Part shown: piece after piece, positions 1-64,000 of the stretch
Layout: each line of letters opens with the position of its first letter
Position numbering within the stretch: position 1 is the first letter of the stretch
Assembly (NCBI GenBank): GCA_023265685.1
Contig: JAHFSP010000001.1
Coordinates: forward strand, 54,975-118,974
Source of the DNA: Candidatus Woesearchaeota archaeon
GTDB taxonomy: Archaea; Nanobdellota; Nanobdellia; Woesearchaeales; GW2011-AR9
DNA: 64,000 nt
Direction of reading: 5' to 3'
Notes under the pieces: generated by a model
Told to the model about the DNA's origin: nothing
The model's input: only the letters and a program-made list of their open reading frames with translations
Databases searched by the model: none
Translations under genes and position numbers: made by a program

Positions 1-1082
1 GTGGCAAATTTATTGCCGAGTAATTCTAAAATGGCAAAGAGTTGTTGGAAATGAAGGCGTTGTTCTGACGCGACAACATACATCATTTCATCGAATTTAA
101 AATCAGTATAACGTTCTTGAGCAAGATACATATCTTGAGTGATATAAATACTTGTGCCATCACCGCGTAATACAACTTTGTCTGGCACATTAAATTTTTT
201 TTCAAGAGGAGCGACAATGCCGCCTTTCTCATCTTTGGTGAAAAGTCCTCGTTTGAGGCCATCGAAGGCCACGTCTTTACCTTTTTCATAAATTTGAGAT
301 TCAAAATATTCTTTTTCAAATGAGACCCCAAAGCGTTTGTAGGTTTGTGCAAAACCATCAAGTACCCACTGATTCATTTTTTTCCAGATGGCACGAACGG
401 TAGGATCTCCTTTTTCCCAAGCAACAAGCATATGTTGTGCTTGTTCATCAAGGGAGGGATCGTCTTTACATTTTTGAGCAAAGAGAACATAATAATCGCC
501 GACGTAGTGATCACTTTTTTTAGTAGGTGGTTGATCGTGTCCCCATTTCTGGTAGGCAAGCATGGATTTACAAATGTGGACACCACGATCATTGATAATG
601 TTCACAGGATGAATAGTATTGCCTTGGAATTGGAGCAGTTTGCACATAGCGCTTCCTAATGCCATGTTACGTAGATGTCCAATATGAAGTGGTTTGTTGG
701 TATTAGGACCACAGTATTCAATGACGATACCTTTGTTTTTATGACCGAGGCCGTAACTTTTATTTTGATGAAGAATCGTGGTTAACGTTTGGTGAGCGAG
801 AAGTTCGTCGTTGAGATAGAAGTTAAGGTAGCCGCCTTTGACTTGTGTTCTACTCACAGACGAAGGGAGGGTGATTTTTTCTTGTAGATTTTGGGCAGCT
901 TGCATTGGATTACCGCCTAATTTGAAACAGGGAAAAGCAAAGTCGCCCATAGTGAAGTCGGAGGGGACCATGAGCATGGTGTCGATCTGCTCTGAGGGAA
1001 GGGACGTGGCGGAGGCGATGCTGGAGATTATTTGAGTACGGAAATTTATCGTAGTGGTTGAATGAGACGTAGAGGCAGCCAT
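1..1082 (-). CDS. argS: Arginyl-tRNA synthetase, N-terminal part (3' end runs off window start)
   Basis: Minus-strand translation from the ATG at 1080-1082 gives MAASTSHS... with a class I HIGH motif (PNTNKPLHIGHLRN) and an ArgRS-like GDGTSIYITQDM segment. The frame stays open to position 1. Absent from the ORF track because it is incomplete. Confidence 0.65.
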   Translation of the reverse strand, partial: MAASTSHSTTTINFRTQIISSIASATSLPSEQIDTMLMVPSDFTMGDFAFPCFKLGGNPMQAAQNLQEKITLPSSVSRTQVKGGYLNFYLNDELLAHQTLTTILHQNKSYGLGHKNKGIVIEYCGPNTNKPLHIGHLRNMALGSAMCKLLQFQGNTIHPVNIINDRGVHICKSMLAYQKWGHDQPPTKKSDHYVGDYYVLFAQKCKDDPSLDEQAQHMLVAWEKGDPTVRAIWKKMNQWVLDGFAQTYKRFGVSFEKEYFESQIYEKGKDVAFDGLKRGLFTKDEKGGIVAPLEKKFNVPDKVVLRGDGTSIYITQDMYLAQERYTDFKFDEMMYVVASEQRLHFQQLFAILELLGNKFA

Positions 1083-1246
1083 ATTTGACAGAGTGGGGAG
1101 TTACATTCTTTATATAGATTCTGTTCGAAATTGGACAGGCGAAGGGAGATAATTCTTCAATTGTTGGAGAAATAGAAAATAACGTTACGCACTACGTGCG
1201 AGATTTCTGAGACTGTTATTTTTTGATAGGCTTTGTCTATGGTGCT

Positions 1247-1921
1247 CTACTGAGCACGAGAAGACATGACTCGAGTAAAGGAACCGCCGCTGTCATTCCA
1301 GCCACCAATGAGGTTCGAGTCGCCATGACTCTTCACGAAGAGCGCCCTCGTTTCGCCAACGGGAAGATTGGGAACAAGATGCGTATTCATTGCTGTGTAA
1401 TTTGAACTTTGTCCTTCCCACTGGCGTTCAACGTATTGATCAAGTGTATTTCTTCCTGCAAATTGCCAGACTGGGTGGGCTTTTGCTTGAGCTTTTGTGA
1501 GGAGAGTGTTATATAACCCATCTGCCCCATTGAATTCTTGGACATTAATACCATCAGCAACGAGGGAATCGTACTCCACAATAATTAATGATGGACGTGC
1601 CCTTTCGTGTATGTGTAGTAACGCGTCAGAGATGAGGGAGATCTTGAAGAGACCGTTTGGTCCGTAGGTGATTGAGGAACAGCTGTCGTCCCATCTTGTG
1701 CCGAGGTCCCAGTTGTTGAGACGGGCGAGCATGATTTCTTCGACAGTGAGGGGACGATAGATCGCTTCACCGTCAAGAACGTGAGTAGGATGGAGAACGG
1801 ATAGTCCTGCTTGTTGGTCTTGGTAGCAAGCGGCTTGGAGAGAGTGGTAGCCTTGGGCCCAGGTTCTTGTTTGAGGCATGAGTTCGACTGATTTTCCAGT
1901 AAGATTTTCGAGAAGTGACAT
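1247..1921 (-). CDS. Paralog-family protein copy 1 (unknown function, 224 aa, no signal peptide)
   Basis: 224-aa ORF highly similar to the ORFs at 27520..28197 and 33230..33910. Shared motifs include WAQGYH, ITYGPNGLFKISL and AHPVWQFAG. The C-terminal ~30 aa are hypervariable. Confidence 0.8.
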   Translation of the reverse strand: MSLLENLTGKSVELMPQTRTWAQGYHSLQAACYQDQQAGLSVLHPTHVLDGEAIYRPLTVEEIMLARLNNWDLGTRWDDSCSSITYGPNGLFKISLISDALLHIHERARPSLIIVEYDSLVADGINVQEFNGADGLYNTLLTKAQAKAHPVWQFAGRNTLDQYVERQWEGQSSNYTAMNTHLVPNLPVGETRALFVKSHGDSNLIGGWNDSGGSFTRVMSSRAQ

Positions 1922-1947
1922 TTTACGAATATGTTTAGGGTGGAACT

Positions 1948-1957
1948 TTTTTATAAA
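1948..1957 (-). promoter_or_regulatory. TATA box (TTTTATAAA) ~27-36 nt upstream of the copy-1 start codon; conserved with copies 2 and 3
   Basis: The block tttataaa...tttgttgt...agttat recurs upstream of all three paralogs at the same spacing. The short distance to the start codon suggests a leaderless mRNA. Confidence 0.45.
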
Positions 1958-2155
1958 CTTTGTTGTCTTGTAGTTATTATTTATTTCTGGAATTTAGGAT
2001 ATAATCTTTGAATTATACCAGTTAAACAGTTATTGTGACAAGAAAAATGAGTAGCATAAAGGCTACGCTAAAGTTAGAGAATAACAGAATTATAAACACA
2101 GCTAGGTTCTAGAGAAACGCAATCTTTTTATAGAAGAATCTAAGAAACAGTATTT

Positions 2156-3661
2156 TTGATGAGCCTTTTGAACATATCTATTCTGAAAACAGATATTCTT
2201 TCGATGCGCGATTTTTCTCGTGAAGAGGTCGAAGAGATTATTCACAAAGCATTAGAATTAAAACGAACTAAAAAAACAAACACGCAAGACCTGAATTCTC
2301 TTAGTCATAATAAAATTCTTGCGTCATTATTTTTTGAGAATTCTACTCGTACACGAGAGAGTCATGAACTTGCGGCTACAAAGTTAGGTATGAACATTAT
2401 AGGGTTTGCGGGAACAGAAGGAACTTCTGTTAAGAAAGGCGAACCTTTGGCAGATACTGCACGTATGTATGCTGGTTTCGAGGCAGATGTGGTGGTCATG
2501 CGACATAATCTTGATGGGGCAGCACGCTTTGTTGCAGATGTGGTGAATGTTCCGGTGATTAACGCAGGTGATGGTGCGAATGCTCATCCAACTCAGACGC
2601 TGCTTGATCTGATGACGATTTTTGAGAAATTTGGGACGATTGATAATTTGAAAATTGCGATGGTGGGGGATCTCAAATATGGCCGCACAGTGCACTCTTT
2701 GTTGCAGGGATTGGCATTGTTTCGCAACGTAGAAATATGGGCTGTCGCACCCCCTGGTTTAGAAATGCCGGCTCATTGTATTGCTGAGTTTGAAGAGCGT
2801 ACTGGTACCAAAATTTTCTATACTCCTCATCTTCAAGAGGTATTGGATAAAGCCCAAGTGTTGTATATGACCAGAATTCAACGCGAACGTTTTCCAACTA
2901 GCGTAGAAGGAGAACATGAATTTAAGAAGGTGAGTGGGATGTATGAATTAACTTCTCAGGTACTCACACGAGCAAATCCTTCATTGTGTGTGATGCATCC
3001 ATTGCCACGCGTTAAACATAAACTTGAGATTAGTCTTGATGTTGATGCATCACCACGTGCATTATATTTTGAACAGGCTCGTAATGGAGTATTTATTCGA
3101 CAAATTTTGATTTCACACCTACTTGGAGTGCAGAAGACTAAAATTGAAAATAAAGAAGAAAATGGATTATGGCGGGAGCGATTTGTGAATGGACAAGATA
3201 AAAAAGAGAGTTATTTGTATCGGCTCGATAACGGCACGTTGATTGATCATCTTGAACCGGGAAAAGGCCCTCTCGTCCACTCTTTATTAGGATTAGAAAG
3301 ACTTCAAACTACAGTTGTTCAAGCTCTTAACATTGCAAGTACAAAATATGGGCGCAAAGATGTGTTAGCAATTCATAATATGCGCCTCACGCCACGTCAA
3401 TTATGGAAAATCGCTTTGGTAAGTGAACGTGCCTCAGTAAATTTTATTGAAGACAAACGAGTGGTTCAGAAGGGAACAGTGATATTGCCACGCGTACTTG
3501 AAAGACTGTTACTGTGCCAAAATGTAAATTGTGTGACTCGACCAGAACATTTTGAACATGCGCCAAGTAAATTTATTGTAGAACAAGATAAACCACTACG
3601 TTTGCGATGTTATTATTGTGAGCGGACATGTGGCCAGGAAGACGTGGAGTTGTTAAAGTAA
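2156..3661 (+). CDS. pyrBI: Aspartate carbamoyltransferase catalytic chain fused to regulatory chain (PyrB-PyrI fusion)
   Basis: The N-terminal ~300 aa carry ATCase motifs (STRTR, HPTQ, HPLP). The C-terminal ~160 aa carry a PyrI-like zinc domain (CxxxxC...CYYCERTC). The true start may be the internal Met at about 2204 (MRDFSREEVEEI). Confidence 0.85.
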   Translation: MMSLLNISILKTDILSMRDFSREEVEEIIHKALELKRTKKTNTQDLNSLSHNKILASLFFENSTRTRESHELAATKLGMNIIGFAGTEGTSVKKGEPLADTARMYAGFEADVVVMRHNLDGAARFVADVVNVPVINAGDGANAHPTQTLLDLMTIFEKFGTIDNLKIAMVGDLKYGRTVHSLLQGLALFRNVEIWAVAPPGLEMPAHCIAEFEERTGTKIFYTPHLQEVLDKAQVLYMTRIQRERFPTSVEGEHEFKKVSGMYELTSQVLTRANPSLCVMHPLPRVKHKLEISLDVDASPRALYFEQARNGVFIRQILISHLLGVQKTKIENKEENGLWRERFVNGQDKKESYLYRLDNGTLIDHLEPGKGPLVHSLLGLERLQTTVVQALNIASTKYGRKDVLAIHNMRLTPRQLWKIALVSERASVNFIEDKRVVQKGTVILPRVLERLLLCQNVNCVTRPEHFEHAPSKFIVEQDKPLRLRCYYCERTCGQEDVELLK

Positions 3662-3735
3662 AATAATTGAATTTGAAAGAAAGATATTATTCAATTATTG
3701 AGGAAATTTTATTTTAAATGAAGATTCTGGGGTTT

Positions 3736-4443
3736 CTATAGTCTTATTTTTGGTGTTGTTTTACTTACTATTGCTGAACTATATTGTCCCCCACAGAATT
3801 CTATGAGGAGATCTTCAATTTGACGAAGAAGAACACGTAGTTGTGGTGTTGTAACAGGAGCAAGAACCGGAATCTGGATAAGAATGGAAGTGGAATGGGC
3901 ATTAGGAAGAGTTTTTTTATTTTTCCAGAAATCAAGATGAGTTCCAAGAATATTTTTTTGATCACGATGATAGAGCGTTCCTTTGGCAAGAGTGAGAAGA
4001 AGACGAACTCGTTCTGTTCCGTTAGCAAGATCGTAGGTAATAGGTCCATGGATTTTTGATAGGTCATCTACGCTCATTGGAATGAGAGATTGAAGGCTTT
4101 GATATCGAACCAATTCGGTTGCGGTATCATTAGCACAAATGGAATGATGTTGCAAAACATGAGCAATGAGATTTTCAACTGCGGTTTGGTAATGGTGAGC
4201 ACGGGAACCAAATTCTTGCTGTGCAATAACCCAAGGGGCAATAAGGTCATGCGTTTTGATATTGTCGTTATGAAACGTGCGTTTAATGTAAAGACTTATT
4301 TCTCCAAGTAAATGGTGAGCTTGTTGAAGGTGTTCACGGTTATTAATCATCGTTGCTTTAAGAATAGCGATACGTAGAGTGGGATAGCGCTTGAAGACAT
4401 CAGGTTGAACGCGGATGTCTATTTGTTTTATTTTTGATACCAT
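3736..4443 (-). CDS. Conserved hypothetical protein, possibly a solo B3/4 (PheT-like) domain protein
   Basis: 235-aa ORF. Weak resemblance to stand-alone B3/4 domain proteins (IRVQPDVFKRYPTLRIAIL). Low certainty. Confidence 0.3.
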   Translation of the reverse strand: MVSKIKQIDIRVQPDVFKRYPTLRIAILKATMINNREHLQQAHHLLGEISLYIKRTFHNDNIKTHDLIAPWVIAQQEFGSRAHHYQTAVENLIAHVLQHHSICANDTATELVRYQSLQSLIPMSVDDLSKIHGPITYDLANGTERVRLLLTLAKGTLYHRDQKNILGTHLDFWKNKKTLPNAHSTSILIQIPVLAPVTTPQLRVLLRQIEDLLIEFCGGQYSSAIVSKTTPKIRL

Positions 4444-4452
4444 GGTTAGATT

Positions 4453-4803
4453 CTATTTTTTGTTGTATTTAGTAGTCTTCAAATTAGATTGTTTAGATAT
4501 TCTCCCAATCTGTTGTTGATAACGGTAATTACGTACACGTTGAACGAAACGACGAAACAATCCCATGCGTTGCTGTGATGAAGGTACACCAAAATGGCTA
4601 TTAAGATGTTCAAGGTTGTATCGGATATCTTCCAGAACGCGGGTGCGTTTATGATCAAAGTAGATTCGACTTAGAGTGAGAATAACATAAAGACCAAAAA
4701 TTCCCCCCACTAACACACTAATTTTACCAATGAGTGGACCAGTAATAGAGCTAAGAGGAATATTGGTTACTGAATTGAGAATTTCAGATTCGTTACCGAT
4801 CAT
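4453..4803 (-). CDS. Hypothetical membrane protein (one TM segment)
   Basis: 116-aa ORF with a hydrophobic stretch ITGPLIGKISVLVGGIFGLYVILTL. Confidence 0.4.
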   Translation of the reverse strand: MIGNESEILNSVTNIPLSSITGPLIGKISVLVGGIFGLYVILTLSRIYFDHKRTRVLEDIRYNLEHLNSHFGVPSSQQRMGLFRRFVQRVRNYRYQQQIGRISKQSNLKTTKYNKK

Positions 4804-4842
4804 AACTCATAGAGGTGAAAAAGACTATTTATATATTTCGTC

Positions 4843-6141
4843 ATGGGTGTTGGAATAGTTATTACGCGGGTTTATATAGTCAAAAATATTGACTGTAGAA
4901 AGAAAAGAGAAAGTAAGATGGTATCAGCATTACTCACGATTATTATTGCATTAACATTATCCTACATATTAGGCGAAATATCAAAAAAGATAGGATTACC
5001 GCGCATCGTAGGTAGTTTAGTTACAGGAATTCTTCTTACAATAGGGTATGTTAAACAAGTAGTACTCATTCCGGAAAATCAGGATTTCCTCTCATTACTT
5101 GCAGACTTAGGTGTTATTTTGCTCTTTTATTATATCGGTTTAGAGGCTAAATTTGAAGCCTTTGGCAAGAACGTTAAACGTTCTGTGATGATTTCGTTGT
5201 TTAACAGTCTTATTCCGTTTGCCATGGGATTCTTTGTCTGCCATTATCTGTTTGGATTCGATTTGGTTACAACGTTAGTTGTGAGTGTTGCTCTCTCAGT
5301 AAGTTCTCAAGCAGTGGCAATTGATATTTTGGATGAACTTAATTTCTTAAAATCAAAAATTGCCAATATGATCTTGTTTACGGTTGCCGTTGATGATATT
5401 ATTGAGATGGTCTTGATCACAGGGATGCTTTCTTTTTTGCACATTGCGATTACCAAAATGACATTATCAAGGTTGTGTATAGAGGTACTTATTTTTGTAG
5501 GGATCATGTTACTAATCCGATTTTGGATTTTACCGTGGGTACTAAAATTTTTCGAGAAAGAAAAATCAAGCACTGGTCGGTTTACGATCTCATTAATTGT
5601 TGTGTTAATCATTGCAAGTCTTGCAGAATATTTCTCAGTAGGGTATTTAATCGGCGCACTGATTGCAGGAATTATCACCAAACAAACTATCTATAAAGAT
5701 CCGAAAATTGCAAACTGGAAAGAACATGACGTGGCGCGGTCGATTCACATCATCGCGTTTGGATTCTTAATCCCTCTTTTCTTTGTCTGGGTGGGGAGCA
5801 ATATCGATCTAAGCATGGTGGGAGAGCATGTTGGATTTATTTTGATATTTACTCTAATTGCGACCGTAGGAACGGTTTTGGGAACAGCTTTAGCGGTGTA
5901 TCTTACCTCGGGAACATTTCATGAAGGATTAATTTTAGGATGGGGATTAAACGCCAAAGGAGATCTAGAGTTAGTTATTGCAAGCCTTTCTCTGAAAGCA
6001 TCATTAATTGAGCCATATATTTTTAGCGGAATTGTCATGATGTCATTATTAACAACCATTATTTCTCCGATTGTTTTTGCTCACATGATTAAGAGGAAGA
6101 TGGGTGTGGAACCAAAAGTTGTTGTAAAGAGGAAAGCGTAG
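4843..6141 (+). CDS. Monovalent cation:proton antiporter (CPA2/KefB-like Na+/H+ exchanger family)
   Basis: 432-aa polytopic membrane protein with CPA-type architecture. Probable true start is the Met at 4918 (MVSALLTIII). Confidence 0.7.
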   Translation: MGVGIVITRVYIVKNIDCRKKRESKMVSALLTIIIALTLSYILGEISKKIGLPRIVGSLVTGILLTIGYVKQVVLIPENQDFLSLLADLGVILLFYYIGLEAKFEAFGKNVKRSVMISLFNSLIPFAMGFFVCHYLFGFDLVTTLVVSVALSVSSQAVAIDILDELNFLKSKIANMILFTVAVDDIIEMVLITGMLSFLHIAITKMTLSRLCIEVLIFVGIMLLIRFWILPWVLKFFEKEKSSTGRFTISLIVVLIIASLAEYFSVGYLIGALIAGIITKQTIYKDPKIANWKEHDVARSIHIIAFGFLIPLFFVWVGSNIDLSMVGEHVGFILIFTLIATVGTVLGTALAVYLTSGTFHEGLILGWGLNAKGDLELVIASLSLKASLIEPYIFSGIVMMSLLTTIISPIVFAHMIKRKMGVEPKVVVKRKA

Positions 6142-6319
6142 ATTTTAGAGAGACTTATTTTGGATAGCAACTACATTTTCTACTGAACCTTATGCATGTA
6201 CATTTCCTTGAGGAGTGTGGTTGGAAAGAGTTTAGCAAGTTGGTGATTCTGCCATTAAATAAATTTTTTAATACATTCAGAGCAGATGGAACATTCTTAA
6301 ATATTGAGAAAGAAAAAGT

Positions 6320-6525
6320 AGCCCCGCGCGGACAGTCGAGCTTCGCTCTCGTTGGTTTCGTGAGCGAAACTATTCGAACCGCGGTCAAAGCCTCTCCTCA
6401 CTCTCTGTTCGGGATTTTCCTTACAGAAAGCTCCAAAGGGCTCTATGCTAGTCCACTACACTCCGCGAAGCTTTCAGGGCTTCTCCACGGGGCTGTGAAC
6501 TTGCACACAGCAGGGCTAATTTTCT
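6320..6525 (+). ncRNA. Candidate structured ncRNA (GC-rich island with terminal helix UAGCCC...GGGCUA); identity unresolved
   Basis: About 205 nt, markedly GC-rich in AT-rich intergenic DNA. 5' and 3' ends are complementary (tagccc/gggcta). Internal long-range complementarity exists (cgagcttcgc vs gcgaagcttt). The overlapping ORFs (6192..6533+, 6155..6388-) look non-protein-like. Strand is uncertain. Confidence 0.25.
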
Positions 6526-6608
6526 TTTTCTAGAGCTTGTTTATAAATATTTTGGACGCGCAGGGTTCATCTAGGAAATTAATGAGGGGCTAATTTTTTC
6601 TTACAAAA

Positions 6609-7205
6609 CTATTCGCACTTTTCTTCATAACTTGCAAGAGAAACGGTGAATTTTACTCGCTTCACAGTAGGATGGGTAATGATACTACTAGTTTCACCTT
6701 GTATTAGAGTAATAAGCGTTTCTTCGAGAATTTTACCTGCGTTTTTCTTGAGCAAAAGTAAAGGTACTCGCGGTTTAACTCCTTGACAATATCCGCCAAA
6801 CGTGTTGAGTTTCCATTCTAAAGCACCAGCAGCAGTATATGTCCCTTGACCTGGAGTAAGAGAATAGGTTTCATCATCACTGGTATGAAACGTTGTTTTG
6901 GTAAGGCGACATAGTTTAGCACAATTTGTTACATTGTTGACATCAGAAAGATGACGACACGACCCATCAATACATAATTTACTATCTTGACATTCACTAT
7001 TACGTTGACAAGCTACTAGGACAGGAGGTGCTATTTCAACTGCTTGGATAGTAGGGATAGGCGGGGTTACATTTTCTACTTGAATAGAGGGAGAAGTATC
7101 TGTAGTGGCTGAGGGCGCAGAGGACGAACGAGGTTTCGTGCAGGAGATAAGAAAGATACTTAGGGCAATGATAATAATAAGAGGTAGGTACTGTTTTGGT
7201 TTCAT
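6609..7205 (-). CDS. Secreted/lipoprotein-like Cys-rich protein
   Basis: N-terminal signal peptide followed by Cys (MKPKQYLPLIIIIALSIFLISC). Multiple cysteines, no recognisable domain. Confidence 0.5.
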   Translation of the reverse strand: MKPKQYLPLIIIIALSIFLISCTKPRSSSAPSATTDTSPSIQVENVTPPIPTIQAVEIAPPVLVACQRNSECQDSKLCIDGSCRHLSDVNNVTNCAKLCRLTKTTFHTSDDETYSLTPGQGTYTAAGALEWKLNTFGGYCQGVKPRVPLLLLKKNAGKILEETLITLIQGETSSIITHPTVKRVKFTVSLASYEEKCE

Positions 7206-7279
7206 ATGGGGAAATGAATAGACAATACTTTTCTTTCTTTGTAATAACTCTTATGTAGTAAAAATGAAAATTTTATAAA

Positions 7280-8764
7280 GTGCCCCATTATAAAAACGCC
7301 ATGGTAGTGGATCTTGCATCATTGGTTGTTCCTGGAACTGTGTATCAAGTGGCACTTTCGTATGATACTAATTTACAATTAAGCATTAGAGGAGGCCCTC
7401 AGCTTCTCCAAACCACTTTTTTTGAACCAACCTTAATACAAGGTTATTTGGCAGCGGAATTGGTCTCAAAGGCAATCGCAAAAGAAGCAGGCAAACCTAC
7501 TGCACCCGTAAATATTGAAACATTGAATAATTATGTTCGTATTGTTGGAGAATGGTATCAAAGTTGCGTTATAGATAAAAAATTTTTTAGAACCATTAAT
7601 CAAGGTCAATATGGTATCTATTTTCCGCAAGGAATTGAGATTTCACAAGAAATTGAAGATATTTTAGAACAAACAGCTTTGGATGCTGTTAATTCCATTC
7701 TTACATTAACTGCTCAATATCAAGTCCCTTTTTCTTCTGAAGAGATATTGTGTTTTCTTGGTGAGAACACGACTGAGGGACCGAGATTGTTGTTGGCAGG
7801 ATCACTCATTTGGGGAAGCAAGCCCTCTTTTGACGCGTTGCGATATGTTAGTGAACATACTGATGTTAAAACAATTCTAAGTGTTGCTAGTAATAGATAT
7901 GGGAACACGCTTGCCGAGCGTCTAAAAAATCAGGAATATGTAGCAGGTGTTGAGTCGAGTCTTAGTGAATTATTACAAGTAGCCGGAAATTTGGAAATTA
8001 TTACTCCAGAAGAAACTAAGACTACACTTGTGGTACGTTCTATAAATTTATTTATTAAAAGCAAAGTAAAACAAACTCTTCCTGAGGGTGCGATTGAACT
8101 ATTGGAGAAGATTTTCTTATCTACAGAACGGAACACCACAAATTTGAACCTGAAACAGTATTGCGCTCTTTTGAGAACGAATCTTACTGCGGGATTAATG
8201 TATTATTGTTTAATGAATCATGGAGATCCGGACCATAGTACGCAACATCGTCCATATTCTCTACGGCAACTCCAATTCGAGCTAGGTATGAAACATAGCG
8301 AAGTTTCAAGATTGAGTTTAGAGAGAAAACAATTACCTCTTCTCCCTATACCTCTTTCTTCGTCCCCCATTGTACCTCAAGTAGCCCCTCCTGTTGTGTC
8401 AGCACTTACGAAAGAAGTTGTGAGTCCACCAAATATGCCTCCTGAAACAAATACAACGCCTAAATGGGGCGTAGTTCGCTCACGTCGAGAATCAGTTGCG
8501 CCTCCTGAGTTGGCACCTCCAACAATATCATTTTTTGAATCAGAACGAGATGATGCGTTAAGAGGATTACTTCAGGGTTTTTTAGAAGAGGATTTAGGTG
8601 ATAATTTACCAAGAGATGGAACCGGAAATGATGGAACGGGAAATAATTCACCAAAAAATCTAGCAGAGACTCTAATACAGGGAAGATTAGAACCTAAAGC
8701 TAAACCAATATCTTCGCCACCAATTCCCGGTTTGGCAATATTCAAAAGAAAAAAAGATAAGTAA
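7280..8764 (+). CDS. Hypothetical protein with Pro-rich C-terminal region
   Basis: 494-aa ORF with a low-complexity P/S-rich tail (PIPLSSSPIVPQVAPPVV...). No known motifs recognised. Confidence 0.5.
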   Translation: MPHYKNAMVVDLASLVVPGTVYQVALSYDTNLQLSIRGGPQLLQTTFFEPTLIQGYLAAELVSKAIAKEAGKPTAPVNIETLNNYVRIVGEWYQSCVIDKKFFRTINQGQYGIYFPQGIEISQEIEDILEQTALDAVNSILTLTAQYQVPFSSEEILCFLGENTTEGPRLLLAGSLIWGSKPSFDALRYVSEHTDVKTILSVASNRYGNTLAERLKNQEYVAGVESSLSELLQVAGNLEIITPEETKTTLVVRSINLFIKSKVKQTLPEGAIELLEKIFLSTERNTTNLNLKQYCALLRTNLTAGLMYYCLMNHGDPDHSTQHRPYSLRQLQFELGMKHSEVSRLSLERKQLPLLPIPLSSSPIVPQVAPPVVSALTKEVVSPPNMPPETNTTPKWGVVRSRRESVAPPELAPPTISFFESERDDALRGLLQGFLEEDLGDNLPRDGTGNDGTGNNSPKNLAETLIQGRLEPKAKPISSPPIPGLAIFKRKKDK

Positions 8765-8829
8765 GTCGAGATAAGGTCAAGATAGAAATCAGCTAAATAT
8801 TTATAAAAGAGAATTCAGCTCTTCTCTAA

Positions 8830-11724
8830 ATGACACTAGATTGGAAACGTCTGCATGGGACATGGCAGCAGGAGTGGAGAGAAGATCGAGTTTTTCAAGT
8901 TGATGTTGAGGATTATTCTAAGAAAAAATACTTTATAACCACCCCATACCCATACATGAGTGGATTGTTGCATCTTGGTCATTTATTTACGTACATGGCT
9001 CCCGAGGCAACTGCGCGATTTAAACGAATGCAGGGGCATAACGTGTTGTTTAAGTTTGCATTTCACTGTACCGGAACGCCCATTGTTGCTGCAGCGCAGA
9101 GAGTTAAAGAGGGCGAACCAACACAAATTGCAACATTACATAAGATGGGGATCGCTCAAAGTGAAATACCAAAATTTTCTAACCCGGAATATTGGTGCGA
9201 GTATTTCCCAAAAGAAAATCTTAAAGATTTGCATAACCTGGGTTTTGTTATCGATGATCAATACACATTCAAAACAACGTATCTTGATCCAACATATGAT
9301 AAGTTTGTGACCTGGCAGTTTAATAAGTTACATCAACTTGGATATGTTACAAAAGGAAAACATCCCGTAATGTGGTGTCCCAAAGATAATGTTCCCGTAG
9401 GAGATCATGATCGTGCTGAGGGAGAAGGCGAGACACCGAAAGATTTTATTTGGATTAAATACCGCCTAAAACATTCCGATTTGATTTTAATGACGGGAAC
9501 AACACGCCCTGATGCCCTATTAGGCCAAACTAATTTATGGATTGATCCTCATGGAAAGTATAAAGTTGTTGAGATTCATAGTGTAAATGACCAAACTGAA
9601 AAATGGGTTGTAGGAGAAGCGGTTATTCAAAAGATTTGCGATCAATGTGATCCCAAAGTCAAAATTCTACGGGATATTGATGTTCACGAACTAATTGGAA
9701 AATGGGTACAGGGACCAGTTGTTGGTGGTGCAAGAGAGGAATTATATACCTTGCCTGCAGGATTTATTGATTCCAAAGTAGGGTCTGGGCTAGTTTATTC
9801 TGCTTTGGAAGATCCCGTAGATTTATTCGAGTTACGTAAAATTCAAAGTGATAAAAAATTATTAGATTCGTTCCATCTTGACCATGCAACTGTTACAAAA
9901 TTAAAACCGATTCCGATTATTAGTGTTGAAGAGATGGGCGAGGATTTAGGAGATTCTATCGGAAAAGAGTTCAATATTACTTCTGCAGATCAAAAAGAAA
10001 AATTAGAAGAAGCAAAAGGCGAACTTAATCGTCGAGTCTATCGTAAAGGAATAATGCGCGAGAGTTGCGGTAAATATGGTGGCATGAACATTCCTACATG
10101 TCAAGAGGCAATCAAAAAAGACCTATTACAAGAAGGGGATGCAGTCATGTTTTGGGAACCTACAGGAAAAGTTGTGTGTCGTTGTTTAACACCATGTATC
10201 GTAAAGGTTGTGAGTAATCAATGGTTCTTAGAATATGATAATCCTGAATGGAAAAAAATTACACATGAATGTTTGGATATGTTAACCCTTTATCCAGAAA
10301 AAATACGTAAGCAATTTGATTATGTTTTAGATTGGTTACAGCATTGGGCGTGTACACGTGAGTTTGGTCTAGGAACGAAATTACCCTGGGATCATGAATG
10401 GGTGATTGAATCATTGAGTGATTCGACGTTACAAATGGCCTATTGTACAATTGCCAAGTACCTTGAGCATCCTAAAGAATATGGATTGCATGTAGAACAT
10501 CTTAATGATGCGTTTTTTGATTATGTCTTTTTAGGGCAAGGATCAGTTGCTGAGGTAGAAAAATCAACGAAAATTACACGAGTGATGGTTGAGAAGATGC
10601 GACATGATTTTGAGTATTGGTATCCCGTTGATTTTCGAAATTCAGCGAAAGATTTGTTGCAAAATCACCTTGCGTTTTGTCTGTTTAATCATACTGCATT
10701 GTTTCCTAAAAAGCATTGGCCGAAAGCGTATGTGTTAAATGGGCGAATCATGGTTAATAATGAGAAGATGTCGAAATCGAAAGGTAACTTTTTTACAATT
10801 CGAGAATTGTATGAGAAATATACTGCAGACATCATTCGTTTGACGGCAGCGAATGCTGGTGAGGGAGTTGAGGATGCAAATTATGATCTGACATTTTTAG
10901 AAACGGCTCGAAACAAACTCGAAGATGTGTATGAATTTGCATGTGGGCATTATAACAAAGGACGTAGTGGAGCTGAGATGCTGAGTATTGATGTCTGGTT
11001 TGAGAATATGATTAATACCTGTGTTGAGGCCGCGACACAAAGTATGGAGAATATGTTGTTTAAATCAGCAGTACAAGCTGGATTTATGAATATGCAACGA
11101 CATTTGAAGTGGTATACGCGTCGTACTCATGGGAATTATAACAAGAAAGTCATTAATCATTTTATTGAAACACAACTAAAATTACTGGTTCCGTTTACAC
11201 CTCATTTCTGTGAAGAAACTTGGCATACTATTGGGAAAAAAACATATATCTCCAACGAGAGTTGGCCCGTTGCAGGACATATTGATTCTAGGGCAATGCT
11301 GACTGAAGAACTTTTGGAACAGACGATGAGCGATATTAGTGAAGTGTTGAAGTTGGCGAAAACGGAAAAGGTTGAGACGGTAACATTATTTGTTGCAGAT
11401 ACCTGGAAATATGATGCGTTTAAGAAAATTGGAGAAGAGTTAGAGAGAACCCGCGAGTTCAAAGAGATTATGGGCTCGATGATGAAAGAAGAAGAGTTCA
11501 AGAAATATTCTGGGGAACTGACGAAGTTGATTCCAAAATTCGTTAAAGTAGGATCCGTAGGAACTGCAACTTCCCAACCATTCGAATTGAAAGTGTTATA
11601 TGATGCTGTCACGTTCTTAGAAAGAGAATTTTCCTGTTCTATTGTAGTGGTACGTGGAGAAGACAATACTCATGCGAAAGCTCGAGGAGCAATGCCGGGA
11701 AAAGTAGGAATTTTGGTAGAGTAG
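8830..11724 (+). CDS. leuS: Leucyl-tRNA synthetase, archaeal/eukaryal type
   Basis: 964 aa with a class I HIGH-type motif (MSGLLHLGHLFTY) and a KMSKS motif (NNEKMSKSKGN). Length and architecture match LeuRS. Confidence 0.9.
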   Translation: MTLDWKRLHGTWQQEWREDRVFQVDVEDYSKKKYFITTPYPYMSGLLHLGHLFTYMAPEATARFKRMQGHNVLFKFAFHCTGTPIVAAAQRVKEGEPTQIATLHKMGIAQSEIPKFSNPEYWCEYFPKENLKDLHNLGFVIDDQYTFKTTYLDPTYDKFVTWQFNKLHQLGYVTKGKHPVMWCPKDNVPVGDHDRAEGEGETPKDFIWIKYRLKHSDLILMTGTTRPDALLGQTNLWIDPHGKYKVVEIHSVNDQTEKWVVGEAVIQKICDQCDPKVKILRDIDVHELIGKWVQGPVVGGAREELYTLPAGFIDSKVGSGLVYSALEDPVDLFELRKIQSDKKLLDSFHLDHATVTKLKPIPIISVEEMGEDLGDSIGKEFNITSADQKEKLEEAKGELNRRVYRKGIMRESCGKYGGMNIPTCQEAIKKDLLQEGDAVMFWEPTGKVVCRCLTPCIVKVVSNQWFLEYDNPEWKKITHECLDMLTLYPEKIRKQFDYVLDWLQHWACTREFGLGTKLPWDHEWVIESLSDSTLQMAYCTIAKYLEHPKEYGLHVEHLNDAFFDYVFLGQGSVAEVEKSTKITRVMVEKMRHDFEYWYPVDFRNSAKDLLQNHLAFCLFNHTALFPKKHWPKAYVLNGRIMVNNEKMSKSKGNFFTIRELYEKYTADIIRLTAANAGEGVEDANYDLTFLETARNKLEDVYEFACGHYNKGRSGAEMLSIDVWFENMINTCVEAATQSMENMLFKSAVQAGFMNMQRHLKWYTRRTHGNYNKKVINHFIETQLKLLVPFTPHFCEETWHTIGKKTYISNESWPVAGHIDSRAMLTEELLEQTMSDISEVLKLAKTEKVETVTLFVADTWKYDAFKKIGEELERTREFKEIMGSMMKEEEFKKYSGELTKLIPKFVKVGSVGTATSQPFELKVLYDAVTFLEREFSCSIVVVRGEDNTHAKARGAMPGKVGILVE

Positions 11725-11791
11725 AATTCTTTTAGATGGTTGTGTGAGAAGAGAGTAGGAGGGAGACAGAGAGAGAAATTAACTGACGAGA

Positions 11792-12907
11792 CTAAATCTT
11801 TCGAGCCCACTCACACATTAATTTTGGGACGGCGAAGCGATCGGAAGATACACGAGATAAACCATAATAAACTATTGATTCCACATCACGACTGGTGTGA
11901 TAAATTAATGGCCAAATCGGCGATTGCTCGATTTGAGTCATGACTCGTTCTGGTAAATCAGAAGCGTTTTGGTTATAAGTTATTAAATCCTGGAAATGAT
12001 AATTGCAATTAAATGGATGATGCCCAATAATAGTTTCTGCTAGGATTATTGTTGACGCATAGATGTTTCCTGTTGGATCAAAACCACCACTAGCCTGTTG
12101 AAGAGACATATATACGGGAGTTCCAAAGATAATAGGTATATCGGAGATAGTACCTGCTTTAAGACGAGCATGAAGATCATTTATTCTAAAATATTCTGGG
12201 AGATGAGTACCAAGATCGATGCCTAATGAACAACCAGCGTCAACGACTGAAAGACTATTTTCTGTAATGATTATGTTTGATGGTTTAATGTCTCCGTGCT
12301 CAATATTATTTTTTACAAGATATTTTGATACGACGCCTAATCCGTAGGCTACTCTTTGAATGAGATTATGACGCAGATCATTGCGCAATTGATATTGGGG
12401 TGATTTTAATCTTGTTAGGATATATTCTAGCGTTTTACCTTTTATTTCTTGCATTTCTAGATAGGCTACAAGATTTCCTGTTTCGCTTAACGCAAGACCA
12501 TGATCATATAAATGAGGAAAATAGCGTGAACCAGTTATTCCCTCACTCTGGTCTTGAGAGATTTTTGCTAAAACTGCAATTTCGTTCGCAGCACCATGTA
12601 CTCTGATCCGAGTGGGAGAATCTAATTGGTACATCTCGTCCCCTACAAATACAATGCCCTCTCTGCTATCAATGTCAGATTCTGTATAGACCACGTTCAG
12701 AAATGGATTAGTGTTATCTGGTGTGAGTTTTCCAAGAGACCATATTTTGATTATTCGGTCTGGTCGAGCAGGGTCAATAACACGAGCAATACTTCCCTGC
12801 GTTCCACCTAAATTAGTGGGTTTAATTTGTAGTAAAATCTCTAAAGTGGGAGGACCAATAATCGTTGGTTCAAAAGGATCGAAAGGAGATTGAGTTTGAG
12901 TGGTCAT
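11792..12907 (-). CDS. Eukaryotic-like Ser/Thr protein kinase-like protein (DFG replaced by DAG; possibly a pseudokinase)
   Basis: Catalytic-loop motif HGDIKPSNII, VAIK-like RIIKIW, and APE-like GTPVYMS. DAG sits where DFG is expected. Confidence 0.6.
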   Translation of the reverse strand: MTTQTQSPFDPFEPTIIGPPTLEILLQIKPTNLGGTQGSIARVIDPARPDRIIKIWSLGKLTPDNTNPFLNVVYTESDIDSREGIVFVGDEMYQLDSPTRIRVHGAANEIAVLAKISQDQSEGITGSRYFPHLYDHGLALSETGNLVAYLEMQEIKGKTLEYILTRLKSPQYQLRNDLRHNLIQRVAYGLGVVSKYLVKNNIEHGDIKPSNIIITENSLSVVDAGCSLGIDLGTHLPEYFRINDLHARLKAGTISDIPIIFGTPVYMSLQQASGGFDPTGNIYASTIILAETIIGHHPFNCNYHFQDLITYNQNASDLPERVMTQIEQSPIWPLIYHTSRDVESIVYYGLSRVSSDRFAVPKLMCEWARKI

Positions 12908-12989
12908 GTTTAAATATTAATATTTTTAGATTGATTTTAATCGATAATTATTTTGATCTACATTTGAACCACTTTATTTTTTAGAGAAA

Positions 12990-14228
12990 TTATTTTTGCA
13001 AATCCATTCTCAAGTACATACCTACATCCACTACTAATCTGGAAGGAACAGGAGAACTGATAGGTGAATAGTTTCTAGGTGTGGGCGATGCTTCCATTGA
13101 AGTGAGTCCTCGACGAGCAGAAGTAAGCTGAGAACAGTACATATCTGGCACTTGTTGTAATCTTTCCGATAGGCCCATAATAACATTGTACAAATTATCT
13201 GGTAAACAACGTCGAGAAGGTTCTTTTACTAATGCACTCTGAAGAGGTTCTATGGCCGGACTGATGATCTGTTTTGCAACCGCTTGGTCTAATCCATACA
13301 CTTGAGCGCTTACTACAGGGAGTTCACGCACGAGCCGGTTCATCATAGGGTTGTTATAAAAAGCTAGTGCTTCGGATACTCTTTCACTTTCATTATAGGC
13401 TGTTTGGTTGGGTAATCGTCCGGCATCTCTGGCGAATGCTCTATTAAAATCAGTTTTTGTTAAAAGTCCATACACAATGGTCGCCATGCTATATACATCA
13501 CTTGCAGGACCAACGAGACGCGGATTATGAATCTGTTCTGGAGAAGCGTTCCCTATCGATCCTGTTGCTACATCGAGTAATGCACGTCGTTTGAAAAACT
13601 CCTCAACTGTGGGATCATACGTTCTAATTATTCCAAGAAGAGATGAACTTTGACCAGATGAACCTTGACCAATCAGAGCTAGTCCGAAATCACCAACAAC
13701 GGCACCGTTTTCATCAATGAAAATGTTTGGTTTCTTAAGATCACGATGTGTTACACCTGCGGTTGCAAGATACGGCAATACGCAAGCAGCTTGGGCAAGA
13801 TAGGTCATTGCTTGTTGCAGAGAAATTTCTCCCATCTTAAATTGGTTGTGGAGATTTTCTCCATGATATGGAAACTGGACTGCGAGAGCGGGACTTTCTC
13901 CTATGGCTATTTCTTCTATACCTTTTACTTTCACAATGCGAGGATGACCTAATGCTTGTCCTAAAACAGCCTCTGCTTTGAGTATAATATGATTAGAAGC
14001 CACTCTACCTACGGGAGGATTTTGAATTTTCACAACAAAACCATCTGATCCTTGGCGATACACTTGCCCTTCTCCTCCATACGCCAAGATATCTTGGGGG
14101 GTGTACTCTCTACCAAACGCAGTAAATGATACTCCCTGGGGCACTTGGGCATAGGGGTTGGATTGGCTAGGCAAACTCATTTTATTATAAAGTATATACT
14201 TAATACTTAAAATGCGGGGCGAGACCAT
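12990..14228 (-). CDS. Hanks-type Ser/Thr protein kinase
   Basis: Motifs YGGEGQVY (Gly loop), VVK, HRDLKKPN, DFG and DVYSMATIVYGLL. Confidence 0.8.
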   Translation of the reverse strand: MVSPRILSIKYILYNKMSLPSQSNPYAQVPQGVSFTAFGREYTPQDILAYGGEGQVYRQGSDGFVVKIQNPPVGRVASNHIILKAEAVLGQALGHPRIVKVKGIEEIAIGESPALAVQFPYHGENLHNQFKMGEISLQQAMTYLAQAACVLPYLATAGVTHRDLKKPNIFIDENGAVVGDFGLALIGQGSSGQSSSLLGIIRTYDPTVEEFFKRRALLDVATGSIGNASPEQIHNPRLVGPASDVYSMATIVYGLLTKTDFNRAFARDAGRLPNQTAYNESERVSEALAFYNNPMMNRLVRELPVVSAQVYGLDQAVAKQIISPAIEPLQSALVKEPSRRCLPDNLYNVIMGLSERLQQVPDMYCSQLTSARRGLTSMEASPTPRNYSPISSPVPSRLVVDVGMYLRMDLQK

Positions 14229-14307
14229 TTCTTATAAAGCTTTTGTAAAAAACAAGATATTTTGTCTTTAGATAGTAGTTAAAATTTGAGAATTAGCAGG
14301 GGTTTTC

Positions 14308-14904
14308 TTGTTAGTTCTAACCTCCATCTTTATTAATTACTATACATTTAATTCAAGTATGTTTACAAAAAAGACGTTTCTCACAGTGGCAATTGCATTA
14401 CTTTTTGCACTCTTTATTGGGTATGGTATTGAAGTGTTTCACAAAGCTCCTGATTTTGATGCATGCTATCGAACACAGCCAGAATACCCCATTAACGAAA
14501 CTGATTGTAAAGCGATGAATGGGACGTGGATGATGCCTACCGTACCTGCTGATCAAGAAATGGCTAAAGAAAAGGTTCCAACACCAATAGGATACTGTAA
14601 TTATGTTGATCCCTGTTCAACTAAACTACAAGGACAACAAGAAAAACATGATCGGATCGTCTTCATCGTTTCGTTGATCTTTGGAGTACTTGCTTTAGTG
14701 ACGATGCTACTACTTAAAATGGAGATTATTAGTACGGGGATAAGTGCGGGAGGAATCTTGTTGTTGTTATACGGCACCGTTCGTTACTGGCAATATGCAC
14801 ATGATGTGTTACGTTTTACACTCATTGGTATTGCGTTGGCAATTCTGATCTATGTTGCGTACACTAAATTGGATACTGCTCGAGATGAGCGAAAGCGACG
14901 ATGA
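14308..14904 (+). CDS. Hypothetical membrane protein
   Basis: Three or so TM segments. Probable start at the internal Met around 14359. Stop overlaps the next gene start (ATGA). Confidence 0.5.
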   Translation: MLVLTSIFINYYTFNSSMFTKKTFLTVAIALLFALFIGYGIEVFHKAPDFDACYRTQPEYPINETDCKAMNGTWMMPTVPADQEMAKEKVPTPIGYCNYVDPCSTKLQGQQEKHDRIVFIVSLIFGVLALVTMLLLKMEIISTGISAGGILLLLYGTVRYWQYAHDVLRFTLIGIALAILIYVAYTKLDTARDERKRR

Positions 14905-15359
14905 AAGTCACAACGATCAGTCCTAAAGATGCACTGCAATTGTTGGAAAGGTATACCCTGGAATTGGGCAAAAAAGAAATTGTTCAACGTCGAGAGGAAG
15001 AAAAAAGAGTCGTGGTGCTCATTAACAGAGTCACGGCGTTTTTTCTTATTGATGAAGTTGCTTTTCCAACACTGCGGTTTTTAATGACTCATCCGACATT
15101 ACTTAAGAAGATAACGGTAGATATGGGTGCAGTGAAATTTATTATTAATGGTGCTGATGTGATGCGACCTGGAATACATCACATTGAAGAGGGAATTGTG
15201 GCAGGAAGTCCGATTGCGATTGTTGATCAAACTCATGGTAAATTTCTTGCTGTAGGAATTACGTTGTTAGGAAGTGAAGAAATGCGTAATGCCTCATCGG
15301 GAAAAGTCATTAAAAATCTCCATTATGTTGGTGATGAATTGTGGAAGGAAGAAGCTTGA
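14901..15359 (+). CDS. PUA-domain-like protein
   Basis: 152 aa. C-terminal region resembles a PUA fold (GKFLAVGITLLGSEEM...VIKNLHYVGDELW). Confidence 0.4.
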   Translation: MKVTTISPKDALQLLERYTLELGKKEIVQRREEEKRVVVLINRVTAFFLIDEVAFPTLRFLMTHPTLLKKITVDMGAVKFIINGADVMRPGIHHIEEGIVAGSPIAIVDQTHGKFLAVGITLLGSEEMRNASSGKVIKNLHYVGDELWKEEA

Positions 15360-15389
15360 TTTTGGTAGGGAAAAAGTAGAAGGTGAGTT

Positions 15390-15722
15390 ATGATCTATAA
15401 TCTGACACGACAAAGTGTGATTTGTGAGAAAGAGAAGTATGCTATGTCGTTGTGGAATTGTATGCGGGGGTTGATGTTTCGTCGTTGTCAGAATTTAGTG
15501 ATGGTGTTTTCTGGTGATAAGAAAGTGTCATTACATATGTGGTTTGTGTTCTTTCCCATTGATGTGTTGATTGTTGATAGAGATCATCGAATTGTTGAAA
15601 TTGCGAGAGACTTTAGGCCGTGGAGAATGTGGCAGAGTTCTGTTCAAGGGAAATATGTTATTGAGTTGGGAATAAAGAAAGGAAAGTATGAAGTGGGAGA
15701 TGTGGTAGAGTTTCGAGAGTAG
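15390..15722 (+). CDS. DUF192-family protein (COG1430-like)
   Basis: 110 aa with a motif pattern typical of DUF192 (FPIDVLIVDRDHRIV...VIELG). Confidence 0.45.
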   Translation: MIYNLTRQSVICEKEKYAMSLWNCMRGLMFRRCQNLVMVFSGDKKVSLHMWFVFFPIDVLIVDRDHRIVEIARDFRPWRMWQSSVQGKYVIELGIKKGKYEVGDVVEFRE

Positions 15723-15769
15723 GTTTTTGGAGAAGAATCTTTTTAAAGAAAAGATTGAATTAAAAGACA

Positions 15770-16066
15770 ATGACCCCATATAATGTTGAAATTACTGGAG
15801 CAGGAATAGTAGATAAGTATACCCATTATGAAGCGTACCCGTTTATTGGTCCAGAAAGAGTTACCGTCATTATAAGAGGAGATATAGCAACACAATTTCG
15901 AAAAAAATATGGCTTTGAGATTATAAAAGCTGATAGGCTTGATGTTAGTGTTGATCTGGGAAGAAATGACCAACGGATTAGAGAGTGCCAAGATTCATTC
16001 CGTCCCGCATCACATCTTATGGGTGCCGTTGATTCTTTAGAAGATATAGTATACATAAGACGGTAA
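15770..16066 (+). CDS. Hypothetical protein
   Basis: 98-aa ORF with protein-like composition. No motif recognised. Confidence 0.35.
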   Translation: MTPYNVEITGAGIVDKYTHYEAYPFIGPERVTVIIRGDIATQFRKKYGFEIIKADRLDVSVDLGRNDQRIRECQDSFRPASHLMGAVDSLEDIVYIRR

Positions 16067-16204
16067 GATGCTCGCCCGCTTTCTGTTATTTCTAATTGAA
16101 AGTTTAGCTATTGTGAATAACAAAAGTGAATAACGAAAATTGGGCTGAATAATGAGTATAGGCTTGTTGACTCTGTCGTAAGGATTATATACTCTAAGAA
16201 GATA

Positions 16205-16414
16205 ATGAGATACATGGTTGTAGGAAAGAAAAAAACAGCGGTAAGTGTGCATTGCGAGTCTAAGCATCCTGTTAGCCCGTGGGTTATTTTTGTGGGATTA
16301 GTGGTTATTAGCATAGGTATTAGTCTTATTTGGGAACAGCAAATCATTACAACGTTAGTTGGTGCGGGCGTAGGGTTAATTATTGTATTTTTGTTGACGC
16401 ATAAGAAGAAGTGA
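16205..16414 (+). CDS. Small membrane protein
   Basis: 69 aa with two hydrophobic helices. Confidence 0.35.
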   Translation: MRYMVVGKKKTAVSVHCESKHPVSPWVIFVGLVVISIGISLIWEQQIITTLVGAGVGLIIVFLLTHKKK

Positions 16415-16566
16415 TTCTAGGGATTAAATTCAAAGATGAGGTTATAGAATAGCAGATAAACCAATAGTAGAAGCATGAGTAAGAAACAGAAACTAAAAGG
16501 AGTAACAAAGAATAATGTGAAAGATAATGTAAAAAAATAGAAACAAGTAAAAAATCAAAAACAAGT

Positions 16567-18762
16567 CTATGATCCTAATTCTCCGCTCTTGAGACCTTTA
16601 CGTTGGATGATTTGGTTACGAATCTTATCTTGTAATTCCAGAGGTAGTTTCTCGTACATCTGATCGACAAGAGACGATACACCGCGTCCAGCTGTAGCAC
16701 TACGTAGGTCGTTAGACCAACCAAGCATTTCTCCTACTGGCATTTTAGCAATGACAGCAGTTTGGTCACCTTCTTGGTTCATCTCAAGGAGTTGGCCACG
16801 TTTGGAAGAAACAAGTTTGGAAATCTCTCCTACGTATTCGTGAGGAACTTCGATACGGGTAATCTGTAATGGTTCAAACATCATCGGTCCTGCTTGCATC
16901 ATGGCGCCACGAATACCTTCACGAATGGCAGGATACATTTGGGCTGGACCACGATGGATTGCATCCTCGTGCAAAGAACAGTCAGTAAGGCTAACCATAA
17001 CATTCACACAAGGTTCTTTTGCCAAAGGACCGTTTTTCATAACGTCTTCAAACATATCTAAGACAAGTTCCATGATTTCGTTAATGTACACAATACCACG
17101 AGTTTGATCCATGAACACGTTGCCTTCAAAGATGGCTTTGACTTGACCTGCGGTTTTAGCATCCCAGCCACATTCTTCACGTAAGAACGCGATAGTCTGT
17201 TCATCTTTACGACGGAAACGACCACTTGGAAGACGGCCTTCACGAACGCCTTTTGCAATTACTGGGTCAAGAGGTTCAACTTTGAAGTAGAGTTTGTTGT
17301 GTTTGTTTGGTGATTTTCCTTCTACTTCTGCTGAAGGTTTGGTGATCGTTTCACGATATACAACAATGGGTGGTGAGGTTTTAACTTCAACGCCTTTTTC
17401 TGTGAGAATCCTGTTTTCAATAATTTCAAGATGGAGTTCTCCCATACCACTCATTAAGTTTTGACCTGTTTCTTCGTTAATTTCAATTTTAATGGAAGGG
17501 TCTTCACGACTTACTTTACGCAAGACTTCAATTAATTTTGGAAGGTCGCCAGGTTTTTTGGCTTCAATGGCTTTGGTGATAACGGGGTCGAAGATGTGTT
17601 TGAGTTCTTCAAATGGTTGTTCTGGTTCAAAGGTGACAGTTTCACCAGCAAAGCCCACAACACCTGAAATTGCTAAAACGTTTCCTGCAGGAATGGAGTC
17701 GATAATTTCAGGTTTAACTCCATTATAAATATAGACGTTTTGAATACGTTGTTTTTGTTTGGCGTTGTTAAGCCAGACTTCTTGACCACTTTTAATAACG
17801 CCACTAAAGAGACGACCAGCAGAGATATCTTTTCCTGAACGTGGATCAATGACGATACGCGTGATAACAAACGCAATTTTTCCTTCTGGATTACAAGTGA
17901 TAAGATCTTTTCCAAACTGTGATTCAGGATCGCCGTGCCACATTTTAGGAATACGATATCCTTGTGCTTCTAATGGCGTTGGATGGTGTTTGATAACCAT
18001 ATCAAGAATAACTTCGTGTAATGGTGCGTTTTTCCAAACCCAGTCTTTACGTTCTTCGCCTTCAAGTTGGTAGATATGAAGGATGTCGGAGAATTTGATG
18101 CTTTTTTTCTGCATGTAGGGAAATGAGAGAGCCCAGTTTTCACGAGCTGATCCAAAGGCAACACTACCATCTTGAACACTGACTTTCCATTTATGTTTGT
18201 ATTGGGGTTCAGCGATATTTTCAATCATGTTGTTGAATTGAACTACGAGAGCTTGGATACGAGCAGCAATTTGTTCTGGACTGAGTTTAAGTTCTTTGAC
18301 TAAGCGATCAACTTTGTTGATGAAGAGAACTGGTTTTACACGTTCGCGGAGAGCTTGGCGTACAACGGTTTCTGTTTGTGGCATAACTCCTTCAACACCA
18401 CAAATAAGAACGACTGTTCCATCAATTGCACGCATGGCGCGTGTAACGTTTCCACCAAAGTCAACGTGACCCGGAGTGTCGATTAAGTTAATGAGATATT
18501 CTTTGCCTTGGAAGTCGTGAACCATGGATACGTTCGCAGCATCAACGGTCATGAGACGTTCTTGCTCGTCTGCGTGACCCCAGGTGGCCATACCGGCTTC
18601 GAGATCTCCTGCGGCTTTGGCAGACATCATTCCTGCGGCAGCAAGTAAGTTATCAGTAAATGCGGTTTTACCGTGATGAATGTGTGCAGATGTACAGATA
18701 TTACGAATTTGTGAAGGTGATTGCGTGATACGCATGACCTTATCGACCATTTTTTCTCCCAT
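16567..18762 (-). CDS. fusA: Translation elongation factor 2 (aEF-2)
   Basis: 731 aa. G1 motif AHIHHGKT, DTPGH, NKVDR, and the diphthamide-region motif (HRGPAQMYPA...H...). The sequence is divergent in places. Confidence 0.9.
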   Translation of the reverse strand: MGEKMVDKVMRITQSPSQIRNICTSAHIHHGKTAFTDNLLAAAGMMSAKAAGDLEAGMATWGHADEQERLMTVDAANVSMVHDFQGKEYLINLIDTPGHVDFGGNVTRAMRAIDGTVVLICGVEGVMPQTETVVRQALRERVKPVLFINKVDRLVKELKLSPEQIAARIQALVVQFNNMIENIAEPQYKHKWKVSVQDGSVAFGSARENWALSFPYMQKKSIKFSDILHIYQLEGEERKDWVWKNAPLHEVILDMVIKHHPTPLEAQGYRIPKMWHGDPESQFGKDLITCNPEGKIAFVITRIVIDPRSGKDISAGRLFSGVIKSGQEVWLNNAKQKQRIQNVYIYNGVKPEIIDSIPAGNVLAISGVVGFAGETVTFEPEQPFEELKHIFDPVITKAIEAKKPGDLPKLIEVLRKVSREDPSIKIEINEETGQNLMSGMGELHLEIIENRILTEKGVEVKTSPPIVVYRETITKPSAEVEGKSPNKHNKLYFKVEPLDPVIAKGVREGRLPSGRFRRKDEQTIAFLREECGWDAKTAGQVKAIFEGNVFMDQTRGIVYINEIMELVLDMFEDVMKNGPLAKEPCVNVMVSLTDCSLHEDAIHRGPAQMYPAIREGIRGAMMQAGPMMFEPLQITRIEVPHEYVGEISKLVSSKRGQLLEMNQEGDQTAVIAKMPVGEMLGWSNDLRSATAGRGVSSLVDQMYEKLPLELQDKIRNQIIQRKGLKSGELGS

Positions 18763-18952
18763 TGTTAAGTACCTCGTTAGTGTGATTAGATTATAGGCAG
18801 TTTGGCGCGGGGTCTGTTTAAAAAGGTTTTGGCAGGGATTTGAGAAGAGGATTTAGGATGGGTCATACTTTTAGATACGGTTAGATAAGTTTTTAGATAA
18901 CTTGTTATACTTGTTAGAAAAGTTTAAATAGTTCATTCTGTTTACAGATAAT

Positions 18953-19201
18953 ATGGATGTCTGCATAAAAGGAATTGATGAACAGAAATGGAAGAGATTT
19001 AAATCACAATCTGCCCGAGAAGGAGTAAATATGGGGGAATTTTTTTCAAAATTAGTTGAAGAATACGAAAAAAATAAACCGAAATCTAACTGGAATGCTA
19101 TTCTTAGCAGACCTAAGACTCTTAAAGGAATAATTTCTCGAGAAGAACTAGATACGATCAGATCAGACTTTCGAGAGCACTTTAAAATGCGAGGAAAATA
19201 A
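18953..19201 (+). CDS. vapB: VapB-type antitoxin (ribbon-helix-helix-like)
   Basis: 82-aa ORF directly abutting the PIN gene (stop 19199-19201, next ATG 19202). IKGIDEQKWKRFKSQSAREGVNMGEFFSKLVEEY resembles RHH antitoxins. Confidence 0.55.
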   Translation: MDVCIKGIDEQKWKRFKSQSAREGVNMGEFFSKLVEEYEKNKPKSNWNAILSRPKTLKGIISREELDTIRSDFREHFKMRGK

Positions 19202-19585
19202 ATGGGATACGTTCTTGACACGAGTGTTCTTATTGAGATAGAAAACGATAATAAAGCAGTTCTCGCATGGCTTTCCTCTTTAGATGAAGATGAGGCGTTT
19301 ATTACTTTTTTTAGTTACTGTGAATTTTTTTACGGATTTATGAATAAGAGTGAAATAAATCAGAAAAAAGCACAAGAACAACTTGCAAAATATCATCTTT
19401 TACTCCCAACACAAAAAACAGCACATATCTTTTGTCAATTGATCCATAATTCTAAGAAGAAAGGTATTGCTCTTGCGGAGTTTGATGGATTTATCGCTGC
19501 ACAATGTCTTGAACATAAACATATTTTACTGACGCTTGATAAGAATTTTCAAAAGATTACTGAATTGAAGGTTCAGAGTAGGTAG
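19202..19585 (+). CDS. vapC: VapC PIN-domain toxin
   Basis: YVLDTSVLIE at the N-terminus, then FDGFIAAQ and LLTLDKNF, matching the PIN acidic residues. Confidence 0.75.
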   Translation: MGYVLDTSVLIEIENDNKAVLAWLSSLDEDEAFITFFSYCEFFYGFMNKSEINQKKAQEQLAKYHLLLPTQKTAHIFCQLIHNSKKKGIALAEFDGFIAAQCLEHKHILLTLDKNFQKITELKVQSR

Positions 19586-19680
19586 GGATAAGGGTAGTAT
19601 GCGAGATAGAGAGTAGATTGAGAAAGTAATTTTGGTTTGAAAAGGTTATGAAAGAAAATTATAAAAAACTAAATCAAAAT

Positions 19681-20163
19681 CTAAAACACATGCATTTCAT
19701 GCACGGTCTTATAGGTAAACAATTCTGAGGGTCCAAACCATAATGCAACTTCAACTTTAGATTCTTCTAGAGTTCCTGAAGCATGAATTATGTTCTTAAT
19801 CGAGCGACCTTCTTTATCCGTTGCAGCGTAGGAGTGGTGAGCAAAATCGCCACGAATCGTTCCAGGAGCTGCGGATTTTGGTTCAGTTGCGCCAACCATT
19901 TTGCGTACTAGTTCGACAGCGTGAAGGCCTTCAAGAACCATGGCAATGACCGGACCTTCGGTGATCATCTTTTCAAGACCAGGGTAGAATGGTTTGCTGA
20001 CAAGAGCAGCATAATGGGTTTTTGAAAATGATGCATCGATCCATTTCATTTTCATGCCAACGATTTTAAGACCGACGTCTTCGAAGCGTTGGATGACACG
20101 ACCGCTTAGTCCACGTTGAACGCCATCGGGTTTGATGAGCACGAGGGTGCGTTCAAGCATCAT
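19681..20163 (-). CDS. ndk: Nucleoside diphosphate kinase
   Basis: ERTLVLIKPDGVQRGL and an NIIHASG-type histidine motif (NIIHASGTLEE). 160 aa. Confidence 0.9.
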   Translation of the reverse strand: MMLERTLVLIKPDGVQRGLSGRVIQRFEDVGLKIVGMKMKWIDASFSKTHYAALVSKPFYPGLEKMITEGPVIAMVLEGLHAVELVRKMVGATEPKSAAPGTIRGDFAHHSYAATDKEGRSIKNIIHASGTLEESKVEVALWFGPSELFTYKTVHEMHVF

Positions 20164-20399
20164 TATTGTTCACCTTTTTTGGCAGCTGCTGCACTTTTGG
20201 TCGTTGCAGTTTTTCGTTTCTCTGCGGCAAATGAATTTGTCCAGCGAGTAGTACGAGGGTTGCGACCAAGTTTAATATAATTTTTTTTGGCTTTGGAGTC
20301 TTTGAAATACACGACACGGCCGTCTGCAAAAACATACATAAGGCCAGTACCGGGTTTGATTTCCTCTCCCGAAAATGTGCATTTGGGCATAGTAATCAC
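20163..20399 (-). CDS. rpl24e: Ribosomal protein L24e
   Basis: MPKCTFSGEEIKPGTGLMYVFADGRVVYFKDSKAKK is a typical L24e zinc-ribbon N-terminus. Overlaps ndk by 1 nt. Confidence 0.85.
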   Translation of the reverse strand: MITMPKCTFSGEEIKPGTGLMYVFADGRVVYFKDSKAKKNYIKLGRNPRTTRWTNSFAAEKRKTATTKSAAAAKKGEQ

Positions 20400-20411
20400 C
20401 TATAATTTTGT

Positions 20412-20756
20412 TTATTTACGGCCGCTACTACTGCCGCTACTACCACTATTGCTATTTCCGCCACGTCGTCCACCACCAAGGCGTTGAGCTTCAATCTCAG
20501 TTTCAAGAAGCATTAAAATATCTCCCACTTGAACTGGACCTTTAACATTACGTCGAATAGCTTTGTTTTTATCACGGCCATCAAGAATTTGGCACATGAC
20601 TTGAGTCAGTTCACCGCGACTTCCCGCTCGAGCAACAATCTCTTTAACTTCGGAGGGAATACCATCAGTAAATTTTATTTCACCTTCACTTTTCTGTTCA
20701 GCGGCTTGTTGTTCGCCACCAGCAGGTGAGGCTGATCTTTTTTGAGGAGCTGCCAT
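20412..20756 (-). CDS. rps28e: Ribosomal protein S28e, with N-terminal extension and Gly/Ser/Arg-rich C-terminal tail
   Basis: Core [45 protein letters not shown] matches S28e. The tail [21 protein letters not shown] is atypical. Confidence 0.8.
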
Positions 20757-20767
20757 GGGTTCTTCAC

Positions 20768-21085
20768 CTATGCACGAGCAAGAGCTTCAATTGCGGCTTT
20801 TGCTTCGCCTTCTTTGACAATAGCAACAGCAGTTGTTCCAACAGCAAGTCCAGCAGCTGCACCAAGATCTTCTTTTCTACTTACTTGAATACAGGTAATG
20901 CGTTTTTCTTTGCAAAGAAGAGGAAGATGCATCACAACTTCTTTAGGACTAACATCGCCAGCATAAACAACAAGTTTCGCTTCGCCTTTCTCGATAGCTT
21001 TTGTTACTTCGTTTGCTCCCTTACGGATTTTTCCGGATGTACGAGCAACTTCAATAGTTTCTAAGACTTTAGCTTCATTGGTCAT
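20768..21085 (-). CDS. rpl7ae: Ribosomal protein L7Ae (K-turn binding)
   Basis: [48 protein letters not shown] is the canonical L7Ae motif. Confidence 0.85.
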
Positions 21086-21201
21086 GATAATCTACCTCGG
21101 TTGGTTTAATTTTTTTATTTAGTTATACAGGCAAGAAGAATCTTACCTCATTGGCCTTTTCCTTGCCAATTCACTGGTATTTTGTTAAATCAAGAGGTGT
21201 T

Positions 21202-21675
21202 TTATAAAGCTTTGTGCGGTTTATGTAGTAAGAATTGATCGATGATTGAATTTTGGTTAAACGCGAGTGGGGTGTGTTCTAGTTCTTGTTTTGTCACCCA
21301 TTTCCATTCTGATACGTAACGAGGATCCATAACAGGTGTGCCTTTGATTGTTCCATGAAAATAGAAGACAAGAGAAGGAACGCGAATTGTTTCATATTGG
21401 TAACACAAAAAAGTAGGTTCAAATTGACATTTAATGTCAGCAACTACTTCTTCTTTAACTGCTTGGATGGGGTCTGGTGTTTTTTTAAATGCACCACATC
21501 CACCGATGAACGCCCACTCTTCTTTAAATGGTTCTCGACCTCGCCGAATGAGGAGAAATTTATCTTCATGCGTGATGATGGCAACAGTAACTAAACGTGG
21601 TTGATCCATAAACAGAAGATAGTGAGCGAGTTTTAATAATTTATGTGGCTCAGAGAAGAGAGAGGTAATTACCAA
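21202..21675 (-). CDS. Nudix hydrolase
   Basis: Nudix-box-like segment LLIRRGREPFKEEWAFIGGCGAFKKTPDPIQAVKEEV. Probable internal start near 21609. Confidence 0.55.
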   Translation of the reverse strand: MVITSLFSEPHKLLKLAHYLLFMDQPRLVTVAIITHEDKFLLIRRGREPFKEEWAFIGGCGAFKKTPDPIQAVKEEVVADIKCQFEPTFLCYQYETIRVPSLVFYFHGTIKGTPVMDPRYVSEWKWVTKQELEHTPLAFNQNSIIDQFLLHKPHKAL

Positions 21676-21746
21676 GATCTAAAATTACCGAAACCTAAAA
21701 TTAAAAAATGAGGGAAAAGAAAAATTAAAAAAAAACAGTCAAAAAT

Positions 21747-22148
21747 CTAACTGCACCAAGCATACGGATGAACAATACCATCAGGTTGATTACACTTAGT
21801 AGGGCAGGTTACGTCATACAAATCAAGGAATGTTCCTCGAATGTGTTTGGAGCGTCCCCACCATGAATGAGTTACAGAACAACCGCCCTCTTGAAGAATT
21901 TTGGTATTAAGACATTTATCACCATAGGTAAACATCTTGCCATTCACGGTAGTCCCTTTTACGAAGCCAGAGATTGTTGATTGTTTTACTACGTCTCCTT
22001 GAGCGTCGGTGGTTTGCACATCACTGTCCTGACAGACTCTTGCGCCACTATGCAACGGATGTATAAACGTTGTTGCTGGAAGGGGAGCTGCTAGAACAAG
22101 TGAACTAACTATTACTACTATTACTATTGCTATAAAAATATGTTTCAT
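21747..22148 (-). CDS. Small secreted Cys-rich protein (paralog A of a tandem pair, ends ...AWCS)
   Basis: Signal peptide MKHIFIAIVIVVIVSSLVLA and 8 Cys. Shares GFVKG...KC...C...C...AWCS with the ORF at 22332..22730. ORF-track start 22208 is probably too far upstream. Confidence 0.6.
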   Translation of the reverse strand: MKHIFIAIVIVVIVSSLVLAAPLPATTFIHPLHSGARVCQDSDVQTTDAQGDVVKQSTISGFVKGTTVNGKMFTYGDKCLNTKILQEGGCSVTHSWWGRSKHIRGTFLDLYDVTCPTKCNQPDGIVHPYAWCS

Positions 22149-22331
22149 TGTATCTTCCTCCTTTATGTTTAGAAAAAGGTAGTTAGTTATAAAGATAATT
22201 ATTCTCAAGAAGACTCAAGAAGAAGTTTTAGCTGTGATCTGAAGAAGGATGAGGGAAAGAGGGGTAAGAAGAATGGTGAGAGAAAACAGCTTACAAAATG
22301 AAAAAAGAGAAGAAGAAAAAGTAATCAAAAT

Positions 22332-22730
22332 TTAACTGCACCAGGCTGAAAAATGCGTTGCGTCAGCAGCATTACAGCTATGGGTACAAGACACTCGATA
22401 AATTTGAACGAAGTTGCCAATATGTGTTCCTGCGCCGCTTGCACAAACTCCTTCTTCAAGGACTTTGCCACCAACACATTTGTCATCATATTGAAATGGA
22501 CGACCAATCATATCTTTTCCTTTAACAAAACCGGGAACCATGGCTTGTTGTCCGATATCCCCTCTAAATTGGCGTTGTTCAATACCAGATCTAGTTTTCA
22601 CTTGTAGAAAATCTTTATTTTCACAACTTTTCACTGCAGTGTGAGTTTTGCGGGTCCATGAAACGGCCATTGCACTTGATGTGATGATCGCAAGAACCAA
22701 CATGAACACAATTATTTTTTTTAGAATCAT
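22332..22730 (-). CDS. Small secreted Cys-rich protein (paralog B)
   Basis: Signal peptide MILKKIIVFMLVLAIITSSAMA. Conserved Cys framework and C-terminal SAWCS shared with 21747..22148. Confidence 0.6.
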   Translation of the reverse strand: MILKKIIVFMLVLAIITSSAMAVSWTRKTHTAVKSCENKDFLQVKTRSGIEQRQFRGDIGQQAMVPGFVKGKDMIGRPFQYDDKCVGGKVLEEGVCASGAGTHIGNFVQIYRVSCTHSCNAADATHFSAWCS

Positions 22731-22788
22731 TGTTTCACCTCATTTTTAGTTGATTTAAGAAAGATCTTTTTCCTATTTAAACTTTTGT

Positions 22789-23460
22789 TTGGTAGAAATT
22801 GGTTGTTTGGGAGATCATCGATCCAAAGATTTATGTAGATTTAGAGATCCTATGTTATCGATGGCAAAAGATAAAGTGTTGTTTATTGATCTGTCTGAGA
22901 AGAAAACAAAATCTATTGCAGAAGCGATTACCTCTGAAACATCTCGTAAAGTGATGGATCATTTGGCACAGGGTTCAGATACAGAGCAAAAAATTTCCGG
23001 ATCGCTGAACTTACCGATTTCTACGGTTCATTACCATTTACAGAAATTAATGGACGTTGGGTTAGTGAAAACAAATGAATTTCATTATTCTGCCAAAGGT
23101 CGAGAGGTGAACCATTACACCCTTGCAAGCCAATATATTATCATTGCACCATCTCGGGATACTAACTTTAAAGATAAGTTGAAAGCATTGTTGCCGGTTT
23201 GTGGTGTGGTGGTAGGAGTTGCGGCGATATTAAAAATCATTGAGATTTCTTCTTCATCAGCTTTAGAGGTTGCAACAAAAATGACGGGCGTAACTCAAAA
23301 TGTAATGTTGGCCGATGCACCTCAATTGATGGCAGAAACTGCGCCAGTTATCCTAGCCCCAAGTATTGATTTCTCATTGTGGTTTTTGTTAGGTGGAATT
23401 TGTGCGATTTTGGTGTATCTTTTTGTGGTTTTTGTACAGGAGAAAATCAAGAAAAAATAA
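22789..23460 (+). CDS. ArsR-like winged-HTH transcriptional regulator with C-terminal TM segments
   Basis: HTH region ISGSLNLPISTVHYHLQKLMDVGLV. Hydrophobic C-terminus. Start is probably an internal Met (~22852). Confidence 0.5.
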   Translation: MVEIGCLGDHRSKDLCRFRDPMLSMAKDKVLFIDLSEKKTKSIAEAITSETSRKVMDHLAQGSDTEQKISGSLNLPISTVHYHLQKLMDVGLVKTNEFHYSAKGREVNHYTLASQYIIIAPSRDTNFKDKLKALLPVCGVVVGVAAILKIIEISSSSALEVATKMTGVTQNVMLADAPQLMAETAPVILAPSIDFSLWFLLGGICAILVYLFVVFVQEKIKKK

Positions 23461-23521
23461 CTTTGAATGAAATTGAAGCTTACTTGAGAATATATAAACC
23501 AGTGGGTCTTTACAAAAAGAG

Positions 23522-24304
23522 GTGATCAACATGAATGATAAAATAGTAGGCTTAATTGGTATTGGTATTTGTGCCATTCTTTTATTTGGTGTGTTTATGG
23601 CAGTCAATAAGCAACCGGCTCTTTCGGGAGTTAATTCTGCTCCTGGAGGAGAACAACGACTTAATACTGTTAGTGTAACCGGAAGTGCAGAAGAAAAGGT
23701 AGCACCCGATCAGGCAGTGTTACGGTTGAGTGTCATGAGCGAAAATCCCACGGCAAAGAATGCAGAAGAAATTAATTCACGAGCAATTGATACAGTGATG
23801 AAGGCTCTTAAAGAGAAAGGTATAAGCGAGAAAAATATTGTGACTGAGTATTACAATTTGTATCCCTATCAAGATTATAACCCCAAAATGGGAACGATGG
23901 AAAACAAAGGTTTTCGTGCCCAACATACTTTGCGAGTCACTGTCCATGATGTTGCAAAAGCAGGAGAAATATTGGATGCGGCAATTAATGCTGGCGTAAC
24001 CAATGTTGATTCGGTTTCGTTTAGTTTGTCTGATGATAAAGAGAAAGTACTTCGTGAACAACTTGTTGGACAGGCAGCCGCGAAAGCACGTGAACGAGCA
24101 ACGTTGCTGGTTGAAGCACTGGGAGAAAAAGTAGGTAAAGTCGTGAGTGTGAACGAAGCGGGATATGCCTCTCCCATTTACTACGCACGTGACACGATGG
24201 CTCTGAAAGCTGAGGCTGCTGGCGCACCTAATGCGATTCCTGATCTTAATCCTGATGATGTGACGGTATCAGTGCAGATTAATGTCGAATTCGCGATTGA
24301 GTAG
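23522..24304 (+). CDS. SIMPL/DUF541 family protein (periplasmic immunogenic protein-like)
   Basis: N-terminal TM/signal followed by a SIMPL-like core (VTGSAEEKVAPDQAVLRLSV...). 260 aa. Confidence 0.5.
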   Translation: MINMNDKIVGLIGIGICAILLFGVFMAVNKQPALSGVNSAPGGEQRLNTVSVTGSAEEKVAPDQAVLRLSVMSENPTAKNAEEINSRAIDTVMKALKEKGISEKNIVTEYYNLYPYQDYNPKMGTMENKGFRAQHTLRVTVHDVAKAGEILDAAINAGVTNVDSVSFSLSDDKEKVLREQLVGQAAAKARERATLLVEALGEKVGKVVSVNEAGYASPIYYARDTMALKAEAAGAPNAIPDLNPDDVTVSVQINVEFAIE

Positions 24305-24349
24305 GTTTGAAGAGAATTACTGTTTGAAGAAGGTTATTTTTATTCCCTT

Positions 24350-24905
24350 TGTGGGTCTAATACCCCGCAGCTTGCTGCGGTATCTTTAAAGCTCCCCACT
24401 CATTTTTTCTTTTATGCAAGTCCGTCACGCTAGTCATTGTACTTATCGTATTCGCTATCACATTGTTCTCGTCATAAAATATAGAAAGAATCTTCTCACT
24501 TCAGAAGTCTTTGACTTTCTGAAGTTCATTTGTAGAGGTATAGAACAACGGTATTACCTTTACTTTGATGCCATCGGAAGCGATGGCGATCATCTTCATA
24601 TAGTTGTTGAAGGAGCACCCCGTTATGCTCCTTCACGAATACTCCAAATTTGTAAAAGTATTCTTGCCATTCAAATTTTCAAGCAATTTCCAGAATTAAA
24701 AGAGGAACTCTGGGGTGGCGAATTCTGGAGTGATGGTGGACACATTGACACAGTTGGAGACGGGCATGGTTTAGAAGCAGTGAAAAAATATGTGAAGAAT
24801 CAGGGAGGAGATCCAGCTCAACTATCTCTTTATCAATTTGCCGAGGCGTAATACCCCGCAGCTTGCTGCGAAGCGACCGTAGGAAGCGGTGGGATAGCCT
24901 CGGCC
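24350..24905 (+). mobile_element. IS200/IS605-family insertion sequence (TnpA only) with subterminal hairpins
   Basis: A Y1/HUH transposase ORF is flanked by near-identical palindromic motifs taataccccgcagcttgctgcg at 24355-24376 and 24849-24870. A larger right-end stem (gccgaggcg...cgcctcggc, 24841-24901) is also present. Confidence 0.7.
24414..24851 (+). CDS. tnpA: IS200-type transposase TnpA (HUH Y1 transposase)
   Basis: YRIRYHIVLVIKYRKNLL, HUH motif DHLHIVVE, and C-terminal WGGEFWSDGGHIDTVG, all matching IS200 TnpA. Confidence 0.85.
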   Translation: MQVRHASHCTYRIRYHIVLVIKYRKNLLTSEVFDFLKFICRGIEQRYYLYFDAIGSDGDHLHIVVEGAPRYAPSRILQICKSILAIQIFKQFPELKEELWGGEFWSDGGHIDTVGDGHGLEAVKKYVKNQGGDPAQLSLYQFAEA

Positions 24906-24949
24906 AAGAATAGGTTTATTTTTTACGTTTTTCTAAAATTATCTAGATT

Positions 24950-25636
24950 CTATTTTTTTCCTAGATTTATATCTGGGGTAAGGGGGGTCGTGACTGTGTA
25001 GATAACATCAGGGTTGTCGAAACGTAAGCAGACCAATTCACCTGTGCAAGTGTTTCGATCTTCAGACCTTAATTTTCCATTATCAATAAAGTCAATATTT
25101 TCAACTTTTTCTGAGGAATCGAATGTAGTAATATTGCCAGATACTATTACCTCTTCATTATCGATGTTTCCTGATGTTAATGTTTTTTTAGCTCCATCTC
25201 CTGATAGGTAAAAATCTAATCTGATCTCAGATGCTCTTTCGTCGGAATAAGATATTTTTCTCTTTTCACGTATGGAATTATTGGGATTGTAAGTGGTGGT
25301 GGTTACATCCTTGCTTTTATCTTTTTGGTCTGAGAAAAAAGTTGTTCTTTTAATCTCTCTTTTAAGATCATCGTATTCGATATTAATTATATAAGGGCGA
25401 CCCCCTGCATTTGAGCAATAATTACCAATCTCAGTTTCAATCTGAGAACGAATTGTTCTTCCATCTAAAACACTATCTTTTCTTTTTTTAATACACCGAT
25501 GACGCAATTCTTCTCCCCCATCGTAATGTTCTTGTACACGAGTTTCTAATACGGGAGTTACGACAGTAGGTTTAACTTGTGATGCAGTCGTGCAACTTGT
25601 TACATACAATAATCCCAGTAGAGGTAAGTATCTCAT
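24950..25636 (-). CDS. Lipoprotein-like secreted protein
   Basis: MRYLPLLGLLYVTSC signal/lipobox-like N-terminus. No domain recognised. Confidence 0.5.
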   Translation of the reverse strand: MRYLPLLGLLYVTSCTTASQVKPTVVTPVLETRVQEHYDGGEELRHRCIKKRKDSVLDGRTIRSQIETEIGNYCSNAGGRPYIINIEYDDLKREIKRTTFFSDQKDKSKDVTTTTYNPNNSIREKRKISYSDERASEIRLDFYLSGDGAKKTLTSGNIDNEEVIVSGNITTFDSSEKVENIDFIDNGKLRSEDRNTCTGELVCLRFDNPDVIYTVTTPLTPDINLGKK

Positions 25637-25762
25637 AGTAAAGCTAAATTAGAGAGATCTATTTAAATCTTTCTTATGTTGTCACTATTAAGTTACTAAC
25701 TTATCGTAAGTTTTATAAATAGGGTTGTATTTTAAGCTCTATCTGAAAGGAGGATAATAACA

Positions 25763-26089
25763 ATGACTCAAGAATTTTCAACTCGAAACAAAGTAGCAGT
25801 ATCATTTTCCCGTGCAAAGGATGACATGGTTAATCTCTATGATCATGTCAAGTTTTTGTATCAACAAATCGCTCTCTTACAAAAAGAGTGTGACCGCTTA
25901 CGTTTTATGGTAGGCCATACTAAAGCACCTGCCGACAAGATTCTCGTTGCTTCAGCAAGAGGTAAACGAGTTCACGTTTCTACTTGTCCGTTTATGAAAA
26001 ATGTCAAACGTTCAAGCCGGGTAGTGTTTGTGAGCCTTGATCAAGCTAATTTGAAGGGGTATAAGAATTGCTCGTGTGTGAAAGGATAG
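25763..26089 (+). CDS. Hypothetical small protein with C-terminal Cys cluster
   Basis: 108 aa. C-terminal segment VHVSTCPFMK...KNCSCVKG. Unknown function. Confidence 0.4.
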   Translation: MTQEFSTRNKVAVSFSRAKDDMVNLYDHVKFLYQQIALLQKECDRLRFMVGHTKAPADKILVASARGKRVHVSTCPFMKNVKRSSRVVFVSLDQANLKGYKNCSCVKG

Positions 26090-26093
26090 AAGA

Positions 26094-26717
26094 ATGAACT
26101 TTAATCTAGCTCAATTTTTAGAAACACCTAAATTAAAATATGAATTTCTCCGTCTTGCTCTTGATGGAAGTAGTAGAGATAGAATTTGTTTACAAAATGA
26201 TTTTGACAACTCTTTCGTTTGCTATAATCCTGAAAATGCATGTGCAGCAGATAGAATAATCATGAGTTCTTATCCACTTTTTCATTATCCTTTTGCTTTT
26301 ATGCACACACCACGCTGTGCTGAAACTGATTTTAATGTTGCTGATTTTTTAAATCTTACAAGTTATGAGGAAGATACTCAAGAAAATCTTGGTTTTAAGT
26401 TTGCTCCTTTAGGAGTTGTAGTACGAGAGGCAAGAGATGTGAAAGTTGGAATGAAAGATCACTTACCATTGTTAGTTATTTCATTATATCGTTCTTCAAG
26501 AGACAATCCACTTGATCCAGAACTGATTTGCGATTTACTTCAGGATAAGATTAATGTTCCACCTTCTTATGTTCTGAAGTCGTTGACGCGAGTACACGTT
26601 GTATATGATTTAATTACAAAACGTTTCTCGGGTAATGCTTTTTACACTCCTGCTGGGGCACATAGCAGTGTTCAGTATCCAGCAACGTTTAGAGATGTTT
26701 GTGAGAGAATGAAGTAG
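26094..26717 (+). CDS. Hypothetical protein; its 3' end is duplicated downstream of the TA cassette
   Basis: 207-aa ORF. The last ~80 nt plus ~35 nt of 3' flank recur at 27240..27365. Confidence 0.5.
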   Translation: MNFNLAQFLETPKLKYEFLRLALDGSSRDRICLQNDFDNSFVCYNPENACAADRIIMSSYPLFHYPFAFMHTPRCAETDFNVADFLNLTSYEEDTQENLGFKFAPLGVVVREARDVKVGMKDHLPLLVISLYRSSRDNPLDPELICDLLQDKINVPPSYVLKSLTRVHVVYDLITKRFSGNAFYTPAGAHSSVQYPATFRDVCERMK

Positions 26718-26750
26718 AGGGAGATTAATTTTTTTGAGGTTTGATGAGTT
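26636..26750 (+). repeat. Direct repeat, left copy (3' end of gene 26094..26717 plus flank)
   Basis: About 80% identical to 27240..27365. The two copies bracket the RelE/antitoxin pair. Confidence 0.65.
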
Positions 26751-26777
26751 TTAGTTACAAGATAAGATATAATTTTG

Positions 26778-27032
26778 CTAATAGACTCTTTCTCTGTTAT
26801 CAACTTTTACAACAACAATTCTTTTTTCTTCATGATTAACTCTGTAAAGAGCCCGATAATCGCCTATTCTAATCCTAAATGTTGGTTCACTATAACCCTG
26901 AACTCTCTTTGAATCATGTGGAACCGGATTAAGAGCTAATTCCCCTAGTTTGTTAACAATCCTATCAAAAAGAATCTTTTCACATTTCTTAAGAAACTTA
27001 TCGGCCTGTTTATCAAGCGTTACTTCGAACAT
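26778..27032 (-). CDS. relE: RelE/ParE-superfamily toxin (mRNA interferase)
   Basis: C-terminal RIRIGDYRALYRVNHEEKRIVVVKVDNRERVY is a classic RelE motif. 84 aa. Overlaps the upstream antitoxin ORF by 20 nt. Confidence 0.8.
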   Translation of the reverse strand: MFEVTLDKQADKFLKKCEKILFDRIVNKLGELALNPVPHDSKRVQGYSEPTFRIRIGDYRALYRVNHEEKRIVVVKVDNRERVY

Positions 27033-27213
27033 TCTTAAGTTCCTCTAAAGAAATCAGTTTTCCAGCTTTCTCGTTTACAATACTCTCATCAATAAGTTTT
27101 TTTTCTTCTGCTGTGAGGATCGTATCTACATCTATCATGTGGGCTTTAATGTAATGAAGTTCATCCTTGATGTTCTTGAGTTCATCCATGATTAGTTCAG
27201 TTTCTGTTGCCAT
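27013..27213 (-). CDS. Putative antitoxin of the RelE pair
   Basis: 66-aa acidic helical protein immediately upstream of and overlapping relE. Confidence 0.5.
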   Translation of the reverse strand: MATETELIMDELKNIKDELHYIKAHMIDVDTILTAEEKKLIDESIVNEKAGKLISLEELKNVRSNA

Positions 27214-27239
27214 ATTTCACTGTAAGTAGAGGTAATTTA

Positions 27240-27365
27240 TATGGTTTTTGGCTATTTTCTCCTGCTGGAGCACATAGTAATATTCAATATCCAGCGACAT
27301 TTAGAAATGTTTGTGAAAGAGTAAAGTAGAAAAGAGGGTGAGTTATTTCTGAGGTTTTGAGTTGT
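27240..27365 (+). repeat. Direct repeat, right copy (degenerate copy of 26636..26750)
   Basis: Contains ...tcctgctggagcacatagtaatattcaatatccagcgacatttagaaatgtttgtgaaagagtaaagtag, matching the C-terminal coding sequence and stop of gene 26094..26717. Confidence 0.65.
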
Positions 27366-27519
27366 TATGATTGCTCACTGTTTTCACAGCGTCTCAAGGT
27401 AGTTGTAGAATAATGGAAGAGGATAAATTATTTTTTGAGTATTGGAAAGTAGGGGAAAATGTTGCGCGCGAGAATCTGAAGAGTTGTCCACTTTTTTGAC
27501 AGGCTTCGCCTGTGGCGCT

Positions 27520-28197
27520 CTACTCAGCGCGGATAGACACGACCCGAGCAAAGGAACCGCAGTCGTAGAGGTCGTAATTACCACCGAGGCTCGAATCGTA
27601 TTGATCGTTCACGAAGAGCGCCCTCATTTCACCAACTTGAGGATTGGAAACAAGATGCGTATTCATTGCGGTGTAATTTGAATTTTGTCCTTCCCACTGG
27701 CGATCAACGTAGGGATCAAGTGCATTTCCTCCTGCAAATTGCCAGACTGGGTGGGCTTTTGCTTGAGACTTTGTGAGTGGAGTGTCGTATATCCCGTCTG
27801 CTCTGTTGAATTCTCTGACGTTGACATCGTCAGCGATGAGAGAATCATACTCCATACGAGTGGATGTTTGATTGAATTCTTGTGGTAGGCGTAGTAACGC
27901 ATCGGAGACAAGAGAGATTTTGAAGAGGCCGTTTGGCCCATAGGTGATTGCAGAACAGCTGTCATTCCATTTTTGACCGAGGTCCCAGTTGCCGATACGG
28001 GCGAGCATGTTTTCTTCGACGGTGAGAGGACGGTAGATTGTTTTGCCGTCAAGAACATGAGTAGGGTGTTGTACAGTTCTTCCTGCTTGTTCGTCGGCTT
28101 TGCAGACGTCTTGGAGAGCGTGATAGCCTTGGGCCCAGGTTTTGGTTTGTGGCATGAGCTGAACGGTTTGTCCAGTAAGTTTTTCGAGGAATGACAT
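27520..28197 (-). CDS. Paralog-family protein copy 2 (225 aa)
   Basis: Same family as 1247..1921 and 33230..33910. The 5' ~235 nt are near-identical to copy 3. Confidence 0.8.
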   Translation of the reverse strand: MSFLEKLTGQTVQLMPQTKTWAQGYHALQDVCKADEQAGRTVQHPTHVLDGKTIYRPLTVEENMLARIGNWDLGQKWNDSCSAITYGPNGLFKISLVSDALLRLPQEFNQTSTRMEYDSLIADDVNVREFNRADGIYDTPLTKSQAKAHPVWQFAGGNALDPYVDRQWEGQNSNYTAMNTHLVSNPQVGEMRALFVNDQYDSSLGGNYDLYDCGSFARVVSIRAE

Positions 28198-28221
28198 GTA
28201 GAGGGTTGTAACCGGAAAGTG

Positions 28222-28229
28222 TTTATAAA
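28222..28229 (-). promoter_or_regulatory. TATA box ~25 nt upstream of the copy-2 start
   Basis: tttataaa, with the same downstream tttgttgttactttaaagttat block as at copy 3. Confidence 0.45.
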
Positions 28230-28481
28230 TTTTATCTTTTTGTTGTTACTTTAAAGTTATTATTGTTATCTTGATTTGGTAGTCCCACTATTTGACCAAT
28301 ACAATATTGAATATTTGCCTTACATGACCCATCAGTAAAACTTTCTCACTATTTTCCATACCATCTTTGTTTTGTCACAGTTCTTACAAAAAGAAAACAA
28401 AATTTCTGAACGTCTCGTTTCTCACTAGCCACTGGTCAAGTCCGCAAAACTCTTTTAAAGCGTTCTTTCTATAATAGAGGG

Positions 28482-30722
28482 ATGCTGCAGAACTTTTCAC
28501 CTCGATTGTATCAGCAAACTATCCTTGCAAGTGCTGCAACGAAAAATACCTTGGTGGTTTTGCCTACAGGAATGGGAAAGACCGGTATTGCGTTGTTGCT
28601 GGCGGCTCAGCGATTGATTCAATATCCTCAATCTAAGATTCTTTTACTTGCACCAACCAAACCGCTTTGTGAACAACATGTGGAAACGTTTCGTAAACAT
28701 TTGACTGTAGATGCTGAGAAGATCGTGTTGTTTACTGGGAGTGTTACACCGGTTAAACGGGCGGCGTTATGGAAGACAGCAACGGTAATTGTAAGTACGC
28801 CCCAAGGTCTGGAGAATGATATTATTAATAGGCGTATTGACCTTAAAGAAGTAAGTGGATTGATTATTGATGAGGCACATCATGCGACGGGTGATTATCC
28901 TTACGTATGGTTAGCGGGACAGTATGAGAAAAATGCGCAATATGCTCGTATTTTGGCTTTAACGGCGTCTCCAGGAACTGATTTAGAAAGTATAAAAGAG
29001 CTGTGTAAAAATTTGTTTATTGAGAAGATTGAAGTACGTACACAAGAAGATCACGACGTTGCTCAATACGTTCAAGAAGTAGACATGAATTGGATAAGTG
29101 TGGAGTTTCCACCACAGCTCAAAGAAATTCAAACTCAATTGAATCTGTGTAAAACATCGAAACTAAGTGCAATTATGCAATTAGGATTGAGCAAGAGTTC
29201 TAAACTAGGCAAAGGAGAATTATTGGGATTACAACAAGAATTGCAAAGTAAGTTAGCGCAAGAAGGTACTGATTTTAACGTTTTTAAAGCGTTGTCATTG
29301 CTTGCTGAGGCACTTAAAATTGATCATGCGATAGAGTTATTAGAAACGCAAGGAGCGAGCCAAACGTGTAGGTATCTTGAGAAATTACAATCAGAAGCAC
29401 GAATCTCAAATACCAAAGCGGTGAAAAACCTTGTTGTTGATGAACATTTCAAAGCAGCATTATATCTAGCACAACAGCAAGTGGTTGAGGGAGTTCAACA
29501 TCCTAAAATGGTGAAATTGTTGGAGTTGTTGACTCAGACTATTGCAAAAGATATCACTGCAAAAGCAATTGTATTCACTCAGTTTCGTGATACAGGTGAG
29601 TTGATCGTTAAAGAATTGGAGAAAAACTCTATCTCAGGGCACATTTTCGTTGGACAGGCAAAGAAAAATGGGGTGGGTTTTTCTCAAAAAAAGCAAAAAG
29701 AAATTCTCGAGAAATTTAGGGATGGTGTTTTTTCTGTCTTGGTTGCGACGTCGGTTGCTGAAGAAGGACTTGATATTCCAAAAGTGGATGGGGTTATATT
29801 CTACGAGCCAATCCCAAGTGCGATTCGTTCCATTCAGCGTCGAGGACGTACCGGCCGTCTGGAAAAAGGAGAAGTCACGATTCTCATGACAAAGGGTACA
29901 CGAGATGAGGTGTATCGTTGGGCAGCACATCACAAAGAGAAACGGATGTATCGACATCTTGATGAATTACGTAAAAATATCGGGTTGATTTTACCAGAGA
30001 TAATTCTACCAAAGAAAGAAGCAAAAAATATTGAGAAACCATTAATGTCGTATACTACACCTGCTCTGAATGTAATACCTAAAGTGGTAATTCTGGCTGA
30101 TCATCGTGAAAAGAGTAATCGAGTAGTGAAAGAGTTGATCGACCTTAACGTTCATGTGACTCTTGAACAGCTCGATCATGCTGATTATCTACTTTCAGGT
30201 CGCGTGGCAGTTGAATTAAAACAAGTTCCTGATTTTGTTGCATCACTCATCGATGGACGAATCTTAGATCAGTTACGTGATTTAAAAAGATTGTTTGAGC
30301 GTGCAGTATTAATTATTGAGGGCGATGAAGATATTTATAGCGTGCGTAACGTTCACCCAAATGCGTTAAGAGGATTACTTGCAACCATTGTCTTGGATTA
30401 TGGTATCCCCATTTTATATACACGAAGTGCAAAAGAAACTGCGGCATTACTCGCAGTGATGGCAAAACGAGAACAAGAAAAGGATACTGATTTTTCTGTG
30501 CATTCTTTAAAGCCAAAAACTCTTTCTCAACAGCAGGAATATGTCGTAGCGGCATTGCCAGGAATTGGAATTCAGACCGCACGCGTGTTGTTGTTACATT
30601 TTAGATCTGTGGAAAGAGTAATGAGTGCAACGAAGAAAGAGTTGATGGAAGTGGAAGGCGTTGGTGTGAAAATCGCGGAGAGGATCAAAGAATTAGTTGA
30701 GAAAAAGTATGATGCCAAATAA
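28482..30722 (+). CDS. hef: Hef helicase-nuclease (FANCM/XPF-like: SF2 helicase + ERCC4 nuclease + HhH2)
   Basis: PTGMGKTGIA, DEAHHATG, helicase C motifs (QRRGRTGR), a C-terminal ERCC4 nuclease (ILADHREKSN...), and a terminal HhH. 746 aa. Confidence 0.85.
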   Translation: MLQNFSPRLYQQTILASAATKNTLVVLPTGMGKTGIALLLAAQRLIQYPQSKILLLAPTKPLCEQHVETFRKHLTVDAEKIVLFTGSVTPVKRAALWKTATVIVSTPQGLENDIINRRIDLKEVSGLIIDEAHHATGDYPYVWLAGQYEKNAQYARILALTASPGTDLESIKELCKNLFIEKIEVRTQEDHDVAQYVQEVDMNWISVEFPPQLKEIQTQLNLCKTSKLSAIMQLGLSKSSKLGKGELLGLQQELQSKLAQEGTDFNVFKALSLLAEALKIDHAIELLETQGASQTCRYLEKLQSEARISNTKAVKNLVVDEHFKAALYLAQQQVVEGVQHPKMVKLLELLTQTIAKDITAKAIVFTQFRDTGELIVKELEKNSISGHIFVGQAKKNGVGFSQKKQKEILEKFRDGVFSVLVATSVAEEGLDIPKVDGVIFYEPIPSAIRSIQRRGRTGRLEKGEVTILMTKGTRDEVYRWAAHHKEKRMYRHLDELRKNIGLILPEIILPKKEAKNIEKPLMSYTTPALNVIPKVVILADHREKSNRVVKELIDLNVHVTLEQLDHADYLLSGRVAVELKQVPDFVASLIDGRILDQLRDLKRLFERAVLIIEGDEDIYSVRNVHPNALRGLLATIVLDYGIPILYTRSAKETAALLAVMAKREQEKDTDFSVHSLKPKTLSQQQEYVVAALPGIGIQTARVLLLHFRSVERVMSATKKELMEVEGVGVKIAERIKELVEKKYDAK

Positions 30723-30798
30723 TTTTGGAGGGCATTAGTTTTTAGTAGTAACTTGTTAGGAGTAAATTTTATAAAAGAGGGATGATTTTAGACTTCTT

Positions 30799-31320
30799 GT
30801 GGAAACTACTCAGATTATCTATAAAAAAGCACCAACAGTTCAAGGGTTAATTACAGATTTACGTCCCCATCTTACAGATGCTATTGGATCTATTGCGAGA
30901 GGTGAATCGCTTGAAATAACTCTCGCATTTGAACCTGAATCTTGGGAAGAATTTTTGAGAACAAGTGATTATGCTTATGAAAGACGTGCGAGATTAGGTG
31001 ACTCTCATCTTGGTAGAGAAGGTCAAGAGATGTTAGAGGCTGCAATTAAATATAGTCTCCTACTAGATAGCAGAAATCTTAGAGTTGAAATTCAACTATT
31101 TTATCCCCAAAGCATTGCACAATTACAAACATGTGGCCCTGCTATCTACCAGAATGCCGTTGCTCAAACAGGTCAACTACCTTTTCCATTTTTTGATGAG
31201 ATTGATTTTAGTGAGCTTATACGGGAAGAGAAACTGGGTAAAAAAGAACATCGCGAGATACATGTTACATTTAGTAAAGCAGAATCAATGGATACGGTTA
31301 ATCGCTATTATCAAGATTAA
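30799..31320 (+). CDS. Hypothetical protein
   Basis: 173-aa ORF, no motif recognised. Confidence 0.4.
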   Translation: METTQIIYKKAPTVQGLITDLRPHLTDAIGSIARGESLEITLAFEPESWEEFLRTSDYAYERRARLGDSHLGREGQEMLEAAIKYSLLLDSRNLRVEIQLFYPQSIAQLQTCGPAIYQNAVAQTGQLPFPFFDEIDFSELIREEKLGKKEHREIHVTFSKAESMDTVNRYYQD

Positions 31321-31343
31321 TGTAGATTAATGTATAACTCATT

Positions 31344-32084
31344 TCATTTCTTAGACATCTTTCCAGTCTGCCAGTCACGCAGAATAAGTCTACTGGTTGA
31401 TTCGAGATCGGGTTGGCCACCTTTTTGGAGACGTTTGATTTTATAGCCAACCTGTTCGAGTATGTCTTGACTATTTTTGCCGCTGACTTGGTAATAGTCA
31501 CAGATTAATTGCTTTTTCTCTTTGATGAGACCGATGGCGGCGGCTTCAGGGTCTTTGATTTTGGCATAATCGATTGCACCAGTTTTACCGTGTTTAATGT
31601 CAGCATTGCCTTTTTCTTTGAGAGGAAAGACACCAGGAGTATCGAGAAGAACAATTTTTCTATCAACACGAATTTTTTGTAAGCCTTTGGTGAACCCACT
31701 CTCAGAAGACGTTCTTGCCGCACCGCGTCCTGCTAGTGCATTGATTAATGATGATTTTCCTACGTTAGGATATCCCACGATTCCTACCACAACATTTTCT
31801 CCATGCGAAAGTGCGAGAATTTTTTTCTTAAGCAGAGTTGTTCCAAGGTGTTCACGACTTGAAATGAAGATAGATGGTCGTAAATCCTTGCGGTCTTTTT
31901 TAAGCTGATCAATTTCCACTAAGTCACACTTTGTGATGACATAGAGAAGTTTTTTCCCTGATTGAAGAACTTTTCGTTCGATTTCCGGATGTCGAGTATC
32001 TTCAATGGAACGCGCATCAAGCACTTCGATGATAATATCAGATTGTTCCAAGACGCGATTGACATGTCGCCAGAATGAGGGCAT
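31344..32084 (-). CDS. Circularly permuted GTPase (YlqF/YawG family, ribosome-biogenesis type)
   Basis: G4 (TKCDL) precedes G1 (GYPNVGKSS) and G3 (DTPG), the hallmark permuted order. Confidence 0.7.
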   Translation of the reverse strand: MPSFWRHVNRVLEQSDIIIEVLDARSIEDTRHPEIERKVLQSGKKLLYVITKCDLVEIDQLKKDRKDLRPSIFISSREHLGTTLLKKKILALSHGENVVVGIVGYPNVGKSSLINALAGRGAARTSSESGFTKGLQKIRVDRKIVLLDTPGVFPLKEKGNADIKHGKTGAIDYAKIKDPEAAAIGLIKEKKQLICDYYQVSGKNSQDILEQVGYKIKRLQKGGQPDLESTSRLILRDWQTGKMSKK

Positions 32085-32151
32085 GGGAAGAGATGGGTGA
32101 GCGGTGTTTATAAAAGTCGCTGAAGAGAAGTTAAAAATTATGCATTTAAAA

Positions 32152-32538
32152 TCACGCTGCCAACGCTTCTTGGTTTTTAATCTCTTGTTCTACTGATTTG
32201 TATAATTCATGAATCTTACGGATAATTTCTGGTTTCTGTTTTTTCTGAGATAGGCCAATATAGGCTTTGAGTAATTTGATTTCTTGGAGTTCGCGTTGCA
32301 TGATTTCGAGAAATTTTTTCTTTCTTTCTGCAGAAAGATTTCGTGCAATAACATTTTCTGCCAAAACACTTTTTTCCAGACGACTTAGATATTCGTTAAT
32401 GCTATTTGCTAATTTGATTGTGTCCTTATCTTTTTCTCCTACTTCGTTGAGAACAAACAGCAAGTCTTCAATTTGTGTGGCAATAACAGCATACACTTTC
32501 CTGATTTTTTCCACGTATAATTGTACTGCTTCTGCCAT
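32152..32538 (-). CDS. Hypothetical coiled-coil protein
   Basis: 128 aa, heptad-rich, no known motif. Confidence 0.35.
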   Translation of the reverse strand: MAEAVQLYVEKIRKVYAVIATQIEDLLFVLNEVGEKDKDTIKLANSINEYLSRLEKSVLAENVIARNLSAERKKKFLEIMQRELQEIKLLKAYIGLSQKKQKPEIIRKIHELYKSVEQEIKNQEALAA

Positions 32539-32539
32539 T

Positions 32540-33133
32540 TTATTTCTCTTTACCTAAGATGTCAGCAGTACTTGCACCTAAGACTGCGAGAAGTTCATTT
32601 GTTGCAATAAGACGATATATCTGTGGAAGAGGAGTGGTAAAGTCTATGAAGCCAAAGACAAAGAGAGTTACTACGATGACTCCTGTTGAAATCAGGAAAA
32701 TGGTAGCAACTCGCAAAGGGATAAACCGGAATATTTTGATTTCTTTGACTTTGCGAAATCCTGAATAATACATGAAGAAGAATGCGACCACTAACGAGAG
32801 AACATAGAGGGTTGTGGCACGATTAACAGATACCCTGTCAGCGATCTCAACGCCATAAAAAAATGCGAAGTGACCAACTGTCCCGATTAATGCACCAATG
32901 GTACTTCGGGTGATGTCGGAACGAGTGATTTTCGTTAATGGATGACTGCTTTTCTCATTTTCAATTTCTTTTTTTATGGTCTCGAGTTCTTGGATTTCTT
33001 GAAGCTGGAGTCGTTCGACGTTTTCTTCTTCTATGAGGAGATCTTTTGGGGTTGGTCTTATTGAAGACAGTCTCGATTTTGGGAATTTAGAACTAGATGA
33101 TTGGGTCTTGGATGGTTTGCGTTTCTTTGCCAC
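32540..33133 (-). CDS. Hypothetical membrane protein
   Basis: 197 aa. Basic N-terminus, acidic coiled region, and several C-terminal TM helices. Confidence 0.45.
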   Translation of the reverse strand: MAKKRKPSKTQSSSSKFPKSRLSSIRPTPKDLLIEEENVERLQLQEIQELETIKKEIENEKSSHPLTKITRSDITRSTIGALIGTVGHFAFFYGVEIADRVSVNRATTLYVLSLVVAFFFMYYSGFRKVKEIKIFRFIPLRVATIFLISTGVIVVTLFVFGFIDFTTPLPQIYRLIATNELLAVLGASTADILGKEK

Positions 33134-33229
33134 GAAGGTAACGAAAGAAAAAGAGAATATAAGTCTTTCGAGTTGAGTGATTATTATGTTATTTTTAGAG
33201 TCTTAGAGAGAAGTCAAGCTTGTGAGATA

Positions 33230-33910
33230 CTAGCGAGCGCGGATGGGCACGACCCGAGCAAAGGAACCGTTGACGTAGGGGTCATAATTCTTACAACCAA
33301 AGTTCGAGCTGTTATGATTGCCCACGCAGAGCGCTCTCGTTTCACCAACTTGAGGATTGGAAAAAAGACATGTGCCCATTGCTGCGTAATCTGAATTTTT
33401 TCCTTGCCACTGGCGTTCAACGTATTGATCAAGTGCATTTCCTGCTGCGAATTGCCAGACTGGATGGGCTTTTGCTTGGGACTTTGTGAGTGGAGTGTCG
33501 TATATCCCGTCTGCTCTGTTGAATTCTCTGACATTGACACCATCAGCGACGAGAGAATCATACCCTATATTGAGAGATAGTTTATTGAAGTCTCGGGGTA
33601 GACGCAGAAGAGCATCAGAGATGAGAGAGATTTTGATACGACCGTTGGGTCCATAGGTGATTGCAGAACAGCTGTCATTCCATTTTTGACCGAGGTCCCA
33701 GTTGCCGATACGGGCGAGCATGTTTTCTTCGACGGTGAGAGGACGGTAGATTGTTTTGCCGTCAAGAACATGAGTAGGGTGTTGTACAGTTCTTCCTGCT
33801 TGTTCGTCGGCTTTGCAGACGTCTTGGAGAGCGTGATAGCCTTGGGCCCAGGTTTTGGTTTGTGGCATGAGCTGAACGGTTTGTCGAGTAAGTGTTTCGA
33901 GAAGTGACAT
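33230..33910 (-). CDS. Paralog-family protein copy 3 (226 aa)
   Basis: Same family as copies 1 and 2. N-terminal half is near-identical to copy 2 at the nucleotide level. Confidence 0.8.
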   Translation of the reverse strand: MSLLETLTRQTVQLMPQTKTWAQGYHALQDVCKADEQAGRTVQHPTHVLDGKTIYRPLTVEENMLARIGNWDLGQKWNDSCSAITYGPNGRIKISLISDALLRLPRDFNKLSLNIGYDSLVADGVNVREFNRADGIYDTPLTKSQAKAHPVWQFAAGNALDQYVERQWQGKNSDYAAMGTCLFSNPQVGETRALCVGNHNSSNFGCKNYDPYVNGSFARVVPIRAR

Positions 33911-33935
33911 GTTGGGCTACTATGATTAAAGTGCA

Positions 33936-33944
33936 TTTATAAAT
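33936..33944 (-). promoter_or_regulatory. TATA box ~26 nt upstream of the copy-3 start
   Basis: tttataaat followed by gtttcttttgttgttacttttaagttat, conserved with copy 2. Confidence 0.45.
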
Positions 33945-33970
33945 GTTTCTTTTGTTGTTACTTTTAAGTT

Positions 33971-34330
33971 ATGATCTATTCGGACCACTGTTTACATAAT
34001 CTTTTTATAAGTATTAAGTCTAGGATACCTATGGCATTCTCAAAACCGTTTCCAAAGCAGGTTCCAGGGAGTAATTATCCTCTTTGGGAGGAAGTGACGC
34101 TTGATGACCAAGAGGAGTATGAGGTAGAGGAGATTTGTCGTAGGGAGAATATGCGACTGATGGATCAGGCATTAAGCGATGCTAAAGTTTTGGCGATTAA
34201 GCATGGTATTAATGAGGATGGGATTCGTGCAACACTTGCGGTTTCTCTTTTTGAAAAACTAGCATCTCATGTGGTGTTTTGGAAAGAGCATCGTACCAAA
34301 GAGAGATGGGATGAGAAGAATCAGCGGTAG
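33971..34330 (+). CDS. Hypothetical protein
   Basis: 119-aa ORF. Likely start at the internal Met (MAFSKPFPK). Confidence 0.35.
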   Translation: MIYSDHCLHNLFISIKSRIPMAFSKPFPKQVPGSNYPLWEEVTLDDQEEYEVEEICRRENMRLMDQALSDAKVLAIKHGINEDGIRATLAVSLFEKLASHVVFWKEHRTKERWDEKNQR

Positions 34331-34342
34331 AATTTAATGGAC

Positions 34343-34828
34343 TTATTTCTTTTTCTTGACGTCTAGTGTCTTAACACCTAGGGCTTTCTCAACGTGGCGA
34401 GCATCTTCTTTGGTGTTGAAGAATAACAAATGTTTGACGCCTTCTTTAGTGAGAATATAACCACCGAGAAGATAATGGTCAAAGCGATGTTTGATGATGT
34501 TTTTTAAAAGAATTTTTACTTTTTGTTGTTTACGTCTTGAGCTATGTTCGATTAGTAGTTGTTGGGCATTGACAACGTAGTGTTTTTGCAATTTGCGACA
34601 TTCCAGAACAATAGTATAGGCTAAAGCATACACAGCAAGAAAAAGGGCAGTGAGAAGTAAACCATCGAAAACTTTGCCAAACATGCCTACGGTTGAAATG
34701 AAGATGACTCCTGCAAGTAATCCCACAAAATAGCGTTCGATTCTTAGTGAGAAGGCATGGCTAACGATAACACTCCAGCTATATCCAGTTCTGGTCTTTG
34801 ATGCTTTTTGGGTTGATTTTTTTGCCAT
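34343..34828 (-). CDS. Hypothetical membrane protein
   Basis: 161 aa with two or three TM helices. Confidence 0.4.
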   Translation of the reverse strand: MAKKSTQKASKTRTGYSWSVIVSHAFSLRIERYFVGLLAGVIFISTVGMFGKVFDGLLLTALFLAVYALAYTIVLECRKLQKHYVVNAQQLLIEHSSRRKQQKVKILLKNIIKHRFDHYLLGGYILTKEGVKHLLFFNTKEDARHVEKALGVKTLDVKKKK

Positions 34829-34849
34829 GGTTTTTTAGTTAGATTGAGT

Positions 34850-35110
34850 TTATTCGACAATTGGTGCTTTGGTCATGCTGATCATAGAAGCAATAAACAT
34901 CAAAATGAAGAGAAACATGAATGCAATGCCGTAGTTAGTACTTTTGGGAAGGATAAGGTATGCGCTAGTGAAAAAACCGACAATGGCGAGTACCATAAAG
35001 CTACCTTTGAGCGGTGCATATCTCCATTCTTTGGGTGATTTATGCGTTGCTGTCTTGGTCTTTTGATGTACTGCGTGTGATTTGTGGAGAGGTTTTTTGA
35101 TACGTGCCAT
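34850..35110 (-). CDS. Small membrane protein
   Basis: 86 aa with two TM helices. Confidence 0.35.
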   Translation of the reverse strand: MARIKKPLHKSHAVHQKTKTATHKSPKEWRYAPLKGSFMVLAIVGFFTSAYLILPKSTNYGIAFMFLFILMFIASMISMTKAPIVE

Positions 35111-35219
35111 GCTTCACCTTTTTAATCAGAGAACGTATTGTAGATATTTAAATCTATAGGTTGGTGTGGGGGCGTGAATCTAGACGTTAGAAGTTGATCT
35201 GCAAGTTAGACTTGGAGGT

Positions 35220-36419
35220 TTAGTTTCCGGTTTCTTTCAAGAATTTGGTTACTATTTTTTGTGCTTGAGAACGTTTTTTGTGGTGTTTTTCTAAAAACGT
35301 CGACACTTTGTCGATACAGTACTTTTTTAATTCTCCACTGAGCATTTTGCCAGACTTATAGTCTTGATAGATTTGAGCTAATTTATCGTCATCCGGTTCA
35401 AGACCATACAATAGCATTTGAAATGCAACATCTACTTCTGGGTTGCCCCCTAAACGGCGATGCTCTTCAACGGTTGCTTGGCCTCCTGAGAAAGCATATT
35501 TGTTAATTTTTTTAGCTGCTTCTTGTGGAGTCTCTGTAAGGGCAATATGAGTTGTTGGATCAGAAGAAGACATTTTTCCACCACCTAACCCTGGACAGAA
35601 TTTGTTGTAGGTTGAACTAATTTGTTCCATAGGGACAGCTTTGAAGCGCTGAATCATATCGCGGGCTAATCGAACATGTGGATCTTGATCTATACCAACA
35701 GGAATGACCACGGGCATTGGACCCTCGAATTCGGGCATCTGTGCATGACACATATCGGATGCTTGAAGTAAAGATGAAGACATTTTTGCAGGGGTGATTT
35801 CACCATATACTGCTTGAAATTCGTTGAATGTTGCATGGCGAGAAAGCATAGATGCAAGTCGATAATAGGCACTGGCTTTACGTCCATCTAAAGATCGGTT
35901 TGATTGAAAATAGAAATCACATTGAGAAAGATCGAGACCTAATGCGACATAATTAAGCAAGTACTCGTTAATTGCCGTATCACGTAATTGAGCAGTATCT
36001 GTGTTACGAGTATTGTAGGCTTCGACATCAGCAACACAAATATAGACTTTTGCTCCTAATTTCTGATAAAAAATCATCTGTTCTGCGATCATTTTATGGC
36101 CAAAATGGAATTTACCTGAGGGCATTAAACCTGTTATCATTACAAAAGGTTTTTTCTTTTTGATAGCTTCGAGAATTTTTTCAAAATCACGTTGAGCATA
36201 GATTAAGTTGCGGCGAAACAATACATTCTCCATAAATGCAGGAGGGAGTTTAGGCATAGGTTTTACCCCAAACTCTCTAATCAACTTATCATAATCGATG
36301 TTGCCTTTGACTTCCCAGGGAGTGACAGTGGCCATGAGTTGATTAAATAAAAACGAGTATATAAAATCTGTGGCATGATTGGGATATGCTTGAAACAGGG
36401 CGTGTGTAAAAAGATGCAA
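35220..36419 (-). CDS. trpS: Tryptophanyl-tRNA synthetase (archaeal/eukaryal type)
   Basis: Class Ic motifs: HIGH-like GKFHFGH and KMSKS as KMSSSD. True start is probably the Met at ~36335 (MATVTPWEV). Confidence 0.85.
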   Translation of the reverse strand: MHLFTHALFQAYPNHATDFIYSFLFNQLMATVTPWEVKGNIDYDKLIREFGVKPMPKLPPAFMENVLFRRNLIYAQRDFEKILEAIKKKKPFVMITGLMPSGKFHFGHKMIAEQMIFYQKLGAKVYICVADVEAYNTRNTDTAQLRDTAINEYLLNYVALGLDLSQCDFYFQSNRSLDGRKASAYYRLASMLSRHATFNEFQAVYGEITPAKMSSSLLQASDMCHAQMPEFEGPMPVVIPVGIDQDPHVRLARDMIQRFKAVPMEQISSTYNKFCPGLGGGKMSSSDPTTHIALTETPQEAAKKINKYAFSGGQATVEEHRRLGGNPEVDVAFQMLLYGLEPDDDKLAQIYQDYKSGKMLSGELKKYCIDKVSTFLEKHHKKRSQAQKIVTKFLKETGN

Positions 36420-36506
36420 GAAAGATACTAGAAAAAAGATATGAAAAAATCAAAGAATAGACTTAATCAAGAATGTTGAAATTGTCGCTTGATTACTGCT
36501 GCTTAA

Positions 36507-36842
36507 TTACCGTTTATTTTCAAATGCGCCGGGAAACTTTTTCTTTAGCTCGTCACTGGTCATTCGAGGCGTGTTGGTAACACGTTTGGCCACGTTAGTC
36601 TCTTCTTTACGTAAGCGATCCTGTGTTGTTGGTCGCAGAACAGTAGGGGCATTACGAACACCGGAACGTTTCTCTTCCATAACTGCTTTAGGATGAGGCA
36701 TTACTTTTTGTGTGGTTGGACTGTGTCCCGCTGCTGTTGGGTTAATTTCTACCCATTCTTTGTTTTCGCGTCCTTCGGCTTTGGAGTCGCCTCCTTGTAA
36801 CCAGGCACGGACAGAGCCTAAAAACGATTTTTTTTCACCCAT
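36507..36842 (-). CDS. Hypothetical basic protein
   Basis: 111-aa ORF, no motif recognised. Confidence 0.3.
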   Translation of the reverse strand: MGEKKSFLGSVRAWLQGGDSKAEGRENKEWVEINPTAAGHSPTTQKVMPHPKAVMEEKRSGVRNAPTVLRPTTQDRLRKEETNVAKRVTNTPRMTSDELKKKFPGAFENKR

Positions 36843-36899
36843 TTTAATCTTACCCTCTCTTTTTCTACCCCCCTGCTCTTTTGGAGATAGTTCCTCTTT

Positions 36900-37664
36900 T
36901 TAGACTTTTTGTTTTTCAATACTAGAAGAGGAAAGCACCCCTTGTAGGACCATGGTTTTTTGTTTGTAAACATACTCCATAACTCCTTTGAGATTTTCGA
37001 TGTCTTCAGCATTATACGCAAGTAAGAGGTCAAGATATTCTTTGTCGCCACTGGCATGAAAGGCTTTCCAGAGATCGATGGGATTTCCATAAAGGTGAGG
37101 AGGTCGTTTGAGGTTGAGAATTCGTTCTACTTCTTTGAGACCACCATTAAGATCAAGTTGTGCACATAAAGGTTTGAGGTCAATGTGAGGCATGGCAATT
37201 TGAAGATGATATTCTTTACGCAAAATAGGTAGATCAAATGAAGCTCCGTTAAATGTGACCAGAAGGTTGTATTTGGCAAGTTCTTTTCGAAGCACCTGAC
37301 TAGAGAGATTTATTCCTCGTACGAATTGGTTAGTTTGATAGTAATTAGAAATACCTACTACTGTGACCAAACTTTTCGAATCCGTTTCAATATCAAGAAA
37401 ACAGACTTGATCTCTGAACTCATCATAGAGCCGCCAACTGTGAATGGAAGGGAGTTTGTTATTGAAGTATTCACTGTTGCCTTGCTGGAGAGCTTGATCT
37501 GCTTGCTGGAGTAGTGTGTCATAGAGAATTTTACGAGTAGGGTTGATGCCCTTGATTTTTGTGCTGTGTCGAAATGTTGACCAGTCTTTGATCCCTGCTG
37601 CCCAGAATTTTTGCTCGCGTAATGGTGTGCAACCGGGAAGGAAGATGAAAGATTGGCGGATCAT
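36900..37664 (-). CDS. Predicted 3'-5' exonuclease, RNase H-like/DEDD superfamily (YprB-like)
   Basis: Exo I-like FLDIETD, a central NGASFDLPIL, and a C-terminal YNAEDIENL. Confidence 0.5.
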   Translation of the reverse strand: MIRQSFIFLPGCTPLREQKFWAAGIKDWSTFRHSTKIKGINPTRKILYDTLLQQADQALQQGNSEYFNNKLPSIHSWRLYDEFRDQVCFLDIETDSKSLVTVVGISNYYQTNQFVRGINLSSQVLRKELAKYNLLVTFNGASFDLPILRKEYHLQIAMPHIDLKPLCAQLDLNGGLKEVERILNLKRPPHLYGNPIDLWKAFHASGDKEYLDLLLAYNAEDIENLKGVMEYVYKQKTMVLQGVLSSSSIEKQKV

Positions 37665-37718
37665 GGGGGGGGTTTAGGCAAGACAAGAGTTTTATAATAG
37701 TTCTTATTTGATCTTGTT

Positions 37719-38414
37719 ATGTCAATTCAATCTCTTAAATCAGATTTGCAAGCTCTTGCTAACCCAACAAAAGCTGCGTTTTTTCCTTCATTTTTCAAAA
37801 CCGGCCCAGGACAGTATGGTGAGGGGGATGTATTTATTGGGGTGACGGTTCCAGAGCAGCGAGTGGTGGCAAAGAAGTATGAAAGTCTTTCTCTAGGCGA
37901 TGTTGAAACACTTTTGGAGTCGCCTATACATGAACATCGACTCACGGCATTGTTGATTTTAGTGTTGAAGTATCAGAAAACAAGAGATACTAAGATAGTT
38001 GATTTTTATCTTGCACATACAAAACAGGTTAATAACTGGGATTTGGTGGACAGTTCTGCTGATAAGATCTTGGGACATTCTTTATTAGATGTTAAGCACG
38101 ATATTTTGTATACGTTGGTAAAGTCTTCTGTTTTATGGGAGAGACGCATTGCGATTGTGGCAACGTGGGCATTTATTCGTAAGAATGAGTTTGAAGATAC
38201 GTTTCGACTTAGCGAGATGCTGCTTTCTGACAAACATGATTTGATGCATAAAGCGGTGGGGTGGATGTTACGTGAAGTAGGTAAGAGAGATGAGAAAGCG
38301 TTATGTGATTTTCTGGATATACACTGCACACAGATGCCAAGGACAGCGTTGAGGTATGCGATTGAACGATTTGAAGAGAAAAAAAGAAAAGGGTATCTAA
38401 CGAGAAAATTATAA
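37719..38414 (+). CDS. DNA alkylation repair protein (AlkD/AlkC-like HEAT-repeat glycosylase family)
   Basis: 231 aa. Motifs LANPTKAAFFPSFFKTG..., NNWDLVDSSA, and VGWMLREVGKRD are typical of the family. Confidence 0.6.
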   Translation: MSIQSLKSDLQALANPTKAAFFPSFFKTGPGQYGEGDVFIGVTVPEQRVVAKKYESLSLGDVETLLESPIHEHRLTALLILVLKYQKTRDTKIVDFYLAHTKQVNNWDLVDSSADKILGHSLLDVKHDILYTLVKSSVLWERRIAIVATWAFIRKNEFEDTFRLSEMLLSDKHDLMHKAVGWMLREVGKRDEKALCDFLDIHCTQMPRTALRYAIERFEEKKRKGYLTRKL

Positions 38415-39494
38415 TTCAATCACAATCGTTTTCTTTTTCAAATCAATGCTTTTGATTTTCTTTTCTTTGCGTAGTTCTTTTTCAATGTTAGTCCAGCTTT
38501 GGGTCTTGCGTAACTCTTGAACGATGTCGCGGAGTTTTTGAAGTGAGGCGTAGTGTTGGTATAATACATCCCCTTTAGTGATGTTAAGTTTGATCGCGTC
38601 TTCTTGTTTGTTAATACTTTCTTGTTGATCATAAATCATTTTTTCCAGTGATTTTATTTTTTGTTCATAGGGTGAACTTTTGACAAATGGAGCGAGCTGA
38701 TCAAGCATTTCACTATAAGTGGCAGCTTTTTTGATTATTTCTCGTCCATGTAGTTCAATGGGGGCAATGTCATCAACATACCCAAAACCATGAGGGTGTT
38801 GAAGTTCTTGGAGTAGGAGATCGCGTTGTTCGATTAATGCGCGAATGTCTTTCTCTTGGACCTGTGATGGAAGAGTATCTTTCGCGATGCCTGCACGTTT
38901 ACAGAGCTCTTCTGCGTAGACTCCTCCTAGACCAAGTTCTGTGGCCATGGCGGTTGCGAGATTACGTTTTTCACTTTTTTCGATAAGTGCACTTAATTCT
39001 TTTTGTTTGACGGATTTCCAACTGGTTTGTGAACTTGGGAAGACATATTCTTGTTTTGCTTTGACGGTACGTTCTTTCCAGAGTTGTTGTTCTAGAGTTC
39101 CTAAAATCTGCCATTTATCATCAGTAAGAACGACGTTACCTTTAGAGAATAATTCAACGATAATGAAGAATTTTTCTTTTTTCTCAAATTCGAAGACGAT
39201 GATACGTTCAGCATCTTTTTGAGTTAATCCGATAAGTGTAGCATTATCAATATGTTTTCGTAACTGCATGCAAAAACTAGTAGGGTGGACGGCAGTTTGT
39301 GTTTTGGAGGTGAGGCAGAGATATTTTCCAACGACGATTTTGACATGCTGTTTACCATGAGCCGAACTATGAAATTGAAACAATAATTCTTTTTGTTCTT
39401 GGTGATAGATATGGGATAGCTTACTACGTAGGAGAAATTGGAGTTCTTGGACAATGGCTGCAAAGTCGACTGAGGAGATGGATTTTTTTTGCAT
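38409..39494 (-). CDS. NFACT-family protein (RqcH/NEMF/FbpA-like N-terminal region)
   Basis: NFACT-N-like start plus an HhH motif LATAMATELGLGGVYAEELCKRAGI. Only 361 aa, shorter than full-length homologs. Confidence 0.5.
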   Translation of the reverse strand: MQKKSISSVDFAAIVQELQFLLRSKLSHIYHQEQKELLFQFHSSAHGKQHVKIVVGKYLCLTSKTQTAVHPTSFCMQLRKHIDNATLIGLTQKDAERIIVFEFEKKEKFFIIVELFSKGNVVLTDDKWQILGTLEQQLWKERTVKAKQEYVFPSSQTSWKSVKQKELSALIEKSEKRNLATAMATELGLGGVYAEELCKRAGIAKDTLPSQVQEKDIRALIEQRDLLLQELQHPHGFGYVDDIAPIELHGREIIKKAATYSEMLDQLAPFVKSSPYEQKIKSLEKMIYDQQESINKQEDAIKLNITKGDVLYQHYASLQKLRDIVQELRKTQSWTNIEKELRKEKKIKSIDLKKKTIVIEL

Positions 39495-39515
39495 GGTAGG
39501 GAAAGGTATTTCGTA

Positions 39516-40442
39516 CTATTTATTTCTTTGGAGTATTTTTGGGAGTTGTTTAAACTGATGAATGGCTTCTTCAAGAGCGATTATATGAGCTTGGATGCGT
39601 CTTTCGAGTTCCCAACAGGTTGGTGTTTCAAATGTGAGAGCAACGTCTGCTCCTTGTTGGTAAAAGAAATTTTCAAGAGTTCTTTCGTCTAGATCAGCGC
39701 TAAAGACACAACCGTGTAAGGCAGTTTCACCATAAATACTTGATTGATTGGAAACAGGAAAGGTTTCGCCAACTTTTTTAGTAATATGTGGTCCAAGAAT
39801 TAGTCCGCTCGCAGTTCGTTCATAGAGGTAGAACGCAGTGGGTGGTTTGAACTCTCCATCGTTTTTATGTACAACATCTTCATGAAAGTCGATAGACAAA
39901 CAAGCTCGAATCATTTTTTCTTTGATGTATCCAGTGATAAGTTTTGCCTCTTGTGAATGAGAATCAGAAACAAAATGACGGTTGATATCTATCTCATCAC
40001 CATTTTCCCTCCGAAAAAATGTAGACCCCCATGGGTTGACTCTTGGTATAAGAAGAAATTCATAATCTTGTTGATAGGCACTCATTTTTTGAGCGGTGAA
40101 GAGTTGGAGCGCTTCAACTCCGGCAATTTCATCACCATGAACACCAGCGGTAAGAACAATAACTGGTTTTAGGGGAATACTTTTCCACGTGTAATACGCA
40201 AAAAGGGAGAAGGTTGCAATTTGGGAGGTTTCTTCAGAAGAGGTTCGGGCTTCATATTGAACGTTTCCAATTAGTTCACCGGTAAGAAAATGGAGATCTT
40301 TGAAATGTTCTGGGGGTACAGATTGAGAACGATGAACCATAGTGTTTTTTCCTCTTAGAAAGATTGAAAAGAGAGCACCCGGAGGGACGTTCGTGCGCAG
40401 AGCACATCTCGAACCCTCGAATATTCGCTGTCTTCTTGTCAT
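39516..40442 (-). CDS. Succinylglutamate desuccinylase/aspartoacylase (AstE/AspA) family zinc hydrolase
   Basis: VIVLTAGVHGDEIAG zinc-binding motif. The first ~35 codons of the ORF overlap a GC-rich island and are probably not translated. Likely start is the Met at ~40337. Confidence 0.6.
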   Translation of the reverse strand: MTRRQRIFEGSRCALRTNVPPGALFSIFLRGKNTMVHRSQSVPPEHFKDLHFLTGELIGNVQYEARTSSEETSQIATFSLFAYYTWKSIPLKPVIVLTAGVHGDEIAGVEALQLFTAQKMSAYQQDYEFLLIPRVNPWGSTFFRRENGDEIDINRHFVSDSHSQEAKLITGYIKEKMIRACLSIDFHEDVVHKNDGEFKPPTAFYLYERTASGLILGPHITKKVGETFPVSNQSSIYGETALHGCVFSADLDERTLENFFYQQGADVALTFETPTCWELERRIQAHIIALEEAIHQFKQLPKILQRNK

Positions 40443-40520
40443 CGCTTCGTGAGAAGCTCATCCTAGCGGATCTGCAGGCGAGTGCCTTGGCCGCTTGGCA
40501 ACGGGTGCTTGGTAAGGCTT
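40370..40520 (-). ncRNA. Candidate structured ncRNA (GC-rich island with an upstream TATA-like box on the minus strand)
   Basis: GC-rich segment between the TFS-like and AstE genes. Minus-strand ttatataaa at 40534-40542. Predicted nested helices (gaggguucg...cgaacgucccuc enclosing gugcucugcgcac). A U-run follows the 3' end. Identity not established. Confidence 0.3.
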
Positions 40521-40595
40521 TCTTCGAAGATGCTTTATATAATTTTCGAGGAATTTGAAGCTAGATTTAGAATAATCTTAGGCACTTCTTAGATA

Positions 40596-40919
40596 CTACA
40601 TTACTTTTCCATCGAGTTGTTTCACTTTACCGCAATTGCCGCATTTCATGCGAATGACGTTGTCTTCATCTGAATAGAAAGGCATGATTTCGAGTAATTC
40701 GGCTTTACCATATCCGCATTTTTCGCAGATATGATCGTGGACAGCTAAGAAGTTTTTGGAGTCTCCAACGACGACTTTTTCCATTGGTTGATTAGGAGTT
40801 ATTTGGAGGGTTGCTTTTTGTTGCATTTCAGGTTGGCTGTGGCCGTTTGGGCAGGCCATCCATTTCCCATAGGAGGTTTTTTTGGGAAGAAGTAGGGTGC
40901 CACAGGTTTTACAGAACAT
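40596..40919 (-). CDS. tfs: Transcription factor S / RNA polymerase subunit M-like zinc-ribbon protein
   Basis: N-terminal Cys pair (CKTCG...CPNGH). C-terminal ribbon CEKCG...FYSDEDNVIRMKCGNCG with the acidic SDED loop where SADE is expected. Confidence 0.55.
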   Translation of the reverse strand: MFCKTCGTLLLPKKTSYGKWMACPNGHSQPEMQQKATLQITPNQPMEKVVVGDSKNFLAVHDHICEKCGYGKAELLEIMPFYSDEDNVIRMKCGNCGKVKQLDGKVM

Positions 40920-40991
40920 GAGAGAGTGGTTGCTGGAATGTATTAAAAATTCTACTGTTTGGTATTGAAAACTGTTTAATTATTGAAAAAA

Positions 40992-41103
40992 GCGGATCCG
41001 ATGGGATTTGAACCCACGATCTACAGCTATCGTCGTGAGATGAACTCTACAGCTCTGATCTCAGGTAGAAGGCTGTCGCGCTATCCAGGCTACGCTACGG
41101 ATC
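40992..41103 (-). tRNA. tRNA-Arg (anticodon UCU) with a 37-nt intron at the canonical 37/38 position
   Basis: Hand-folded. Acceptor ggatccg/cggatcc, U8A9, D-arm gcgt-agccuggaua-gcgc, anticodon stem acagc/gctgt, loop cuUCUa, T-arm gtggg-TTCAAAT-cccat. No encoded CCA. T-run follows the 3' end. Confidence 0.8.
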
Positions 41104-41158
41104 CACAAAAGCTTCTTCGTCAGATAACTTTTAAATATTTCGTCTATAAAAATGGTGT

Positions 41159-41791
41159 ATGGATGAACCAATCTTTTTTATGGCGAGAGATTTCAAAGCA
41201 AAAGGCCATGAACGGGGAAGTAAACCGAATACAGAAAAGATCAAATCCATGATGTATGAAGAAGATTATGCAAATTTAGAATCATTCCGCCCTTCTTTTT
41301 CTCTTCCTATTGTTACTAATCCCACTCTCTTTTATCCGGGGAGTGGTTGTGATATTCTTACCCCTTTACTTTATATTGAAAAGCTTTTTGCCACAACCAA
41401 AGAGTCCACATTCGTTTTCATTGATACTGAGCCGTTTCTTGCCCTAATCAAAACAATTTTGGATGATGTGGAGATTCCTTTCACAAATACCAAAGAGGGA
41501 ATTATCTTTTATTGGAAAGATCAAAAAATAACTCTTCACTTTCAAACCAAAGATGTTTTCTCTGCTCTTGCTACGTTGGAGCCATTTGATATTTATTTCG
41601 AAAAAGCTTTTCGGATTATGAAAGAAGAATGCATGAACATTGAAGAATATGAACATATGATCTTTGAGAAACTTAATCATGGAGGAGTTGTGATTAGTGA
41701 TAGTGGGTTTAGGGGATTGGATTTAGAGTATTTTCCGATTTCGCAGGAGTTGAGCAGTTATAATGAGATGGTGTTGGGAAGTAAGAATTGA
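41159..41791 (+). CDS. Hypothetical protein
   Basis: 210-aa ORF. The 5' portion overlaps the tRNA flank, so the true start is probably an internal Met. Weak FYPGSGCD motif. Confidence 0.35.
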   Translation: MDEPIFFMARDFKAKGHERGSKPNTEKIKSMMYEEDYANLESFRPSFSLPIVTNPTLFYPGSGCDILTPLLYIEKLFATTKESTFVFIDTEPFLALIKTILDDVEIPFTNTKEGIIFYWKDQKITLHFQTKDVFSALATLEPFDIYFEKAFRIMKEECMNIEEYEHMIFEKLNHGGVVISDSGFRGLDLEYFPISQELSSYNEMVLGSKN

Positions 41792-41800
41792 CTAGTGTAA

Positions 41801-42196
41801 TTGATTTCACATAAACTTATAAACCTTTTTTGGATATTACTTATTATGAATATTGAATACCGAGAACCGAGAGTTCTTCCTGCTCAAATGGGTTTGGGAT
41901 ACCAACCTACTACCCAATTTCCAGTTTTATATTTAGGGACTAGACCTATTGAAGGAGCATTTGCAAATACAACTGGAGGATTATTTTTATTTCCCAATAT
42001 GGCCAATTATACTCTTATCGATGGCGTTAATCCTGGAAATACAGAGATTGCAGATTTGGTTGGACCTCTTGTTAAAGTATTAAATGGTAATACACGAGTT
42101 ATAAAAGACCGAACCGTTTTTGTTGCAGTTAACCCAGGACAAGAAACACTTTGGGATCCTGTGGTAGAAGCATTGCAACGACATTATCGTAAATAA
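41801..42196 (+). CDS. Hypothetical protein
   Basis: 131-aa ORF, no motif recognised. Confidence 0.3.
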   Translation: MISHKLINLFWILLIMNIEYREPRVLPAQMGLGYQPTTQFPVLYLGTRPIEGAFANTTGGLFLFPNMANYTLIDGVNPGNTEIADLVGPLVKVLNGNTRVIKDRTVFVAVNPGQETLWDPVVEALQRHYRK

Positions 42197-42244
42197 ATCA
42201 AAATATTGTACACAAATGTATTCTAAAAAAAATAGAAGAAACAT

Positions 42245-43489
42245 CTAATCCAAGAATGTCTTATTCTTAATTTTCTCTGGTAAGTATTTCTCGGAGATGA
42301 ACGAAATTCCTTTGGATGAGAGAGCCTGAATTTCTACTTTGTTACCGAATTCTTTCATCATTTTGAACTGACGTTGCCATTCTTTGTTTTTCTCAAACCA
42401 TTCGTAACTTTGCATTTGTTTAAGTCGAGCAATGTCTTGGTCTGTCAATTTAATGAAATGGCGTTTGAGGTCGTACTCAATAACGTCGTCACAGGTGATT
42501 CCAATGAATTTTACGTTAGGAATAGCCATTTCTGCAGCCATGTGAGCAAGACTAATCGAGCCAAATTTGATAACGGAATAAATATACCATCCCCAAGGGT
42601 CGTTGTCTGCAAGGACGTAGATGGGGAGTTTATGTTCAACGCTAAGGCGTTGTAATAAACGCCGAATACCACGAGTGGTTTGACCTTGTGAAGACATGAT
42701 CAAACAGCTTTGTTTTTCCCAGAAGCGGTCTTCGTGGAGACGTTCCCAAACAGCTGCCTTTTCCATATACAAGATATATTTGGCATCGACTTTTTTGAAT
42801 TTGATATTTTCAACGTTACTAGGAATAGACCAACCGCCGGACCCTAATCTTGACCAATCAATGGTATCTCCGGAATCTTCAACGATAACTTTACCGGCAA
42901 CCGAACCCATTTTGTTGGCGTTGACGTGAAGCTGTTCACGTGAAAAACTGGTAATAATTTCGAGATCTTCAATGGACTTGTCCGACTCAGTTTGCTCATC
43001 AACAACGTTGATTTTGGTATTAGGAATAGTACGCTTTGCCATGTAAAAGACGTCCCGTAGACTGGCGTGTTTGCCAACATCGAGCAGATTTTTACAAATT
43101 GAGGCAACTTCAATAGTCTGAAGGAATTTTTTGGTGTGACTTGCATTAAAGAAGAAACGTTGAGCTTTTTTGTCTCCGAGAGTTAACGTTTTGGCGTCCT
43201 TATCATAGACTACGTTAGAAAGACCACGTACAGACATTTCGATTTTAGGATTTTCACCTTTTCGAATGTCAGTAACAATTGCTTTTCCTAGATTAACAAG
43301 TTCTTTACCAGCTTCACTTTTAGGAGCAATGAACGCAGCAGCATGGTGATCATCAGATTGAGCGGAGGCTTTAGCGGAGGTAGTGGAAGCTTTCATGGAG
43401 CTCGTGGTGTTTTGAGAGAGAGTTTTTTGTGTTCCTTCTTTTTTGACTTGGTTCTCTGGAACTTTGGTTGGGTTTTTTGCAGCAGCCAT
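42245..43489 (-). CDS. top6A: DNA topoisomerase VI subunit A (Spo11-like)
   Basis: 414 aa with a winged-helix/5Y-CAP and Toprim architecture. Positioned immediately downstream of top6B as in the usual operon. Confidence 0.8.
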   Translation of the reverse strand: MAAAKNPTKVPENQVKKEGTQKTLSQNTTSSMKASTTSAKASAQSDDHHAAAFIAPKSEAGKELVNLGKAIVTDIRKGENPKIEMSVRGLSNVVYDKDAKTLTLGDKKAQRFFFNASHTKKFLQTIEVASICKNLLDVGKHASLRDVFYMAKRTIPNTKINVVDEQTESDKSIEDLEIITSFSREQLHVNANKMGSVAGKVIVEDSGDTIDWSRLGSGGWSIPSNVENIKFKKVDAKYILYMEKAAVWERLHEDRFWEKQSCLIMSSQGQTTRGIRRLLQRLSVEHKLPIYVLADNDPWGWYIYSVIKFGSISLAHMAAEMAIPNVKFIGITCDDVIEYDLKRHFIKLTDQDIARLKQMQSYEWFEKNKEWQRQFKMMKEFGNKVEIQALSSKGISFISEKYLPEKIKNKTFLD

Positions 43490-45145
43490 CTACATATCCT
43501 CCTCTTCACTTTCATTTCGGCGTCGAGGTAATTCTTCTCCTTCATCAATTTCTCCTTTAAGAGATTCCATTTGTTCCATTTTGGAGGTAAGTGTTTCTTT
43601 TTGTACCATCTCTTCAAGTTGATCTATTAAATCGTTTTTATTAGCACCTGTAAGACGAGAAAGGGCGTCAGCAACTTCAGGAATGAAATTTTCGAACATA
43701 CTGGCTCTCTCGATTTGCCCTTGGATTTTTTGTTTTTTATGGACGTAGGATTGTAATTTTCTTCCAACGTCTTGAAGTGCTAGCTTGATCTCTTTGATAA
43801 TTTCTGGATAATGAGCCAATGCTTCTTTTGATTCTGAGGTAAATGGTACCCACACTGAGGCAATATGAAGAAGAACAGTGAGAGGTCCCGTTGGGAGTGC
43901 TCCTTGACTTTGTAAAAGGCCATAGGGTTTCCAGGCAGTCGTTACGACTGCTTTGGTAAGGGCACAGGCTCCTTGTTGATACAGAAGAGGAACTTTGTTG
44001 GCGTAACGTAGAACCGTCGCGAGCTCATCTTTAGGTTGTGTTCCCCCATATGCAACTCCAATTTCTATCTGAAATGGATTTCCACGGTAGACAAAAATAG
44101 GACGGGTAATAGCACAATAAAATTCGGCATTAATTTCTTTCTTAAGACTTTTTTCAAGTAACTCTTGACCAATAGGACTTAAACAATCGGTGGGTGGGGA
44201 TTGAATTTTTGTATTTTGAATTCCTTTGTACAATGTTTCGGCCATTTCTCGATTGATAATCTCAGGTTTTGTAGAGGGAAGTAACGCACTGTTTTCACAA
44301 ATTTCTTTAGCAGTTTGATCACTTACCTTAGAGAATTCAGTGGTCAAAAACTCTTTGAGAGTTTTAGAATTACTTAGCTCAAGCATTTTAATCAACCGAC
44401 CTAATTCTACTCCATACGGATGAGGTTTGATTTCTTTGGCTTCAGAAGGAAGTTGATCAGTTACACGAGAAAAAATAGTTTGTTGAGCTTCAGGATTAGT
44501 ATAAATGATCGTACAATGAGGATTAACGATTGCGGTTTGTTTGAGATATTCATCAACTGACTGACGGCCTTTCATATAACTAGCATCCATATCCATTTCG
44601 ATTCGAATACCATGTTCTTTTTCAGGCCATTCGAGATCTCCTTCCTCGACGATTTGAGGTTCGTTGGTTTGAGTATCAATTTTTAATTTGACATAAAATG
44701 CTTTTTTGGTTGACGCAATTTTAGATTTAATGGTAGTGGGTTTTCCTGAGGTGAGTTGAGCGTAGAGTACTGCTGCTGAGATACCAATACCTTGTTGTCC
44801 TCTTGTTTGAGAGATTTTATGAAATTTTGAGCCGTAGAGAAGTTTTCCAAAGATACGAGCAAGTTGTTTTTGAATGATACCTGGGCCGTTATCTTCGACG
44901 ATAACTCGAAAGCGAGTTTCTTCGAGTTGAATGAGTTCGACATTAATCTCAGGAAGAATACGTGCTTCTTCACAGGCATCAAGAGCGTTGTCAACAGCTT
45001 CACGAATCGTGGTGAGGAGCGATTTACGAGGGTTATCAAAACCTAGTAAATGACGGTTTTTTTCAAAGAATTCCGCGATGGAAATTTCACGTTGTTTCTT
45101 TGCTAACTCTTCAGCGCTCTTTTGAACCATATTTTCTAAAGCCAA
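43490..45145 (-). CDS. top6B: DNA topoisomerase VI subunit B (GHKL ATPase)
   Basis: Bergerat-fold motifs ([25 protein letters not shown]). 551 aa. Confidence 0.85.
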
Positions 45146-45252
45146 GCTGGAGGTATATAAAAATTGTGGTTTGGGTGTGTTGGTCTTTTGTCGTCGGGTA
45201 TTTTTTGTTGTTTCGTCTGAAATTGATTTTGTACTAACTACTAAACTAGATT

Positions 45253-45825
45253 CTAATGAAAAGTTTGCTCTGGTTTACTTGTTTTTTCCCGTTCAAGAAG
45301 AGTTAAGATAGCTCCATCTCTGCGTGCAGTTCTATGAGCTTCGTATCCTGCTCCAAAACAAACAGCGCCAATGATCCCAAAGAAAAACATTAAACCATAG
45401 AGGTTTCCTCCATTGCTCCAAGAGTAGGAATCTAGCTCTTGATGGAAATAATTTGCGAGAGATTTTCTCGTGTTGAGATCCTCGGTTCTTAGTTGTGTTC
45501 CGAGGTTAATCTCAAATGGGTTTAAATGATCTCCCGTAGCGTTTTTTGCTGCAATAACACCTTCATAGAGAATTTTTACATCGTCAATTGAGCCACGATT
45601 GTAGCTTATTCGAGAATACGCTTCTTGGGCCGGTTGGATTTGTGTTGGTTGAGGAGGTTTTTGTTTTAATTCATACGCAATATCTCCTGCCATTCCTGCA
45701 AATACAAGTCCGCATACAGGAAATGCCCATCGTACAACCCGAGTCACATCAAATTCTTCTTCTAGTTTCTGGGGAGTTGTTCCTAAAGATTGAATGAGAT
45801 CGGCAATACTTGTTTCTTCTGGCAT
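45253..45825 (-). CDS. Hypothetical membrane protein
   Basis: 190 aa with two TM segments. Confidence 0.4.
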
Positions 45826-45929
45826 AGAATTTAGAAAGATTATGGGTATAAATAAATATGGTTTTAGAAGAGGGAGTTATAAATTTGTGATATAGGGAGG
45901 ATTGTTGAGGATTTTAATTTTCGAGAAAT

Positions 45930-46466
45930 TTATTGCGTAGAATACAGATCTTTGCGTTTTTTCTCTAAGAAGGAGAAGACGCTTTTGTGCATTGAACCAT
46001 TAAGTAACATAGCAACGGCATCGCGACTAGCCATAACGTTGGCAACCTCACCAATAATACCAATGGTTTTTCCGTAAATAACAATATGGGTATCAGTGAG
46101 GCGTTCGATCTCTTCACGAGATTTGCCTTCTTTACCGATTACACGACCTTTGAGACGTTCCATGGTATTTTTATTTTTACCAGCAACATCTTTCATGTCG
46201 ATGAGTTCGAGAGTGTAATCAGTTTTGAGGAGTTCTAATGCGACTTTGGGATTAAAGCCGCGAGCAATAGCATGAACGATTTCTCTAGTGGTGTAGAGAA
46301 TGAGTCCGTCGTTGCCTTTGATTTCAACGTCGCCTTCTTTAGAGATTTGTAATTCACAGCCGGTTGATTCTTCGATCTCTTTCTTGGTTTTCCCTTCAGT
46401 CCCAATGAGTACGGCAACTCGTTCTTCAGGGATCTTGAGTTCATAAGAAAATTCATCTTCAGCCAT
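45930..46466 (-). CDS. KH-domain RNA-binding protein (archaeal Dim2/Pno1-like)
   Basis: Two KH-like units (VAVLIGTEGKTKKEIEE; VIGKEGKSREEIERLT). Adjacent to the RIO kinase, a common arrangement. Confidence 0.65.
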   Translation of the reverse strand: MAEDEFSYELKIPEERVAVLIGTEGKTKKEIEESTGCELQISKEGDVEIKGNDGLILYTTREIVHAIARGFNPKVALELLKTDYTLELIDMKDVAGKNKNTMERLKGRVIGKEGKSREEIERLTDTHIVIYGKTIGIIGEVANVMASRDAVAMLLNGSMHKSVFSFLEKKRKDLYSTQ

Positions 46467-46542
46467 AGTTCCTACTTGTCAGCAACAACCTTTTAAATGT
46501 TTGCTCTTAAGTTGAAAGAATTGAAGAGGAGTTGTTCATTAG

Positions 46543-47274
46543 TTATTCTTTATTTTTTTTAGGAGCACTGGCAATAATTTTTTGAAGTAATTCTTCAGTT
46601 TGGCATTTGACTCCCAATTTGATGAAATAATTGGTAATGTTTTTGATGTCACGTATGAGAAGCTCTTGGGCGTTGGGAGTTTTGGTGAGAGTGGATTGGG
46701 AGAAATCGATAATGACAGGTTTTTCATTATGGTTTAGGATGTTAAATGATGAAAGATCTCCATGTACTAATCCGCCAGCATACATTTTCTGCACTTGAAT
46801 GATAAGATCTTCAAAGAATTTGTTGGGATTTTGAGGAGGACAATCTTTTAGTGGGGGAGCGGCAATATCACCATCGCCAATAAACTCTTCAACAAGAATA
46901 TGATTTCGCCAAGCGAGTGGCGCAGGGACTCTGGTGCCACTCTTTTGAGCCCGTAGAATATTTTTATATTCTCGTTGAGTCCAAGCCATAATAACTTGGC
47001 GTCGATGTTGTTTAAGAAAATTGTAGCGAGGATCTTGTTTAATATACCCAAACATGCGTAAGAAATCACAATTTTGCATCCGGTAAATTTTAATGATGAT
47101 GTTTTTACCCTCATGTTTGGCGACAAAGACATTGCTTTCTTTGCCGACTTTGAGAGGAATATTGACTTCATCAAACATCCCTTTGCTTTGGAGTTCAAAG
47201 AGGGTTCGTTTGGTGAATTCATCGAAAACACCTTTATCTGTTTTGAACCGTTCTTGATACTTGAGAGTGACCAT
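46543..47274 (-). CDS. rio1: RIO-type serine protein kinase (Rio1-like)
   Basis: 243 aa. VFVAKHEGKNIIIKIYR (ATP-binding Lys), LVHGDLSSFNIL catalytic loop, and IIDFSQS. Confidence 0.8.
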   Translation of the reverse strand: MVTLKYQERFKTDKGVFDEFTKRTLFELQSKGMFDEVNIPLKVGKESNVFVAKHEGKNIIIKIYRMQNCDFLRMFGYIKQDPRYNFLKQHRRQVIMAWTQREYKNILRAQKSGTRVPAPLAWRNHILVEEFIGDGDIAAPPLKDCPPQNPNKFFEDLIIQVQKMYAGGLVHGDLSSFNILNHNEKPVIIDFSQSTLTKTPNAQELLIRDIKNITNYFIKLGVKCQTEELLQKIIASAPKKNKE

Positions 47275-47981
47275 ACAGTGGGAATGAAAGAAGACGAGTT
47301 TTTATGTGTTTACTAATAAGAATCAATCGCTACATCATGGACATTAAACGGCATACACTATTTTAACCACTATCAAGTTACACTCTAACCATAAAATTTA
47401 TATATTAGTGCCACTTACAAGTAGTATTAACACCTCAAACCACCTCTTTCCTCAGCGAGCCAGCAATGGTTTGCTGGGGTTTATTTTCTTAAAAGAAACT
47501 TGTTTTTAGCTTAGTTTTTCAATTTAAACAAAAATTAAGCCCTATTCTTATTTACCTACCGAAGCATTTATATACCACCACCGCTTCGAAGCATTTGCCC
47601 GACACGAGAGTACCTGTGGGAGCATACGGCCTGTCCAAGCCATGAACATGGGGGTTAGTGTTGCGGGCTTCATTTTCAACAATATGTTGAAAAGTGGAAT
47701 TAATCATAATTAACGTGCGTACTTTACATGGGTAAGGGAAGTAATCATCAACGAACCAAGAAGGGATGGGGCATAGTTCCCTTCGGCGCTTACATAATAG
47801 ATATTCACATTCGTTTCATCCTCACTATTTTAGAGGTATATCATCATACTCCCGAGTATTAGGAGAACATTTGTGGGTCCTATTCTGCAGTGCCATTCCC
47901 CCATAGAACAATCCTCTACCATTCCTTCAGGCCTTGATTGGTAATTGAAACGTTCTTCGCACATATACGGAGGAAACAAAA

Positions 47982-49346
47982 ATGGCAAAAATTAGCCCAG
48001 TAGCGGCAAAATATATTATTCATTCAACGATTACTATTGATGGCGTTGTTGATCGCCCAGACGTGATTGGAGCAATTTTCGGGCAAACCGAAGGATTGTT
48101 AGGAAACGACTTAGAATTACGTGAATTGCAACGTAGTGGACGTATCGGACGCATTGAAGTAAATATGAACACCACGTCTGGAAAGACGAAAGGCGAAATT
48201 ATCATTCCGAGTTCTCTTGATAAGACCGAAACAGCAATTGTTGCTGCAGCTTTGGAAATTATTCAACGTATTGGTCCTTGTAACGCCAAAATTGAAGTTG
48301 GTAAAATTGAAGATGTCCGTACTAGTAAACGTCAATTTGTTATTGAAAGAGCAAAAGAACTCTTGCGTGAACTTACTGATAGCACCCTTCCGGATTCACA
48401 GGAAATTTCCGATGAAGTTGCACAGTCCGTACGTATGATGGAAGTTGGTGAATATGGTAAAGATCGTCTTGCAGCTGGACCTGCTATTGAAGAAAGTGAG
48501 GAGATTATCATTGTAGAAGGTCGTGCTGATGTTCTTAACTTGCTTAAACATGGGTTCAAGAATGCGATTGCTATGAATGGTTCATCTTGTCCTGCGACAA
48601 TTAAAGAGTTAGCACGTCGCAAAACTGTTACAGCATTCGTTGACGGGGACCGTGGCGGAGATCTTAATGTACGAGAGCTGTTAAGTGTTACGGAGATTGA
48701 TTTCGTTTGTAAAGCTCCTGATGGTAAAGAAGTTGAAGAACTTACCAAAAAAGAACTCCACAAATGCTTACGTGGCCGAATTACTGCTGAACAAGCAAAA
48801 ATGGATCTTGGTATTGATGATGATGGTGGACTTAAAATGGATGAAGTCACTCTACGTCAACAGCCTTTTGCTCGACAGCCAAAACCACAACAAAACAATG
48901 GAGCACCACAACGTCGTCCTGAAAATGGACCACGCGAAGGTGGGCGTGAACATTCACAACCTGCTCCTCGTTTTAGTACCAATCAACGTGGACCTGCTCC
49001 CCCACGCGTTGTAGCTCAAGAAGCTGCTCGTGAGGAAGGAAGTGCACGTGCTACAACTGCTGATGAAAAGAAGAAACTTAAATCAACCATGGAAGATCTT
49101 TTCGGCACCCGTGGTGCATGCATCTTTGATTCTAAACTTAACATTCTGGGCAAAGTTCCATTAAGCGAAGTTAGCACCACCATTAAAAGTTTGAATGGCG
49201 GCGTGTATGCTCTTGCAGTTGATGGCGCAATTGATCTTGATTTAGTTAAAGTTGCTGAGAAGGTTGGTGTTGCTGTGCTTGTAGGTACTGGTAACAAAGT
49301 TAAAGAATCTTCAAAAGTAACGATTTTGACTGACGATCAACTTTAG
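47982..49346 (+). CDS. dnaG: Archaeal DnaG-type primase (Toprim domain)
   Basis: IIVEGRADVLNLLKHGFKNAIAMNG Toprim motif, conserved N-terminus, and a low-complexity Q/P-rich insert. 454 aa. Confidence 0.85.
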   Translation: MAKISPVAAKYIIHSTITIDGVVDRPDVIGAIFGQTEGLLGNDLELRELQRSGRIGRIEVNMNTTSGKTKGEIIIPSSLDKTETAIVAAALEIIQRIGPCNAKIEVGKIEDVRTSKRQFVIERAKELLRELTDSTLPDSQEISDEVAQSVRMMEVGEYGKDRLAAGPAIEESEEIIIVEGRADVLNLLKHGFKNAIAMNGSSCPATIKELARRKTVTAFVDGDRGGDLNVRELLSVTEIDFVCKAPDGKEVEELTKKELHKCLRGRITAEQAKMDLGIDDDGGLKMDEVTLRQQPFARQPKPQQNNGAPQRRPENGPREGGREHSQPAPRFSTNQRGPAPPRVVAQEAAREEGSARATTADEKKKLKSTMEDLFGTRGACIFDSKLNILGKVPLSEVSTTIKSLNGGVYALAVDGAIDLDLVKVAEKVGVAVLVGTGNKVKESSKVTILTDDQL

Positions 49347-49427
49347 GATTGAGTTTTTAATTTTATTTTTTCTGTTTTCTTTTTATCAATTAAGTTAGAT
49401 TGTTTGCTGAACATTGGTTTTATATAA

Positions 49428-50327
49428 TTGCTCTTTTCTTTTTTAATTATGAACTTAAACCCCTCCGTGTCCATTATCATTGCGACGATTATTTGGGGTC
49501 TTTCGGGTGTTTTTGTTAAATCGATTGCACTGCCTAGTACAGTGGTTGCTGCGTTTAGATTGGGAATTCCAGCATTTGTACTAGGGGGATACCTTCTCTA
49601 TAAGCGCTATCCAATTATTGAGAATTTTTCACGCTTTTTAGTGATAGTATCATTACTTAATGCAATACGTTTATTTTTATTTCTAAAAGGACTAGAATAT
49701 ACAACAATTACTCTCTCAGTGTTAATGAACTATACTTCCCCGGTATTTGTATTGTTGTTCTCAGTTTTATTATTACGTGAGAAGATTACATTGCGCCTCA
49801 TTTTAGTATTGTTAAGTATTTTTGTGGGGATAGGAATCTTATTTTTAGGGCACGAATTCTTTGCAACATCAGGAAATTTGGTTGGTTGCCTTTTGATGTT
49901 AGGAGGATCTATTATCTATGCATTTTCCATCGTTCTGCTTAAGAAACATAGCAAAGGATATGGTTATCTTGAACTTCTCTTTTATCAAAATATCCTGGGT
50001 GCGTTAATTTACTTGCCGTTTCTTTTGATGGCAGTACCGATGATTCCTGGGCCCACATTTGGCCTCTCCATTGTATATGGCCTAACTATTGGATTAATCG
50101 GATTTATGTTCTATTTTTACGGCTTTAATCGAATGAATGTGAGCGTATCATCTTTACTCACTTACTTTGAAGTTGTTACAGGTATTCTCTTTGGCGTACT
50201 CCTTTTCCATGAGACTATTACTTGGAGAATTGTTGTAGGAGCAATTTTTATTATTGCACCTTTATTCTTTGTTCATGAGAGAAAACCAATTGCAATCCAG
50301 AAGGCTGGGTCGTTGAAAATAAGATAG
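49428..50327 (+). CDS. EamA/DMT-superfamily transporter
   Basis: About 10 TM helices with duplicated EamA-like halves. 299 aa. Confidence 0.6.
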   Translation: MLFSFLIMNLNPSVSIIIATIIWGLSGVFVKSIALPSTVVAAFRLGIPAFVLGGYLLYKRYPIIENFSRFLVIVSLLNAIRLFLFLKGLEYTTITLSVLMNYTSPVFVLLFSVLLLREKITLRLILVLLSIFVGIGILFLGHEFFATSGNLVGCLLMLGGSIIYAFSIVLLKKHSKGYGYLELLFYQNILGALIYLPFLLMAVPMIPGPTFGLSIVYGLTIGLIGFMFYFYGFNRMNVSVSSLLTYFEVVTGILFGVLLFHETITWRIVVGAIFIIAPLFFVHERKPIAIQKAGSLKIR

Positions 50328-50376
50328 ATTTGTAGGAACAACTGCCCTATTTTTTGACTGTGAACAAGCTGAGATT

Positions 50377-51192
50377 TTACCCGGATTTGATGGGCATTTC
50401 CTTTCCTAAATACTTGAGCACATTCTCTTTGTATTTAGGGTGGTTGGGAAATTGTTCGCAGAGTTTTTCGTATTCGTAGCGTATTGCAGGAAGAGCAACT
50501 TTCGGTTTTCCTTTGAGAACTTGAAAAATGGCCGGATTAGTTGTGGCAGCACGAGCGACCATAATTTCATTAATCCCTAATTTTTGGAAATGTTTTATGT
50601 CTTCTATTTTGGTGATATCACCGTTGGCAATGATTTTTTTACCTGTTTTGAGGATATCTTCAAAGACGCTCCAATCAGCAGGATCCATAGATTTTTCTCG
50701 GGCATGACGTGCATGAACAATAAAAGCATCGGCATCCACATCTTTAATGAGGTTGAGATAAACTTTGTGTTCTTTTTCGTAGGCATTGAGTCCTAAGCGC
50801 ATTTTGATAGTTACAGGAAGACCGAGTTGTTGGAGAATTTTGACAAGCTCTTGGACACGCGCGACGCGTTTAATGAGAGCAGCGCCACTGCCTTCACGAA
50901 TGACGTCAGGACTAGGACAGCCAAGATTAAGATTAAACCCGACAGGTTTGATGTTGTATAAATGGAAGACGTCAACAAATTTTTGGAGTGTTGTGGGTTT
51001 GGTGGTGAGAAGTTGGATGATAGTGGGCGTGTCGTTTTTGAGATCAAGCATCGCAAGCGTCGATTTGTTGCCTCGTACGAGAGCATCGACACGAATCATC
51101 TCGGTATAAGTAACATCAGCACCATAATTGTAACACAGCGTACGAAATGCGCAATCAGAGACGCCTTCGAGGGGAGCAAGATGGATGATCAT
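50377..51192 (-). CDS. dus: tRNA-dihydrouridine synthase
   Basis: MIIHLAPLEGVSDCAFRTLCYNYGADVTYTEMI. TIM-barrel Dus motifs including the catalytic Cys region (NLGCP). Confidence 0.8.
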   Translation of the reverse strand: MIIHLAPLEGVSDCAFRTLCYNYGADVTYTEMIRVDALVRGNKSTLAMLDLKNDTPTIIQLLTTKPTTLQKFVDVFHLYNIKPVGFNLNLGCPSPDVIREGSGAALIKRVARVQELVKILQQLGLPVTIKMRLGLNAYEKEHKVYLNLIKDVDADAFIVHARHAREKSMDPADWSVFEDILKTGKKIIANGDITKIEDIKHFQKLGINEIMVARAATTNPAIFQVLKGKPKVALPAIRYEYEKLCEQFPNHPKYKENVLKYLGKEMPIKSG

Positions 51193-51239
51193 TTAGATTC
51201 TAGAATAAGGGTTTATTATAAAGTATTGTCTTAAAACTA

Positions 51240-53054
51240 GTGTTTACAAAAGAGATAATAGTTATTTTAAAGAATCGCTCAAATAAGACTACTATGAATC
51301 AATTCCTTCCTGTCTCTCTTTTTGAGGGCAAACAGCACTACTCTGATTTCACGCAGTTTGATGTCGTGTTTGTGACAGGTGATCCTTATTATGATCATCC
51401 GCTTAGTGGGATGTCGATTATTGCTCGGCTATTAGATGCGAAAGGGTACAAAGTAGGTATTATCCAGCAGCCAGAAACGGATGAAGAATTTATGAAATGT
51501 GGGCAGCCAAAATATTTCTTTTGTATTACGAGCGGTCTTCTGGATTCGATGCTGGCTAATTATACTCCGATGTTGCATAAGCGGGAAAATGTACTTGTTC
51601 CTGAGAGGGCATTAATTACGTATACACAAAAAATTAAAACGCTCTTTAAAGGTTCGATTACGGTTTTGGGAGGTGTGGAAGCTACGATTCGTCGGTTTAC
51701 TCATTTTGATTACAAAGAGAACGGATTGCGTCGAGGAATATTACATGATAGCAAAGCAGACTTGATAATTTTTGCAAACGCTGAACGGGCAATTTTGACG
51801 TTATTAGAAAGAATGAACACAGAAATAAGAAAAGTTAATGGAGAGAGAAGAGAGTTCTCACAGATTCGGTCCGGGCTAGATCTTTTTTCCATCGATGGAG
51901 TGTCGTTTCGGATTAAGAAAGATGAAATTAAACCAGATATTCGTATTTTACCTAGTTTTGAGCAGTGTGTCGAGAACAAAGAAGAATTTAGTTTGCTTAC
52001 TCGATTGCATTATTTACTTCCGGATGCGCCATTTATTGAACCAACTGGTGCTGGTTTTATCCGACATAATCGTCCTGAACATACTCTCACCCAAGAAGAG
52101 ATGGATCTGATTTATGAATTGCCGTTTGTGCGTGAGATTCATCCAGCAGCTAAGAACCGTGATTTTAACGTGCAGATGGTTGAGAAGCTTGCCGCGTCGG
52201 TGATTATTGGCCGAGGATGCTGGGGAAGTTGTAATTTTTGTGTGATTCCGTTGGTACAAGGTAAAGAAGTTGCCAAACGCAGTAAAGAAGGAATAGTTCG
52301 AGAGATTGAATCACTTTATGCTAAAGGGGTGCGTAAGGTCAATGATCTTACCCTACCAACACTTAATATGTATGGATCATATTGTGATCTCTATAAACAC
52401 CCTAAAGAAATTTATTCGCCTGTAATTAGGAAGATGATAACAGTGTACAACAAGAAAGAGTATTGTAACCAAGAGTGCGTTGGTTGTTCTCATCGTCAGA
52501 TTAGTGATGATTTAATGCCAATTTTAGAAGCTGTGGAGAAGCTTAACATGAAGTATCAGGGAACTACGATGGAGTTGCGTTCTGCCCTACGACATGATAT
52601 TATCTTGGATCAGAAGAAACTTTTTCGTAAAATTATGCAGTTTACGACTCGTCTTAAAATTGCTCCTGAACATATTTCGGATAAAGTGTTGGCATCGATG
52701 AACAAAGCAACACGTAAAGAGTTTGAATTATTTTTGGAAGAGTTTGAGAAAGTGAACAAGGAACAGGGTACGCGGAAAAGATTGGTACCTTATTTTGTCG
52801 CAGCACATCCTGGCTCGACGCAAGAAGACATGGATGAGTTGAAACGGTTTTGTGAGGATAAGAAACTGTTTGTGAATTTAACTCAAGTCTTTACGCCTAC
52901 ACCTGGCACGGCTTCAACTGCAACATATTATACTGGAATTGAGACACGAAATAAAAAAAATGTGTACGTTCCTCGAGCGTTTCGTGAGAAGAAAGATCAA
53001 AAATATACATTAATGAGGAAGGAAGAGCAGGATGTAAGTGATGAGAGTGGATGA
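51240..53054 (+). CDS. Radical SAM protein, YgiQ/UPF0313 family
   Basis: CWGSCNFC (C-x3-C-x2-C) in a YgiQ-like context. 604 aa. Likely start at the internal Met (~51294). Confidence 0.7.
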   Translation: MFTKEIIVILKNRSNKTTMNQFLPVSLFEGKQHYSDFTQFDVVFVTGDPYYDHPLSGMSIIARLLDAKGYKVGIIQQPETDEEFMKCGQPKYFFCITSGLLDSMLANYTPMLHKRENVLVPERALITYTQKIKTLFKGSITVLGGVEATIRRFTHFDYKENGLRRGILHDSKADLIIFANAERAILTLLERMNTEIRKVNGERREFSQIRSGLDLFSIDGVSFRIKKDEIKPDIRILPSFEQCVENKEEFSLLTRLHYLLPDAPFIEPTGAGFIRHNRPEHTLTQEEMDLIYELPFVREIHPAAKNRDFNVQMVEKLAASVIIGRGCWGSCNFCVIPLVQGKEVAKRSKEGIVREIESLYAKGVRKVNDLTLPTLNMYGSYCDLYKHPKEIYSPVIRKMITVYNKKEYCNQECVGCSHRQISDDLMPILEAVEKLNMKYQGTTMELRSALRHDIILDQKKLFRKIMQFTTRLKIAPEHISDKVLASMNKATRKEFELFLEEFEKVNKEQGTRKRLVPYFVAAHPGSTQEDMDELKRFCEDKKLFVNLTQVFTPTPGTASTATYYTGIETRNKKNVYVPRAFREKKDQKYTLMRKEEQDVSDESG

Positions 53055-53264
53055 GTATCTTGTTTTTATATATTACTCACTGGGTTTAGTAAACGAAGGG
53101 TTTGTTTTCCCTTCAGTACAGAAAACGAATAGATTTTAGCTTTCATGTACTCTGTAGCTCTGCGCAGAAATGAGTTCATTTCATGCACCAGTAGTGATCT
53201 GCATTCATTGACTCTCCGTCGTATTTCTTGTGTTGTGGTTTCTTACTTCTTCAAACAATTCTTT

Positions 53265-53663
53265 CTACTCATACGTCTCAGGATCAAACGATGAAATCAA
53301 AAAAATAGTAAATCCTAGTTGAAATAGTGCTGAAACAATACTTATTATCGTAATAATAAAAACCATCTGTGCAGTCATCATATTAAGAATTCCCAACGTG
53401 ATCCCCAAAATAAAAAAAAGCAAACTACTAATAACGCCATACACCGGCAACACAAACAAAACTCGCGGTGCTTGCCACTTCACATAAAAGATAAACGTTA
53501 CCAAATGGTAAAAGAAAAAGAACAGCAATGCTCCTGCCGCAACACTTGCAAGTAAACTTACCCGCTTTCCCAACAACAATAAAATATCATTACTCAGACT
53601 CAAAAGAACAAACCCGATCATCAATAGAATGTACATCTGAAGGTAACCACGATTAAGAGCCAT
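53265..53663 (-). CDS. Hypothetical membrane protein
   Basis: 132 aa with four TM helices. Confidence 0.4.
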   Translation of the reverse strand: MALNRGYLQMYILLMIGFVLLSLSNDILLLLGKRVSLLASVAAGALLFFFFYHLVTFIFYVKWQAPRVLFVLPVYGVISSLLFFILGITLGILNMMTAQMVFIITIISIVSALFQLGFTIFLISSFDPETYE

Positions 53664-53826
53664 ACCAGTAGAATAGTTGTTTTGTTATATATTGTTTACG
53701 GATTCGTCGGTTTATTTACCCATCTACAACCCCAATCTACAACCCTAAAAACGTTCTCAGAACCTCCAAGCAGACCTCTCAATTGGCTAGAAATCTTTAT
53801 AAATAACCTCTTTTTCAAGCTTTTGT

Positions 53827-54357
53827 ATGGTACGCTTACGTAAATTTTCCGCATATCAAAACCTAGAACGCCCGTATACTCGGATTAGTAAGTATACCAA
53901 GAAAAATTACGTTCGTGGTGGTTTCCCTAACCTTAAAATTACTAAATTTGATATGGGAAGTCCTTCAAGAACCTACGATACAACTATTCGTCTCTGCGTA
54001 ACACTGGACATGAACATCCGTCAAAACGCTCTTGAGGCAGCTCGTCAAACATCTAATCGGGTATTAGAAAAAGCTATCGGAAAAGATTATCACCTTCGTC
54101 TCAAACTCTATCCTTTTCATGTTCTTCGTGAAAACCCTCTTGCATCAGGTGCAGGAGCAGATCGTACTAGTACAGGTATGCAGAAAGCATATGGGAAACC
54201 TATTGGGTCTGCTGCACGTGTCCATGCTGGTCAAACTGTTTTTGAACTACGATTAGCAAAAGCAAATATTACTACTGGTCGCCTTGCTATGGAAAGAGCA
54301 TCAAAGAAACTTCCTTGCCACTGCAAAATTCAAGTCATTGAACCTGCAGTAGTATAA
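53827..54357 (+). CDS. rpl10e: Ribosomal protein L10e (uL16)
   Basis: MVRLRKFSAYQNLERPYTRISKYTKKNYVRGGFP is a classic L10e N-terminus. 176 aa. Confidence 0.9.
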   Translation: MVRLRKFSAYQNLERPYTRISKYTKKNYVRGGFPNLKITKFDMGSPSRTYDTTIRLCVTLDMNIRQNALEAARQTSNRVLEKAIGKDYHLRLKLYPFHVLRENPLASGAGADRTSTGMQKAYGKPIGSAARVHAGQTVFELRLAKANITTGRLAMERASKKLPCHCKIQVIEPAVV

Positions 54358-54508
54358 ATTCTGCTTTTTCTTACGTTATCATTCGTTCTCTTTGTGTAAA
54401 TTTCAGTTCCCTCTCTTCATTCTTATTCCTTCTTATACTTTCTTAACTCTATAAAAATCAAAAGAAATCAAAAACAAATCCATCACCATTAAAGATATAC
54501 TACTAAAA

Positions 54509-54901
54509 CTAATCCTTCGTACTATCTTGATTCTTAGAAAAATCTTCATGTTGTTGCTCCAACTCATAAATAGCTCGGCGCAATTGAAGTTGACGTACTG
54601 CAACCTGATCCGGCTCTTTACCAGAAGTTTGATCCTGCGCCGCATTCAAAAATTCACTAGCCTGTCGTCCATCAATATAATCAATATCTTCTTCATGCGT
54701 CTGATGAGAAAGAATATGCATCTTATGACGAACTAACTCTAATTCTTCTTCAAGTTGTTGGTAAACTGGTGCAGCAGGATTTATTTTTACTGGCACACTA
54801 ACCGTCACGTTCGGCTCAATCAAATCATCTCCTGATTCAGAATGCCTTCGTCGTTGTGCAAACCAGCGTTGTAAAAACATATTATCTCCTCTTTTTTCCA
54901 A
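54509..54901 (-). CDS. Hypothetical acidic protein
   Basis: 130-aa ORF, no motif. Confidence 0.3.
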   Translation of the reverse strand: MEKRGDNMFLQRWFAQRRRHSESGDDLIEPNVTVSVPVKINPAAPVYQQLEEELELVRHKMHILSHQTHEEDIDYIDGRQASEFLNAAQDQTSGKEPDQVAVRQLQLRRAIYELEQQHEDFSKNQDSTKD

Positions 54902-54943
54902 ACCTATTAACCTACTATTAACCTATTCTGGGTCAAACCTATC

Positions 54944-55975
54944 CTAATCTAAATCAATTTCTTCTTCGCGTGCTTCAGCGTCTTCTCTCTGCTTTTCCTC
55001 AAGCTTAAGTGCGGTCTGTTCAGCATAAAAAACAACGGCACGTGTTGCAATCTCTGCTTTAATCTCATCAAGTGTTTTATGTTTGGTAGCAAATCCCGCA
55101 AGCTGTTCCTGTGTAAGTATATCCTTCTTACTCACATACACAAAAATTGGTTTACGCATTCGCAACGTCTTAAACAAACGCTCTTGATTTTCAAAAGGAT
55201 AACCACAATACTCACTAATATCAAAAACATAAATGATTGCCTGCGCAACTTCTTCAAGCACCAATTGGGCCTGCAACTCAATCGTATTCATTTTATCTGG
55301 ACGTGCTAATGTTCCAGGAACATCCAACACTTGAATAATTGCACCATCTTGAGTATAAAATCCCGAATTAATCGTTTTAGTTGTAAACGCGTAGGCTGCG
55401 GTAAGTGCTTTACTAGGAGTCAGCTTATTAAGCAAAGTACTTTTACCAACGTTAGGAAAGCCGTAGATACATACTGTAAACATGTCTGTTTTAATATCAG
55501 GATACGTTCGAAATATTTTACGTGCACTATCTAAGAATAATAGGTGGGGTTCACTACGTTTAATCACTGATGCAATCCGACCATATGTTTCAGTAGAAAT
55601 TGTTTTCATTTCTTCTCGATTAGTGCACTTAAAAATCCGTCGAACTGCATCACGATGCAATTTTTGCATGATTCTGGTTGAATCCACAAGTCCTTTAAGC
55701 GAGCGCTTATATGCTGCCATATCAATTGTCAATTCCATTAATCGCTGGTAGAATGGAGGAAGTGTGTATTCTAAAGGGAAATCCCTGTTCACCCGCTCAA
55801 ATGGCGGCAACAAAGTATCTTTAACAACATCTAATTTAAGTGATTCTTTAATTCGAATTTTCTCAATCCAGCTACCTTGAAGATCTTTCTGTCGACCTTT
55901 CATACGAGCCTTTCGAAAAGAGTTATGAAGAATCTCTTTTACTTTTGGAACTTCTCCAATTTTTTGAAAATTCAT
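54944..55975 (-). CDS. NOG1-family GTPase (Obg/DRG-related ribosome biogenesis GTPase)
   Basis: GFPNVGKSTLLNKL (G1), DVPG (G3), a NOG1-like N-terminal helical region, and an acidic tail. 343 aa. Confidence 0.75.
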   Translation of the reverse strand: MNFQKIGEVPKVKEILHNSFRKARMKGRQKDLQGSWIEKIRIKESLKLDVVKDTLLPPFERVNRDFPLEYTLPPFYQRLMELTIDMAAYKRSLKGLVDSTRIMQKLHRDAVRRIFKCTNREEMKTISTETYGRIASVIKRSEPHLLFLDSARKIFRTYPDIKTDMFTVCIYGFPNVGKSTLLNKLTPSKALTAAYAFTTKTINSGFYTQDGAIIQVLDVPGTLARPDKMNTIELQAQLVLEEVAQAIIYVFDISEYCGYPFENQERLFKTLRMRKPIFVYVSKKDILTQEQLAGFATKHKTLDEIKAEIATRAVVFYAEQTALKLEEKQREDAEAREEEIDLD

Positions 55976-56081
55976 AGTAGCAAAGAAGCAAGGCGCTTAT
56001 ATTAAGGTTTGTGCCTCATTTAGATAAATTCAACAAAGCAAAATTAAACCTCAAAATTGAACGTAAAGAGGAAGTCTCCTT

Positions 56082-57122
56082 TCATTTCCACTGATTTCTG
56101 GTATCGTAACTAACCACTTGATCACGGTCAGATACACCAAATCTGCCCTGTTTTGCAGCATACATCGCAAGATCAGCCTCTTCAATCAAAGCAGCAACTT
56201 CTTTCTTTTTATCGTTCCCAAAATAAGTAGTCAAACCTATGCTAGCAGTTTGTTGATGTTTTGTGTCAATACCTTTCTCTGCTAATCGCGAAGCATAATC
56301 TACTTCACGCACTGCCTTTAAGCATCGCTGCGCAACAAGCATTGCTTCATTTTGATTTTTAAGAATAAAAGCAAACACTAACTCTTCACCACCATACCGC
56401 AACCCAATATCCTCTTCACGTAAAGATTTTCTCATTGCTTGTGCTGAATTAGTAAGAACATAATCTCCAAAATCATGCCCATATTTATCATTCGCAAGTT
56501 TGAAATGATCTAAATCAGCAAGCAAGATCCCAATTCCATTATCTGTTTTGGTTACAGCGCAGGTTTCCAATAAAATTTTTATTCTCTCCATACCAATTTC
56601 CCGTCGAAGAAGACCAGTAAGATCATCATGGCTTAATTCATCAATTTTTCGTACTATTGTTAAATTATCAGCAATAACCTTAGCCATAAAACGAATCGTA
56701 TCTCGTGATGGATTAGCCTGAGTTGTTGGTGTATAAACATGAAGTTCTCCCATAACTTTCCCTCCAGCACTAACCATGGTTTCATGACGATAAGAACTCT
56801 CTCCAGTTTGTTGAGGGGCAAGTCCTACTGGCGTAAAAAGTTTTTCTAATGGGAGCAATTGTTCTCTTTCTAATTCACAGACACGCTTCTTATCCTTTTT
56901 ATAATCATTTTTTGCAGATTTTTCCAATTCAATACGAACCTGAGAACCAGGAATTATCGCACTTAAAAATGATTCATATCTGGCGATAGCAGTTGATACG
57001 CCATCTGCCATTTCATACAACCCCGTTAACAGAGTGTACAAATCTCTTTCTCGTAGATTAGAAAATGATCCATTGGCTCGTTCTCGAGCGTATTCAATGT
57101 GTTCTTGCAGCCCCATTTTCAT
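56082..57122 (-). CDS. GGDEF-domain protein (diguanylate cyclase-like; GGEEL variant of the signature)
   Basis: DDLTGLLRRE, DLDHFKLANDKYGHDFGDYVL, RYGGEEL, TASIGL and ADLAMYAAKQGR match GGDEF motifs in order. About 170 aa of N-terminal sequence with unknown sensory function. Confidence 0.7.
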   Translation of the reverse strand: MKMGLQEHIEYARERANGSFSNLRERDLYTLLTGLYEMADGVSTAIARYESFLSAIIPGSQVRIELEKSAKNDYKKDKKRVCELEREQLLPLEKLFTPVGLAPQQTGESSYRHETMVSAGGKVMGELHVYTPTTQANPSRDTIRFMAKVIADNLTIVRKIDELSHDDLTGLLRREIGMERIKILLETCAVTKTDNGIGILLADLDHFKLANDKYGHDFGDYVLTNSAQAMRKSLREEDIGLRYGGEELVFAFILKNQNEAMLVAQRCLKAVREVDYASRLAEKGIDTKHQQTASIGLTTYFGNDKKKEVAALIEEADLAMYAAKQGRFGVSDRDQVVSYDTRNQWK

Positions 57123-57212
57123 TTTTAAAACTGATTACAATATAAACTTTTCTAGAATTATCCCTAAAAAGTAGTAAATAAAATCTAAAAATTCCTTTAC
57201 TCACCTCCGTCC

Positions 57213-58418
57213 ATGTTTTTCCCCATTTTTCTCTCATTAATTCTTGGCATCCTTAGCGGTATCATCACGGGTCTCTGCCCCGGCATTCACGTCAACCTTG
57301 TAACCGTCCTTCTACTCTCTTTCTCCCCCATCCTCTTAGAATTTACTTCACCAATTGTTCTAAGCGTCTACATTATCTCACTTGCTATCACTCACACCTT
57401 TCTAGACACCCTCCCAAGCATCTACCTAGGAGCTCCCGATGATTCAAAAGCCCTCGCGGCCCTTCCAGGTCATCGTCTACTACTCAAAGGTCAAGCCCAT
57501 AACGCTGTACTCTACACCATTCTCGGTTCATTTGGATCTTTACTATTAGGTACTGTTCTTGTTCCCCTCTTTCTCTACGGCATGCTCATCCTCGACCCCA
57601 TTCTTCAAGGCACTATCGGCTATCTTCTTATCATTATCATGACAATCATGATTTTACGTGAGCGCGGCAAACGACTCAAATGCCTCATTATTTTTCTACT
57701 CGCAGGAACACTTGGTGTTCTTGTCTTCACACTTAACAACCTCCACCAACCACTCTTTCACCTCCTCTCCGGACTCTTTGGTCTTTCCCTATTGCTAGTA
57801 AGTTTGTTTGAAACATCATTTCTACCTCAACAAGATTTCTCTATCTCACCAATCATTTCCCGTAAAGACACTATTCAATCCATTAGTGGTGCTACAATTA
57901 TGGGTTTTATTGCCGCTTTTCTTCCTGGATTTGGCTCATCACAAGCAGCCATCATGGCGAGTGCCGCAACTCCTAATATGAACGAAGAAGGATTCTTAAG
58001 TCTTGTAGGTGGCATCAACACTGCCAATATGCTTCTAAGTATCGTCGCCGCCTACACGATCCAAAAGGCGCGAAACGGTGCGATTGTCGGCGTCCAACAA
58101 CTCCTCTCTCAAGTAACCTTCTCCCACATGATTCTTTTTCTTGTTGTTGCGCTCATCAGCGGTGCCGCTGGCACACTCCTCACCATCAAATTCTCCCGTA
58201 TTTTCTCTCGCTACATCACAAAAATAAACTACTCTCTTCTAATAAAAATCATTATTATATTCATAATTTTTCTCTCCATCATCTTTGATGGCCCAATAGG
58301 CTTACTTATCTTAATCACCTCTACATCATTAGGGCTCCTTGCTCATCGTTGGGGCATTGCCAAAAATCACCTCATGGGCTGTCTAGTAATCCCTGTTATC
58401 CTCTATTTTGTACTCTAA
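57213..58418 (+). CDS. TctA-family (DUF112) membrane protein
   Basis: 401-aa polytopic membrane protein with the TctA-like LCPGIH motif near the N-terminus. Strong C-ending codon bias, unlike neighbouring genes. Confidence 0.55.
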   Translation: MFFPIFLSLILGILSGIITGLCPGIHVNLVTVLLLSFSPILLEFTSPIVLSVYIISLAITHTFLDTLPSIYLGAPDDSKALAALPGHRLLLKGQAHNAVLYTILGSFGSLLLGTVLVPLFLYGMLILDPILQGTIGYLLIIIMTIMILRERGKRLKCLIIFLLAGTLGVLVFTLNNLHQPLFHLLSGLFGLSLLLVSLFETSFLPQQDFSISPIISRKDTIQSISGATIMGFIAAFLPGFGSSQAAIMASAATPNMNEEGFLSLVGGINTANMLLSIVAAYTIQKARNGAIVGVQQLLSQVTFSHMILFLVVALISGAAGTLLTIKFSRIFSRYITKINYSLLIKIIIIFIIFLSIIFDGPIGLLILITSTSLGLLAHRWGIAKNHLMGCLVIPVILYFVL

Positions 58419-58633
58419 ATCAGATAAGCAAAAATCTCCCGGATTCTCATAACTCCTAATCTAAGAAAATTCAATCAAAAAATTCCCAACATAAAATGCC
58501 CAAACTCCACAATAAAATCCCTATTAAAAAAAGCAGAATCGACACGAGTACGACATTCAAAATCATTCTTCCACCCTAGTGCATAAATACTCTTGCGGCA
58601 GATCGACCAAATCGACTTCCATCCTACTTAAAA

Positions 58634-60295
58634 TTATCCAAACTTTCCCAAATTAAGCTGCCCTTTTCTTTTTGTGACCGGCACCTCAACAACCTCTTCA
58701 CCAACTTGCTTTTTCACATCAATCGCAATCGCTCTACCAATAATCTGTCCTAATGTAGTAATATCAACCTTCTTAACATCACCTATGTCTCGAATACCTG
58801 CTTGATATAACCGCCGTGCTCTAATTCGACCTATCCCTCTCAACCGTAACAACATCAAAATTTCTTCTCGTACTCCCTCTTCAACACGTATTCCCAAGAC
58901 ATGTAACGGTTTAACAACTTCCCGCAATCCCTCCAATTCACATAAATCTTTTGCAGCTTGTAACAACCAAACGGCAGAATCAACCTTCGCTCTGATTTCA
59001 CCCGGTCGAATATCAAATGTCTCAAGTAAATATTCTTCATCTTTCTCTTCAATCCAATTCTCCAAGAACAAAGCCGTCTTTGCCGCTTTCAAAAAATCAT
59101 CATACTCAAAGTCAAACTGTTTTGGTGAATCCACAAGAAGTGTTCCCTCACGTTTCCACATTTCTTCCTCAATTTTTTGTTGTTCACGTACTCGTATCGA
59201 AAGCAATGGCCTCATTTCTAAACTACTGCAAATAAGGAGTAAAAGTCCAAAAATAGTAGTCCCCCTACTCTTCTTTTCATCAGTCCTATTCTTCTCTAAC
59301 ACCAAACTATAATGAGAAAGACCAACGAGAAATTCATGTGCAGTTAAAGGATCAAGATAAAGCTCCGCTACCCGTCGACCTAATGGGGTTGCAATTAATT
59401 CTTCATTTTTATCTCTATCTACTTTAGACGCTACTCTCTTTTTTACAATCAGTTCACTTGCTGCAACAAAACCATGATACAAATCATTCTTAACATTATT
59501 ATCAATCTTACTCTCAACATCACGTTCAATATTAATAGGAGTAGTTGAAGAAACTGTCACAAATTTCCATTCCCGCAGAAGACAAAGCATTTTCTCAAGA
59601 ATCGACTCCAATTTTTGTAAATCCCCAAATTGGTGTGCCCAAAACGTCTGACCAAAAAAATCTTTCATCCCAGATCTATCTTGAATAATTCCCGTACTAA
59701 TTAAAGACAACAAATGTGTTCGTAGCACAGGCTCAACTGCTAATTTAGAATAAATGCTCTCCGGCTTTCCACAAACATATCGACTGTAGATATCATCTTG
59801 TTCACCTTCATCTTTTGCAATGCTAATCGCTTCTCCAAACGCTTCATACTCTGGACGACCTGCTCGACCAGCCATCTGCAAATACTCTAAAACCGGAATC
59901 CAATCCATTCCCCATTGACCAGAAAAACGTTTTAAACTCTTGATAATTACTCGAAATACAGGTAAAGATAAGCCTGCTGCGAGTGTTGGTGTTGCACAAA
60001 TAATTTTGATTGTTCCCACTCGAAACTGTTCTTCAATAAGATCTTTCTGAGAAGAAGTAAGGCCTGCATGATGAAACGCAACTCCTTTATGTACGCAACG
60101 TGCTAAGCGTCGACATTGGGTTGTTGGAGTAGCCAATGCATCTAGAATATTTTTCTCAAGCTCCGGCAATGAAAATGAGGTTAATTTAGCAATATCTTCT
60201 GCTGTCTTCTCAGCACTTACTCGATTCGCCACAAACACAATCGCCTGCTTATTCGCAGTTATTGTTTCCAGTGCCAAGCGTAACGTCTGATCCAT
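58634..60295 (-). CDS. Hel308/Ski2-like helicase lacking the N-terminal RecA1 domain (truncated gene or pseudogene remnant)
   Basis: Aligns with Hel308 from just before motif IV (IVFVANRVSAEKTAEDIAKL), through motif VI-like region QMAGRAGR (TPTLAAGLSLP is motif V), then WH, ratchet and C-terminal HhH (LRLRGIGRIRARRLYQAGI). There is no Walker A/DEAH. An in-frame stop lies 9 codons upstream of the Met. Confidence 0.65.
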   Translation of the reverse strand: MDQTLRLALETITANKQAIVFVANRVSAEKTAEDIAKLTSFSLPELEKNILDALATPTTQCRRLARCVHKGVAFHHAGLTSSQKDLIEEQFRVGTIKIICATPTLAAGLSLPVFRVIIKSLKRFSGQWGMDWIPVLEYLQMAGRAGRPEYEAFGEAISIAKDEGEQDDIYSRYVCGKPESIYSKLAVEPVLRTHLLSLISTGIIQDRSGMKDFFGQTFWAHQFGDLQKLESILEKMLCLLREWKFVTVSSTTPINIERDVESKIDNNVKNDLYHGFVAASELIVKKRVASKVDRDKNEELIATPLGRRVAELYLDPLTAHEFLVGLSHYSLVLEKNRTDEKKSRGTTIFGLLLLICSSLEMRPLLSIRVREQQKIEEEMWKREGTLLVDSPKQFDFEYDDFLKAAKTALFLENWIEEKDEEYLLETFDIRPGEIRAKVDSAVWLLQAAKDLCELEGLREVVKPLHVLGIRVEEGVREEILMLLRLRGIGRIRARRLYQAGIRDIGDVKKVDITTLGQIIGRAIAIDVKKQVGEEVVEVPVTKRKGQLNLGKFG

Positions 60296-60364
60296 ACCCT
60301 CGTAGAGAGTGTCCGAAATTTAAAGATATCCCTCTAATTGCGTTCAATAAAAAACCAGGCACTT

Positions 60365-61018
60365 TCACTTCACCAACCGATCCAAACCATCATACCCAAC
60401 ATCTCCTAAAAAAGAACTCAAAACATTATTTTCCAATATGGCTGGCTCAAAACTTATTCTATGTATCGTTGGTTTAGTTGTCGACATCTTCACACCAATC
60501 CAATCTTCATTTGGCGATTTCTTAGGTGTTTGTCCAATTTCACGATCAAGATGATAACTACCATCGCCTAATTCAAATTGTACTAATAATGATCTTCCTT
60601 CAGTTATCAAAATGTACGTTCCAGGTTTTTGCACCCCTCTACTTGGCAACCCTAATCCCGGCGAAAAAGTCAGAAAAATTTTACGAACGTAAATCTCCCC
60701 AGTAGTTCTCCTTTCTTGTTGTTCATAGGTAAGACCAAGTCCCACAATTCCATTATCCACAGCTGGTAACGTCTCTCGTCCTTGTCGATCTCGATAAGAA
60801 GTCGCTTCAGATTTCCAAACACTTGGTGTCCCACGTAAAAAACAAAGCCCAGGACCAGCAAAATGATACGTGCATCCAAACTCAGAATGTTTTGCACTCG
60901 TTGTTTGAAACGCATCACGCATTAACCTCTCCTGCTCTGTCACATCTTTAGCAACCAACGCAACAGTATATGGCGCAAGAATTTCACGTAATGTTGATTC
61001 GAATGTACCCATTGTCAA
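60365..61018 (-). CDS. Hypothetical protein immediately upstream of the truncated Hel308
   Basis: 217-aa ORF, co-oriented with Hel308 at a 69-nt spacing. No helicase motifs and no recognised domain. Confidence 0.4.
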   Translation of the reverse strand: MTMGTFESTLREILAPYTVALVAKDVTEQERLMRDAFQTTSAKHSEFGCTYHFAGPGLCFLRGTPSVWKSEATSYRDRQGRETLPAVDNGIVGLGLTYEQQERRTTGEIYVRKIFLTFSPGLGLPSRGVQKPGTYILITEGRSLLVQFELGDGSYHLDREIGQTPKKSPNEDWIGVKMSTTKPTIHRISFEPAILENNVLSSFLGDVGYDGLDRLVK

Positions 61019-61222
61019 TTCTGATTTTCCTCTAATTAAAAAACTACATTAAAAAAATAAAAATTTGTCTCTATTTATAATCAAAAAGCCAGAAAACTCC
61101 AAAATTTATTTTTGGAGATGAATGGCGTTTTCTAGCTTTTTGTTATCACAGAAATCTGGTATTAATGAAAGTGTCGGTCAAACCCCAGCATTTATGCTTG
61201 GGGTCGACACTTTCCCAGATTT

Positions 61223-63574
61223 CTATTGATGTTCAATCACATACACTTTAACCGTAAATGGTTCTTGAGCAACAACAGATAAAGGCTCAACAGGAGGTAC
61301 ATATTGGTCTTCAAGCACATCAACAATCCAAGTATATTCCATTTTATCTCGTCCATCATCAGCAGTTACGGTTACGGTCTTAACACCTGGAGATACAAAG
61401 ACTCTTTCAAGACTTTGTACACCTGCAACTTGAGGCTCATGGTACGTAAAACGCCAAGTATAAGTTAATAAATCATTATCAACATCCTGGGCTGCGGCAT
61501 AAAAAAGGACAGGCTCATTTAAATGAACGGTGATCCGTCGAGGTTGCGGCGAAGTCATATTAAACGTTGGAGCCTGGTTGACATTCTTAACAATCAGTTT
61601 GACCGGATGAGCCACGCTTGCAACAGTATCATTAGCGCTAAAATCAAGCCACAATACTTCTTTTTCAGAATTAAATTGCTTATTCAAAAAGCCGTCTCCA
61701 CTAACCAGATTATTCCACCAACTATCCGTCTTATTTACCACAACATTATAAGGTGCTTTCCAACTAAAACCTTGATCATTAAACACTGCACCAATGGGCA
61801 GATTTGAAAGCTTTACTGTGATCGGATCGCCATCTGGATCAGCTGCACTTACCGGAAAGAAAAATTCTTGACCTTCATTAACAGTAATATCATCATCATC
61901 ATCAATATTCAATGTTGGGGCGCGATTTTTCTTGGCAACAGTAAAAGTAACATTTGTATCAGTCACACGTTCACCATCACTGACCTGAATTGGAACAGTA
62001 TAATCTCCTTGACTATCGTACTTAGTTTTCCATATACCCTGCGAATCTAATGGGCTACCATAAGTATAATAAAGAATATCTCCATCTTGGTCAGAGGCAT
62101 CAGGTTTGACAATAATCATATCCGTTTCCTCAAAATGAAGATTTAAAATTGGTGTAACAACTGGAGCTCGATCAACATTATACACAAACAAATCAACAGA
62201 ACCTTCATTACATAATTCTTGACCGCATACTCGAATATGAATAGGTATTTTTCTCTCTCGAAGGAAATAATGTTCCAAACGAAGAGTATTAAGAACAGTA
62301 CTCCACCATCCTCCTCGTCGCGTAATAAAATCATAACTTGGATCCCAAGTAAGAGTTCTTGTTTTTTGATTAAGAACAGAACCATCAGGAGCATTCTCTA
62401 TAGTAATTGTTAATGCATCACTATCTGGATCCTGAGCATCAACCTGCCAAGTAAGATGCTCTCCTTCACGTACTTCTAGACGTGCTGGTAGGGTAAGACT
62501 AGGAGCACGATCTACATTAAGAACAGTAATCTGAACAGTAATCACTGCATCAACATATCCATCGTTTACTGTAATTTTAACCGTATGCTCCCCTGTTTCA
62601 TTATAGCCAGTTTGCCATTGTCCATTAACAAAAGGCTTTTCATAAGAATATGTAAGAAGATCTCCATCATCATCACGATCGGGAAAGTTCAAATTTACCA
62701 TTTCTCCTTCATAAACAGTAATCGGAGCATGAGAAATAACCGGTTTGCGATTAACATCCTCTACCTCAACAACCCATTCTCTATGAATCGTATTAATCCC
62801 ATCATCAACGTCTAAAGATAAAGTATGTTTACCCGAATTAGAAAAATTAAACATAATATCTTCTTTAGATAATGTAGAAATAGTAGTATTATCCCACTTC
62901 CAATTATAACTCAAGGGATCATTTTCCCCATCTGAAACCTCCACAAAGAAAGAAAATTTCTCTCCCTCTTGCGAAGATAAACTATCCTCATTAGAGAAAA
63001 TTGAAACAATAGTTGGTGGGCTATTAGTAGAGATAACTGTAACTTCCACCCTTCCATCAACGTTAAATTCACCATCACTCACAGTAAACTTTGCAATATA
63101 GACGCCTCGATCTCCATAGGTCGGTCGCCATTCTCCATTCTGATCAAAAGGATTCTCAAATGAAAATTCAAGAGGATCGCCATCAGGATCTTCCACCAAG
63201 TCACGCAAAGTAACAGTTTGTGTTTCTTTAATTGTAACTTTTTGTTCTTTGATAAACGGAGCTTGATTTTTTGTAGCTACAACCAACAAAACCTGTTCAA
63301 AACTTTGTTCTTTACCATCAGAAGCTGTAATATTAACGGTATACTCACCCGCATCTTCATACCTAGTCTGCCACTCCCCATGTTCATTAAGAGGTGAACC
63401 AAATGTAAACACAACAGTATCTTTATCTAAATCTACTGCAGAAGGAATTATTTTAATAAAATCAGTTTCATTTGCATAAAATGTACGAGGCGTTGACGCC
63501 ATAGCATTCGAAGCCATAAATGCGCTAAGAACAAGTACAAAAAACACAGTTATAATAGTTGTGATCGCTTTCAT
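61223..63574 (-). CDS. Large secreted surface protein with tandem cadherin-like/PKD-like repeats
   Basis: Signal peptide MKAITTIITVFFVLVLSAFMASNAMA. At least six ~100-aa repeats carrying DPDGD(P/I)L and NG(E/Q)W...YxV...SDGE motifs. 783 aa. Confidence 0.7.
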   Translation of the reverse strand: MKAITTIITVFFVLVLSAFMASNAMASTPRTFYANETDFIKIIPSAVDLDKDTVVFTFGSPLNEHGEWQTRYEDAGEYTVNITASDGKEQSFEQVLLVVATKNQAPFIKEQKVTIKETQTVTLRDLVEDPDGDPLEFSFENPFDQNGEWRPTYGDRGVYIAKFTVSDGEFNVDGRVEVTVISTNSPPTIVSIFSNEDSLSSQEGEKFSFFVEVSDGENDPLSYNWKWDNTTISTLSKEDIMFNFSNSGKHTLSLDVDDGINTIHREWVVEVEDVNRKPVISHAPITVYEGEMVNLNFPDRDDDGDLLTYSYEKPFVNGQWQTGYNETGEHTVKITVNDGYVDAVITVQITVLNVDRAPSLTLPARLEVREGEHLTWQVDAQDPDSDALTITIENAPDGSVLNQKTRTLTWDPSYDFITRRGGWWSTVLNTLRLEHYFLRERKIPIHIRVCGQELCNEGSVDLFVYNVDRAPVVTPILNLHFEETDMIIVKPDASDQDGDILYYTYGSPLDSQGIWKTKYDSQGDYTVPIQVSDGERVTDTNVTFTVAKKNRAPTLNIDDDDDITVNEGQEFFFPVSAADPDGDPITVKLSNLPIGAVFNDQGFSWKAPYNVVVNKTDSWWNNLVSGDGFLNKQFNSEKEVLWLDFSANDTVASVAHPVKLIVKNVNQAPTFNMTSPQPRRITVHLNEPVLFYAAAQDVDNDLLTYTWRFTYHEPQVAGVQSLERVFVSPGVKTVTVTADDGRDKMEYTWIVDVLEDQYVPPVEPLSVVAQEPFTVKVYVIEHQ

Positions 63575-63817
63575 TCTACACCAATATAATATTTAATATT
63601 AGGTCAATATAATTTAGGTATCATTTAGGGCATACTTGTTTTTACCTAAATTAACTACAACAACATCCACCAAGTTTTAATCTCACAACATCTCTTCTTT
63701 TTGACTTTTTTCAATTCTCTTTAATTTTTCAAGTTTAACATTTTCCAAAAAAAACAAAAAATGAAAGAAAACATTATCATTCGAAGCACTATTAAAAAGC
63801 TCAAACGGTTTGTATTT

Positions 63818-64000
63818 TTATCTCTTTTGAAGCGAAACATCAACAATTTCAGGAGCTTTGTTAATATCTTCAACAACAATACGTACTTTCTTAGTTACAG
63901 TATCCTTGCCATCCGCAGCAGTAACGGTAATGAAATATTCTCCATGGGTGGTAAAATCCGTTTTCCATTCCCCGTCGTTGCCGACAGGATCACTTATCGT
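63818..64000 (-). CDS. C-terminal fragment of a second repeat-domain surface protein (5' part beyond window end)
   Basis: Minus-strand frame gives ...ISDPVGNDGEWKTDFTTHGEYFITVTAADGKDTVTKKVRIVVEDINKAPEIVDVSLQKR*, the same repeat type as 61223..63574. Confidence 0.55.
   Translation of the reverse strand, partial: TISDPVGNDGEWKTDFTTHGEYFITVTAADGKDTVTKKVRIVVEDINKAPEIVDVSLQKR

Follow-up and report, generated by a model that had tools for sequence, protein, structure and literature searches.

AvpA-like variable proteins of a Woesearchaeota archaeon as probable orphaned DGR targets

AvpA, an archaeal variable protein of a diversity-generating retroelement (DGR), adopts a C-type-lectin (CLec) fold, and three of its motifs have been placed on beta3, insert 4 and the IMH-encoded beta5; AvpA homologues outside any DGR also exist (PMC5006420). 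DGR targets lying more than 100 kb from their cassette have been documented (PMC5758913). In a working element of the kind considered here, an AAY-codon-rich template (TR) RNA would be copied by the DGR reverse transcriptase (RT), which misreads adenines, and the resulting cDNA would replace the variable region (VR) of the target, which would randomise each AAY codon at its first two bases and leave the scaffold codons unchanged. Here we describe three dispersed paralogs, A, B and C, in a 64,000-nucleotide stretch of a Candidatus Woesearchaeota contig (hereafter the window). Our preferred reading, to which we assign a probability of roughly 60%, is that A, B and C, together with a deleted fourth copy, D, represent soluble AvpA-type CLec ligand-binding proteins, the tails of which are DGR VRs that were orphaned and frozen when the cassette decayed.

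Three paralogs and their predicted fold

The three paralogs of approximately 225 aa described in the initial annotation, which align end to end, correspond to exact ORFs of 224, 225 and 226 aa:

1247..1921, minus strand: copy A, putative AvpA-like C-type-lectin-fold variable protein, 224 aa; ORF, 68% and 64% identical to B and C
27520..28197, minus strand: copy B, putative AvpA-like variable protein, 225 aa; the copy used for the structural model
33230..33910, minus strand: copy C, putative AvpA-like variable protein, 226 aa; ORF, 82% identical to B (94% over the first 100 aa)
1950..1957, minus strand: TATA-like box TTTATAAA of copy A, 28 nt upstream of the ATG
28222-28229, minus strand: the TTTATAAA octamer of copy B
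33936-33943, minus strand: the TTTATAAA octamer of copy C

The paralogs can be aligned over their full length, with 64-82% amino acid identity and 77-87% DNA identity, and the TTTATAAA box is located 24-28 nt upstream of the ATG in every copy. Core dN/dS among A, B and C is approximately 0.2; judged from these codons, the cores are under purifying selection. The copy A protein recurs with identical sequence in three ENA metagenome contigs. None of the three proteins contains a hydrophobic segment (maximum Kyte-Doolittle 19-residue mean 0.86), in agreement with the previously noted lack of a signal peptide.

Searching the window by tblastn revealed no further family copy; a fourth, deleted copy just outside it had been overlooked. 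Copy D is located some 3 kb outside the window, on the side of its start, at 13044-13240 of two contigs (L001 and L002) that are 99.98-100% identical to window positions 1-11921, and is a frameshifted, internally deleted gene, with the deletion between short CTC(C)AAG repeats. We considered copy D as a TR and rejected it: only 4 of its 12 variable codons are AAY, and the changes that separate it from the other three copies are not specific to adenines; it is VR-like and not TR-like. A 225-aa ORF past the window end (L005, 2148-2825), considered as an extra copy, is not a family member.

Neither Pfam nor NCBIfam matched the three proteins, Pfam matched none of 33 family members, and only four close sequences were found among 5.8 billion clustered proteins. 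The only structural match of the predicted model of copy B, a model of moderate confidence with low pLDDT in the VR and at the termini, is AvpA; on this model, A, B and C are predicted to have the AvpA-type CLec fold, which favors the lectin-like option among those initially proposed. When PDB sequences were queried with two profiles and with one relative, AvpA was not matched at E <= 10; the relationship to AvpA is based on structure and on motif correspondence judged by eye, with no detectable sequence homology. By this comparison, made without residue-level alignment, the motifs follow the same order as in AvpA: ITYGPNG corresponds to GxxVVVYAH, AHPVW to HPxxxPFxG and GSFARV to RFxGV. The conserved Cys/His motifs appear, from sequence, to be better read as scaffold elements.

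Codon signature of the tails and DGR-bearing relatives

The VR homologues of the three copies are as follows:

1265..1348, minus strand: VR homologue of A; variable codons 1286-1333, followed by IMH-like GGTTCCTTTACTCGAGTCATG; NNY at 10 of 12 variable codons; identical in L001 and L002
27538..27624, minus strand: VR homologue of B; variable codons 27559-27609, followed by IMH-like GGTTCCTTTGCTCGGGTCGTG; NNY at 12 of 12 variable codons
33248..33337, minus strand: VR homologue of C; variable codons 33269-33322, followed by the same IMH-like 21-mer as in B; NNY at 12 of 12 variable codons

The hypervariability of the C-terminal tail is real and not an alignment artefact: residues ~197-214 show 16-33% identity between paralogs, compared with 74-94% in the N-terminal 100 aa, and are interrupted by indels of 1-2 codons. 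The codon-level comparison proposed in the initial annotation gave a dN/dS of 1.1-2.0 for the tail against the low value of the core. Variable codons 197-214 are followed by an invariant G-S-F-(A/T)-R-V, a layout that is the same in the family alignments. The tails had been described as rich in Asn, Tyr, Gly, Ser and Asp codons, and the count bears this out, with NNY at 45 of 48 variable codons versus 60% in the core (binomial p = 1e-7). Scaffold positions (H/Q, S, L/F, G and L/P) are kept in register with the TRs of relatives. DGR adenine mutagenesis, a mechanism that the initial annotation did not name, explains this codon bias, and on the basis of their codons we consider that the tails of A, B and C carry the adenine-mutagenesis footprint of a past or present DGR target. 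The VRs of A, B, C and D measure 16, 17, 18 and 17 codons, respectively; the indels and the third-position changes that they contain, including the non-NNY codons AAG, TGG and AGG, are not products of adenine mutagenesis.

The family had at first appeared to be of no assignable kind, a view that its relatives, AvpA-like DGR variable proteins with TR/VR pairs and reverse transcriptases, do not sustain. HMM searches detected relatives in two sets, of 163 representatives and of 359 clusters, and those with source names carry the labels Pacearchaeota, Woesearchaeota or Nanoarchaeota, except for one labelled Paceibacterota. In the relatives, the homologous tail is a VR with a TR downstream, and the TRs read NNLNNNSNANGNNNLNNN. 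TR-to-VR changes fall at template adenines in 14 of 14 cases in L004, 13 of 21 in L003, 8 of 11 in L009, 14 of 19 in L016 and 22 of 25 in L017; an RVT_1 reverse transcriptase lies directly downstream in L016 and L017; in L004 the RT is truncated. Judged from these TR/VR pairs, the homologues in all five loci are demonstrably DGR targets. A GC-rich hairpin follows the VR, but not the TR, in these relatives. The closest relative (P0188, 494 aa, 50% identity; locus L008) has no TR or RT within 13 kb.

The missing cassette and a probable relic

Three features adjoin copies A and B:

27342..27378, minus strand: probable decayed TR relic GTGAGCAATCATAACAACTCAAAACCTCAGAAATAAC, 37 nt, 141-178 nt downstream of the copy B stop
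1226..1257, minus strand: two short hairpins of copy A (GTGCTC-AGTA-GAGCAC and ATAGAC-AAA-GCCTAT), spanning and following the stop; compared with B, one compensatory pair in each
27499..27530, minus strand: two short hairpins of copy B (GCGCT-GAGTAG-AGCGC and ACAGGC-GAA-GCCTGT), spanning and following the stop

No DGR RT was found by tblastn with the L016 and L017 RTs and the L004 RT fragment as queries in the window and contigs L001, L005 and L006, which together cover ~77 kb of the 131-kb contig, the genome itself being incompletely known; RVT_1 was likewise absent by Pfam from the RT-sized ORFs of the window, and sensitive blastn with any VR as query detected no TR in the window or its extensions. 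The probable relic downstream of copy B is short (37 nt, with two indels). It aligns with the VR of C with a local score of 17 (z 6.8; 0 of 300 shuffles) and with an AAY-restored VR, a template that we reconstructed in this analysis, with a score of 22 (z 7.9). Its position is that of the TR in relatives L003, L004, L016 and L017. The interval that holds the RT in relatives is occupied here by a RelE/ParE toxin-antitoxin module. No comparable relic occurs downstream of A or C.

In the copy B hairpin, a noncoding A/G change in the 3' arm compensates for a synonymous CGT/CGC change in the 5' arm. Neither post-VR hairpin occurs in C or D, and those of A and B could equally be transcript 3'-end structures. 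The 21-nt IMH-like sequence is identical in B, C and D, third codon positions included; exact-match scans for it gave one unrelated chance match in JGI metagenomes (L019) and none in IMG/VR.

According to the reading that we prefer, the differing tails of A, B, C and D would be the outcome of DGR diversification, as their signature suggests; the cassette beside copy B would then have decayed, leaving the TR relic and, at the RT interval, the RelE/ParE module, with the VRs now fixed. Most likely, the proteins have been kept as a limited set of putative binders, each with a fixed specificity that differs from the others. More tentatively, this repertoire may have passed into a post-retroelement state, in which dispersed, individually promoted AvpA-type putative binders keep DGR-written specificities under purifying selection, and recombination between paralogs, suggested by homogenised N-terminal halves, divergent ligand-binding halves and a divergent allele at the B locus (P0003), is now the source of variation.

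Alternative readings and comparison with known systems

Of the alternatives, the best-surviving one, which we nevertheless regard as rather improbable, is that a DGR cassette elsewhere (RT, accessory gene and AAY-rich TR) continues to diversify the copies, or some of them, in trans, an arrangement known from Treponema denticola, and that the static consensus reflects rare or conditional homing. The documented long distances between cassettes and targets, the fraction of the contig inspected and the IMH-like 21-mer shared by B, C and D agree with such an arrangement, and the retention by A and B of this element and of hairpins with compensatory changes could mean that they are still competent. 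Against it, the VRs are base-for-base identical in two to four independent assemblies each (ENA and Logan), themselves a few SNPs from the window: that of A in L001 and L002, that of B in L020 (Logan) and L021 (ENA), and that of C in L012 (ENA; a contig found in three samples) and L013 (Logan), although this apparent stasis is weak evidence because consensus assemblies mask minority variants and the samples probably belong to one study. Additionally, no near-identical VR variant of any copy was found among the 5.8 billion clustered proteins, each 90% cluster having a single member; one TR cannot yield the four VR lengths; non-NNY codons and third-position transitions are present in the VRs; C and D lack the hairpins; and the TR beside B has decayed. 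If a distant cassette were indeed still rewriting dispersed cytoplasmic targets in trans, this would be more exciting than a frozen repertoire.

A clearly less probable alternative is that these are ordinary lineage-specific paralogs, the surface loops of which (the tail and aa 103-116) were reshaped by conventional point mutation under diversifying selection, together with recombination among paralogs, in a lineage where no retroelement was ever at work. This proposal draws on the absence of RT and TR from the ~77 kb and on a second fast-evolving patch, missed by the initial annotation:

1574..1615 (A), 27850-27891 (B) and 33563-33604 (C), minus strand: fast-evolving patch at aa 103-116; dN 0.47-1.87 versus dS 0.35-0.60

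The dN/dS of this patch is ~0.9-3.1, and since its codons are not AAY-like and show no AAY/NNY pattern, DGR mutagenesis does not explain it. Among B, C and P0003, identity is 89-94% in the N-terminal halves and 59-77% in the C-terminal halves, which suggests gene conversion or mosaicism. P0003 was also considered as a sign of hypervariation still under way at the B locus, for which it is at best ambiguous: one of its neighbours (207 aa) is identical and another (228 aa) is not, and the divergence runs through the core. It represents another strain or allele. Ordinary divergence would, however, leave unaccounted for an NNY excess exactly at positions that are AAY in the relatives' TRs, conserved scaffold residues whose register matches these TRs, a TR-like relic where a TR would be expected, a homologous post-VR hairpin and five relatives that are demonstrable DGR targets. 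As for a papain-like or NlpC/P60 Cys/His hydrolase with the tail as a disordered appendage, Cys81 and His149 are conserved among the window copies, but the absence of any Pfam or NCBIfam match and of any structural match to such a hydrolase, the position of Cys81 outside the invariant and near-invariant columns of the DPANN-rich alignment and the replacement of His149 by Asp in P0003 make it very hard to credit.

With orphaned DGR targets as the preferred reading, the analysis supplies a candidate identity and mechanism for a family that has no name in Pfam or NCBIfam. It would also extend AvpA-like DGR variable proteins to a lineage encoding PyrB-PyrI, a PurK-family protein and CarA, all within the ~77 kb seen; these genes would not be expected in the smallest DPANN genomes. 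The locus may illustrate how DGR targets look once the retroelement is lost or has moved: NNY-biased tails differing between paralogs, a TR relic, retained post-VR hairpins and cores under purifying selection. RT-centred DGR finders miss such orphaned targets, and the NNY-in-register test is a practical way to spot them.

The kind is already known, and the window genes add a member to the AvpA-like DGR variable proteins. AvpA itself (PDB 5IOO, Nanoarchaeota; Handa et al. 2016, PMC5006420) is likewise a single-domain protein of about 225-260 aa with a CLec fold, a short VR of ~20-27 residues near the C-terminus, a non-variant IMH-encoded beta5 after the VR (RFxGV in AvpA, GSFARV here) and HPxxxPFxG/AHPVW-type motifs (matched by eye), and the window proteins carry no signal peptide. 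Unlike the window proteins, which share only 16-19% identity with it, a relationship invisible to PDB sequence search, and end 12 residues past the VR, AvpA has a 46-residue extension; the window locus, moreover, has no adjacent RT or TR and comprises three dispersed copies plus a pseudogene. The complete archaeal cassettes of L016 (GCA_023245385.1) and L017 (JGI 3300076213) encode homologous target proteins (28-31% identity; HMM profile E down to 1e-146) and share with the window genes the VR scaffold RALFV-xx-x-xxx-S-x-x-x-G-xxx-L-xxx-(G/S)(S/R)F, the presence of several target genes in one locus and a GC-rich hairpin just past the VR, but directly downstream they carry an RVT_1 RT and a TR rich in AAY codons, with VR-TR differences mostly at adenines, where the window has neither and only the 37-nt relic. 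More distantly, the TvpA DGR of Treponema denticola and Mtd of the Bordetella phage also involve CLec-fold variable proteins diversified by adenine mutagenesis, and in Treponema one cassette can serve several dispersed targets; TvpA and Mtd differ in belonging to the FGE-type CLec subclass, in their longer VRs, in being surface-exposed proteins, lipoproteins or phage tail-fibre proteins of bacterial or phage origin, and in their demonstrated activity.

Three paralogs and their genomic surroundings

The initial annotation described three paralogous ORFs with a conserved core and a hypervariable C-terminal tail, and its coordinates were borne out exactly:

Copy A: 1247-1921, minus strand, ORF, 224 aa
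Copy B: 27520-28197, minus strand, ORF, 225 aa
Copy C: 33230-33910, minus strand, ORF, 226 aa

The three proteins do align over their whole length (64-82% amino acid and 77-87% nucleotide identity), and tblastn detected no further family copy inside the window. The tail also stood up to analysis: residues ~197-214 are the least conserved, with 16-33% identity between paralogs versus 74-94% in the first 100 residues, and tail lengths differ by 1-2 codons. The dN/dS ratio (Nei-Gojobori) is ~0.2 in the core and 1.1-2.0 in the tail. A second fast patch, absent from the initial annotation, evolves at a rate like that of the tail (dN/dS ~0.9-3.1) and may form a loop beside the surface of the variable region (VR):

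Second fast patch, aa 103-116: 1574-1615 (A), 27850-27891 (B) and 33563-33604 (C), without an AAY/NNY pattern

A TTTATAAA box lies 24-28 nt upstream of the ATG of every copy, and no hydrophobic segment was found in A, B or C. The first 100 residues of B, C and P0003, a syntenic homologue at the B locus on the 8,225-bp contig ERZ27297570 from another sample, are 89-94% identical, with a dS of 0.16 between B and C over this region, and the C-terminal halves are 59-77% identical; such near-identical 5' halves with diverged C-terminal halves suggest mosaic alleles, or gene conversion that homogenised the 5' halves.

Beyond the family, the window carries a fusion of the aspartate carbamoyltransferase catalytic and regulatory chains (PyrB-PyrI) in one 501-aa ORF at 2156-3661 (plus strand); the identical gene on L001, an ENA contig overlapping the window start, has the Pfam domains OTCace_N, OTCace, PyrI and PyrI_C. 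Two adjoining genes for eukaryotic-type Ser/Thr protein kinases (371 and 412 aa) occupy 11792-14228 (minus strand). A GGDEF diguanylate-cyclase domain protein is encoded at 56082-57122 (minus strand; E 3e-31); such proteins are, to our knowledge, uncommon in archaea, and the genome is otherwise archaeal, with Topo VI, a Hef-like helicase-nuclease and a NOG1-like GTPase, and on the syntenic contig ERZ27297570 there are L7Ae, S28e and L24e. GC skew is positive over 1-54 kb except at 20-22 kb and lies at -0.16 to -0.37 from 54 kb onward, switching sign at ~52000-56000 with a cumulative peak near 53-54 kb; this switch could mark a replication origin or terminus, or a mere change of gene orientation.

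Template repeats in relatives and codon usage in the tails

Pfam and NCBIfam gave no match for the three window proteins. Among 5.8 billion protein clusters, searched by word index, only these three and P0003 were returned. phmmer, run exhaustively against 1.84 billion representatives, found 163 relatives at 25-48% identity, many with N-terminal extensions and all sharing the C-terminal pattern LRALFV-xx-L-xxx-S-x-A-x-G-xxx-L-xxx-GSFLRVAP, and a profile search added 359 clusters. Those with a source name are all labelled 'hypothetical' except one mislabelled quinone reductase, and come from MAGs of Pacearchaeota, Woesearchaeota or Nanoarchaeota, plus one labelled Paceibacterota.

At five independent loci, the homologous tail recurs 370-1000 nt downstream as the template repeat (TR) of a diversity-generating retroelement (DGR), and template adenines account for most or all of the differences between TR and VR.

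TR-to-VR changes at template adenines in the five loci
L004, Woesearchaeota MAG: 14/14
L003, Pacearchaeota MAG: 13/21
L009, ENA metagenome contig: 8/11
L016, GCA_023245385.1: 14/19
L017, JGI 3300076213: 22/25

These five loci demonstrably hold DGR targets. Both L016 and L017 carry two tandem targets and an RVT_1 reverse transcriptase (RT) directly after the TR, and their translated TRs read NNLNNNSNANGNNNLNNN, that is, AAY codons broken up by scaffold codons. In L004 (10926-13317), the RT ORF has only ~90 N-terminal RT-like residues, is diverged beyond them and adjoins an opposite-strand 385-aa gene that resembles a tyrosine recombinase when inspected by eye; the cassette is apparently in decay, with a TR/VR pair that is still perfectly adenine-specific. 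In L003, L004, L016 and L017, a GC-rich hairpin follows the VR and none follows the TR, which would fit the target-recognition hairpin of DGRs reportedly known from Guo et al. 2011. Outside the window group, the nearest relative is P0188 (L008 10001-11485; 494 aa, 50% identity), a fusion with an N-terminal domain of ~270 aa without assigned function; its contig is similar in composition to the window (GC 42%, tetranucleotide r 0.95), and neither TR nor RT was found within 13 kb of the gene. A further locus, L014 (7010-10139), holds three tandem paralogs (329, 329 and 349 aa) and no RVT_1 gene.

When the window tails are aligned in register with the L016 and L017 TRs, the scaffold positions (H/Q, S, L/F, G, L/P) are kept and variation falls at the 'N' positions; a matching TR would be expected to fit the consensus GTGAACAATCATAACAACTCGAACCTCAATGGTAAT...GGTTCCTTTGCTCGGGTCGTG. 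Adenine mutagenesis of AAY predicts codons ending in C or T at these positions, and 45 of the 48 'N'-position codons of A, B, C and a fourth copy, D, end so, compared with 60% elsewhere in these genes (binomial p 1.1e-7, Fisher p 2.8e-7). Ordinary mutation since the last homing event must account for the remaining three codons (AAG, TGG and AGG), as well as for the indels and a few transitions at third positions. The 21-mer GGTTCCTTTGCTCGGGTCGTG is identical in B, C and D after the variable codons. Behind both A and B stand two short hairpins, and each hairpin shows one compensatory change between the two copies, in one case a synonymous CGT/CGC change paired with a noncoding change.

The fourth copy, a probable template relic and the constancy of the variable regions

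Copy D was seen on L001 and L002, ENA contigs with 99.98-100% identity to window positions 1-11921:

Copy D: L001/L002 13044-13240, ~3 kb outside window position 1, flanked by a CutA1 gene and a 162-aa ORF

Besides the promoter (TATA) box, ~26 codons from its start and ~40 from its end, the latter including the VR, survive; a frame-breaking junction at a short CTC(C)AAG repeat (microhomology) connects the two parts. Its NNY-rich tail is distinct from those of the other copies. D is a deletion pseudogene.

In the ~77 kb of DNA inspected for DGR parts, searches with the VRs turned up no TR, either in the window or in the contigs flanking it (L001, L005 and L006), the L016 and L017 RTs gave no tblastn match there, and every RT-sized ORF of the window was assigned by Pfam to another family. 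One segment downstream of B resembles a TR:

Probable TR relic: 27342-27378, 37 nt, same strand as B, 141-178 nt past the B stop codon
RelE/ParE-type toxin and small upstream antitoxin ORF: 26780-27215, minus strand, directly after the relic
Direct repeats flanking this pair: 26647-26750 and 27259-27363, ~105 nt, 78% identity

The relic lies where relatives carry their TR, and it matches the VR of C (z 6.8) and an AAY-restored VR (z 7.9, 19/20 identities at the start) with scores that 0 of 300 shuffles reached in either case; nothing similar was found downstream of A or C. The repeat overlaps the relic and is a copy of the 3' terminus of the convergent gene 26094-26717 (207 aa). The toxin-antitoxin pair has the appearance of an insertion that duplicated its target, and it occupies the stretch that holds the DGR RT in relatives; this stretch has therefore been remodelled in the present genome.

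The VRs lie at 1265-1348 (A), 27538-27624 (B) and 33248-33337 (C). Three ENA assemblies contain copy A unchanged; the VR of C recurs without a difference in a Logan contig and in an ENA contig that occurs in three samples, and that of B in one Logan and one ENA contig; occasional SNPs relative to the window indicate that these are independent assemblies. Near-identical variants clustering with A, B or C were absent from the 5.8 billion protein clusters. The ENA contigs break within the 5' halves that B and C share almost unchanged, apparently because of the repeat rather than heterogeneity. P0003 is probably a diverged strain or mosaic allele and not a DGR variant of B. It matches the window exactly at its 3' end and in one neighbour (207 aa), aa 101-196 are only 59% identical, and another neighbour (228 aa) differs. 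The static VRs argue mildly against active diversification, the assemblies being consensus sequences and probably from one study.

We regard A, B and C as frozen or orphaned DGR targets, with a probability of roughly 60%. That a distant cassette diversifies the copies in trans, the retroelement lying beyond the ~77 kb inspected, seems unlikely beside these static VRs. An origin of the tails outside any DGR is more doubtful still, given their NNY excess.

Comparison with AvpA

AvpA, a Nanoarchaeota DGR variable protein with a divergent C-type-lectin fold, has a VR of 23-27 residues near its C-terminus and the conserved motifs GxxVVVYAH, HPxxxPFxG and the IMH-encoded RFxGV (PMC5006420). The window proteins carry ITYGPNG, AHPVW and GSFARV in the same order, which we take as counterparts on visual comparison rather than on a residue-level alignment. 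The lectin-like fold, one option in the initial annotation, was the correct one, and the proteins, presumed cytoplasmic CLec binders, are AvpA-like DGR variable proteins, which are an already known kind. New here are a DGR footprint with no accompanying DGR in ~77 kb, with a TR relic and static VRs; the arrangement as three dispersed intact copies and a pseudogene; and the unannotated subfamily of AvpA-like variable proteins itself.

Follow-up and report, generated by a model that had tools for sequence, protein, structure and literature searches.

The stretch of DNA analyzed here, referred to as the window, spans 64,000 nt of a Candidatus Woesearchaeota archaeon genome (GCA_023265685.1; contig JAHFSP010000001.1, positions 54,975 to 118,974, forward strand). 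The host gene p207 (26094..26717, forward strand) is an ORFan in the open reading frame (ORF) list that encodes 207 amino acids, and a preceding ORF, p108 (25763-26089), ends 4 nt before p207 begins. The last 23 codons and the stop codon of p207 lie inside the left copy of a direct repeat (26647..26750, forward strand), which is made up of the live 3' end of the gene, including its stop (26647-26717), and 33 nt of flanking sequence (26718-26750). The right copy of the repeat (27259..27363, forward strand) consists of 23 codons and a stop in register (27259-27329), followed by a 34-nt flank (27330-27363), and is joined to no gene body. The left copy completes a working p207; the right copy has been displaced and is left as a dead stub.

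Between the two copies, and directly abutted by them on both sides, lies a toxin-antitoxin (TA) cassette that forms a discrete unit of approximately 510 bp (26751-27258) on the reverse strand. The cassette begins with a promoter region (27214..27258; AAAATAGCCAAAAACCATATAAAT on the TA strand), delimited from alignments of independent loci, which is followed by a candidate antitoxin ORF of 66 amino acids without a recognizable family (27013..27213), an 84-amino-acid toxin of the RelE/ParE superfamily (26778..27032; PF05016), and a short noncoding tail past the toxin stop (26751..26777) that is conserved with the cassette loci L010, L009, and L035. The insert holds only the TA pair with its promoter and has no mobility gene. 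The original prediction had placed the toxin at 26778-27032 and the antitoxin at 27013-27213, both on the reverse strand, and p207 at 26094-26717 on the forward strand, all of which agree with the ORF list.

RelE toxins carry out ribosome-dependent mRNA cleavage and are neutralized by an antitoxin. The window toxin matches PF05016 over residues 5 to 84 of 84 (38.6 bits against a cutoff of 23; E = 1.6e-9), as well as Pyrococcus horikoshii aRelE (1WMI chain A; E = 1.9e-6) and Mycobacterium tuberculosis Rv2866 (3G5O chain B; E = 1.4e-4). We found 88 homologues, many of them 80 to 88% identical, in Nanoarchaeota/Woesearchaeota contigs. Among 28 homologues, R80 is invariant and Y84 is nearly so, residues that, judging by position, may correspond to the C-terminal catalytic R81 and Y87 of Escherichia coli RelE. 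By analogy with known RelE proteins, the window toxin would cleave mRNA and be neutralized by its partner. The antitoxin ORF overlaps the start of the toxin by 20 nt, in keeping with a translationally coupled pair, and of the retrieved loci that carry the toxin, 144 have a tblastn match to the antitoxin just before the toxin gene. This layout resembles the aRelE-aRelB pair of P. horikoshii, in which a small upstream partner overlaps the start of a toxin of the same family. The window antitoxin, however, could not be related by sequence to any solved antitoxin or Pfam family, with Pfam, NCBIfam, and PDB sequence searches all returning no match. A BRE-like element (~27244-27252) and a TATA-like box (~27235-27243) precede the antitoxin ATG by about 26 nt, and the placement of this candidate promoter suggests a leaderless or near-leaderless mRNA.

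Pfam and NCBIfam searches with p207 gave no match, and searches of 5.8e9 clustered proteins (indexed) and 1.84e9 representatives (exhaustive HMMER) recovered only p207 itself. Its GC3 (0.13 to 0.30) is below its overall GC content (0.30 to 0.46), as expected for real coding sequence, and the coding-type conservation of the stub described below is independent evidence that p207 is a real protein-coding gene. Every contig encoding p207 carries the cassette, and we found no cassette-free allele. GC3 was also compared between the left copy and the rest of p207 to tell which copy is native, for which the segment is too short to discriminate. We rejected an assembly artifact, as the same arrangement is present on five contigs bearing p207 from several samples; the three places listed for these contigs are two ENA assemblies and one Logan run, and one contig (L001) is 100% identical to the window locus over 1401 nt. 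The source samples are SRR14366769 and the runs behind ERZ27297570 and ERZ27296333.

An in-window blastn search, of the kind proposed with the original prediction as a check, recovered the two-copy direct repeat (26647-26750 against 27259-27363) at 78% identity over 107 to 109 gapped columns (E = 2.6e-17), with an ungapped core of 72 nt that is 85% identical. The copies are 104 and 105 nt long. Across the coding part, including the stop codon, 60 of 71 positions are identical and all 11 differences are transitions, while the post-stop flanks of 33 and 34 nt align with three small gaps. In the 40 nt on each side of the repeat, identity is 17/40 upstream and 10/40 downstream. The repeat pair that had been predicted is therefore real, but its predicted starts at 26636 and 27240 were misplaced and move to 26647 and 27259; the 27240 start was corrected because 27214-27258 is the conserved promoter region of the cassette itself. 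The right copy was also correctly expected to retain a coding remnant (ending in PAGAHSNIQYPATFRNVCERVK and a stop codon in register). Only two copies of the repeat occur in the 64-kb window, and a dispersed repeat family was rejected on this basis.

The cassette is discrete and mobile. Its DNA homology to approximately 18 independent archaeal loci extends from 27258 (±2) down to 26736-26780, making 27258 a conserved outer edge, immediately after which the right repeat copy starts. The antitoxin-toxin unit is found at 78 to 83% DNA identity in wholly different neighborhoods, and sequence homologous to either repeat is absent from the other loci of the cassette. No terminal inverted repeats were found at the cassette ends. 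The original view that a TA cassette bracketed by a duplicated gene end is a footprint of TA mobility is borne out by the many contexts, the coinciding ends, and the recurrence elsewhere.

To describe this recurrence, we detected approximately 760 loci of the TA family and retrieved 160, from which 105 nonredundant loci were screened for bracketing repeats with a repeat score of at least 25. Bracketing direct repeats are present at 22 of the 105 loci compared to 5 of 126 positional controls (Fisher P = 5.6e-5), and the top repeat score among 600 mismatched flank pairs was 19. A stricter class, in which an intact gene end is paired with a stub, contains 8 of the 105 loci and none of the 126 controls (P = 0.0016); repeat hits in the controls were classified by the same criterion, and none qualified. 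We left L167, L138, and L137 out of the strict class as tandem TA pairs or repeated promoters, and L055, L087, and L128 as a Methanosarcina tandem-array element of approximately 165 bp. At least eight other archaeal genomes show the same footprint in unrelated genes. The target gene differs from one recurrent locus to the next: the 5' ends of RtcB and a TIM-barrel gene; the 3' ends of an MFS transporter, a PGF-CTERM protein, PCMT, and RsmB; and unknowns. Duplication lengths range from 25 to 211 nt across loci. The toxin-side copy is the live one in seven loci, and in six of these seven the stub abuts the promoter edge, 45 to 65 nt from the antitoxin ATG. Flanking inverted repeats were found at 0 of the 105 loci; together with the lack of terminal inverted repeats and the variable duplication length, this led us to reject a transposon or insertion sequence.

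The youngest case, L011, which comes from Hainich groundwater well H51, has a 211-nt duplication of RtcB that is 96% identical between copies; L075 is another young case. A stretch of 11 to 18 nt, TCAAAAACTCC, is common to the RtcB target and the cassette tail, where it was independently seen in L012. A shared insertion in L011 and L012 was rejected: the extended tail is common to both, but the gene next to L012 is NUDIX-like, which makes the two insertions independent. All contigs with the exact RtcB carry the cassette and stub, and the nearest other RtcB is 74% identical, so that no empty site was recovered for L011; likewise, none was found in the databases for any affected host gene. None of the recurrent loci has identical repeat copies, with 96% being the best. 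In the window, the conserved cassette tail of L010 and L009 can be aligned with the last ~15 nt of the left copy as well (26736-26750), which makes this a possible microhomology joint. At the promoter-side joint there is a weak, imperfect match of ~9 nt only, consistent with the low identity upstream of the repeat.

The live copies and stubs show an excess of synonymous differences. Values of pN/pS between live copy and stub are 0.19 in the window, 0.28 for the pooled loci, and 0.18 for the pooled loci without L067. We evaluated this pattern with a permutation test conditioned on the substitution spectrum of each locus. The window has 5 nonsynonymous differences where 8.3 are expected (P = 0.010, based on only 22 codons), and the pooled loci have 46 where 70.8 ± 3.6 are expected (P < 0.0002); seven of nine individual loci reach P < 0.05, and under a mixture model in which the live copy may also change within constraint, P = 0.0017. 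In L011, all four coding differences are synonymous, with no nonsynonymous differences in about 52 to 53 codons, so that the stub codons are identical to the live copy at the protein level; four further differences are noncoding. Pure decay does occur, as seen in L067, and 9 of the 11 differences in the window are GC>AT in the direction of live copy to stub. Because the stubs differ mostly at synonymous sites, simple neutral decay of a fresh duplication is a poor fit. The synonymous and conservative nature of the changes is best read as the divergence of two working alleles.

With a little more confidence than doubt, we favor an explanation in which host recombination put the cassette into the end of p207 and a gene end from a diverged allele was brought in or exchanged. 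The cassette has no transposase, integrase, or terminal inverted repeats, which argues for host recombination and not an element-encoded enzyme. The footprint would be that of an insertion with a long, variable target duplication and short, imperfect microhomologies at the joints. The cassette may have arrived, or may have been exchanged later, along with a replacement end for the gene that was supplied by a related lineage, through homologous pairing in the gene end combined with an illegitimate or single-crossover (Campbell-type) joint, and the resident gene end would have been displaced to the far side of the insert. Since the databases contain no empty site and no cassette-free allele, we infer the recombination route, the direction of the event, and the donor lineage. 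Several observations sit less easily with this explanation. No second p207 lineage was found among 15 billion proteins, a difficulty for the diverged-donor model. The promoter-side microhomology is weak, and the substitution test for the window itself covers only 22 codons. The GC>AT bias (9/11) is also expected from AT-biased decay of a dead copy, and the fixed cassette ends suit de novo insertion of a discrete unit better than random donor fragments. Fixed ends combined with allele-like stubs require a two-step history, with de novo insertion followed by allele exchange or re-integration of a circle.

Homology-facilitated illegitimate recombination (HFIR) usually deletes recipient DNA and does not duplicate it. 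HFIR and Campbell-type integration have been described in naturally transformable bacteria (PMC3240628, PMC3784515). As proposed here, HFIR combines a homology anchor on one side with a microhomology joint on the other and needs no element-encoded enzyme, and the single crossover of a circle with a homologous segment in Campbell-type integration duplicates that segment around the insert. The two diverged functional alleles that such processes involve are indicated here by the substitution pattern in both the window (P = 0.010) and the pooled loci (P < 0.0002). However, the anchors at our loci would be just 25 to 211 nt long, the donor is hypothetical, and neither process is known to operate in DPANN archaea.

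A possible but rather doubtful alternative is that de novo insertion, through a staggered break or template switching, duplicated 104 nt identically and that the right copy then decayed as a pseudogene fragment. The fixed cassette ends, abutted by stubs in several loci, are consistent with this history, as are the imperfect microhomology at the joints, the direction of the GC>AT changes in the window, and the decay seen in L067. Inserted restriction-modification (RM) units also provide a precedent with near-identical left and right copies (PMC2853133). However, the deficit of nonsynonymous differences in the window, in seven of nine loci, in the pooled data, and under the mixture model runs against decay, and L011 has accumulated four synonymous and four noncoding differences without a single nonsynonymous one. 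The absence of identical copies among the recurrent loci also counts against this history. Of the two origins suggested in the original prediction, insertion by recombination therefore fits better than a plain target-site duplication followed by decay, as the stub has too few nonsynonymous differences for the latter.

The two repeat copies could also be remnants of tandem paralogues, in which case the TA cassette replaced a downstream p207 paralogue save for its last 23 codons. Two working paralogues would also produce coding-type divergence. However, this history needs the 33-nt flank homology to end exactly at the cassette tail by coincidence and the truncation to fall exactly at the conserved promoter edge. 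The window contains no further p207-like sequence, and the same architecture is found at unrelated genes in other genomes, including RtcB and RsmB. Given the boundary coincidences and this recurrence, tandem paralogues are unlikely.

Integron arrays often contain TA cassettes, and gene ends are duplicated by integrative elements, such as phages that integrate into tRNA or protein-coding genes. An IS200-type transposase ORF lies outside the insert, 1.9 kb away; IS200/IS605 elements are not known to make a target duplication. We rejected integron attC sites, since single-stranded DNA folds of each strand of both copies (-5.3 to -7.3 kcal/mol; z from -0.44 to -0.82) are no better than those of shuffled sequences, with no attC-like hairpin, and an Rfam search of 26500-27500 at E ≤ 1 gave no match. 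A site-specific system, with the repeats as attC or attachment sites or as traces of a decayed integrative element carrying a replacement gene end, is thus highly improbable and largely refuted, given also that the repeats never travel with the cassette at other loci, that they number only two in 64 kb, that the neighboring genes include no integrase, and that each recurrent locus has its own target and duplication length.

Insertion of the cassette by host recombination has its closest precedent in the "insertion with long target duplication" of bacterial RM units (Nobusato et al. 2000, Gene 259:99; Furuta, Abe & Kobayashi 2010, NAR, PMC2853133). Like the window cassette, RM units are addiction-type units without a mobility gene of their own that are found between direct repeats, and these repeats are tens to hundreds of base pairs of local host sequence, variable in length and often over gene ends, as they are here. 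The direct repeats in the window exceed 30 bp, bracket an insert without a mobility gene, and are unique local sequence within the 64 kb. However, the published RM-unit copies are 94 to 100% identical and have empty sites available (PMC2853133), whereas the window copies are 78% identical with coding-constrained divergence. The published class consists of bacterial RM systems, no archaeal case having survived the screen (PMC2853133), and the same group, in a 2013 review, credited the mode to RM units only.

Chromosomal TA pairs are patchily distributed, horizontally transferred, and usually without mobility genes, and how they move is poorly understood. The p207 locus and its at least eight parallels provide a concrete, recurring footprint of TA movement, made up of a promoter-bearing cassette, long and variable duplications of the gene end that was hit, and stubs that resemble displaced alleles. 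This footprint ties TA mobility to host recombination and not to transposases, and with it a pattern known from bacterial RM units alone now includes type II TA modules and archaeal loci. It also suggests how insertions survive, as the target gene stays intact through the duplication or replacement end. Homologous recombination between the direct repeats would be able to excise the insert, and an addiction module may penalize just such a loss.

A more speculative proposal, which we hold only tentatively and consider rather less probable than not, is that this RelE cassette family moves in archaea, and in DPANN above all, as a mobile element that needs no integrase. In such a life cycle, the cassette would insert at the end of a gene, which survives thanks to a long duplication of variable length, then loop out through the flanking repeats as a circle carrying one copy of the gene end, and finally re-integrate in related cells by recombining homologously with the ortholog of that gene. 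If true, this homology-targeted hitchhiking would explain why the cassette ends are fixed and also why the stubs diverge in the manner of alleles, and it would extend the life cycle proposed by Kobayashi for RM units to TA modules and Archaea.

A further parallel is found in polymorphic toxin and T6SS effector-immunity loci, for example those of Vibrio cholerae (PMC5361080), where an incoming gene end is reported to displace the resident one and the orphan fragment stays downstream. As in the window, a module arriving with a homologous gene end leaves a displaced stub. In those systems, however, the displaced piece is part of the toxin gene, and arrays accumulate at a single dedicated locus, whereas insertions of the window type consist of a type II TA pair and hit unrelated genes, either housekeeping genes or ORFans.

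The last codons of p207, a 207-aa open reading frame (26094-26717, plus strand), recur on the far side of an antitoxin-toxin (TA) pair. The direct repeat matches 26647-26718 to 27259-27330 with 85% identity over 72 nt without gaps, and a gapped extension (26647-26750 versus 27259-27363) is 78% identical across 107-109 columns (E=2.6e-17 in a search of the whole window, which found no third copy). The coding part, including the stop codon, is identical at 60 of 71 positions, all 11 differences being transitions, and the post-stop flank (33/34 nt) is alignable with three small gaps. The right copy encodes PAGAHSNIQYPATFRNVCERVK and a stop, in register with PAGAHSSVQYPATFRDVCERMK and the stop of the live copy that completes p207. 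The original prediction of two copies of the p207 3' end and flank bracketing the TA pair, the right one keeping a coding remnant and stop, is thereby confirmed, except that the repeats start at 26647 and 27259 rather than at 26636 and 27240. Beyond the repeat, identity drops to 17/40 immediately upstream (26607-26646 versus 27219-27258) and 10/40 downstream, and the weak upstream similarity is probably what made the predicted repeat longer. Also on the promoter side, GCTTTTTACA in p207 resembles GGCTATTTT at the cassette edge, and the two may form an imperfect microhomology of ~9 nt at that joint. An assembly artefact is excluded, since the arrangement is present on all five contigs carrying p207, from several samples (three places are listed: two ENA assemblies and one Logan run); one of these contigs is 100% identical over 1,401 nt.

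By its sequence, the 84-aa product encoded at 26778-27032 (minus strand) is a RelE-type toxin, exceeding the threshold of Pfam ParE_toxin (PF05016, 38.6 bits) and matching Pyrococcus horikoshii aRelE (1WMI, E=1.9e-6) and M. tuberculosis Rv2866; its closest relatives are in Nanoarchaeota and Woesearchaeota MAGs. The 66-aa partner (27013-27213, minus strand), whose frame overlaps that of the toxin by 20 nt, had no family or structure match in Pfam, NCBIfam, and PDB sequence searches but is conserved directly 5' of the toxin gene in 144 of the fetched loci. By homology, ribosome-dependent endonucleolytic cleavage of mRNA is the expected activity of the toxin, with the antitoxin encoded upstream neutralizing it. 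The two genes would share a promoter of their own and probably yield a leaderless mRNA: an element conserved in alignments upstream of the antitoxin, AAAATAGCCGAAAACAATATAAAT, looks like an archaeal BRE and TATA box ~26 nt before the antitoxin ATG.

The pair forms a discrete, mobile cassette. Toxin homologues with 80-88% amino acid identity lie on many contigs, in an identical antitoxin-toxin arrangement within entirely different neighbourhoods. About 18 independent close loci match the window at the nucleotide level (75-83% identity), always from 27258 ± 2 to a point between 26736 and 26780. Based on these limits, the conserved upstream element, and a conserved tail of 20-45 nt 3' of the toxin stop, the cassette spans 26751-27258. 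The right repeat begins at 27259, the base next to the cassette end, and the left repeat ends at the start of the tail. The right copy and the tail of two other toxin-bearing loci (L010/L009) can each be aligned with the last ~15 nt of the left repeat (26736-26750), which are thus a candidate microhomology joint. No sequence related to the repeats was found in other loci carrying the cassette.

The footprint recurs elsewhere. A further 160 loci encoding toxin relatives were fetched, and in the 105 nonredundant loci with usable flanks, the stretches 5' of the antitoxin and 3' of the toxin were compared with each other. At a score of at least 25 and with flanks of 700 nt, direct repeats were present at 22/105 loci and inverted repeats at none (P=7e-8). 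Mismatched flank pairs from different loci (n=600, in a first pass with 300-nt flanks) reached a top score of 19, and same-size pseudo-cassettes elsewhere in the same loci gave 5 hits out of 126 (P=5.6e-5). Some repeat hits were instead tandem TA pairs or a Methanosarcina tandem-array element of ~165 bp, and about six loci are left unclassified. Junction inspection defined a strict class of eight, in which an intact host gene contributes its end as one copy and the second copy is a stub across the cassette: the window (p207 3' end, 104 nt, 78%), L011 (211 nt at 96%, taking in ~55 nt of upstream sequence and the first 53 codons of RtcB), L075 (92% across the terminal 200 nt of an MFS transporter gene, with its stop codon as the exact end), L024 (5' end of a TIM-barrel gene), and the 3' ends of genes for a PGF-CTERM surface protein (L045), a PCMT methyltransferase (L058), and two unknown proteins (L067 and L096). 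A weaker ninth case (L002/L003) involves 25 nt within the RsmB 3' end. None of the five control hits was of this gene-end type (8/105 versus 0/126, P=0.0016). The target genes are unrelated, both 5' and 3' ends are used, and the duplication varies from 25 to 211 nt, which rules out a site-specific integrase and a fixed-stagger transposase.

The RtcB stub of L011 (3297-3470) retains the upstream region, the start codon, and 53 codons identical at the protein level, and it could still be expressed as a predicted 57-aa peptide. On the Methanosarcina sp. Mfa9 chromosome (L055, 2550-6250), a distant relative of the TA pair is embedded among units of ~165 bp (ATAACTGTTTTATTATATTTTTCCGCCAGCCAACCGCCCACC...) repeated in tandem at least 12 times, an array also broken by other short inserts. 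Two further Methanosarcina-type loci (L087 and L128) have this element flanking their TA pair, an arrangement different from a gene end and its stub.

We consider it likely that recombination inserted a mobile TA cassette here and duplicated the gene end, leaving the p207 arrangement as a footprint, and we lean, by a lesser degree, towards the two copies being diverged alleles joined by recombination. Had the copies been identical at insertion and the stub then decayed, most differences should be non-synonymous in the host-gene frame, which is not observed. Comparing live copy with stub, pN/pS was 0.19 for the window, 0.10 for L075, and 0.00 for L011 (pooled, 0.28, or 0.18 without L067). In permutations that kept each locus's own substitution spectrum and scattered the changes over same-base sites, 5 non-synonymous changes compared with 8.3 expected in the window (P=0.010) and 46 with 70.8 ± 3.6 in the pooled set (P<0.0002), P falling below 0.05 individually in 7/9 loci. 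A mixture model assigning 23% of changes to the constrained live copy gave P=0.0017 (3e-5 without L067). This deficit indicates that most of the divergence arose while both copies were in working genes, and the copies behave like alleles of one gene end. Plain duplication followed by decay of the stub would also account for 9 of the 11 window changes being GC>AT towards the stub, as expected of AT-biased decay, but the scarcity of non-synonymous differences makes it doubtful. The exception, L067 (2474-2560 versus 3389-3475, 3' end of a 430-aa gene), serves as an example of genuine decay and demonstrates the power of the test: non-synonymous changes make up 16 of its 17, and GC>AT accounts for 12 of the 13 that are directional, with D, G, and S codons becoming N, a pattern that looks like deamination-type or strongly AT-biased decay. 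A tandem-paralogue remnant is very improbable, requiring two boundary coincidences and not explaining why unrelated genes, RtcB and RsmB among them, bear the footprint too. Readings as attC/integron or integrase sites fail direct tests: neither copy forms an attC-like hairpin or has an Rfam match, other cassette loci lack the repeats, and the neighbouring genes include no integrase.

For recombination between alleles, the simplest route would be arrival of the cassette, or its later exchange, jointly with the neighbouring gene end from a related lineage, through homologous pairing in the gene end and an illegitimate or single-crossover joint, the resident gene end remaining as the stub. Such a joint would be in keeping with the microhomology in L011, where the tail, known independently from a different context (L012), shares TCAAAAACTCC (11-18 nt) with the RtcB target at the joint, and with the similar ~15-nt overlap in the window. 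Of the seven loci whose live copy lies on the toxin side, six have the stub abutting the promoter edge of the cassette, 45-65 nt from the ATG. The cassette thus behaves as though its ends were fixed, which would not be expected of random donor fragments. [quoted passage not shown]

This anatomy is shared with 'insertion with long target duplication' of restriction-modification (RM) units, first recognized when Helicobacter genomes were compared, and afterwards in further bacteria (Nobusato 2000; Furuta, Abe & Kobayashi 2010, PMC2853133). There, direct repeats of ~30-420 bp of local sequence occur without mobility genes, double-strand breakage is the suspected mechanism, and the screen of Furuta, Abe & Kobayashi retained no archaeal cases (PMC2853133). 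Unlike in the RM-unit class, the p207 copies are not nearly identical and no empty site was found. Database searches yielded neither an empty site nor a donor arrangement for the window or L011, nor a second p207 lineage. Mechanistically, the p207 case resembles homology-facilitated illegitimate recombination, Campbell-type insertion-duplication, and the displaced gene-end stubs of polymorphic toxin loci. A later review from the group behind the RM-unit screen credits the mode to RM units, not TA systems, and we found no report of it for TA modules in the literature, of which our coverage is incomplete. The p207 case would extend this kind of insertion to a type II TA cassette, in Archaea, with allele-like stubs as a twist. 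Direct repeats would let homologous recombination delete the insert and restore a single intact p207, a loss that post-segregational killing by the TA pair would counter.

The host gene lies third in a consecutive run of p228, p108, and p207 (24950-26717, GC 0.35), none with a family match in Pfam or NCBIfam. Among 5.8 billion clustered proteins p207 matched only itself, as it did when 1.84 billion representatives were scanned exhaustively with HMMER, but its displaced stub has been conserved as coding sequence would be, which speaks for p207 being a real gene. The window looks archaeal, encoding a Hef nuclease and a 112-nt tRNA (40993-41104, minus strand; Rfam 54 bits, missed by ARAGORN), which probably contains an intron, consistent with an archaeal genome; a colinear contig encodes L7Ae, S28e, and L24e. 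The window itself is probably of DPANN origin. About 1.9 kb from the cassette, an IS200/IS605-type Y1 transposase gene (24414-24851; PF01797, E=1e-28) is a polymorphic IS insertion, missing from an otherwise colinear ENA contig in which a SIMPL-domain gene and p228 are 70 nt apart. Adjoining the stub is a gene for an unannotated protein of ~225 aa (27520-28197), one of three paralogues within 33 kb, with the others at 33230-33910 and 1247-1921, all on the minus strand and without a Pfam or NCBIfam match. The other two share 81% and 68% amino acid identity with the copy next to the stub, and the genes have a GC content of 0.49 compared to 0.39 for the window.

Follow-up and report, generated by a model that had tools for sequence, protein, structure and literature searches.

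The GC-rich hairpins at the 3' ends of two paralogous genes in the 64-kb stretch of DNA analysed here (the window) are probably target-site elements of a diversity-generating retroelement (DGR), i.e. inverted repeats of the hairpin or cruciform kind placed at the 3' boundary of a variable repeat (VR). In characterised DGRs, a reverse transcriptase (RT) copies the RNA of a template repeat (TR) and misincorporates at adenines, the cDNA replaces the VR, and an element for initiation of mutagenic homing (IMH) together with a hairpin just past the VR/TR homology provides the cis signals that mark the recipient. A corresponding anatomy was observed in the window, where the last ~30 codons of the paralogs lead from a hypervariable core to a GSFARVV IMH-like block, followed by one or two GC-rich hairpins and an A-tract (Table 1). 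The modelled protein has the fold of a DGR variable protein, and homologous genes elsewhere are DGR targets with a hairpin at the same offset. We infer a present or recent role of the window hairpins in retrohoming. The initial annotation had listed a DGR-type target-recognition hairpin among several possible roles, and this is the role supported by the AvpA-like fold, the TR/RT cassettes of the family and the same-offset family hairpins.

The paralog genes and their putative variable repeat

Three paralogous targets are spread across 32 kb of the window. Copy 1 is 68% and copy 3 is 82% identical to copy 2 and, compared as genes, copies 1 and 2 are ~80% identical. The encoded proteins gave no match in Pfam or NCBIfam, and only 4 close relatives were found among 5.8 billion proteins searched. 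An exhaustive profile search assembled an unannotated family of ~228 clusters (228 cluster representatives). This family shares a C-terminal layout, in which QLRALFV is followed by a highly variable stretch of ~17 residues, where N, D, S, G and Y abound, and then by GSFLRVAP.

Table 1. Features of the three paralogs and their 3' flanks, with positions numbered along the window.
Feature	Position	Strand	Basis or remark
Copy 1, gene for a 224-aa paralog	1247..1921	-	Hypervariable core at 1286-1333
H1 of copy 1, GTGCTC-AGTA-GAGCAC, spanning the stop codon	1242..1257	-	Folding
Degenerate H2 counterpart of copy 1, ATAGAC-AAA-GCCTAT, with an A.C mismatch	1226..1240	-	Folding
A6 tract of copy 1	1219..1224	-	Sense strand
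Copy 2, gene for a 225-aa AvpA-like variable protein with a predicted C-type-lectin fold	27520..28197	-	ORF and fold match
Hypervariable core of the putative VR of copy 2, encoding NDQYDSSLGGNYDLYDC	27559..27609	-	Translation and three-copy comparison
Conserved block GGTTCCTTTGCTCGGGTCGTG (GSFARVV), candidate IMH equivalent at the VR 3' end	27538..27558	-	Homology
H1 of copy 2, GCGCT-GAGTAG-AGCGC, with the stop TAG (27520-27522) in the loop	27515..27530	-	Folding
Alternative pairing CGCC-ACA-GGCG, overlapping H1 and H2 of copy 2	27507..27517	-	MAFFT alignment
H2 of copy 2, ACAGGC-GAA-GCCTGT, 6-bp stem and GAA triloop	27499..27513	-	Folding
A6 tract of copy 2, closing the conserved 3' unit	27492..27497	-	Sense strand
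Copy 3, gene for a 226-aa paralog	33230..33910	-	Hypervariable core at 33269-33322
A-run of copy 3	~33189-33193		Sense-strand run of at least 5

The AF2 (AlphaFold) model of copy 2 reached a pLDDT of 90.5, and in a Foldseek comparison with the PDB its sole match below E = 1e-3 was 5IOO_A (AvpA; E = 2.7e-7, TMq 0.61). The model thus identifies the paralogs as AvpA-like DGR variable proteins with a CLec fold, in which the VR occupies the C-terminal strands. At the sequence level, profile searches of PDB sequences (E up to 10) returned no link to AvpA, and the AvpA motifs GxxVVVYAH, HPxxxPFxG and RFxGV have only loose counterparts in the window protein (HPVWQFAGG, SFARV). The two proteins also differ in layout, the VR lying at the very C-terminus in the window and 46 residues before it in AvpA.

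The putative VR was compared among the three copies. Among its 16 aligned codons, codon positions 1, 2 and 3 are variable in 12, 11 and 8 cases, against 53, 37 and 71 of 203 in the remainder of the gene, so that first and second positions vary in ~70% of VR codons versus ~20% elsewhere. Third codon positions in the window VRs are 86% pyrimidine, and at 20 of the 23 variable first and second positions at least one copy carries A. The variation is mostly between A and G and is concentrated at codon positions 1 and 2. Across the three sequences, the hypervariable codons are limited to a short stretch at the C-terminus and vary at positions of the AAY type. The GGTTCCTTTGCTCGGGTCGTG block that follows is the same in copies 2 and 3 and in a truncated copy on L003, a contig adjoining the window; it corresponds to GGGTCTTTCCTCCGAGTAGCCCC in the family, where it is the end point of VR/TR homology.

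Additional observations were made around the copy-2 locus. In another sample (ENA ERZ27297570), the syntenic copy-2 gene, which encodes protein P0003, the only close orthologue, is 76% identical to that of the window, with differences extending past the VR, and the adjacent 207-aa protein is 100% identical to its window counterpart; the 76% identity beside an identical neighbour suggests that this locus turns over or recombines rapidly. In two ENA assemblies and one SRA run, the contigs of this strain end at window positions ~28032-28260 and 33745-33972; these are assembly breaks induced by repeats, as the 5' portions of copies 2 and 3 in which they fall are almost identical. Immediately downstream of copy 2, a 72-nt direct repeat (26647-26718 and 27259-27330, 85% identical) duplicates the 3' end of ORF 26094..26717 and brackets, between its two units (26778-27213), a ParE-family toxin gene (26778..27032, minus strand) and a gene for a 66-aa partner. 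This region looks like a toxin-antitoxin cassette inserted with target duplication.

Other features of the window concern the host. A 112-nt tRNA at 40993-41104 (minus strand), matched by Rfam with 54 bits and not reported by ARAGORN, is probably an intron-containing archaeal tRNA. A 346-aa GGDEF (diguanylate cyclase) domain protein is encoded at 56082-57122 on the minus strand, in a genome that has an otherwise DPANN-like appearance, with Topo VI, EF-2 and Hef; GGDEF proteins are not known to be common in archaea.

Hairpins behind the putative variable repeat in the window

On the sense strand, copy 2 ends in ...CGC GCT GAG TAG AGCGCC ACAGGCGAAGCCTGT CAAAAAA and copy 1 in CGT GCT CAG TAG AGCACC ATAGACAAAGCCTAT CAAAAAA. 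The initial annotation had proposed two successive hairpins in each copy, the first with the stop codon in its loop, and three of these four structures are present. In copy 2, the first hairpin (H1) is found exactly as described, with a folding energy of -4.6 kcal/mol when taken alone (z = -2.05; 7 of 200 shuffles as good). Its second hairpin (H2) is best drawn with a 6-bp stem and a GAA triloop and folds at -5.0 kcal/mol (z = -4.6). Together, H1 and H2 of copy 2 reach -9.6 kcal/mol as DNA (z = -2.7; equalled by 4 of 200 shuffles) and -16.3 kcal/mol as RNA. An alternative pairing, CGCC-ACA-GGCG, overlaps both; this stretch was aligned by MAFFT to the family hairpin core GCGCC-GNA-GGCGC, which it resembles. 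H1 of copy 1 folds better than had been described, with 6 bp and -5.8 kcal/mol (z = -4.1). The second hairpin claimed for copy 1 (auag-acaaagc-cuau) did not hold up: its sequence gives no fold, at 0 kcal/mol, and 200 of 200 shuffles are as good. Copy 3 indeed has a different 3' flank, in which the sequence diverges or has been replaced straight after the stop codon and no hairpin is formed (z = +0.9). The absence of the element from copy 3 and of H2 from copy 1 are points against the target-site reading.

The hairpins of the window exceed chance expectation. A census of perfect hairpins in the 64-kb window (39% GC) yields only 16 (stem 6 bp or longer, GC content 50% or higher, loop 3-4 nt), among them H1 of copy 1 and H2 of copy 2. 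When the stop codons of the 55 ORFs of at least 150 aa are ranked by hairpin strength, copies 1 and 2 take the 2nd and 4th places; strong hairpins are rare at the other gene ends of this genome. The explanation that the inverted repeats are meaningless sequences inherited with the gene duplication, i.e. chance combined with shared ancestry, has in its favour that the hairpins are found in two sequences only, that H1 of copy 2 taken alone is marginal over its shuffles and that the compensatory pattern described below is one of transitions throughout. We consider it highly improbable, given that two of the 16 strong hairpins in 64 kb lie at just these two stops, that hairpins at the same offset occur in distant family members with 30-45% protein identity and that the family as a whole is enriched over control stops.

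Compensatory base changes in the stems had been put forward as the main argument for selection on structure. One C-G to T-A compensatory pair was confirmed in each hairpin, and these two pairs are real. The stems of copies 1 and 2 differ at 5 positions, all by transitions, of which 4 form the two pairs and 1 breaks a pair; by simple combinatorics, such a pattern between two sequences has P ~0.05. With two sequences, five stem differences and transitions only, the compensatory-change argument is marginal when taken alone.

A role as an RNA element, independent of any retroelement, was also weighed. The hairpins would then act at the mRNA 3' end, in transcript stability or as a termination context, and the good folding of the copy 2 RNA and the position of the stop codon within the H1 loop agree with such a role. 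Several observations make it quite improbable. An intrinsic terminator consists of a GC hairpin and a T-run, whereas the sense strand continues after H2 with CAAAAAA, an A-run, and when 26700-28400 was scanned on both strands, nothing resembling a terminator was called at the hairpins; the transcript 3'-end role suggested in the initial annotation is accordingly not supported, nor is a reading as terminators. Rfam returned no match, and the rarity of strong hairpins at other gene ends of this genome also counts against an RNA element. Furthermore, in the family the distance from the hairpin to the VR end is fixed, while the hairpin may lie before, across or after the stop codon. Because the hairpin keeps its distance to the VR end and not to the stop, a role tied to translation termination is argued against.

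Homologous DGR targets and the position of their hairpins

The loci of relatives compared with the window comprised 55 metagenome and 2 genome loci. Many of them carry a second, non-coding copy of the C-terminal stretch, the TR, a few hundred bases downstream. All VR/TR mismatches were located at TR adenines in L002 (15/15), L009 (15/15), L011 (10/10), L015 (14/14), L022 (20/20) and L036 (11/11), as were 12 of 13 in L007 and 15 of 16 in L030. Pooled over six VR/TR pairs, the changes were A>G in 53 cases, A>T in 25 and A>C in 4, with 1 other (82 of 83 at adenines). Additionally, genes for DGR-type RTs with the YVDD motif were identified after the TR in L011 and L015, and several loci contain 3-4 paralogous targets each, like the window. 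By these features, the protein family is a true DGR target.

The homology of VR and TR in the family runs up to ..GTAGCCCC, with the VR closing on ..CGAGTAGCCCC and the TR on ..CGAATAACCCAAGC. Beyond this point, the TR flank runs on as CAAGGCTTTTTATT, and the VR flank instead contains a GC-rich inverted repeat, so that the hairpin is present in the VR flank only. The motif at the IMH end, GTAGCCC, was conserved at the DNA level under two readings (L030, L034, L069 and L073 versus the other loci, alignment A6): it supplies Val-Ala codons in some members, and in others its TAG is the stop codon. This conservation under two different readings points to selection acting on the DNA motif itself.

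Hairpin positions were counted as offsets from the Gly codon of GSF in all sequences. In the family, the hairpin begins 28-34 nt from this codon, shortly beyond the point where VR and TR cease to be homologous, and has the core GCGCC-GNA/GNNA-GGCGC with the loops GTA, GCA, GAA, GTGA and GTTA. In L007, L008, L011, L020 and L036, the stop codon (offset 36) is found within the hairpin, where it either occupies the loop or extends from the loop into the 3' arm. The window shows the same arrangement, with the start of H1 at offset 28, the stop codon at offset 36 and the start of H2 at offset 45. Placed by homology, the VR of the window ends at ..GTCGTG (offset ~21-23), and its inverted repeat falls within 4-34 bp past the end of VR homology, the range given below for other DGRs; the TR flanks of the family are without a hairpin.

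Hairpins of -6 kcal/mol or lower were observed at 25% of 56 family VR ends compared with 2% of 378 control ORF stops, and the strengths of the two sets, taken from the same loci, differ with a Mann-Whitney P of 5e-8. The closest outgroup, L069, whose protein is 43% identical to that of the window, has two tandem hairpins after the stop (GCGGC-GCA-GCCGC, then AGCGCC-AGCA-GGCGCT). Some members with clean TR/VR pairs (L015, L022) have no GC hairpin, so the hairpin is not obligatory in the family. RNAalifold, run on the anchored family alignment, recovered a hairpin core limited to 4 bp because loop-length differences upset the alignment; covariation across the family is modest, since the inner four pairs are invariant.

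The A-tract that follows forms part of the conserved unit. Homology between copies 1 and 2 ends at the A6 tract (repeat family D6, ending at 27492 and 1219). Among the family loci (L005-L054), 33 of 54 members have a sense-strand A-run of at least 5 behind the VR, compared with 26% for the control stops (P = 4e-7). The run begins at offset 27-31 in members without a hairpin and at offset 45-60 in those with one, as if the hairpin had been inserted between the VR end and the A-tract. An A-tract after the VR end or hairpin, recurring across a family, finds no mention in the DGR literature compared here.

The window element can be compared with three groups of known systems. Homing of the BPP-1 DGR depends on a hairpin or cruciform immediately beyond the VR, for which the structure of the stem matters and not its sequence; comparable inverted repeats of other DGRs, with stems of 7-10 bp and GRNA loops, occur 4-34 bp behind the VR (Guo et al. 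2011, PMC3240598). Like these elements of Bordetella phage BPP-1 and other phage DGRs, the window hairpins are GC-rich inverted repeats at the stop codon of the gene, a short distance beyond the stretch shared by VR and TR. Here, too, pairing persists although the stem sequence changes from locus to locus, and the element is found beside the VR but not beside the TR. They do not have the phage-type geometry of a 7-10 bp stem and a 4-nt GRNA loop: their stems are 5-6 bp and their loops GAGTAG, AGTA and GAA. Further differences from the phage systems are the two adjacent hairpins and the A-tract in copy 2, and a cognate TR/RT that was not located.

The second group consists of nanoarchaeal DGRs, whose hairpins carry GRA trinucleotide loops and can be located within the target gene itself (Paul et al. 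2015, PMC4372165), with a like description for AvpA (Handa et al. 2016, PMC5006420; PDB 5IOO). The window resembles the Nanoarchaeota DUSEL4 DGRs in its DPANN-type host, in the C-type-lectin fold, in a hairpin that overlaps the coding region and in having multiple targets per genome, including VRs without an adjacent RT. A GRA triloop is present in H2 of copy 2 (GAA) and absent from H1 of both copies; the H2 remnant of copy 1 has AAA. The third group is that of the complete DGR cassettes of the family itself in metagenomes (for example L011, which is a Woesearchaeota contig, L015, L022 and L036). These share with the window homologous targets, the layout of the VR, several paralogs, a hairpin offset of 28-34, often with the stop codon in the loop, and the A-tract behind it. 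They differ in having a TR and an RT within 0.3-3 kb and the conserved core GCGCC-GNA-GGCGC, whereas the copies in the window are dispersed over 32 kb, have different stem sequences and lie without a TR/RT in reach.

Template, reverse transcriptase and the present state of the targets

Relaxed blastn searches of the 64-kb window with the three VR regions returned the three copies only, and no TR. An RT-like ORF was likewise not found in the window, where the sole YxDD match lies in an unrelated protein. Beyond the window, neither TR nor RT was detected in ~5 kb before its start and ~9.6 kb past its end (~14.6 kb), and no RT Pfam domain was present on flanking or overlapping contigs. Among the 120 matches listed of 7442, no RT homologue was placed on the contig of the window. 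A scan of viral contigs found no IMH-like block. Three ENA assemblies and one SRA run contain contigs of this strain, which match the window at 99.97-100% identity, the three VRs included. As the VRs are identical across samples, no ongoing diversification is visible at the consensus level in the samples carrying this strain.

A truncated and frameshifted fourth copy was identified on the adjoining contig (L003, 13041-13245), preceding the window by ~1.1-1.3 kb. This copy comprises a TTTATAAA box of its own and an ATG with the first 25 codons, which run out of frame into the VR span. The VR homology of the copy stops exactly at ..GTCGTGCC, the same point at which VR/TR homology ends in the family, and is followed by an AT-rich inverted repeat, ATCTTT-ATTA-AAAGAT. 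The segment 13118-13227 of this copy was considered as a TR and rejected, as its mismatches are not adenine-specific, it is not A-rich and the IMH-type Gs are present.

Current DGR activity at the window targets is unproven, because the window and the ~14.6 kb around it contain no TR or RT and the VRs are identical across samples. These results also bear on a relic reading, according to which the genes derive from DGR targets whose retroelement has since disappeared or relocated, and the hairpins are decaying without a present function. It would account for the absence of TR and RT from the ~78 kb examined, for the identical VRs, for the hairpin-less copy 3 and the unstable H2 of copy 1, and for the truncated fourth copy next to the window. 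Third-position drift inside the VR shows the diversification to be old, and the closest outgroup contigs are likewise without an RT. For nanoarchaea, VRs that lack a neighbouring RT have been reported and read either as fossils or as remote targets (PMC4372165). On the other side, a compensatory C-G to T-A change keeps the H1 stem stable in the two copies, with even a sixth pair gained in copy 1. Copies 1 and 2, as genes no more than ~80% identical, remain homologous beyond the stop codon precisely up to the A-tract, and the search for TR and RT covered about half of the 131-kb contig. On balance, we regard the relic reading as somewhat unlikely, and it is the strongest of the alternatives to a target-site element in use or recently in use. 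If the hairpins are DGR target-site elements, the choice between live remote targets and recent fossils is roughly evenly poised.

Under the favoured target-site reading, the VR of each paralog, made up of the core and the IMH-like GSFARVV block, would form together with the hairpins a recipient site for TR-derived cDNA. The hairpins, lying just past the VR end, would be a cis signal for homing in which the structure of the stem, and not its sequence, matters. We expect the cognate TR and RT to lie elsewhere in this genome. A more elaborate and speculative version, which we think unlikely, would have a composite recipient module of tandem or overlapping GC hairpins under compensatory turnover, followed by the conserved A-tract, so that one distant TR/RT could diversify scattered paralogs tens of kilobases apart. 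In that version, the mini-copy on L003, whose promoter, start codon and first 25 codons are joined precisely onto the VR span, could be either a by-product of aberrant homing or a nascent template.

The analysis assigns the window hairpins to a known mechanistic class and identifies three previously unannotated paralogs as DGR-type hypervariable surface-binding proteins, as predicted from fold and homology, in a DPANN-like archaeon. If confirmed, dispersed targets without a TR or RT in ~78 kb would bear on whether archaeal DGRs act in trans or whether such targets are fossils. For annotation, the combination of a hairpin with a GSF-type IMH block could be used to flag orphan DGR targets.

Follow-up and report, generated by a model that had tools for sequence, protein, structure and literature searches.

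Tails of three lectin-fold paralogs from a Woesearchaeota archaeon are probably orphaned variable regions of diversity-generating retroelements

Can a gene be recognized as a target of a diversity-generating retroelement (DGR) when neither a reverse transcriptase (RT) nor a template repeat (TR) lies beside it? This question is posed by a gene, copy B, at positions 27520-28197 (minus strand) of a 64,000-nucleotide stretch of Candidatus Woesearchaeota DNA, to which we refer as the window. In ultra-small symbiotic archaea, DGR variable proteins are thought to mediate attachment to hosts or ligands, and most DGR target families still lack an annotation. A first-pass annotation of the window had described a variable tract at the extreme C-terminus of the copy B product, resembling a DGR variable region (VR). 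We confirmed the position of this tract: copy B is an intact ORF for a 225-aa, single-domain protein with a C-type-lectin (AvpA-like) fold, and two paralogs, copy A (1247-1921, minus strand, 224 aa) and copy C (33230-33910, minus strand, 226 aa), vary in the same place. What produced these tails, and is a retroelement still rewriting them?

Divergence along copies A, B, and C

The ORFs of all three copies are intact (3/3), and dN/dS among the paralogs was ~0.2 in codons 1-90 and 117-160. We infer that the proteins are still functional and under purifying selection. A box shared by the three genes, TTTATAAA, lies ~25-40 nt 5' of each ATG (28216-28263, 33928-33975, and upstream of 1921). It looks like an archaeal TATA-type promoter element, which would fit expression of all three paralogs.

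Divergence was distributed unevenly. Copies B and C are near-identical over codons 1-90, with a dS of 0.07 compared to 0.19-0.81 downstream. This near-identity is confined to the 5' 270 nt (27928-28197 in B, 33641-33910 in C), so that divergence along the gene forms a mosaic, and it suggests either gene conversion or a recent duplication of part of the gene. We note that metagenome contigs end exactly at this B/C repeat, as in L021, which covers window positions 28032-33791. A second variable zone occupies codons 91-116 (27850-27927 in copy B, minus strand), where dN reached 0.32-0.63. DGR features are absent from this zone, and it is not a DGR-type VR.

The tail is bounded on its 5' side by the RALFV codons (27610-27624, minus strand), which encode an invariant beta-strand and serve as the 5' anchor of the VR. 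TR homology also begins at RALFV in homologous DGRs. In the codon alignment, copy C carries RALCV at this anchor. The variable core that follows has 17 codons in copy B (27559-27609, minus strand, NDQYDSSLGGNYDLYDC), 16 in copy A (1286-1333, minus strand), and 18 in copy C (33269-33322, minus strand), which has an extra AAG codon. The tails of A, B, and C therefore measure 16, 17, and 18 codons and differ by whole-codon indels; a fourth related protein, P0003, has 19. Downstream, the core is bordered by the invariant codons GGT TCC TTT (GSF) and then by a conserved GC-rich end. Of the interval given in the annotation (27520-27640), the truly variable part is 27559-27609, whereas 27610-27624 and 27523-27558 proved to be conserved.

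The composition of the core is distinctive. In copy B, 15 of the 17 codons are NNY, and the scaffold residues S (TCG), G, and L are kept; across the paralogs, the scaffold codons TCG (Ser) and GGT (Gly) are conserved among variable codons. NNY codons make up 44/51 (86%) of the combined A, B, and C tails vs. 378/624 elsewhere (p 1e-4), and the residues N, D, Y, S, G, and H account for 38/51 (75%) vs. ~31% elsewhere. Tail dN was 0.52-1.17, with dN/dS of 1.0-1.9. The interconvertible codon columns to which the annotation had drawn attention (GGC/TAC/AAC, AGT/GAT/AAT, and AAC/AGC/AAC) are all present in our codon alignment.

The core is followed by the codons GSFARVVSIRAE (27523-27558, minus strand), a conserved segment that encodes the last beta-strand. 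By our own count, G or C occupies 22 of its 36 bases in copy B (61%), compared to 39% in the window. A 21-mer, GGTTCCTTTGCTCGGGTCGTG, is present three times (with 0, 0, and 3 mismatches) vs. 0.00 expected by chance. We call the segment IMH-like by analogy with the IMH-encoded beta5 strand of AvpA (PMC5006420). Seven nucleotides past the stop codon of copy B begins a hairpin, ACAGGC-GAA-GCCTGT (27499-27513, minus strand), which appears in the centroid structure and is followed by CAAAAAA (27492-27498, minus strand). Thus, the GC-rich segment and the hairpin of the annotation are both real, with the hairpin falling outside the interval it had given. Hairpins with a GRA trinucleotide loop have been described for Nanoarchaeota DGRs (Paul et al. 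2015, PMC4372165), and the GAA loop of copy B fits this description. A GC-rich IMH and a downstream hairpin with a GRNA loop (GRA in archaea) mark the 3' end of DGR VRs, and copy B combines a GC-rich 3' segment with a downstream GRA-loop hairpin.

The other two copies are less well preserved here. Across the IMH-like segment and hairpin of copy A, seven positions that are G in copy B have become A. Its hairpin (ATAGAC-AAA-GCCTAT) is weaker, and one pair has changed in a compensatory way relative to B (C-G to T-A). Copy C has no hairpin downstream. We read the G-to-A changes of copy A as decay of both elements, and copy C as having lost its hairpin. Whole-segment folding z-scores of the 3' flanks were not significant, and the case for the hairpin comes from comparison across loci rather than from folding energy.

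Fold, relatives, and templated homologs

The three copies are paralogs within a DPANN archaeal family of single-domain proteins with a C-type-lectin fold, and the loop of ~18 codons between the RALFV strand and the last strand, GSF(L/A)RV, is the variable surface of this family. Neither Pfam nor NCBIfam contains a family for the three proteins, and 40 tested relatives were also without a Pfam domain. Their close clade comprised four proteins (A, B, C, and P0003) in a database of 5.8 billion sequences. A profile search of 1.84 billion representatives recovered 228 relatives, in which the domain is nearly always C-terminal. The family tail consensus is LRALFVxxLxxxSxAxGxxxLxxxGSFLRVA, with x standing for N, D, Y, S, or G. 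The family was absent from the viral contigs searched.

An AF2 (AlphaFold) model of copy B built on the family alignment reached a pLDDT of 91 and placed the variable tract in a loop (residues 197-216) between strands 190-196, which include RALFV, and 217-221, which the IMH-like segment encodes. In a Foldseek search with this model, the top match was 5ioo_A (AvpA; E 5.5e-8, TM 0.62/0.66), the sole PDB match with E < 0.001; canonical C-type lectins came next at E > 0.6. AvpA (PDB 5IOO) serves a Nanoarchaeota DGR as its variable protein (Handa et al. 2016, PMC5006420). The likeness includes a single-domain C-type-lectin fold of ~210-250 aa in a DPANN archaeon. It also includes the layout, with a short VR that follows the penultimate strand, an IMH-encoded last strand that does not vary, and a downstream hairpin (PMC5006420). 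However, AvpA and the copies share no detectable sequence similarity: searches of all PDB sequences with family profiles A4 and A3 returned nothing at E cutoffs of 1 and 10, and the copy family lacks the AvpA sequence motifs GxxVVVYAH, HPxxxPFxG, and RFxGV, with HPVWQF and SFARV resembling two of these by eye only. In AvpA, an extension of 46 residues past the VR includes the hairpin, whereas the window protein ends 12 residues past its VR and the hairpin is non-coding. Moreover, AvpA has an RT and TR adjacent to it, while the window copies have neither.

The link to DGRs is more direct in closer relatives. We retrieved eight homologous loci from Nanoarchaeota, Woesearchaeota, and related metagenome-assembled genomes (MAGs), using a query alignment of 13 sequences. 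Two of the loci, L007 and L010, contain templated cassettes. At L007 (CAYHVV010000049.1), a TR at locus positions 8049-8126 reads AAT AAT CTT AAT AAC AAT TCC AAT GCC AAC GGC AAC AAT AAT CTT AAC AAC AAC GGC TCC TTC. It accompanies three paralogs with VRs of equal length, and each VR differs from it by 13-14 mismatches at TR adenines and 2-3 non-adenine mismatches, all but one of the latter at the ends of the compared stretch. An RT fragment was detected by tblastn with DGR RTs at 8301-8693, at the contig end. At L010 (CAYSAF010000040.1), a TR at 3935-4012 lies directly upstream of an RVT_1 RT of 366 aa (4045-5145). Because L007 and L010 combine AAY-codon TRs and adenine-specific mismatches with an adjacent RT, the family is a genuine DGR target family. 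With homologs of this kind, the AvpA fold, and the GRA-loop hairpin, the resemblance to DGR VRs proposed by the annotation becomes more than a resemblance: at the level of the family, it is nearly certain that the tails and the DGR VRs of an AvpA-fold lectin family are homologous.

The window copies belong to the same family as the L007 and L010 targets (31-37% identity) and share with them the VR position, the scaffold, the presence of several paralogous targets per locus, and a GC-rich segment, G-N-A-loop hairpin, and A run 3' of the VR. By contrast, L007 and L010 have an 18-codon, AAY-rich TR and an RT within 2 kb, whereas the window copies have neither, are 16-18 codons long, and carry an altered scaffold. 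Relative to the family pattern xxLxxxSxAxGxxxLxxx and the TRs of L007 and L010, the window tails depart from the scaffold at position 3 (L to Q/H) and position 9 (A to L/F), and copy C has further changes (G to C, L to P).

Templating is not uniform within the family either. L010 also has one frameshifted VR and one VR with several non-adenine mismatches, and one paralog at L008 is shorter by a codon, indicating that VRs no longer fitting a template occur in the family. In other genomes, 7 of 9 homologous loci had no local TR in an AAY-density scan, and these proteins may therefore normally depend on a template far away. Two sets of three VR-bearing paralogs, L004 and L007, occur in one MAG (CAYHVV01). 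Their invariant anchors disagree at positions that are not adenine, which rules out the L007 TR as a template for the L004 copies; either this genome has a second DGR or the L004 copies are orphans too. The L007 targets are interleaved with genes for an AAA+ ATPase (511 aa, 774-2309) and a radical-SAM protein (266 aa, 6209-7009), which could have accessory or co-diversified functions.

Across the family, the 3' flanks of the VRs contain TCCTCC..GTAGCCCC, followed by a GC-rich stem of 5-7 bp with a GNA or GNRA loop. After the hairpin, GCGC and an A run of 6-9 are found in nearly every member (L003-L010, L016, and window copies A and B), with a T run in three. The A run is kept whether it encodes Lys-Lys-stop or is non-coding, and so looks like a DNA-level element. 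To our knowledge, such a run has not been described for DGR targets.

Two other known systems offer useful comparisons. Seven tvpA-related remote targets of Treponema denticola are, like the window copies, scattered paralogous lectin-fold genes far from an RT (Wu et al. 2018, PMC5758913). However, those targets match their TR with A-to-N differences only, whereas no TR was found for the window copies and their lengths are incompatible with a common one. Woesearchaeota AvpA homologs from AR3 and AR17, reported as "not part of DGRs" (Handa et al. 2016, PMC5006420), are also lectin-fold relatives without a retroelement. These were described as fold relatives only, while in the window copies a former VR, an IMH-like segment, and a hairpin can be recognized.

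Template searches and variation between assemblies

We searched ~79 kb of the 131,250-bp source contig (the window and ~15 kb of flanks) for an RT and a TR. No RT domain was present among window ORFs of at least 250 aa or in the precomputed Pfam annotation of the flanks. A tblastn search with 40 DGR RTs found none in the window, in ~5 kb upstream (L001), or in ~10 kb downstream (L011, L012), and the same search recovered the RTs of L007 and L010 as positive controls. No fourth copy of the tail was found in the window with blastn-short, and an AAY-density scan, in which the control TRs scored 12-13 of 18 codons, revealed nothing TR-like in the window, L001, L011, or L012. These searches bear out the annotation's observation that the window holds neither component. 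A TR for copy B would carry the anchors GCGCTCTTCGTG ... GGTTCCTTT with 17 codons between them. No cognate TR differing from a VR essentially only at TR adenines was found in the window and flanks. DGRs can act on targets >100 kb away (PMC5758913), and the absence of an RT and TR within ~79 kb is therefore no proof of absence.

Several candidates were rejected. A TR candidate at 46032 (plus strand), with 8/18 AAY codons, is antisense within an ORF, has neither anchor, and showed no blastn-short match to the tails. Scanning metagenomes for GCGCTCTNCGTGN{42,66}GGTTCCTTTNCTC gave two chance matches in a high-GC bacterial membrane-protein gene dissimilar to the window, and pattern scans of viral contigs gave either nothing or one chance match in a high-GC contig. 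A 225-aa ORF just past the window end (L011:2148-2825) was considered as a fourth paralog and is unrelated.

The tails themselves also bear on the existence of a shared template. VRs of equal length that differ only at adenines are found at the L007 control and not among the window copies. As their lengths are unequal, a single TR cannot serve all three, and at most one copy fits any given TR. B and C differ by C/T at third codon positions, in line with the annotation's remark that some third-codon and C/T differences fall outside adenine mutagenesis; in our count from the codon alignment, 5 of the 6 B-C differences that do not involve adenine are C/T transitions. Judging from the aligned codons, a TR common to B and C would have to carry adenine in third codon positions, and one of its codons would be TAA.

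Different assemblies gave a consistent picture for the tails at each locus, with one exception. The consensus of tail A was unchanged in two ENA assemblies (over 11.9 kb, identity was 99.98% in L001 and 100% in L002), that of tail C was identical in L021 (3 samples) and L022 (2 samples), and that of tail B was identical in L023 (2 samples); this identity holds for consensus sequences only, and some of the samples may be related. The exception is an 8,225-bp contig (v4R45WJR) of ERZ27297570 whose genes are ordered as at the B locus. Its ParE and 207-aa neighbor proteins are 100% identical to those in the window, and the protein at the B locus, P0003, is 76% identical to B. Differences between B and P0003 cover residues 101-216, the C-terminal half of the protein, and thus reach beyond the tail. 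Residues 121-150 of P0003 include 14 that A, B, and C all lack, and its tail has a 2-codon insertion. Allele replacement, paralog exchange, or an assembly chimera could each possibly explain P0003. Its divergence suggests a locus-specific hypervariability that extends beyond the VR, through allele or paralog exchange, unless the contig is such a chimera. A divergent B allele amid identical neighbors also hints that these receptors are under strong diversifying pressure even without a retroelement. We note that a ParE-family toxin (84 aa) and a 66-aa upstream partner gene (26778-27215, minus strand) lie directly downstream of B, and that the pair is also found beside P0003.

Origin of the tails and other genes in the window

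In the templated relatives, a DGR rewrites this loop: an AAY-codon TR is reverse-transcribed with errors at adenines and the resulting cDNA replaces the VR. Targeting in these relatives would depend on the GC-rich, IMH-like 3' segment and the downstream G-N-A-loop hairpin. Homology and composition point to the same origin for the tails of A, B, and C, which were probably made by a DGR in the past. Such past action would account for their NNY codons rich in N, D, Y, S, and G, for the scaffold codons, and for the GC-rich segment and hairpin. The tails would since have been orphaned, changing through ordinary point mutations, gain or loss of codons, and exchange with paralogs or other alleles. 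Ongoing DGR action is unsupported, given the lack of an RT or TR in reach, the unequal lengths, the non-adenine scaffold changes, and the identity of the tails across assemblies. Overall, we consider the window tails to be probably orphaned or fossil DGR VRs that now change by ordinary mutation, indels, and exchange.

It is also conceivable, if somewhat unlikely, that at least one of the tails, most plausibly that of B, is still being rewritten by a DGR located elsewhere in the genome and consisting of an RT and one or several TRs. Copy B retains what appears to be the ancestral length and all cis elements, namely RALFV, the scaffold residues S, G, and L, the GC-rich segment, and an intact hairpin with a perfect stem and GAA loop, and is the sole copy that might be a live remote target. 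Targets far from an RT are documented (PMC5758913), most loci of the family are without a local TR, and Woesearchaeota and Nanoarchaeota are very rich in DGR RTs, with >7,900 homologs. However, none of the best 120 of these >7,900 homologs lies on a contig of 131,250 bp, which is weak evidence against a remote RT. Most differences between the B and P0003 tails affect the first or second position of codons for N/D/Y/H-type residues, as a live target might show, yet the divergence of this pair extends outside the tail. The constant tail consensus across assemblies, the length mismatch that leaves room for at most one copy per TR, the third-position adenines and TAA codon demanded of a common B/C template, and the C/T transitions between B and C all weigh against continued rewriting as well.

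Exchange of sequence offers a different source of recent change. Gene conversion with paralogs or unseen alleles could now be the main origin of diversity in the C-terminal half, tail included. Such cassette-like recombination would fit the B/C near-identity that stops after codon 90, the 76% identity of P0003 to B beside 100% identical neighbors, and the unique block and tail insertion of P0003. But a donor for that block was not found, with only four proteins in the clade among 5.8 billion sequences, and P0003 may be an assembly chimera between paralogs. Recombination would in any case account for recent change and not for the DGR-like composition of the tail, and we judge it unlikely to be the main process. 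The annotation's fallback, plain paralog divergence, assumes a surface loop under relaxed or diversifying selection with no retroelement ever involved in this lineage. The indels and non-adenine substitutions of the tail, the second variable zone without DGR features, the B/C mosaic and the divergent allele P0003, and the RT and TR missing from the window and flanks all speak for it, and as a description of recent history it is partly right. As an account of the tract's beginnings we find it very improbable, however, because the same loop is TR-templated in homologs, the tails are enriched in NNY codons and in N, D, Y, S, G, and H, conservation extends to the GC-rich segment and to the GRA-loop hairpin, which has a compensatory A/B pair, and the A run is kept whether coding or not.

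The orphaned-VR reading can also be extended. These proteins may be lectin-fold receptors that were born of a DGR, lost the retroelement, and stayed hypervariable by exchanging segments across the ligand-binding half, with the cis elements left as relics. The 76% identity of P0003 to B amid identical neighbors motivates this switch of mechanism, which we offer as a speculative proposal with a low chance of being right. In a variant, copy B may still be a live remote target from which A and C have dropped out.

The orphaned state that we favor for the tails does not overturn current understanding, but it has practical value for annotation. Two control cassettes and an AvpA-like fold tie an unannotated family of 228 representatives to DGRs, and RALFV, 18 NNY-rich codons, GSFLRV, and a G-N-A-loop hairpin together form a signature by which its members can be annotated. 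The window copies illustrate how an untemplated target looks: whole codons are gained or lost, scaffold residues change, and the IMH and hairpin decay through G-to-A substitutions. This appearance helps to tell live from fossil VRs, and surveys that start from the RT would miss such genes.

Other genes in the window also merit mention. A 346-aa protein (56082-57122, minus strand) contains a GGDEF diguanylate-cyclase domain (E 3e-31) in an otherwise archaeal, DPANN-like stretch; c-di-GMP signaling proteins are uncommon in archaea. Fused PyrB and PyrI are encoded by a 501-aa ORF (2156-3661, plus strand) that joins the OTCace catalytic and PyrI regulatory domains of aspartate carbamoyltransferase. 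A tRNA of 112 nt (40993-41104, minus strand) was matched by Rfam at 54 bits and missed by ARAGORN; it presumably contains an intron, which fits an archaeal origin. Near the window end, a 783-aa protein (61223-63574, minus strand) has Big_9, cadherin-like, and PKD domains, and a 331-aa relative (L011:7135-8130) adjoins it immediately beyond the window. These proteins are likely surface adhesins, and several metagenome contigs stop at the 783-aa gene.
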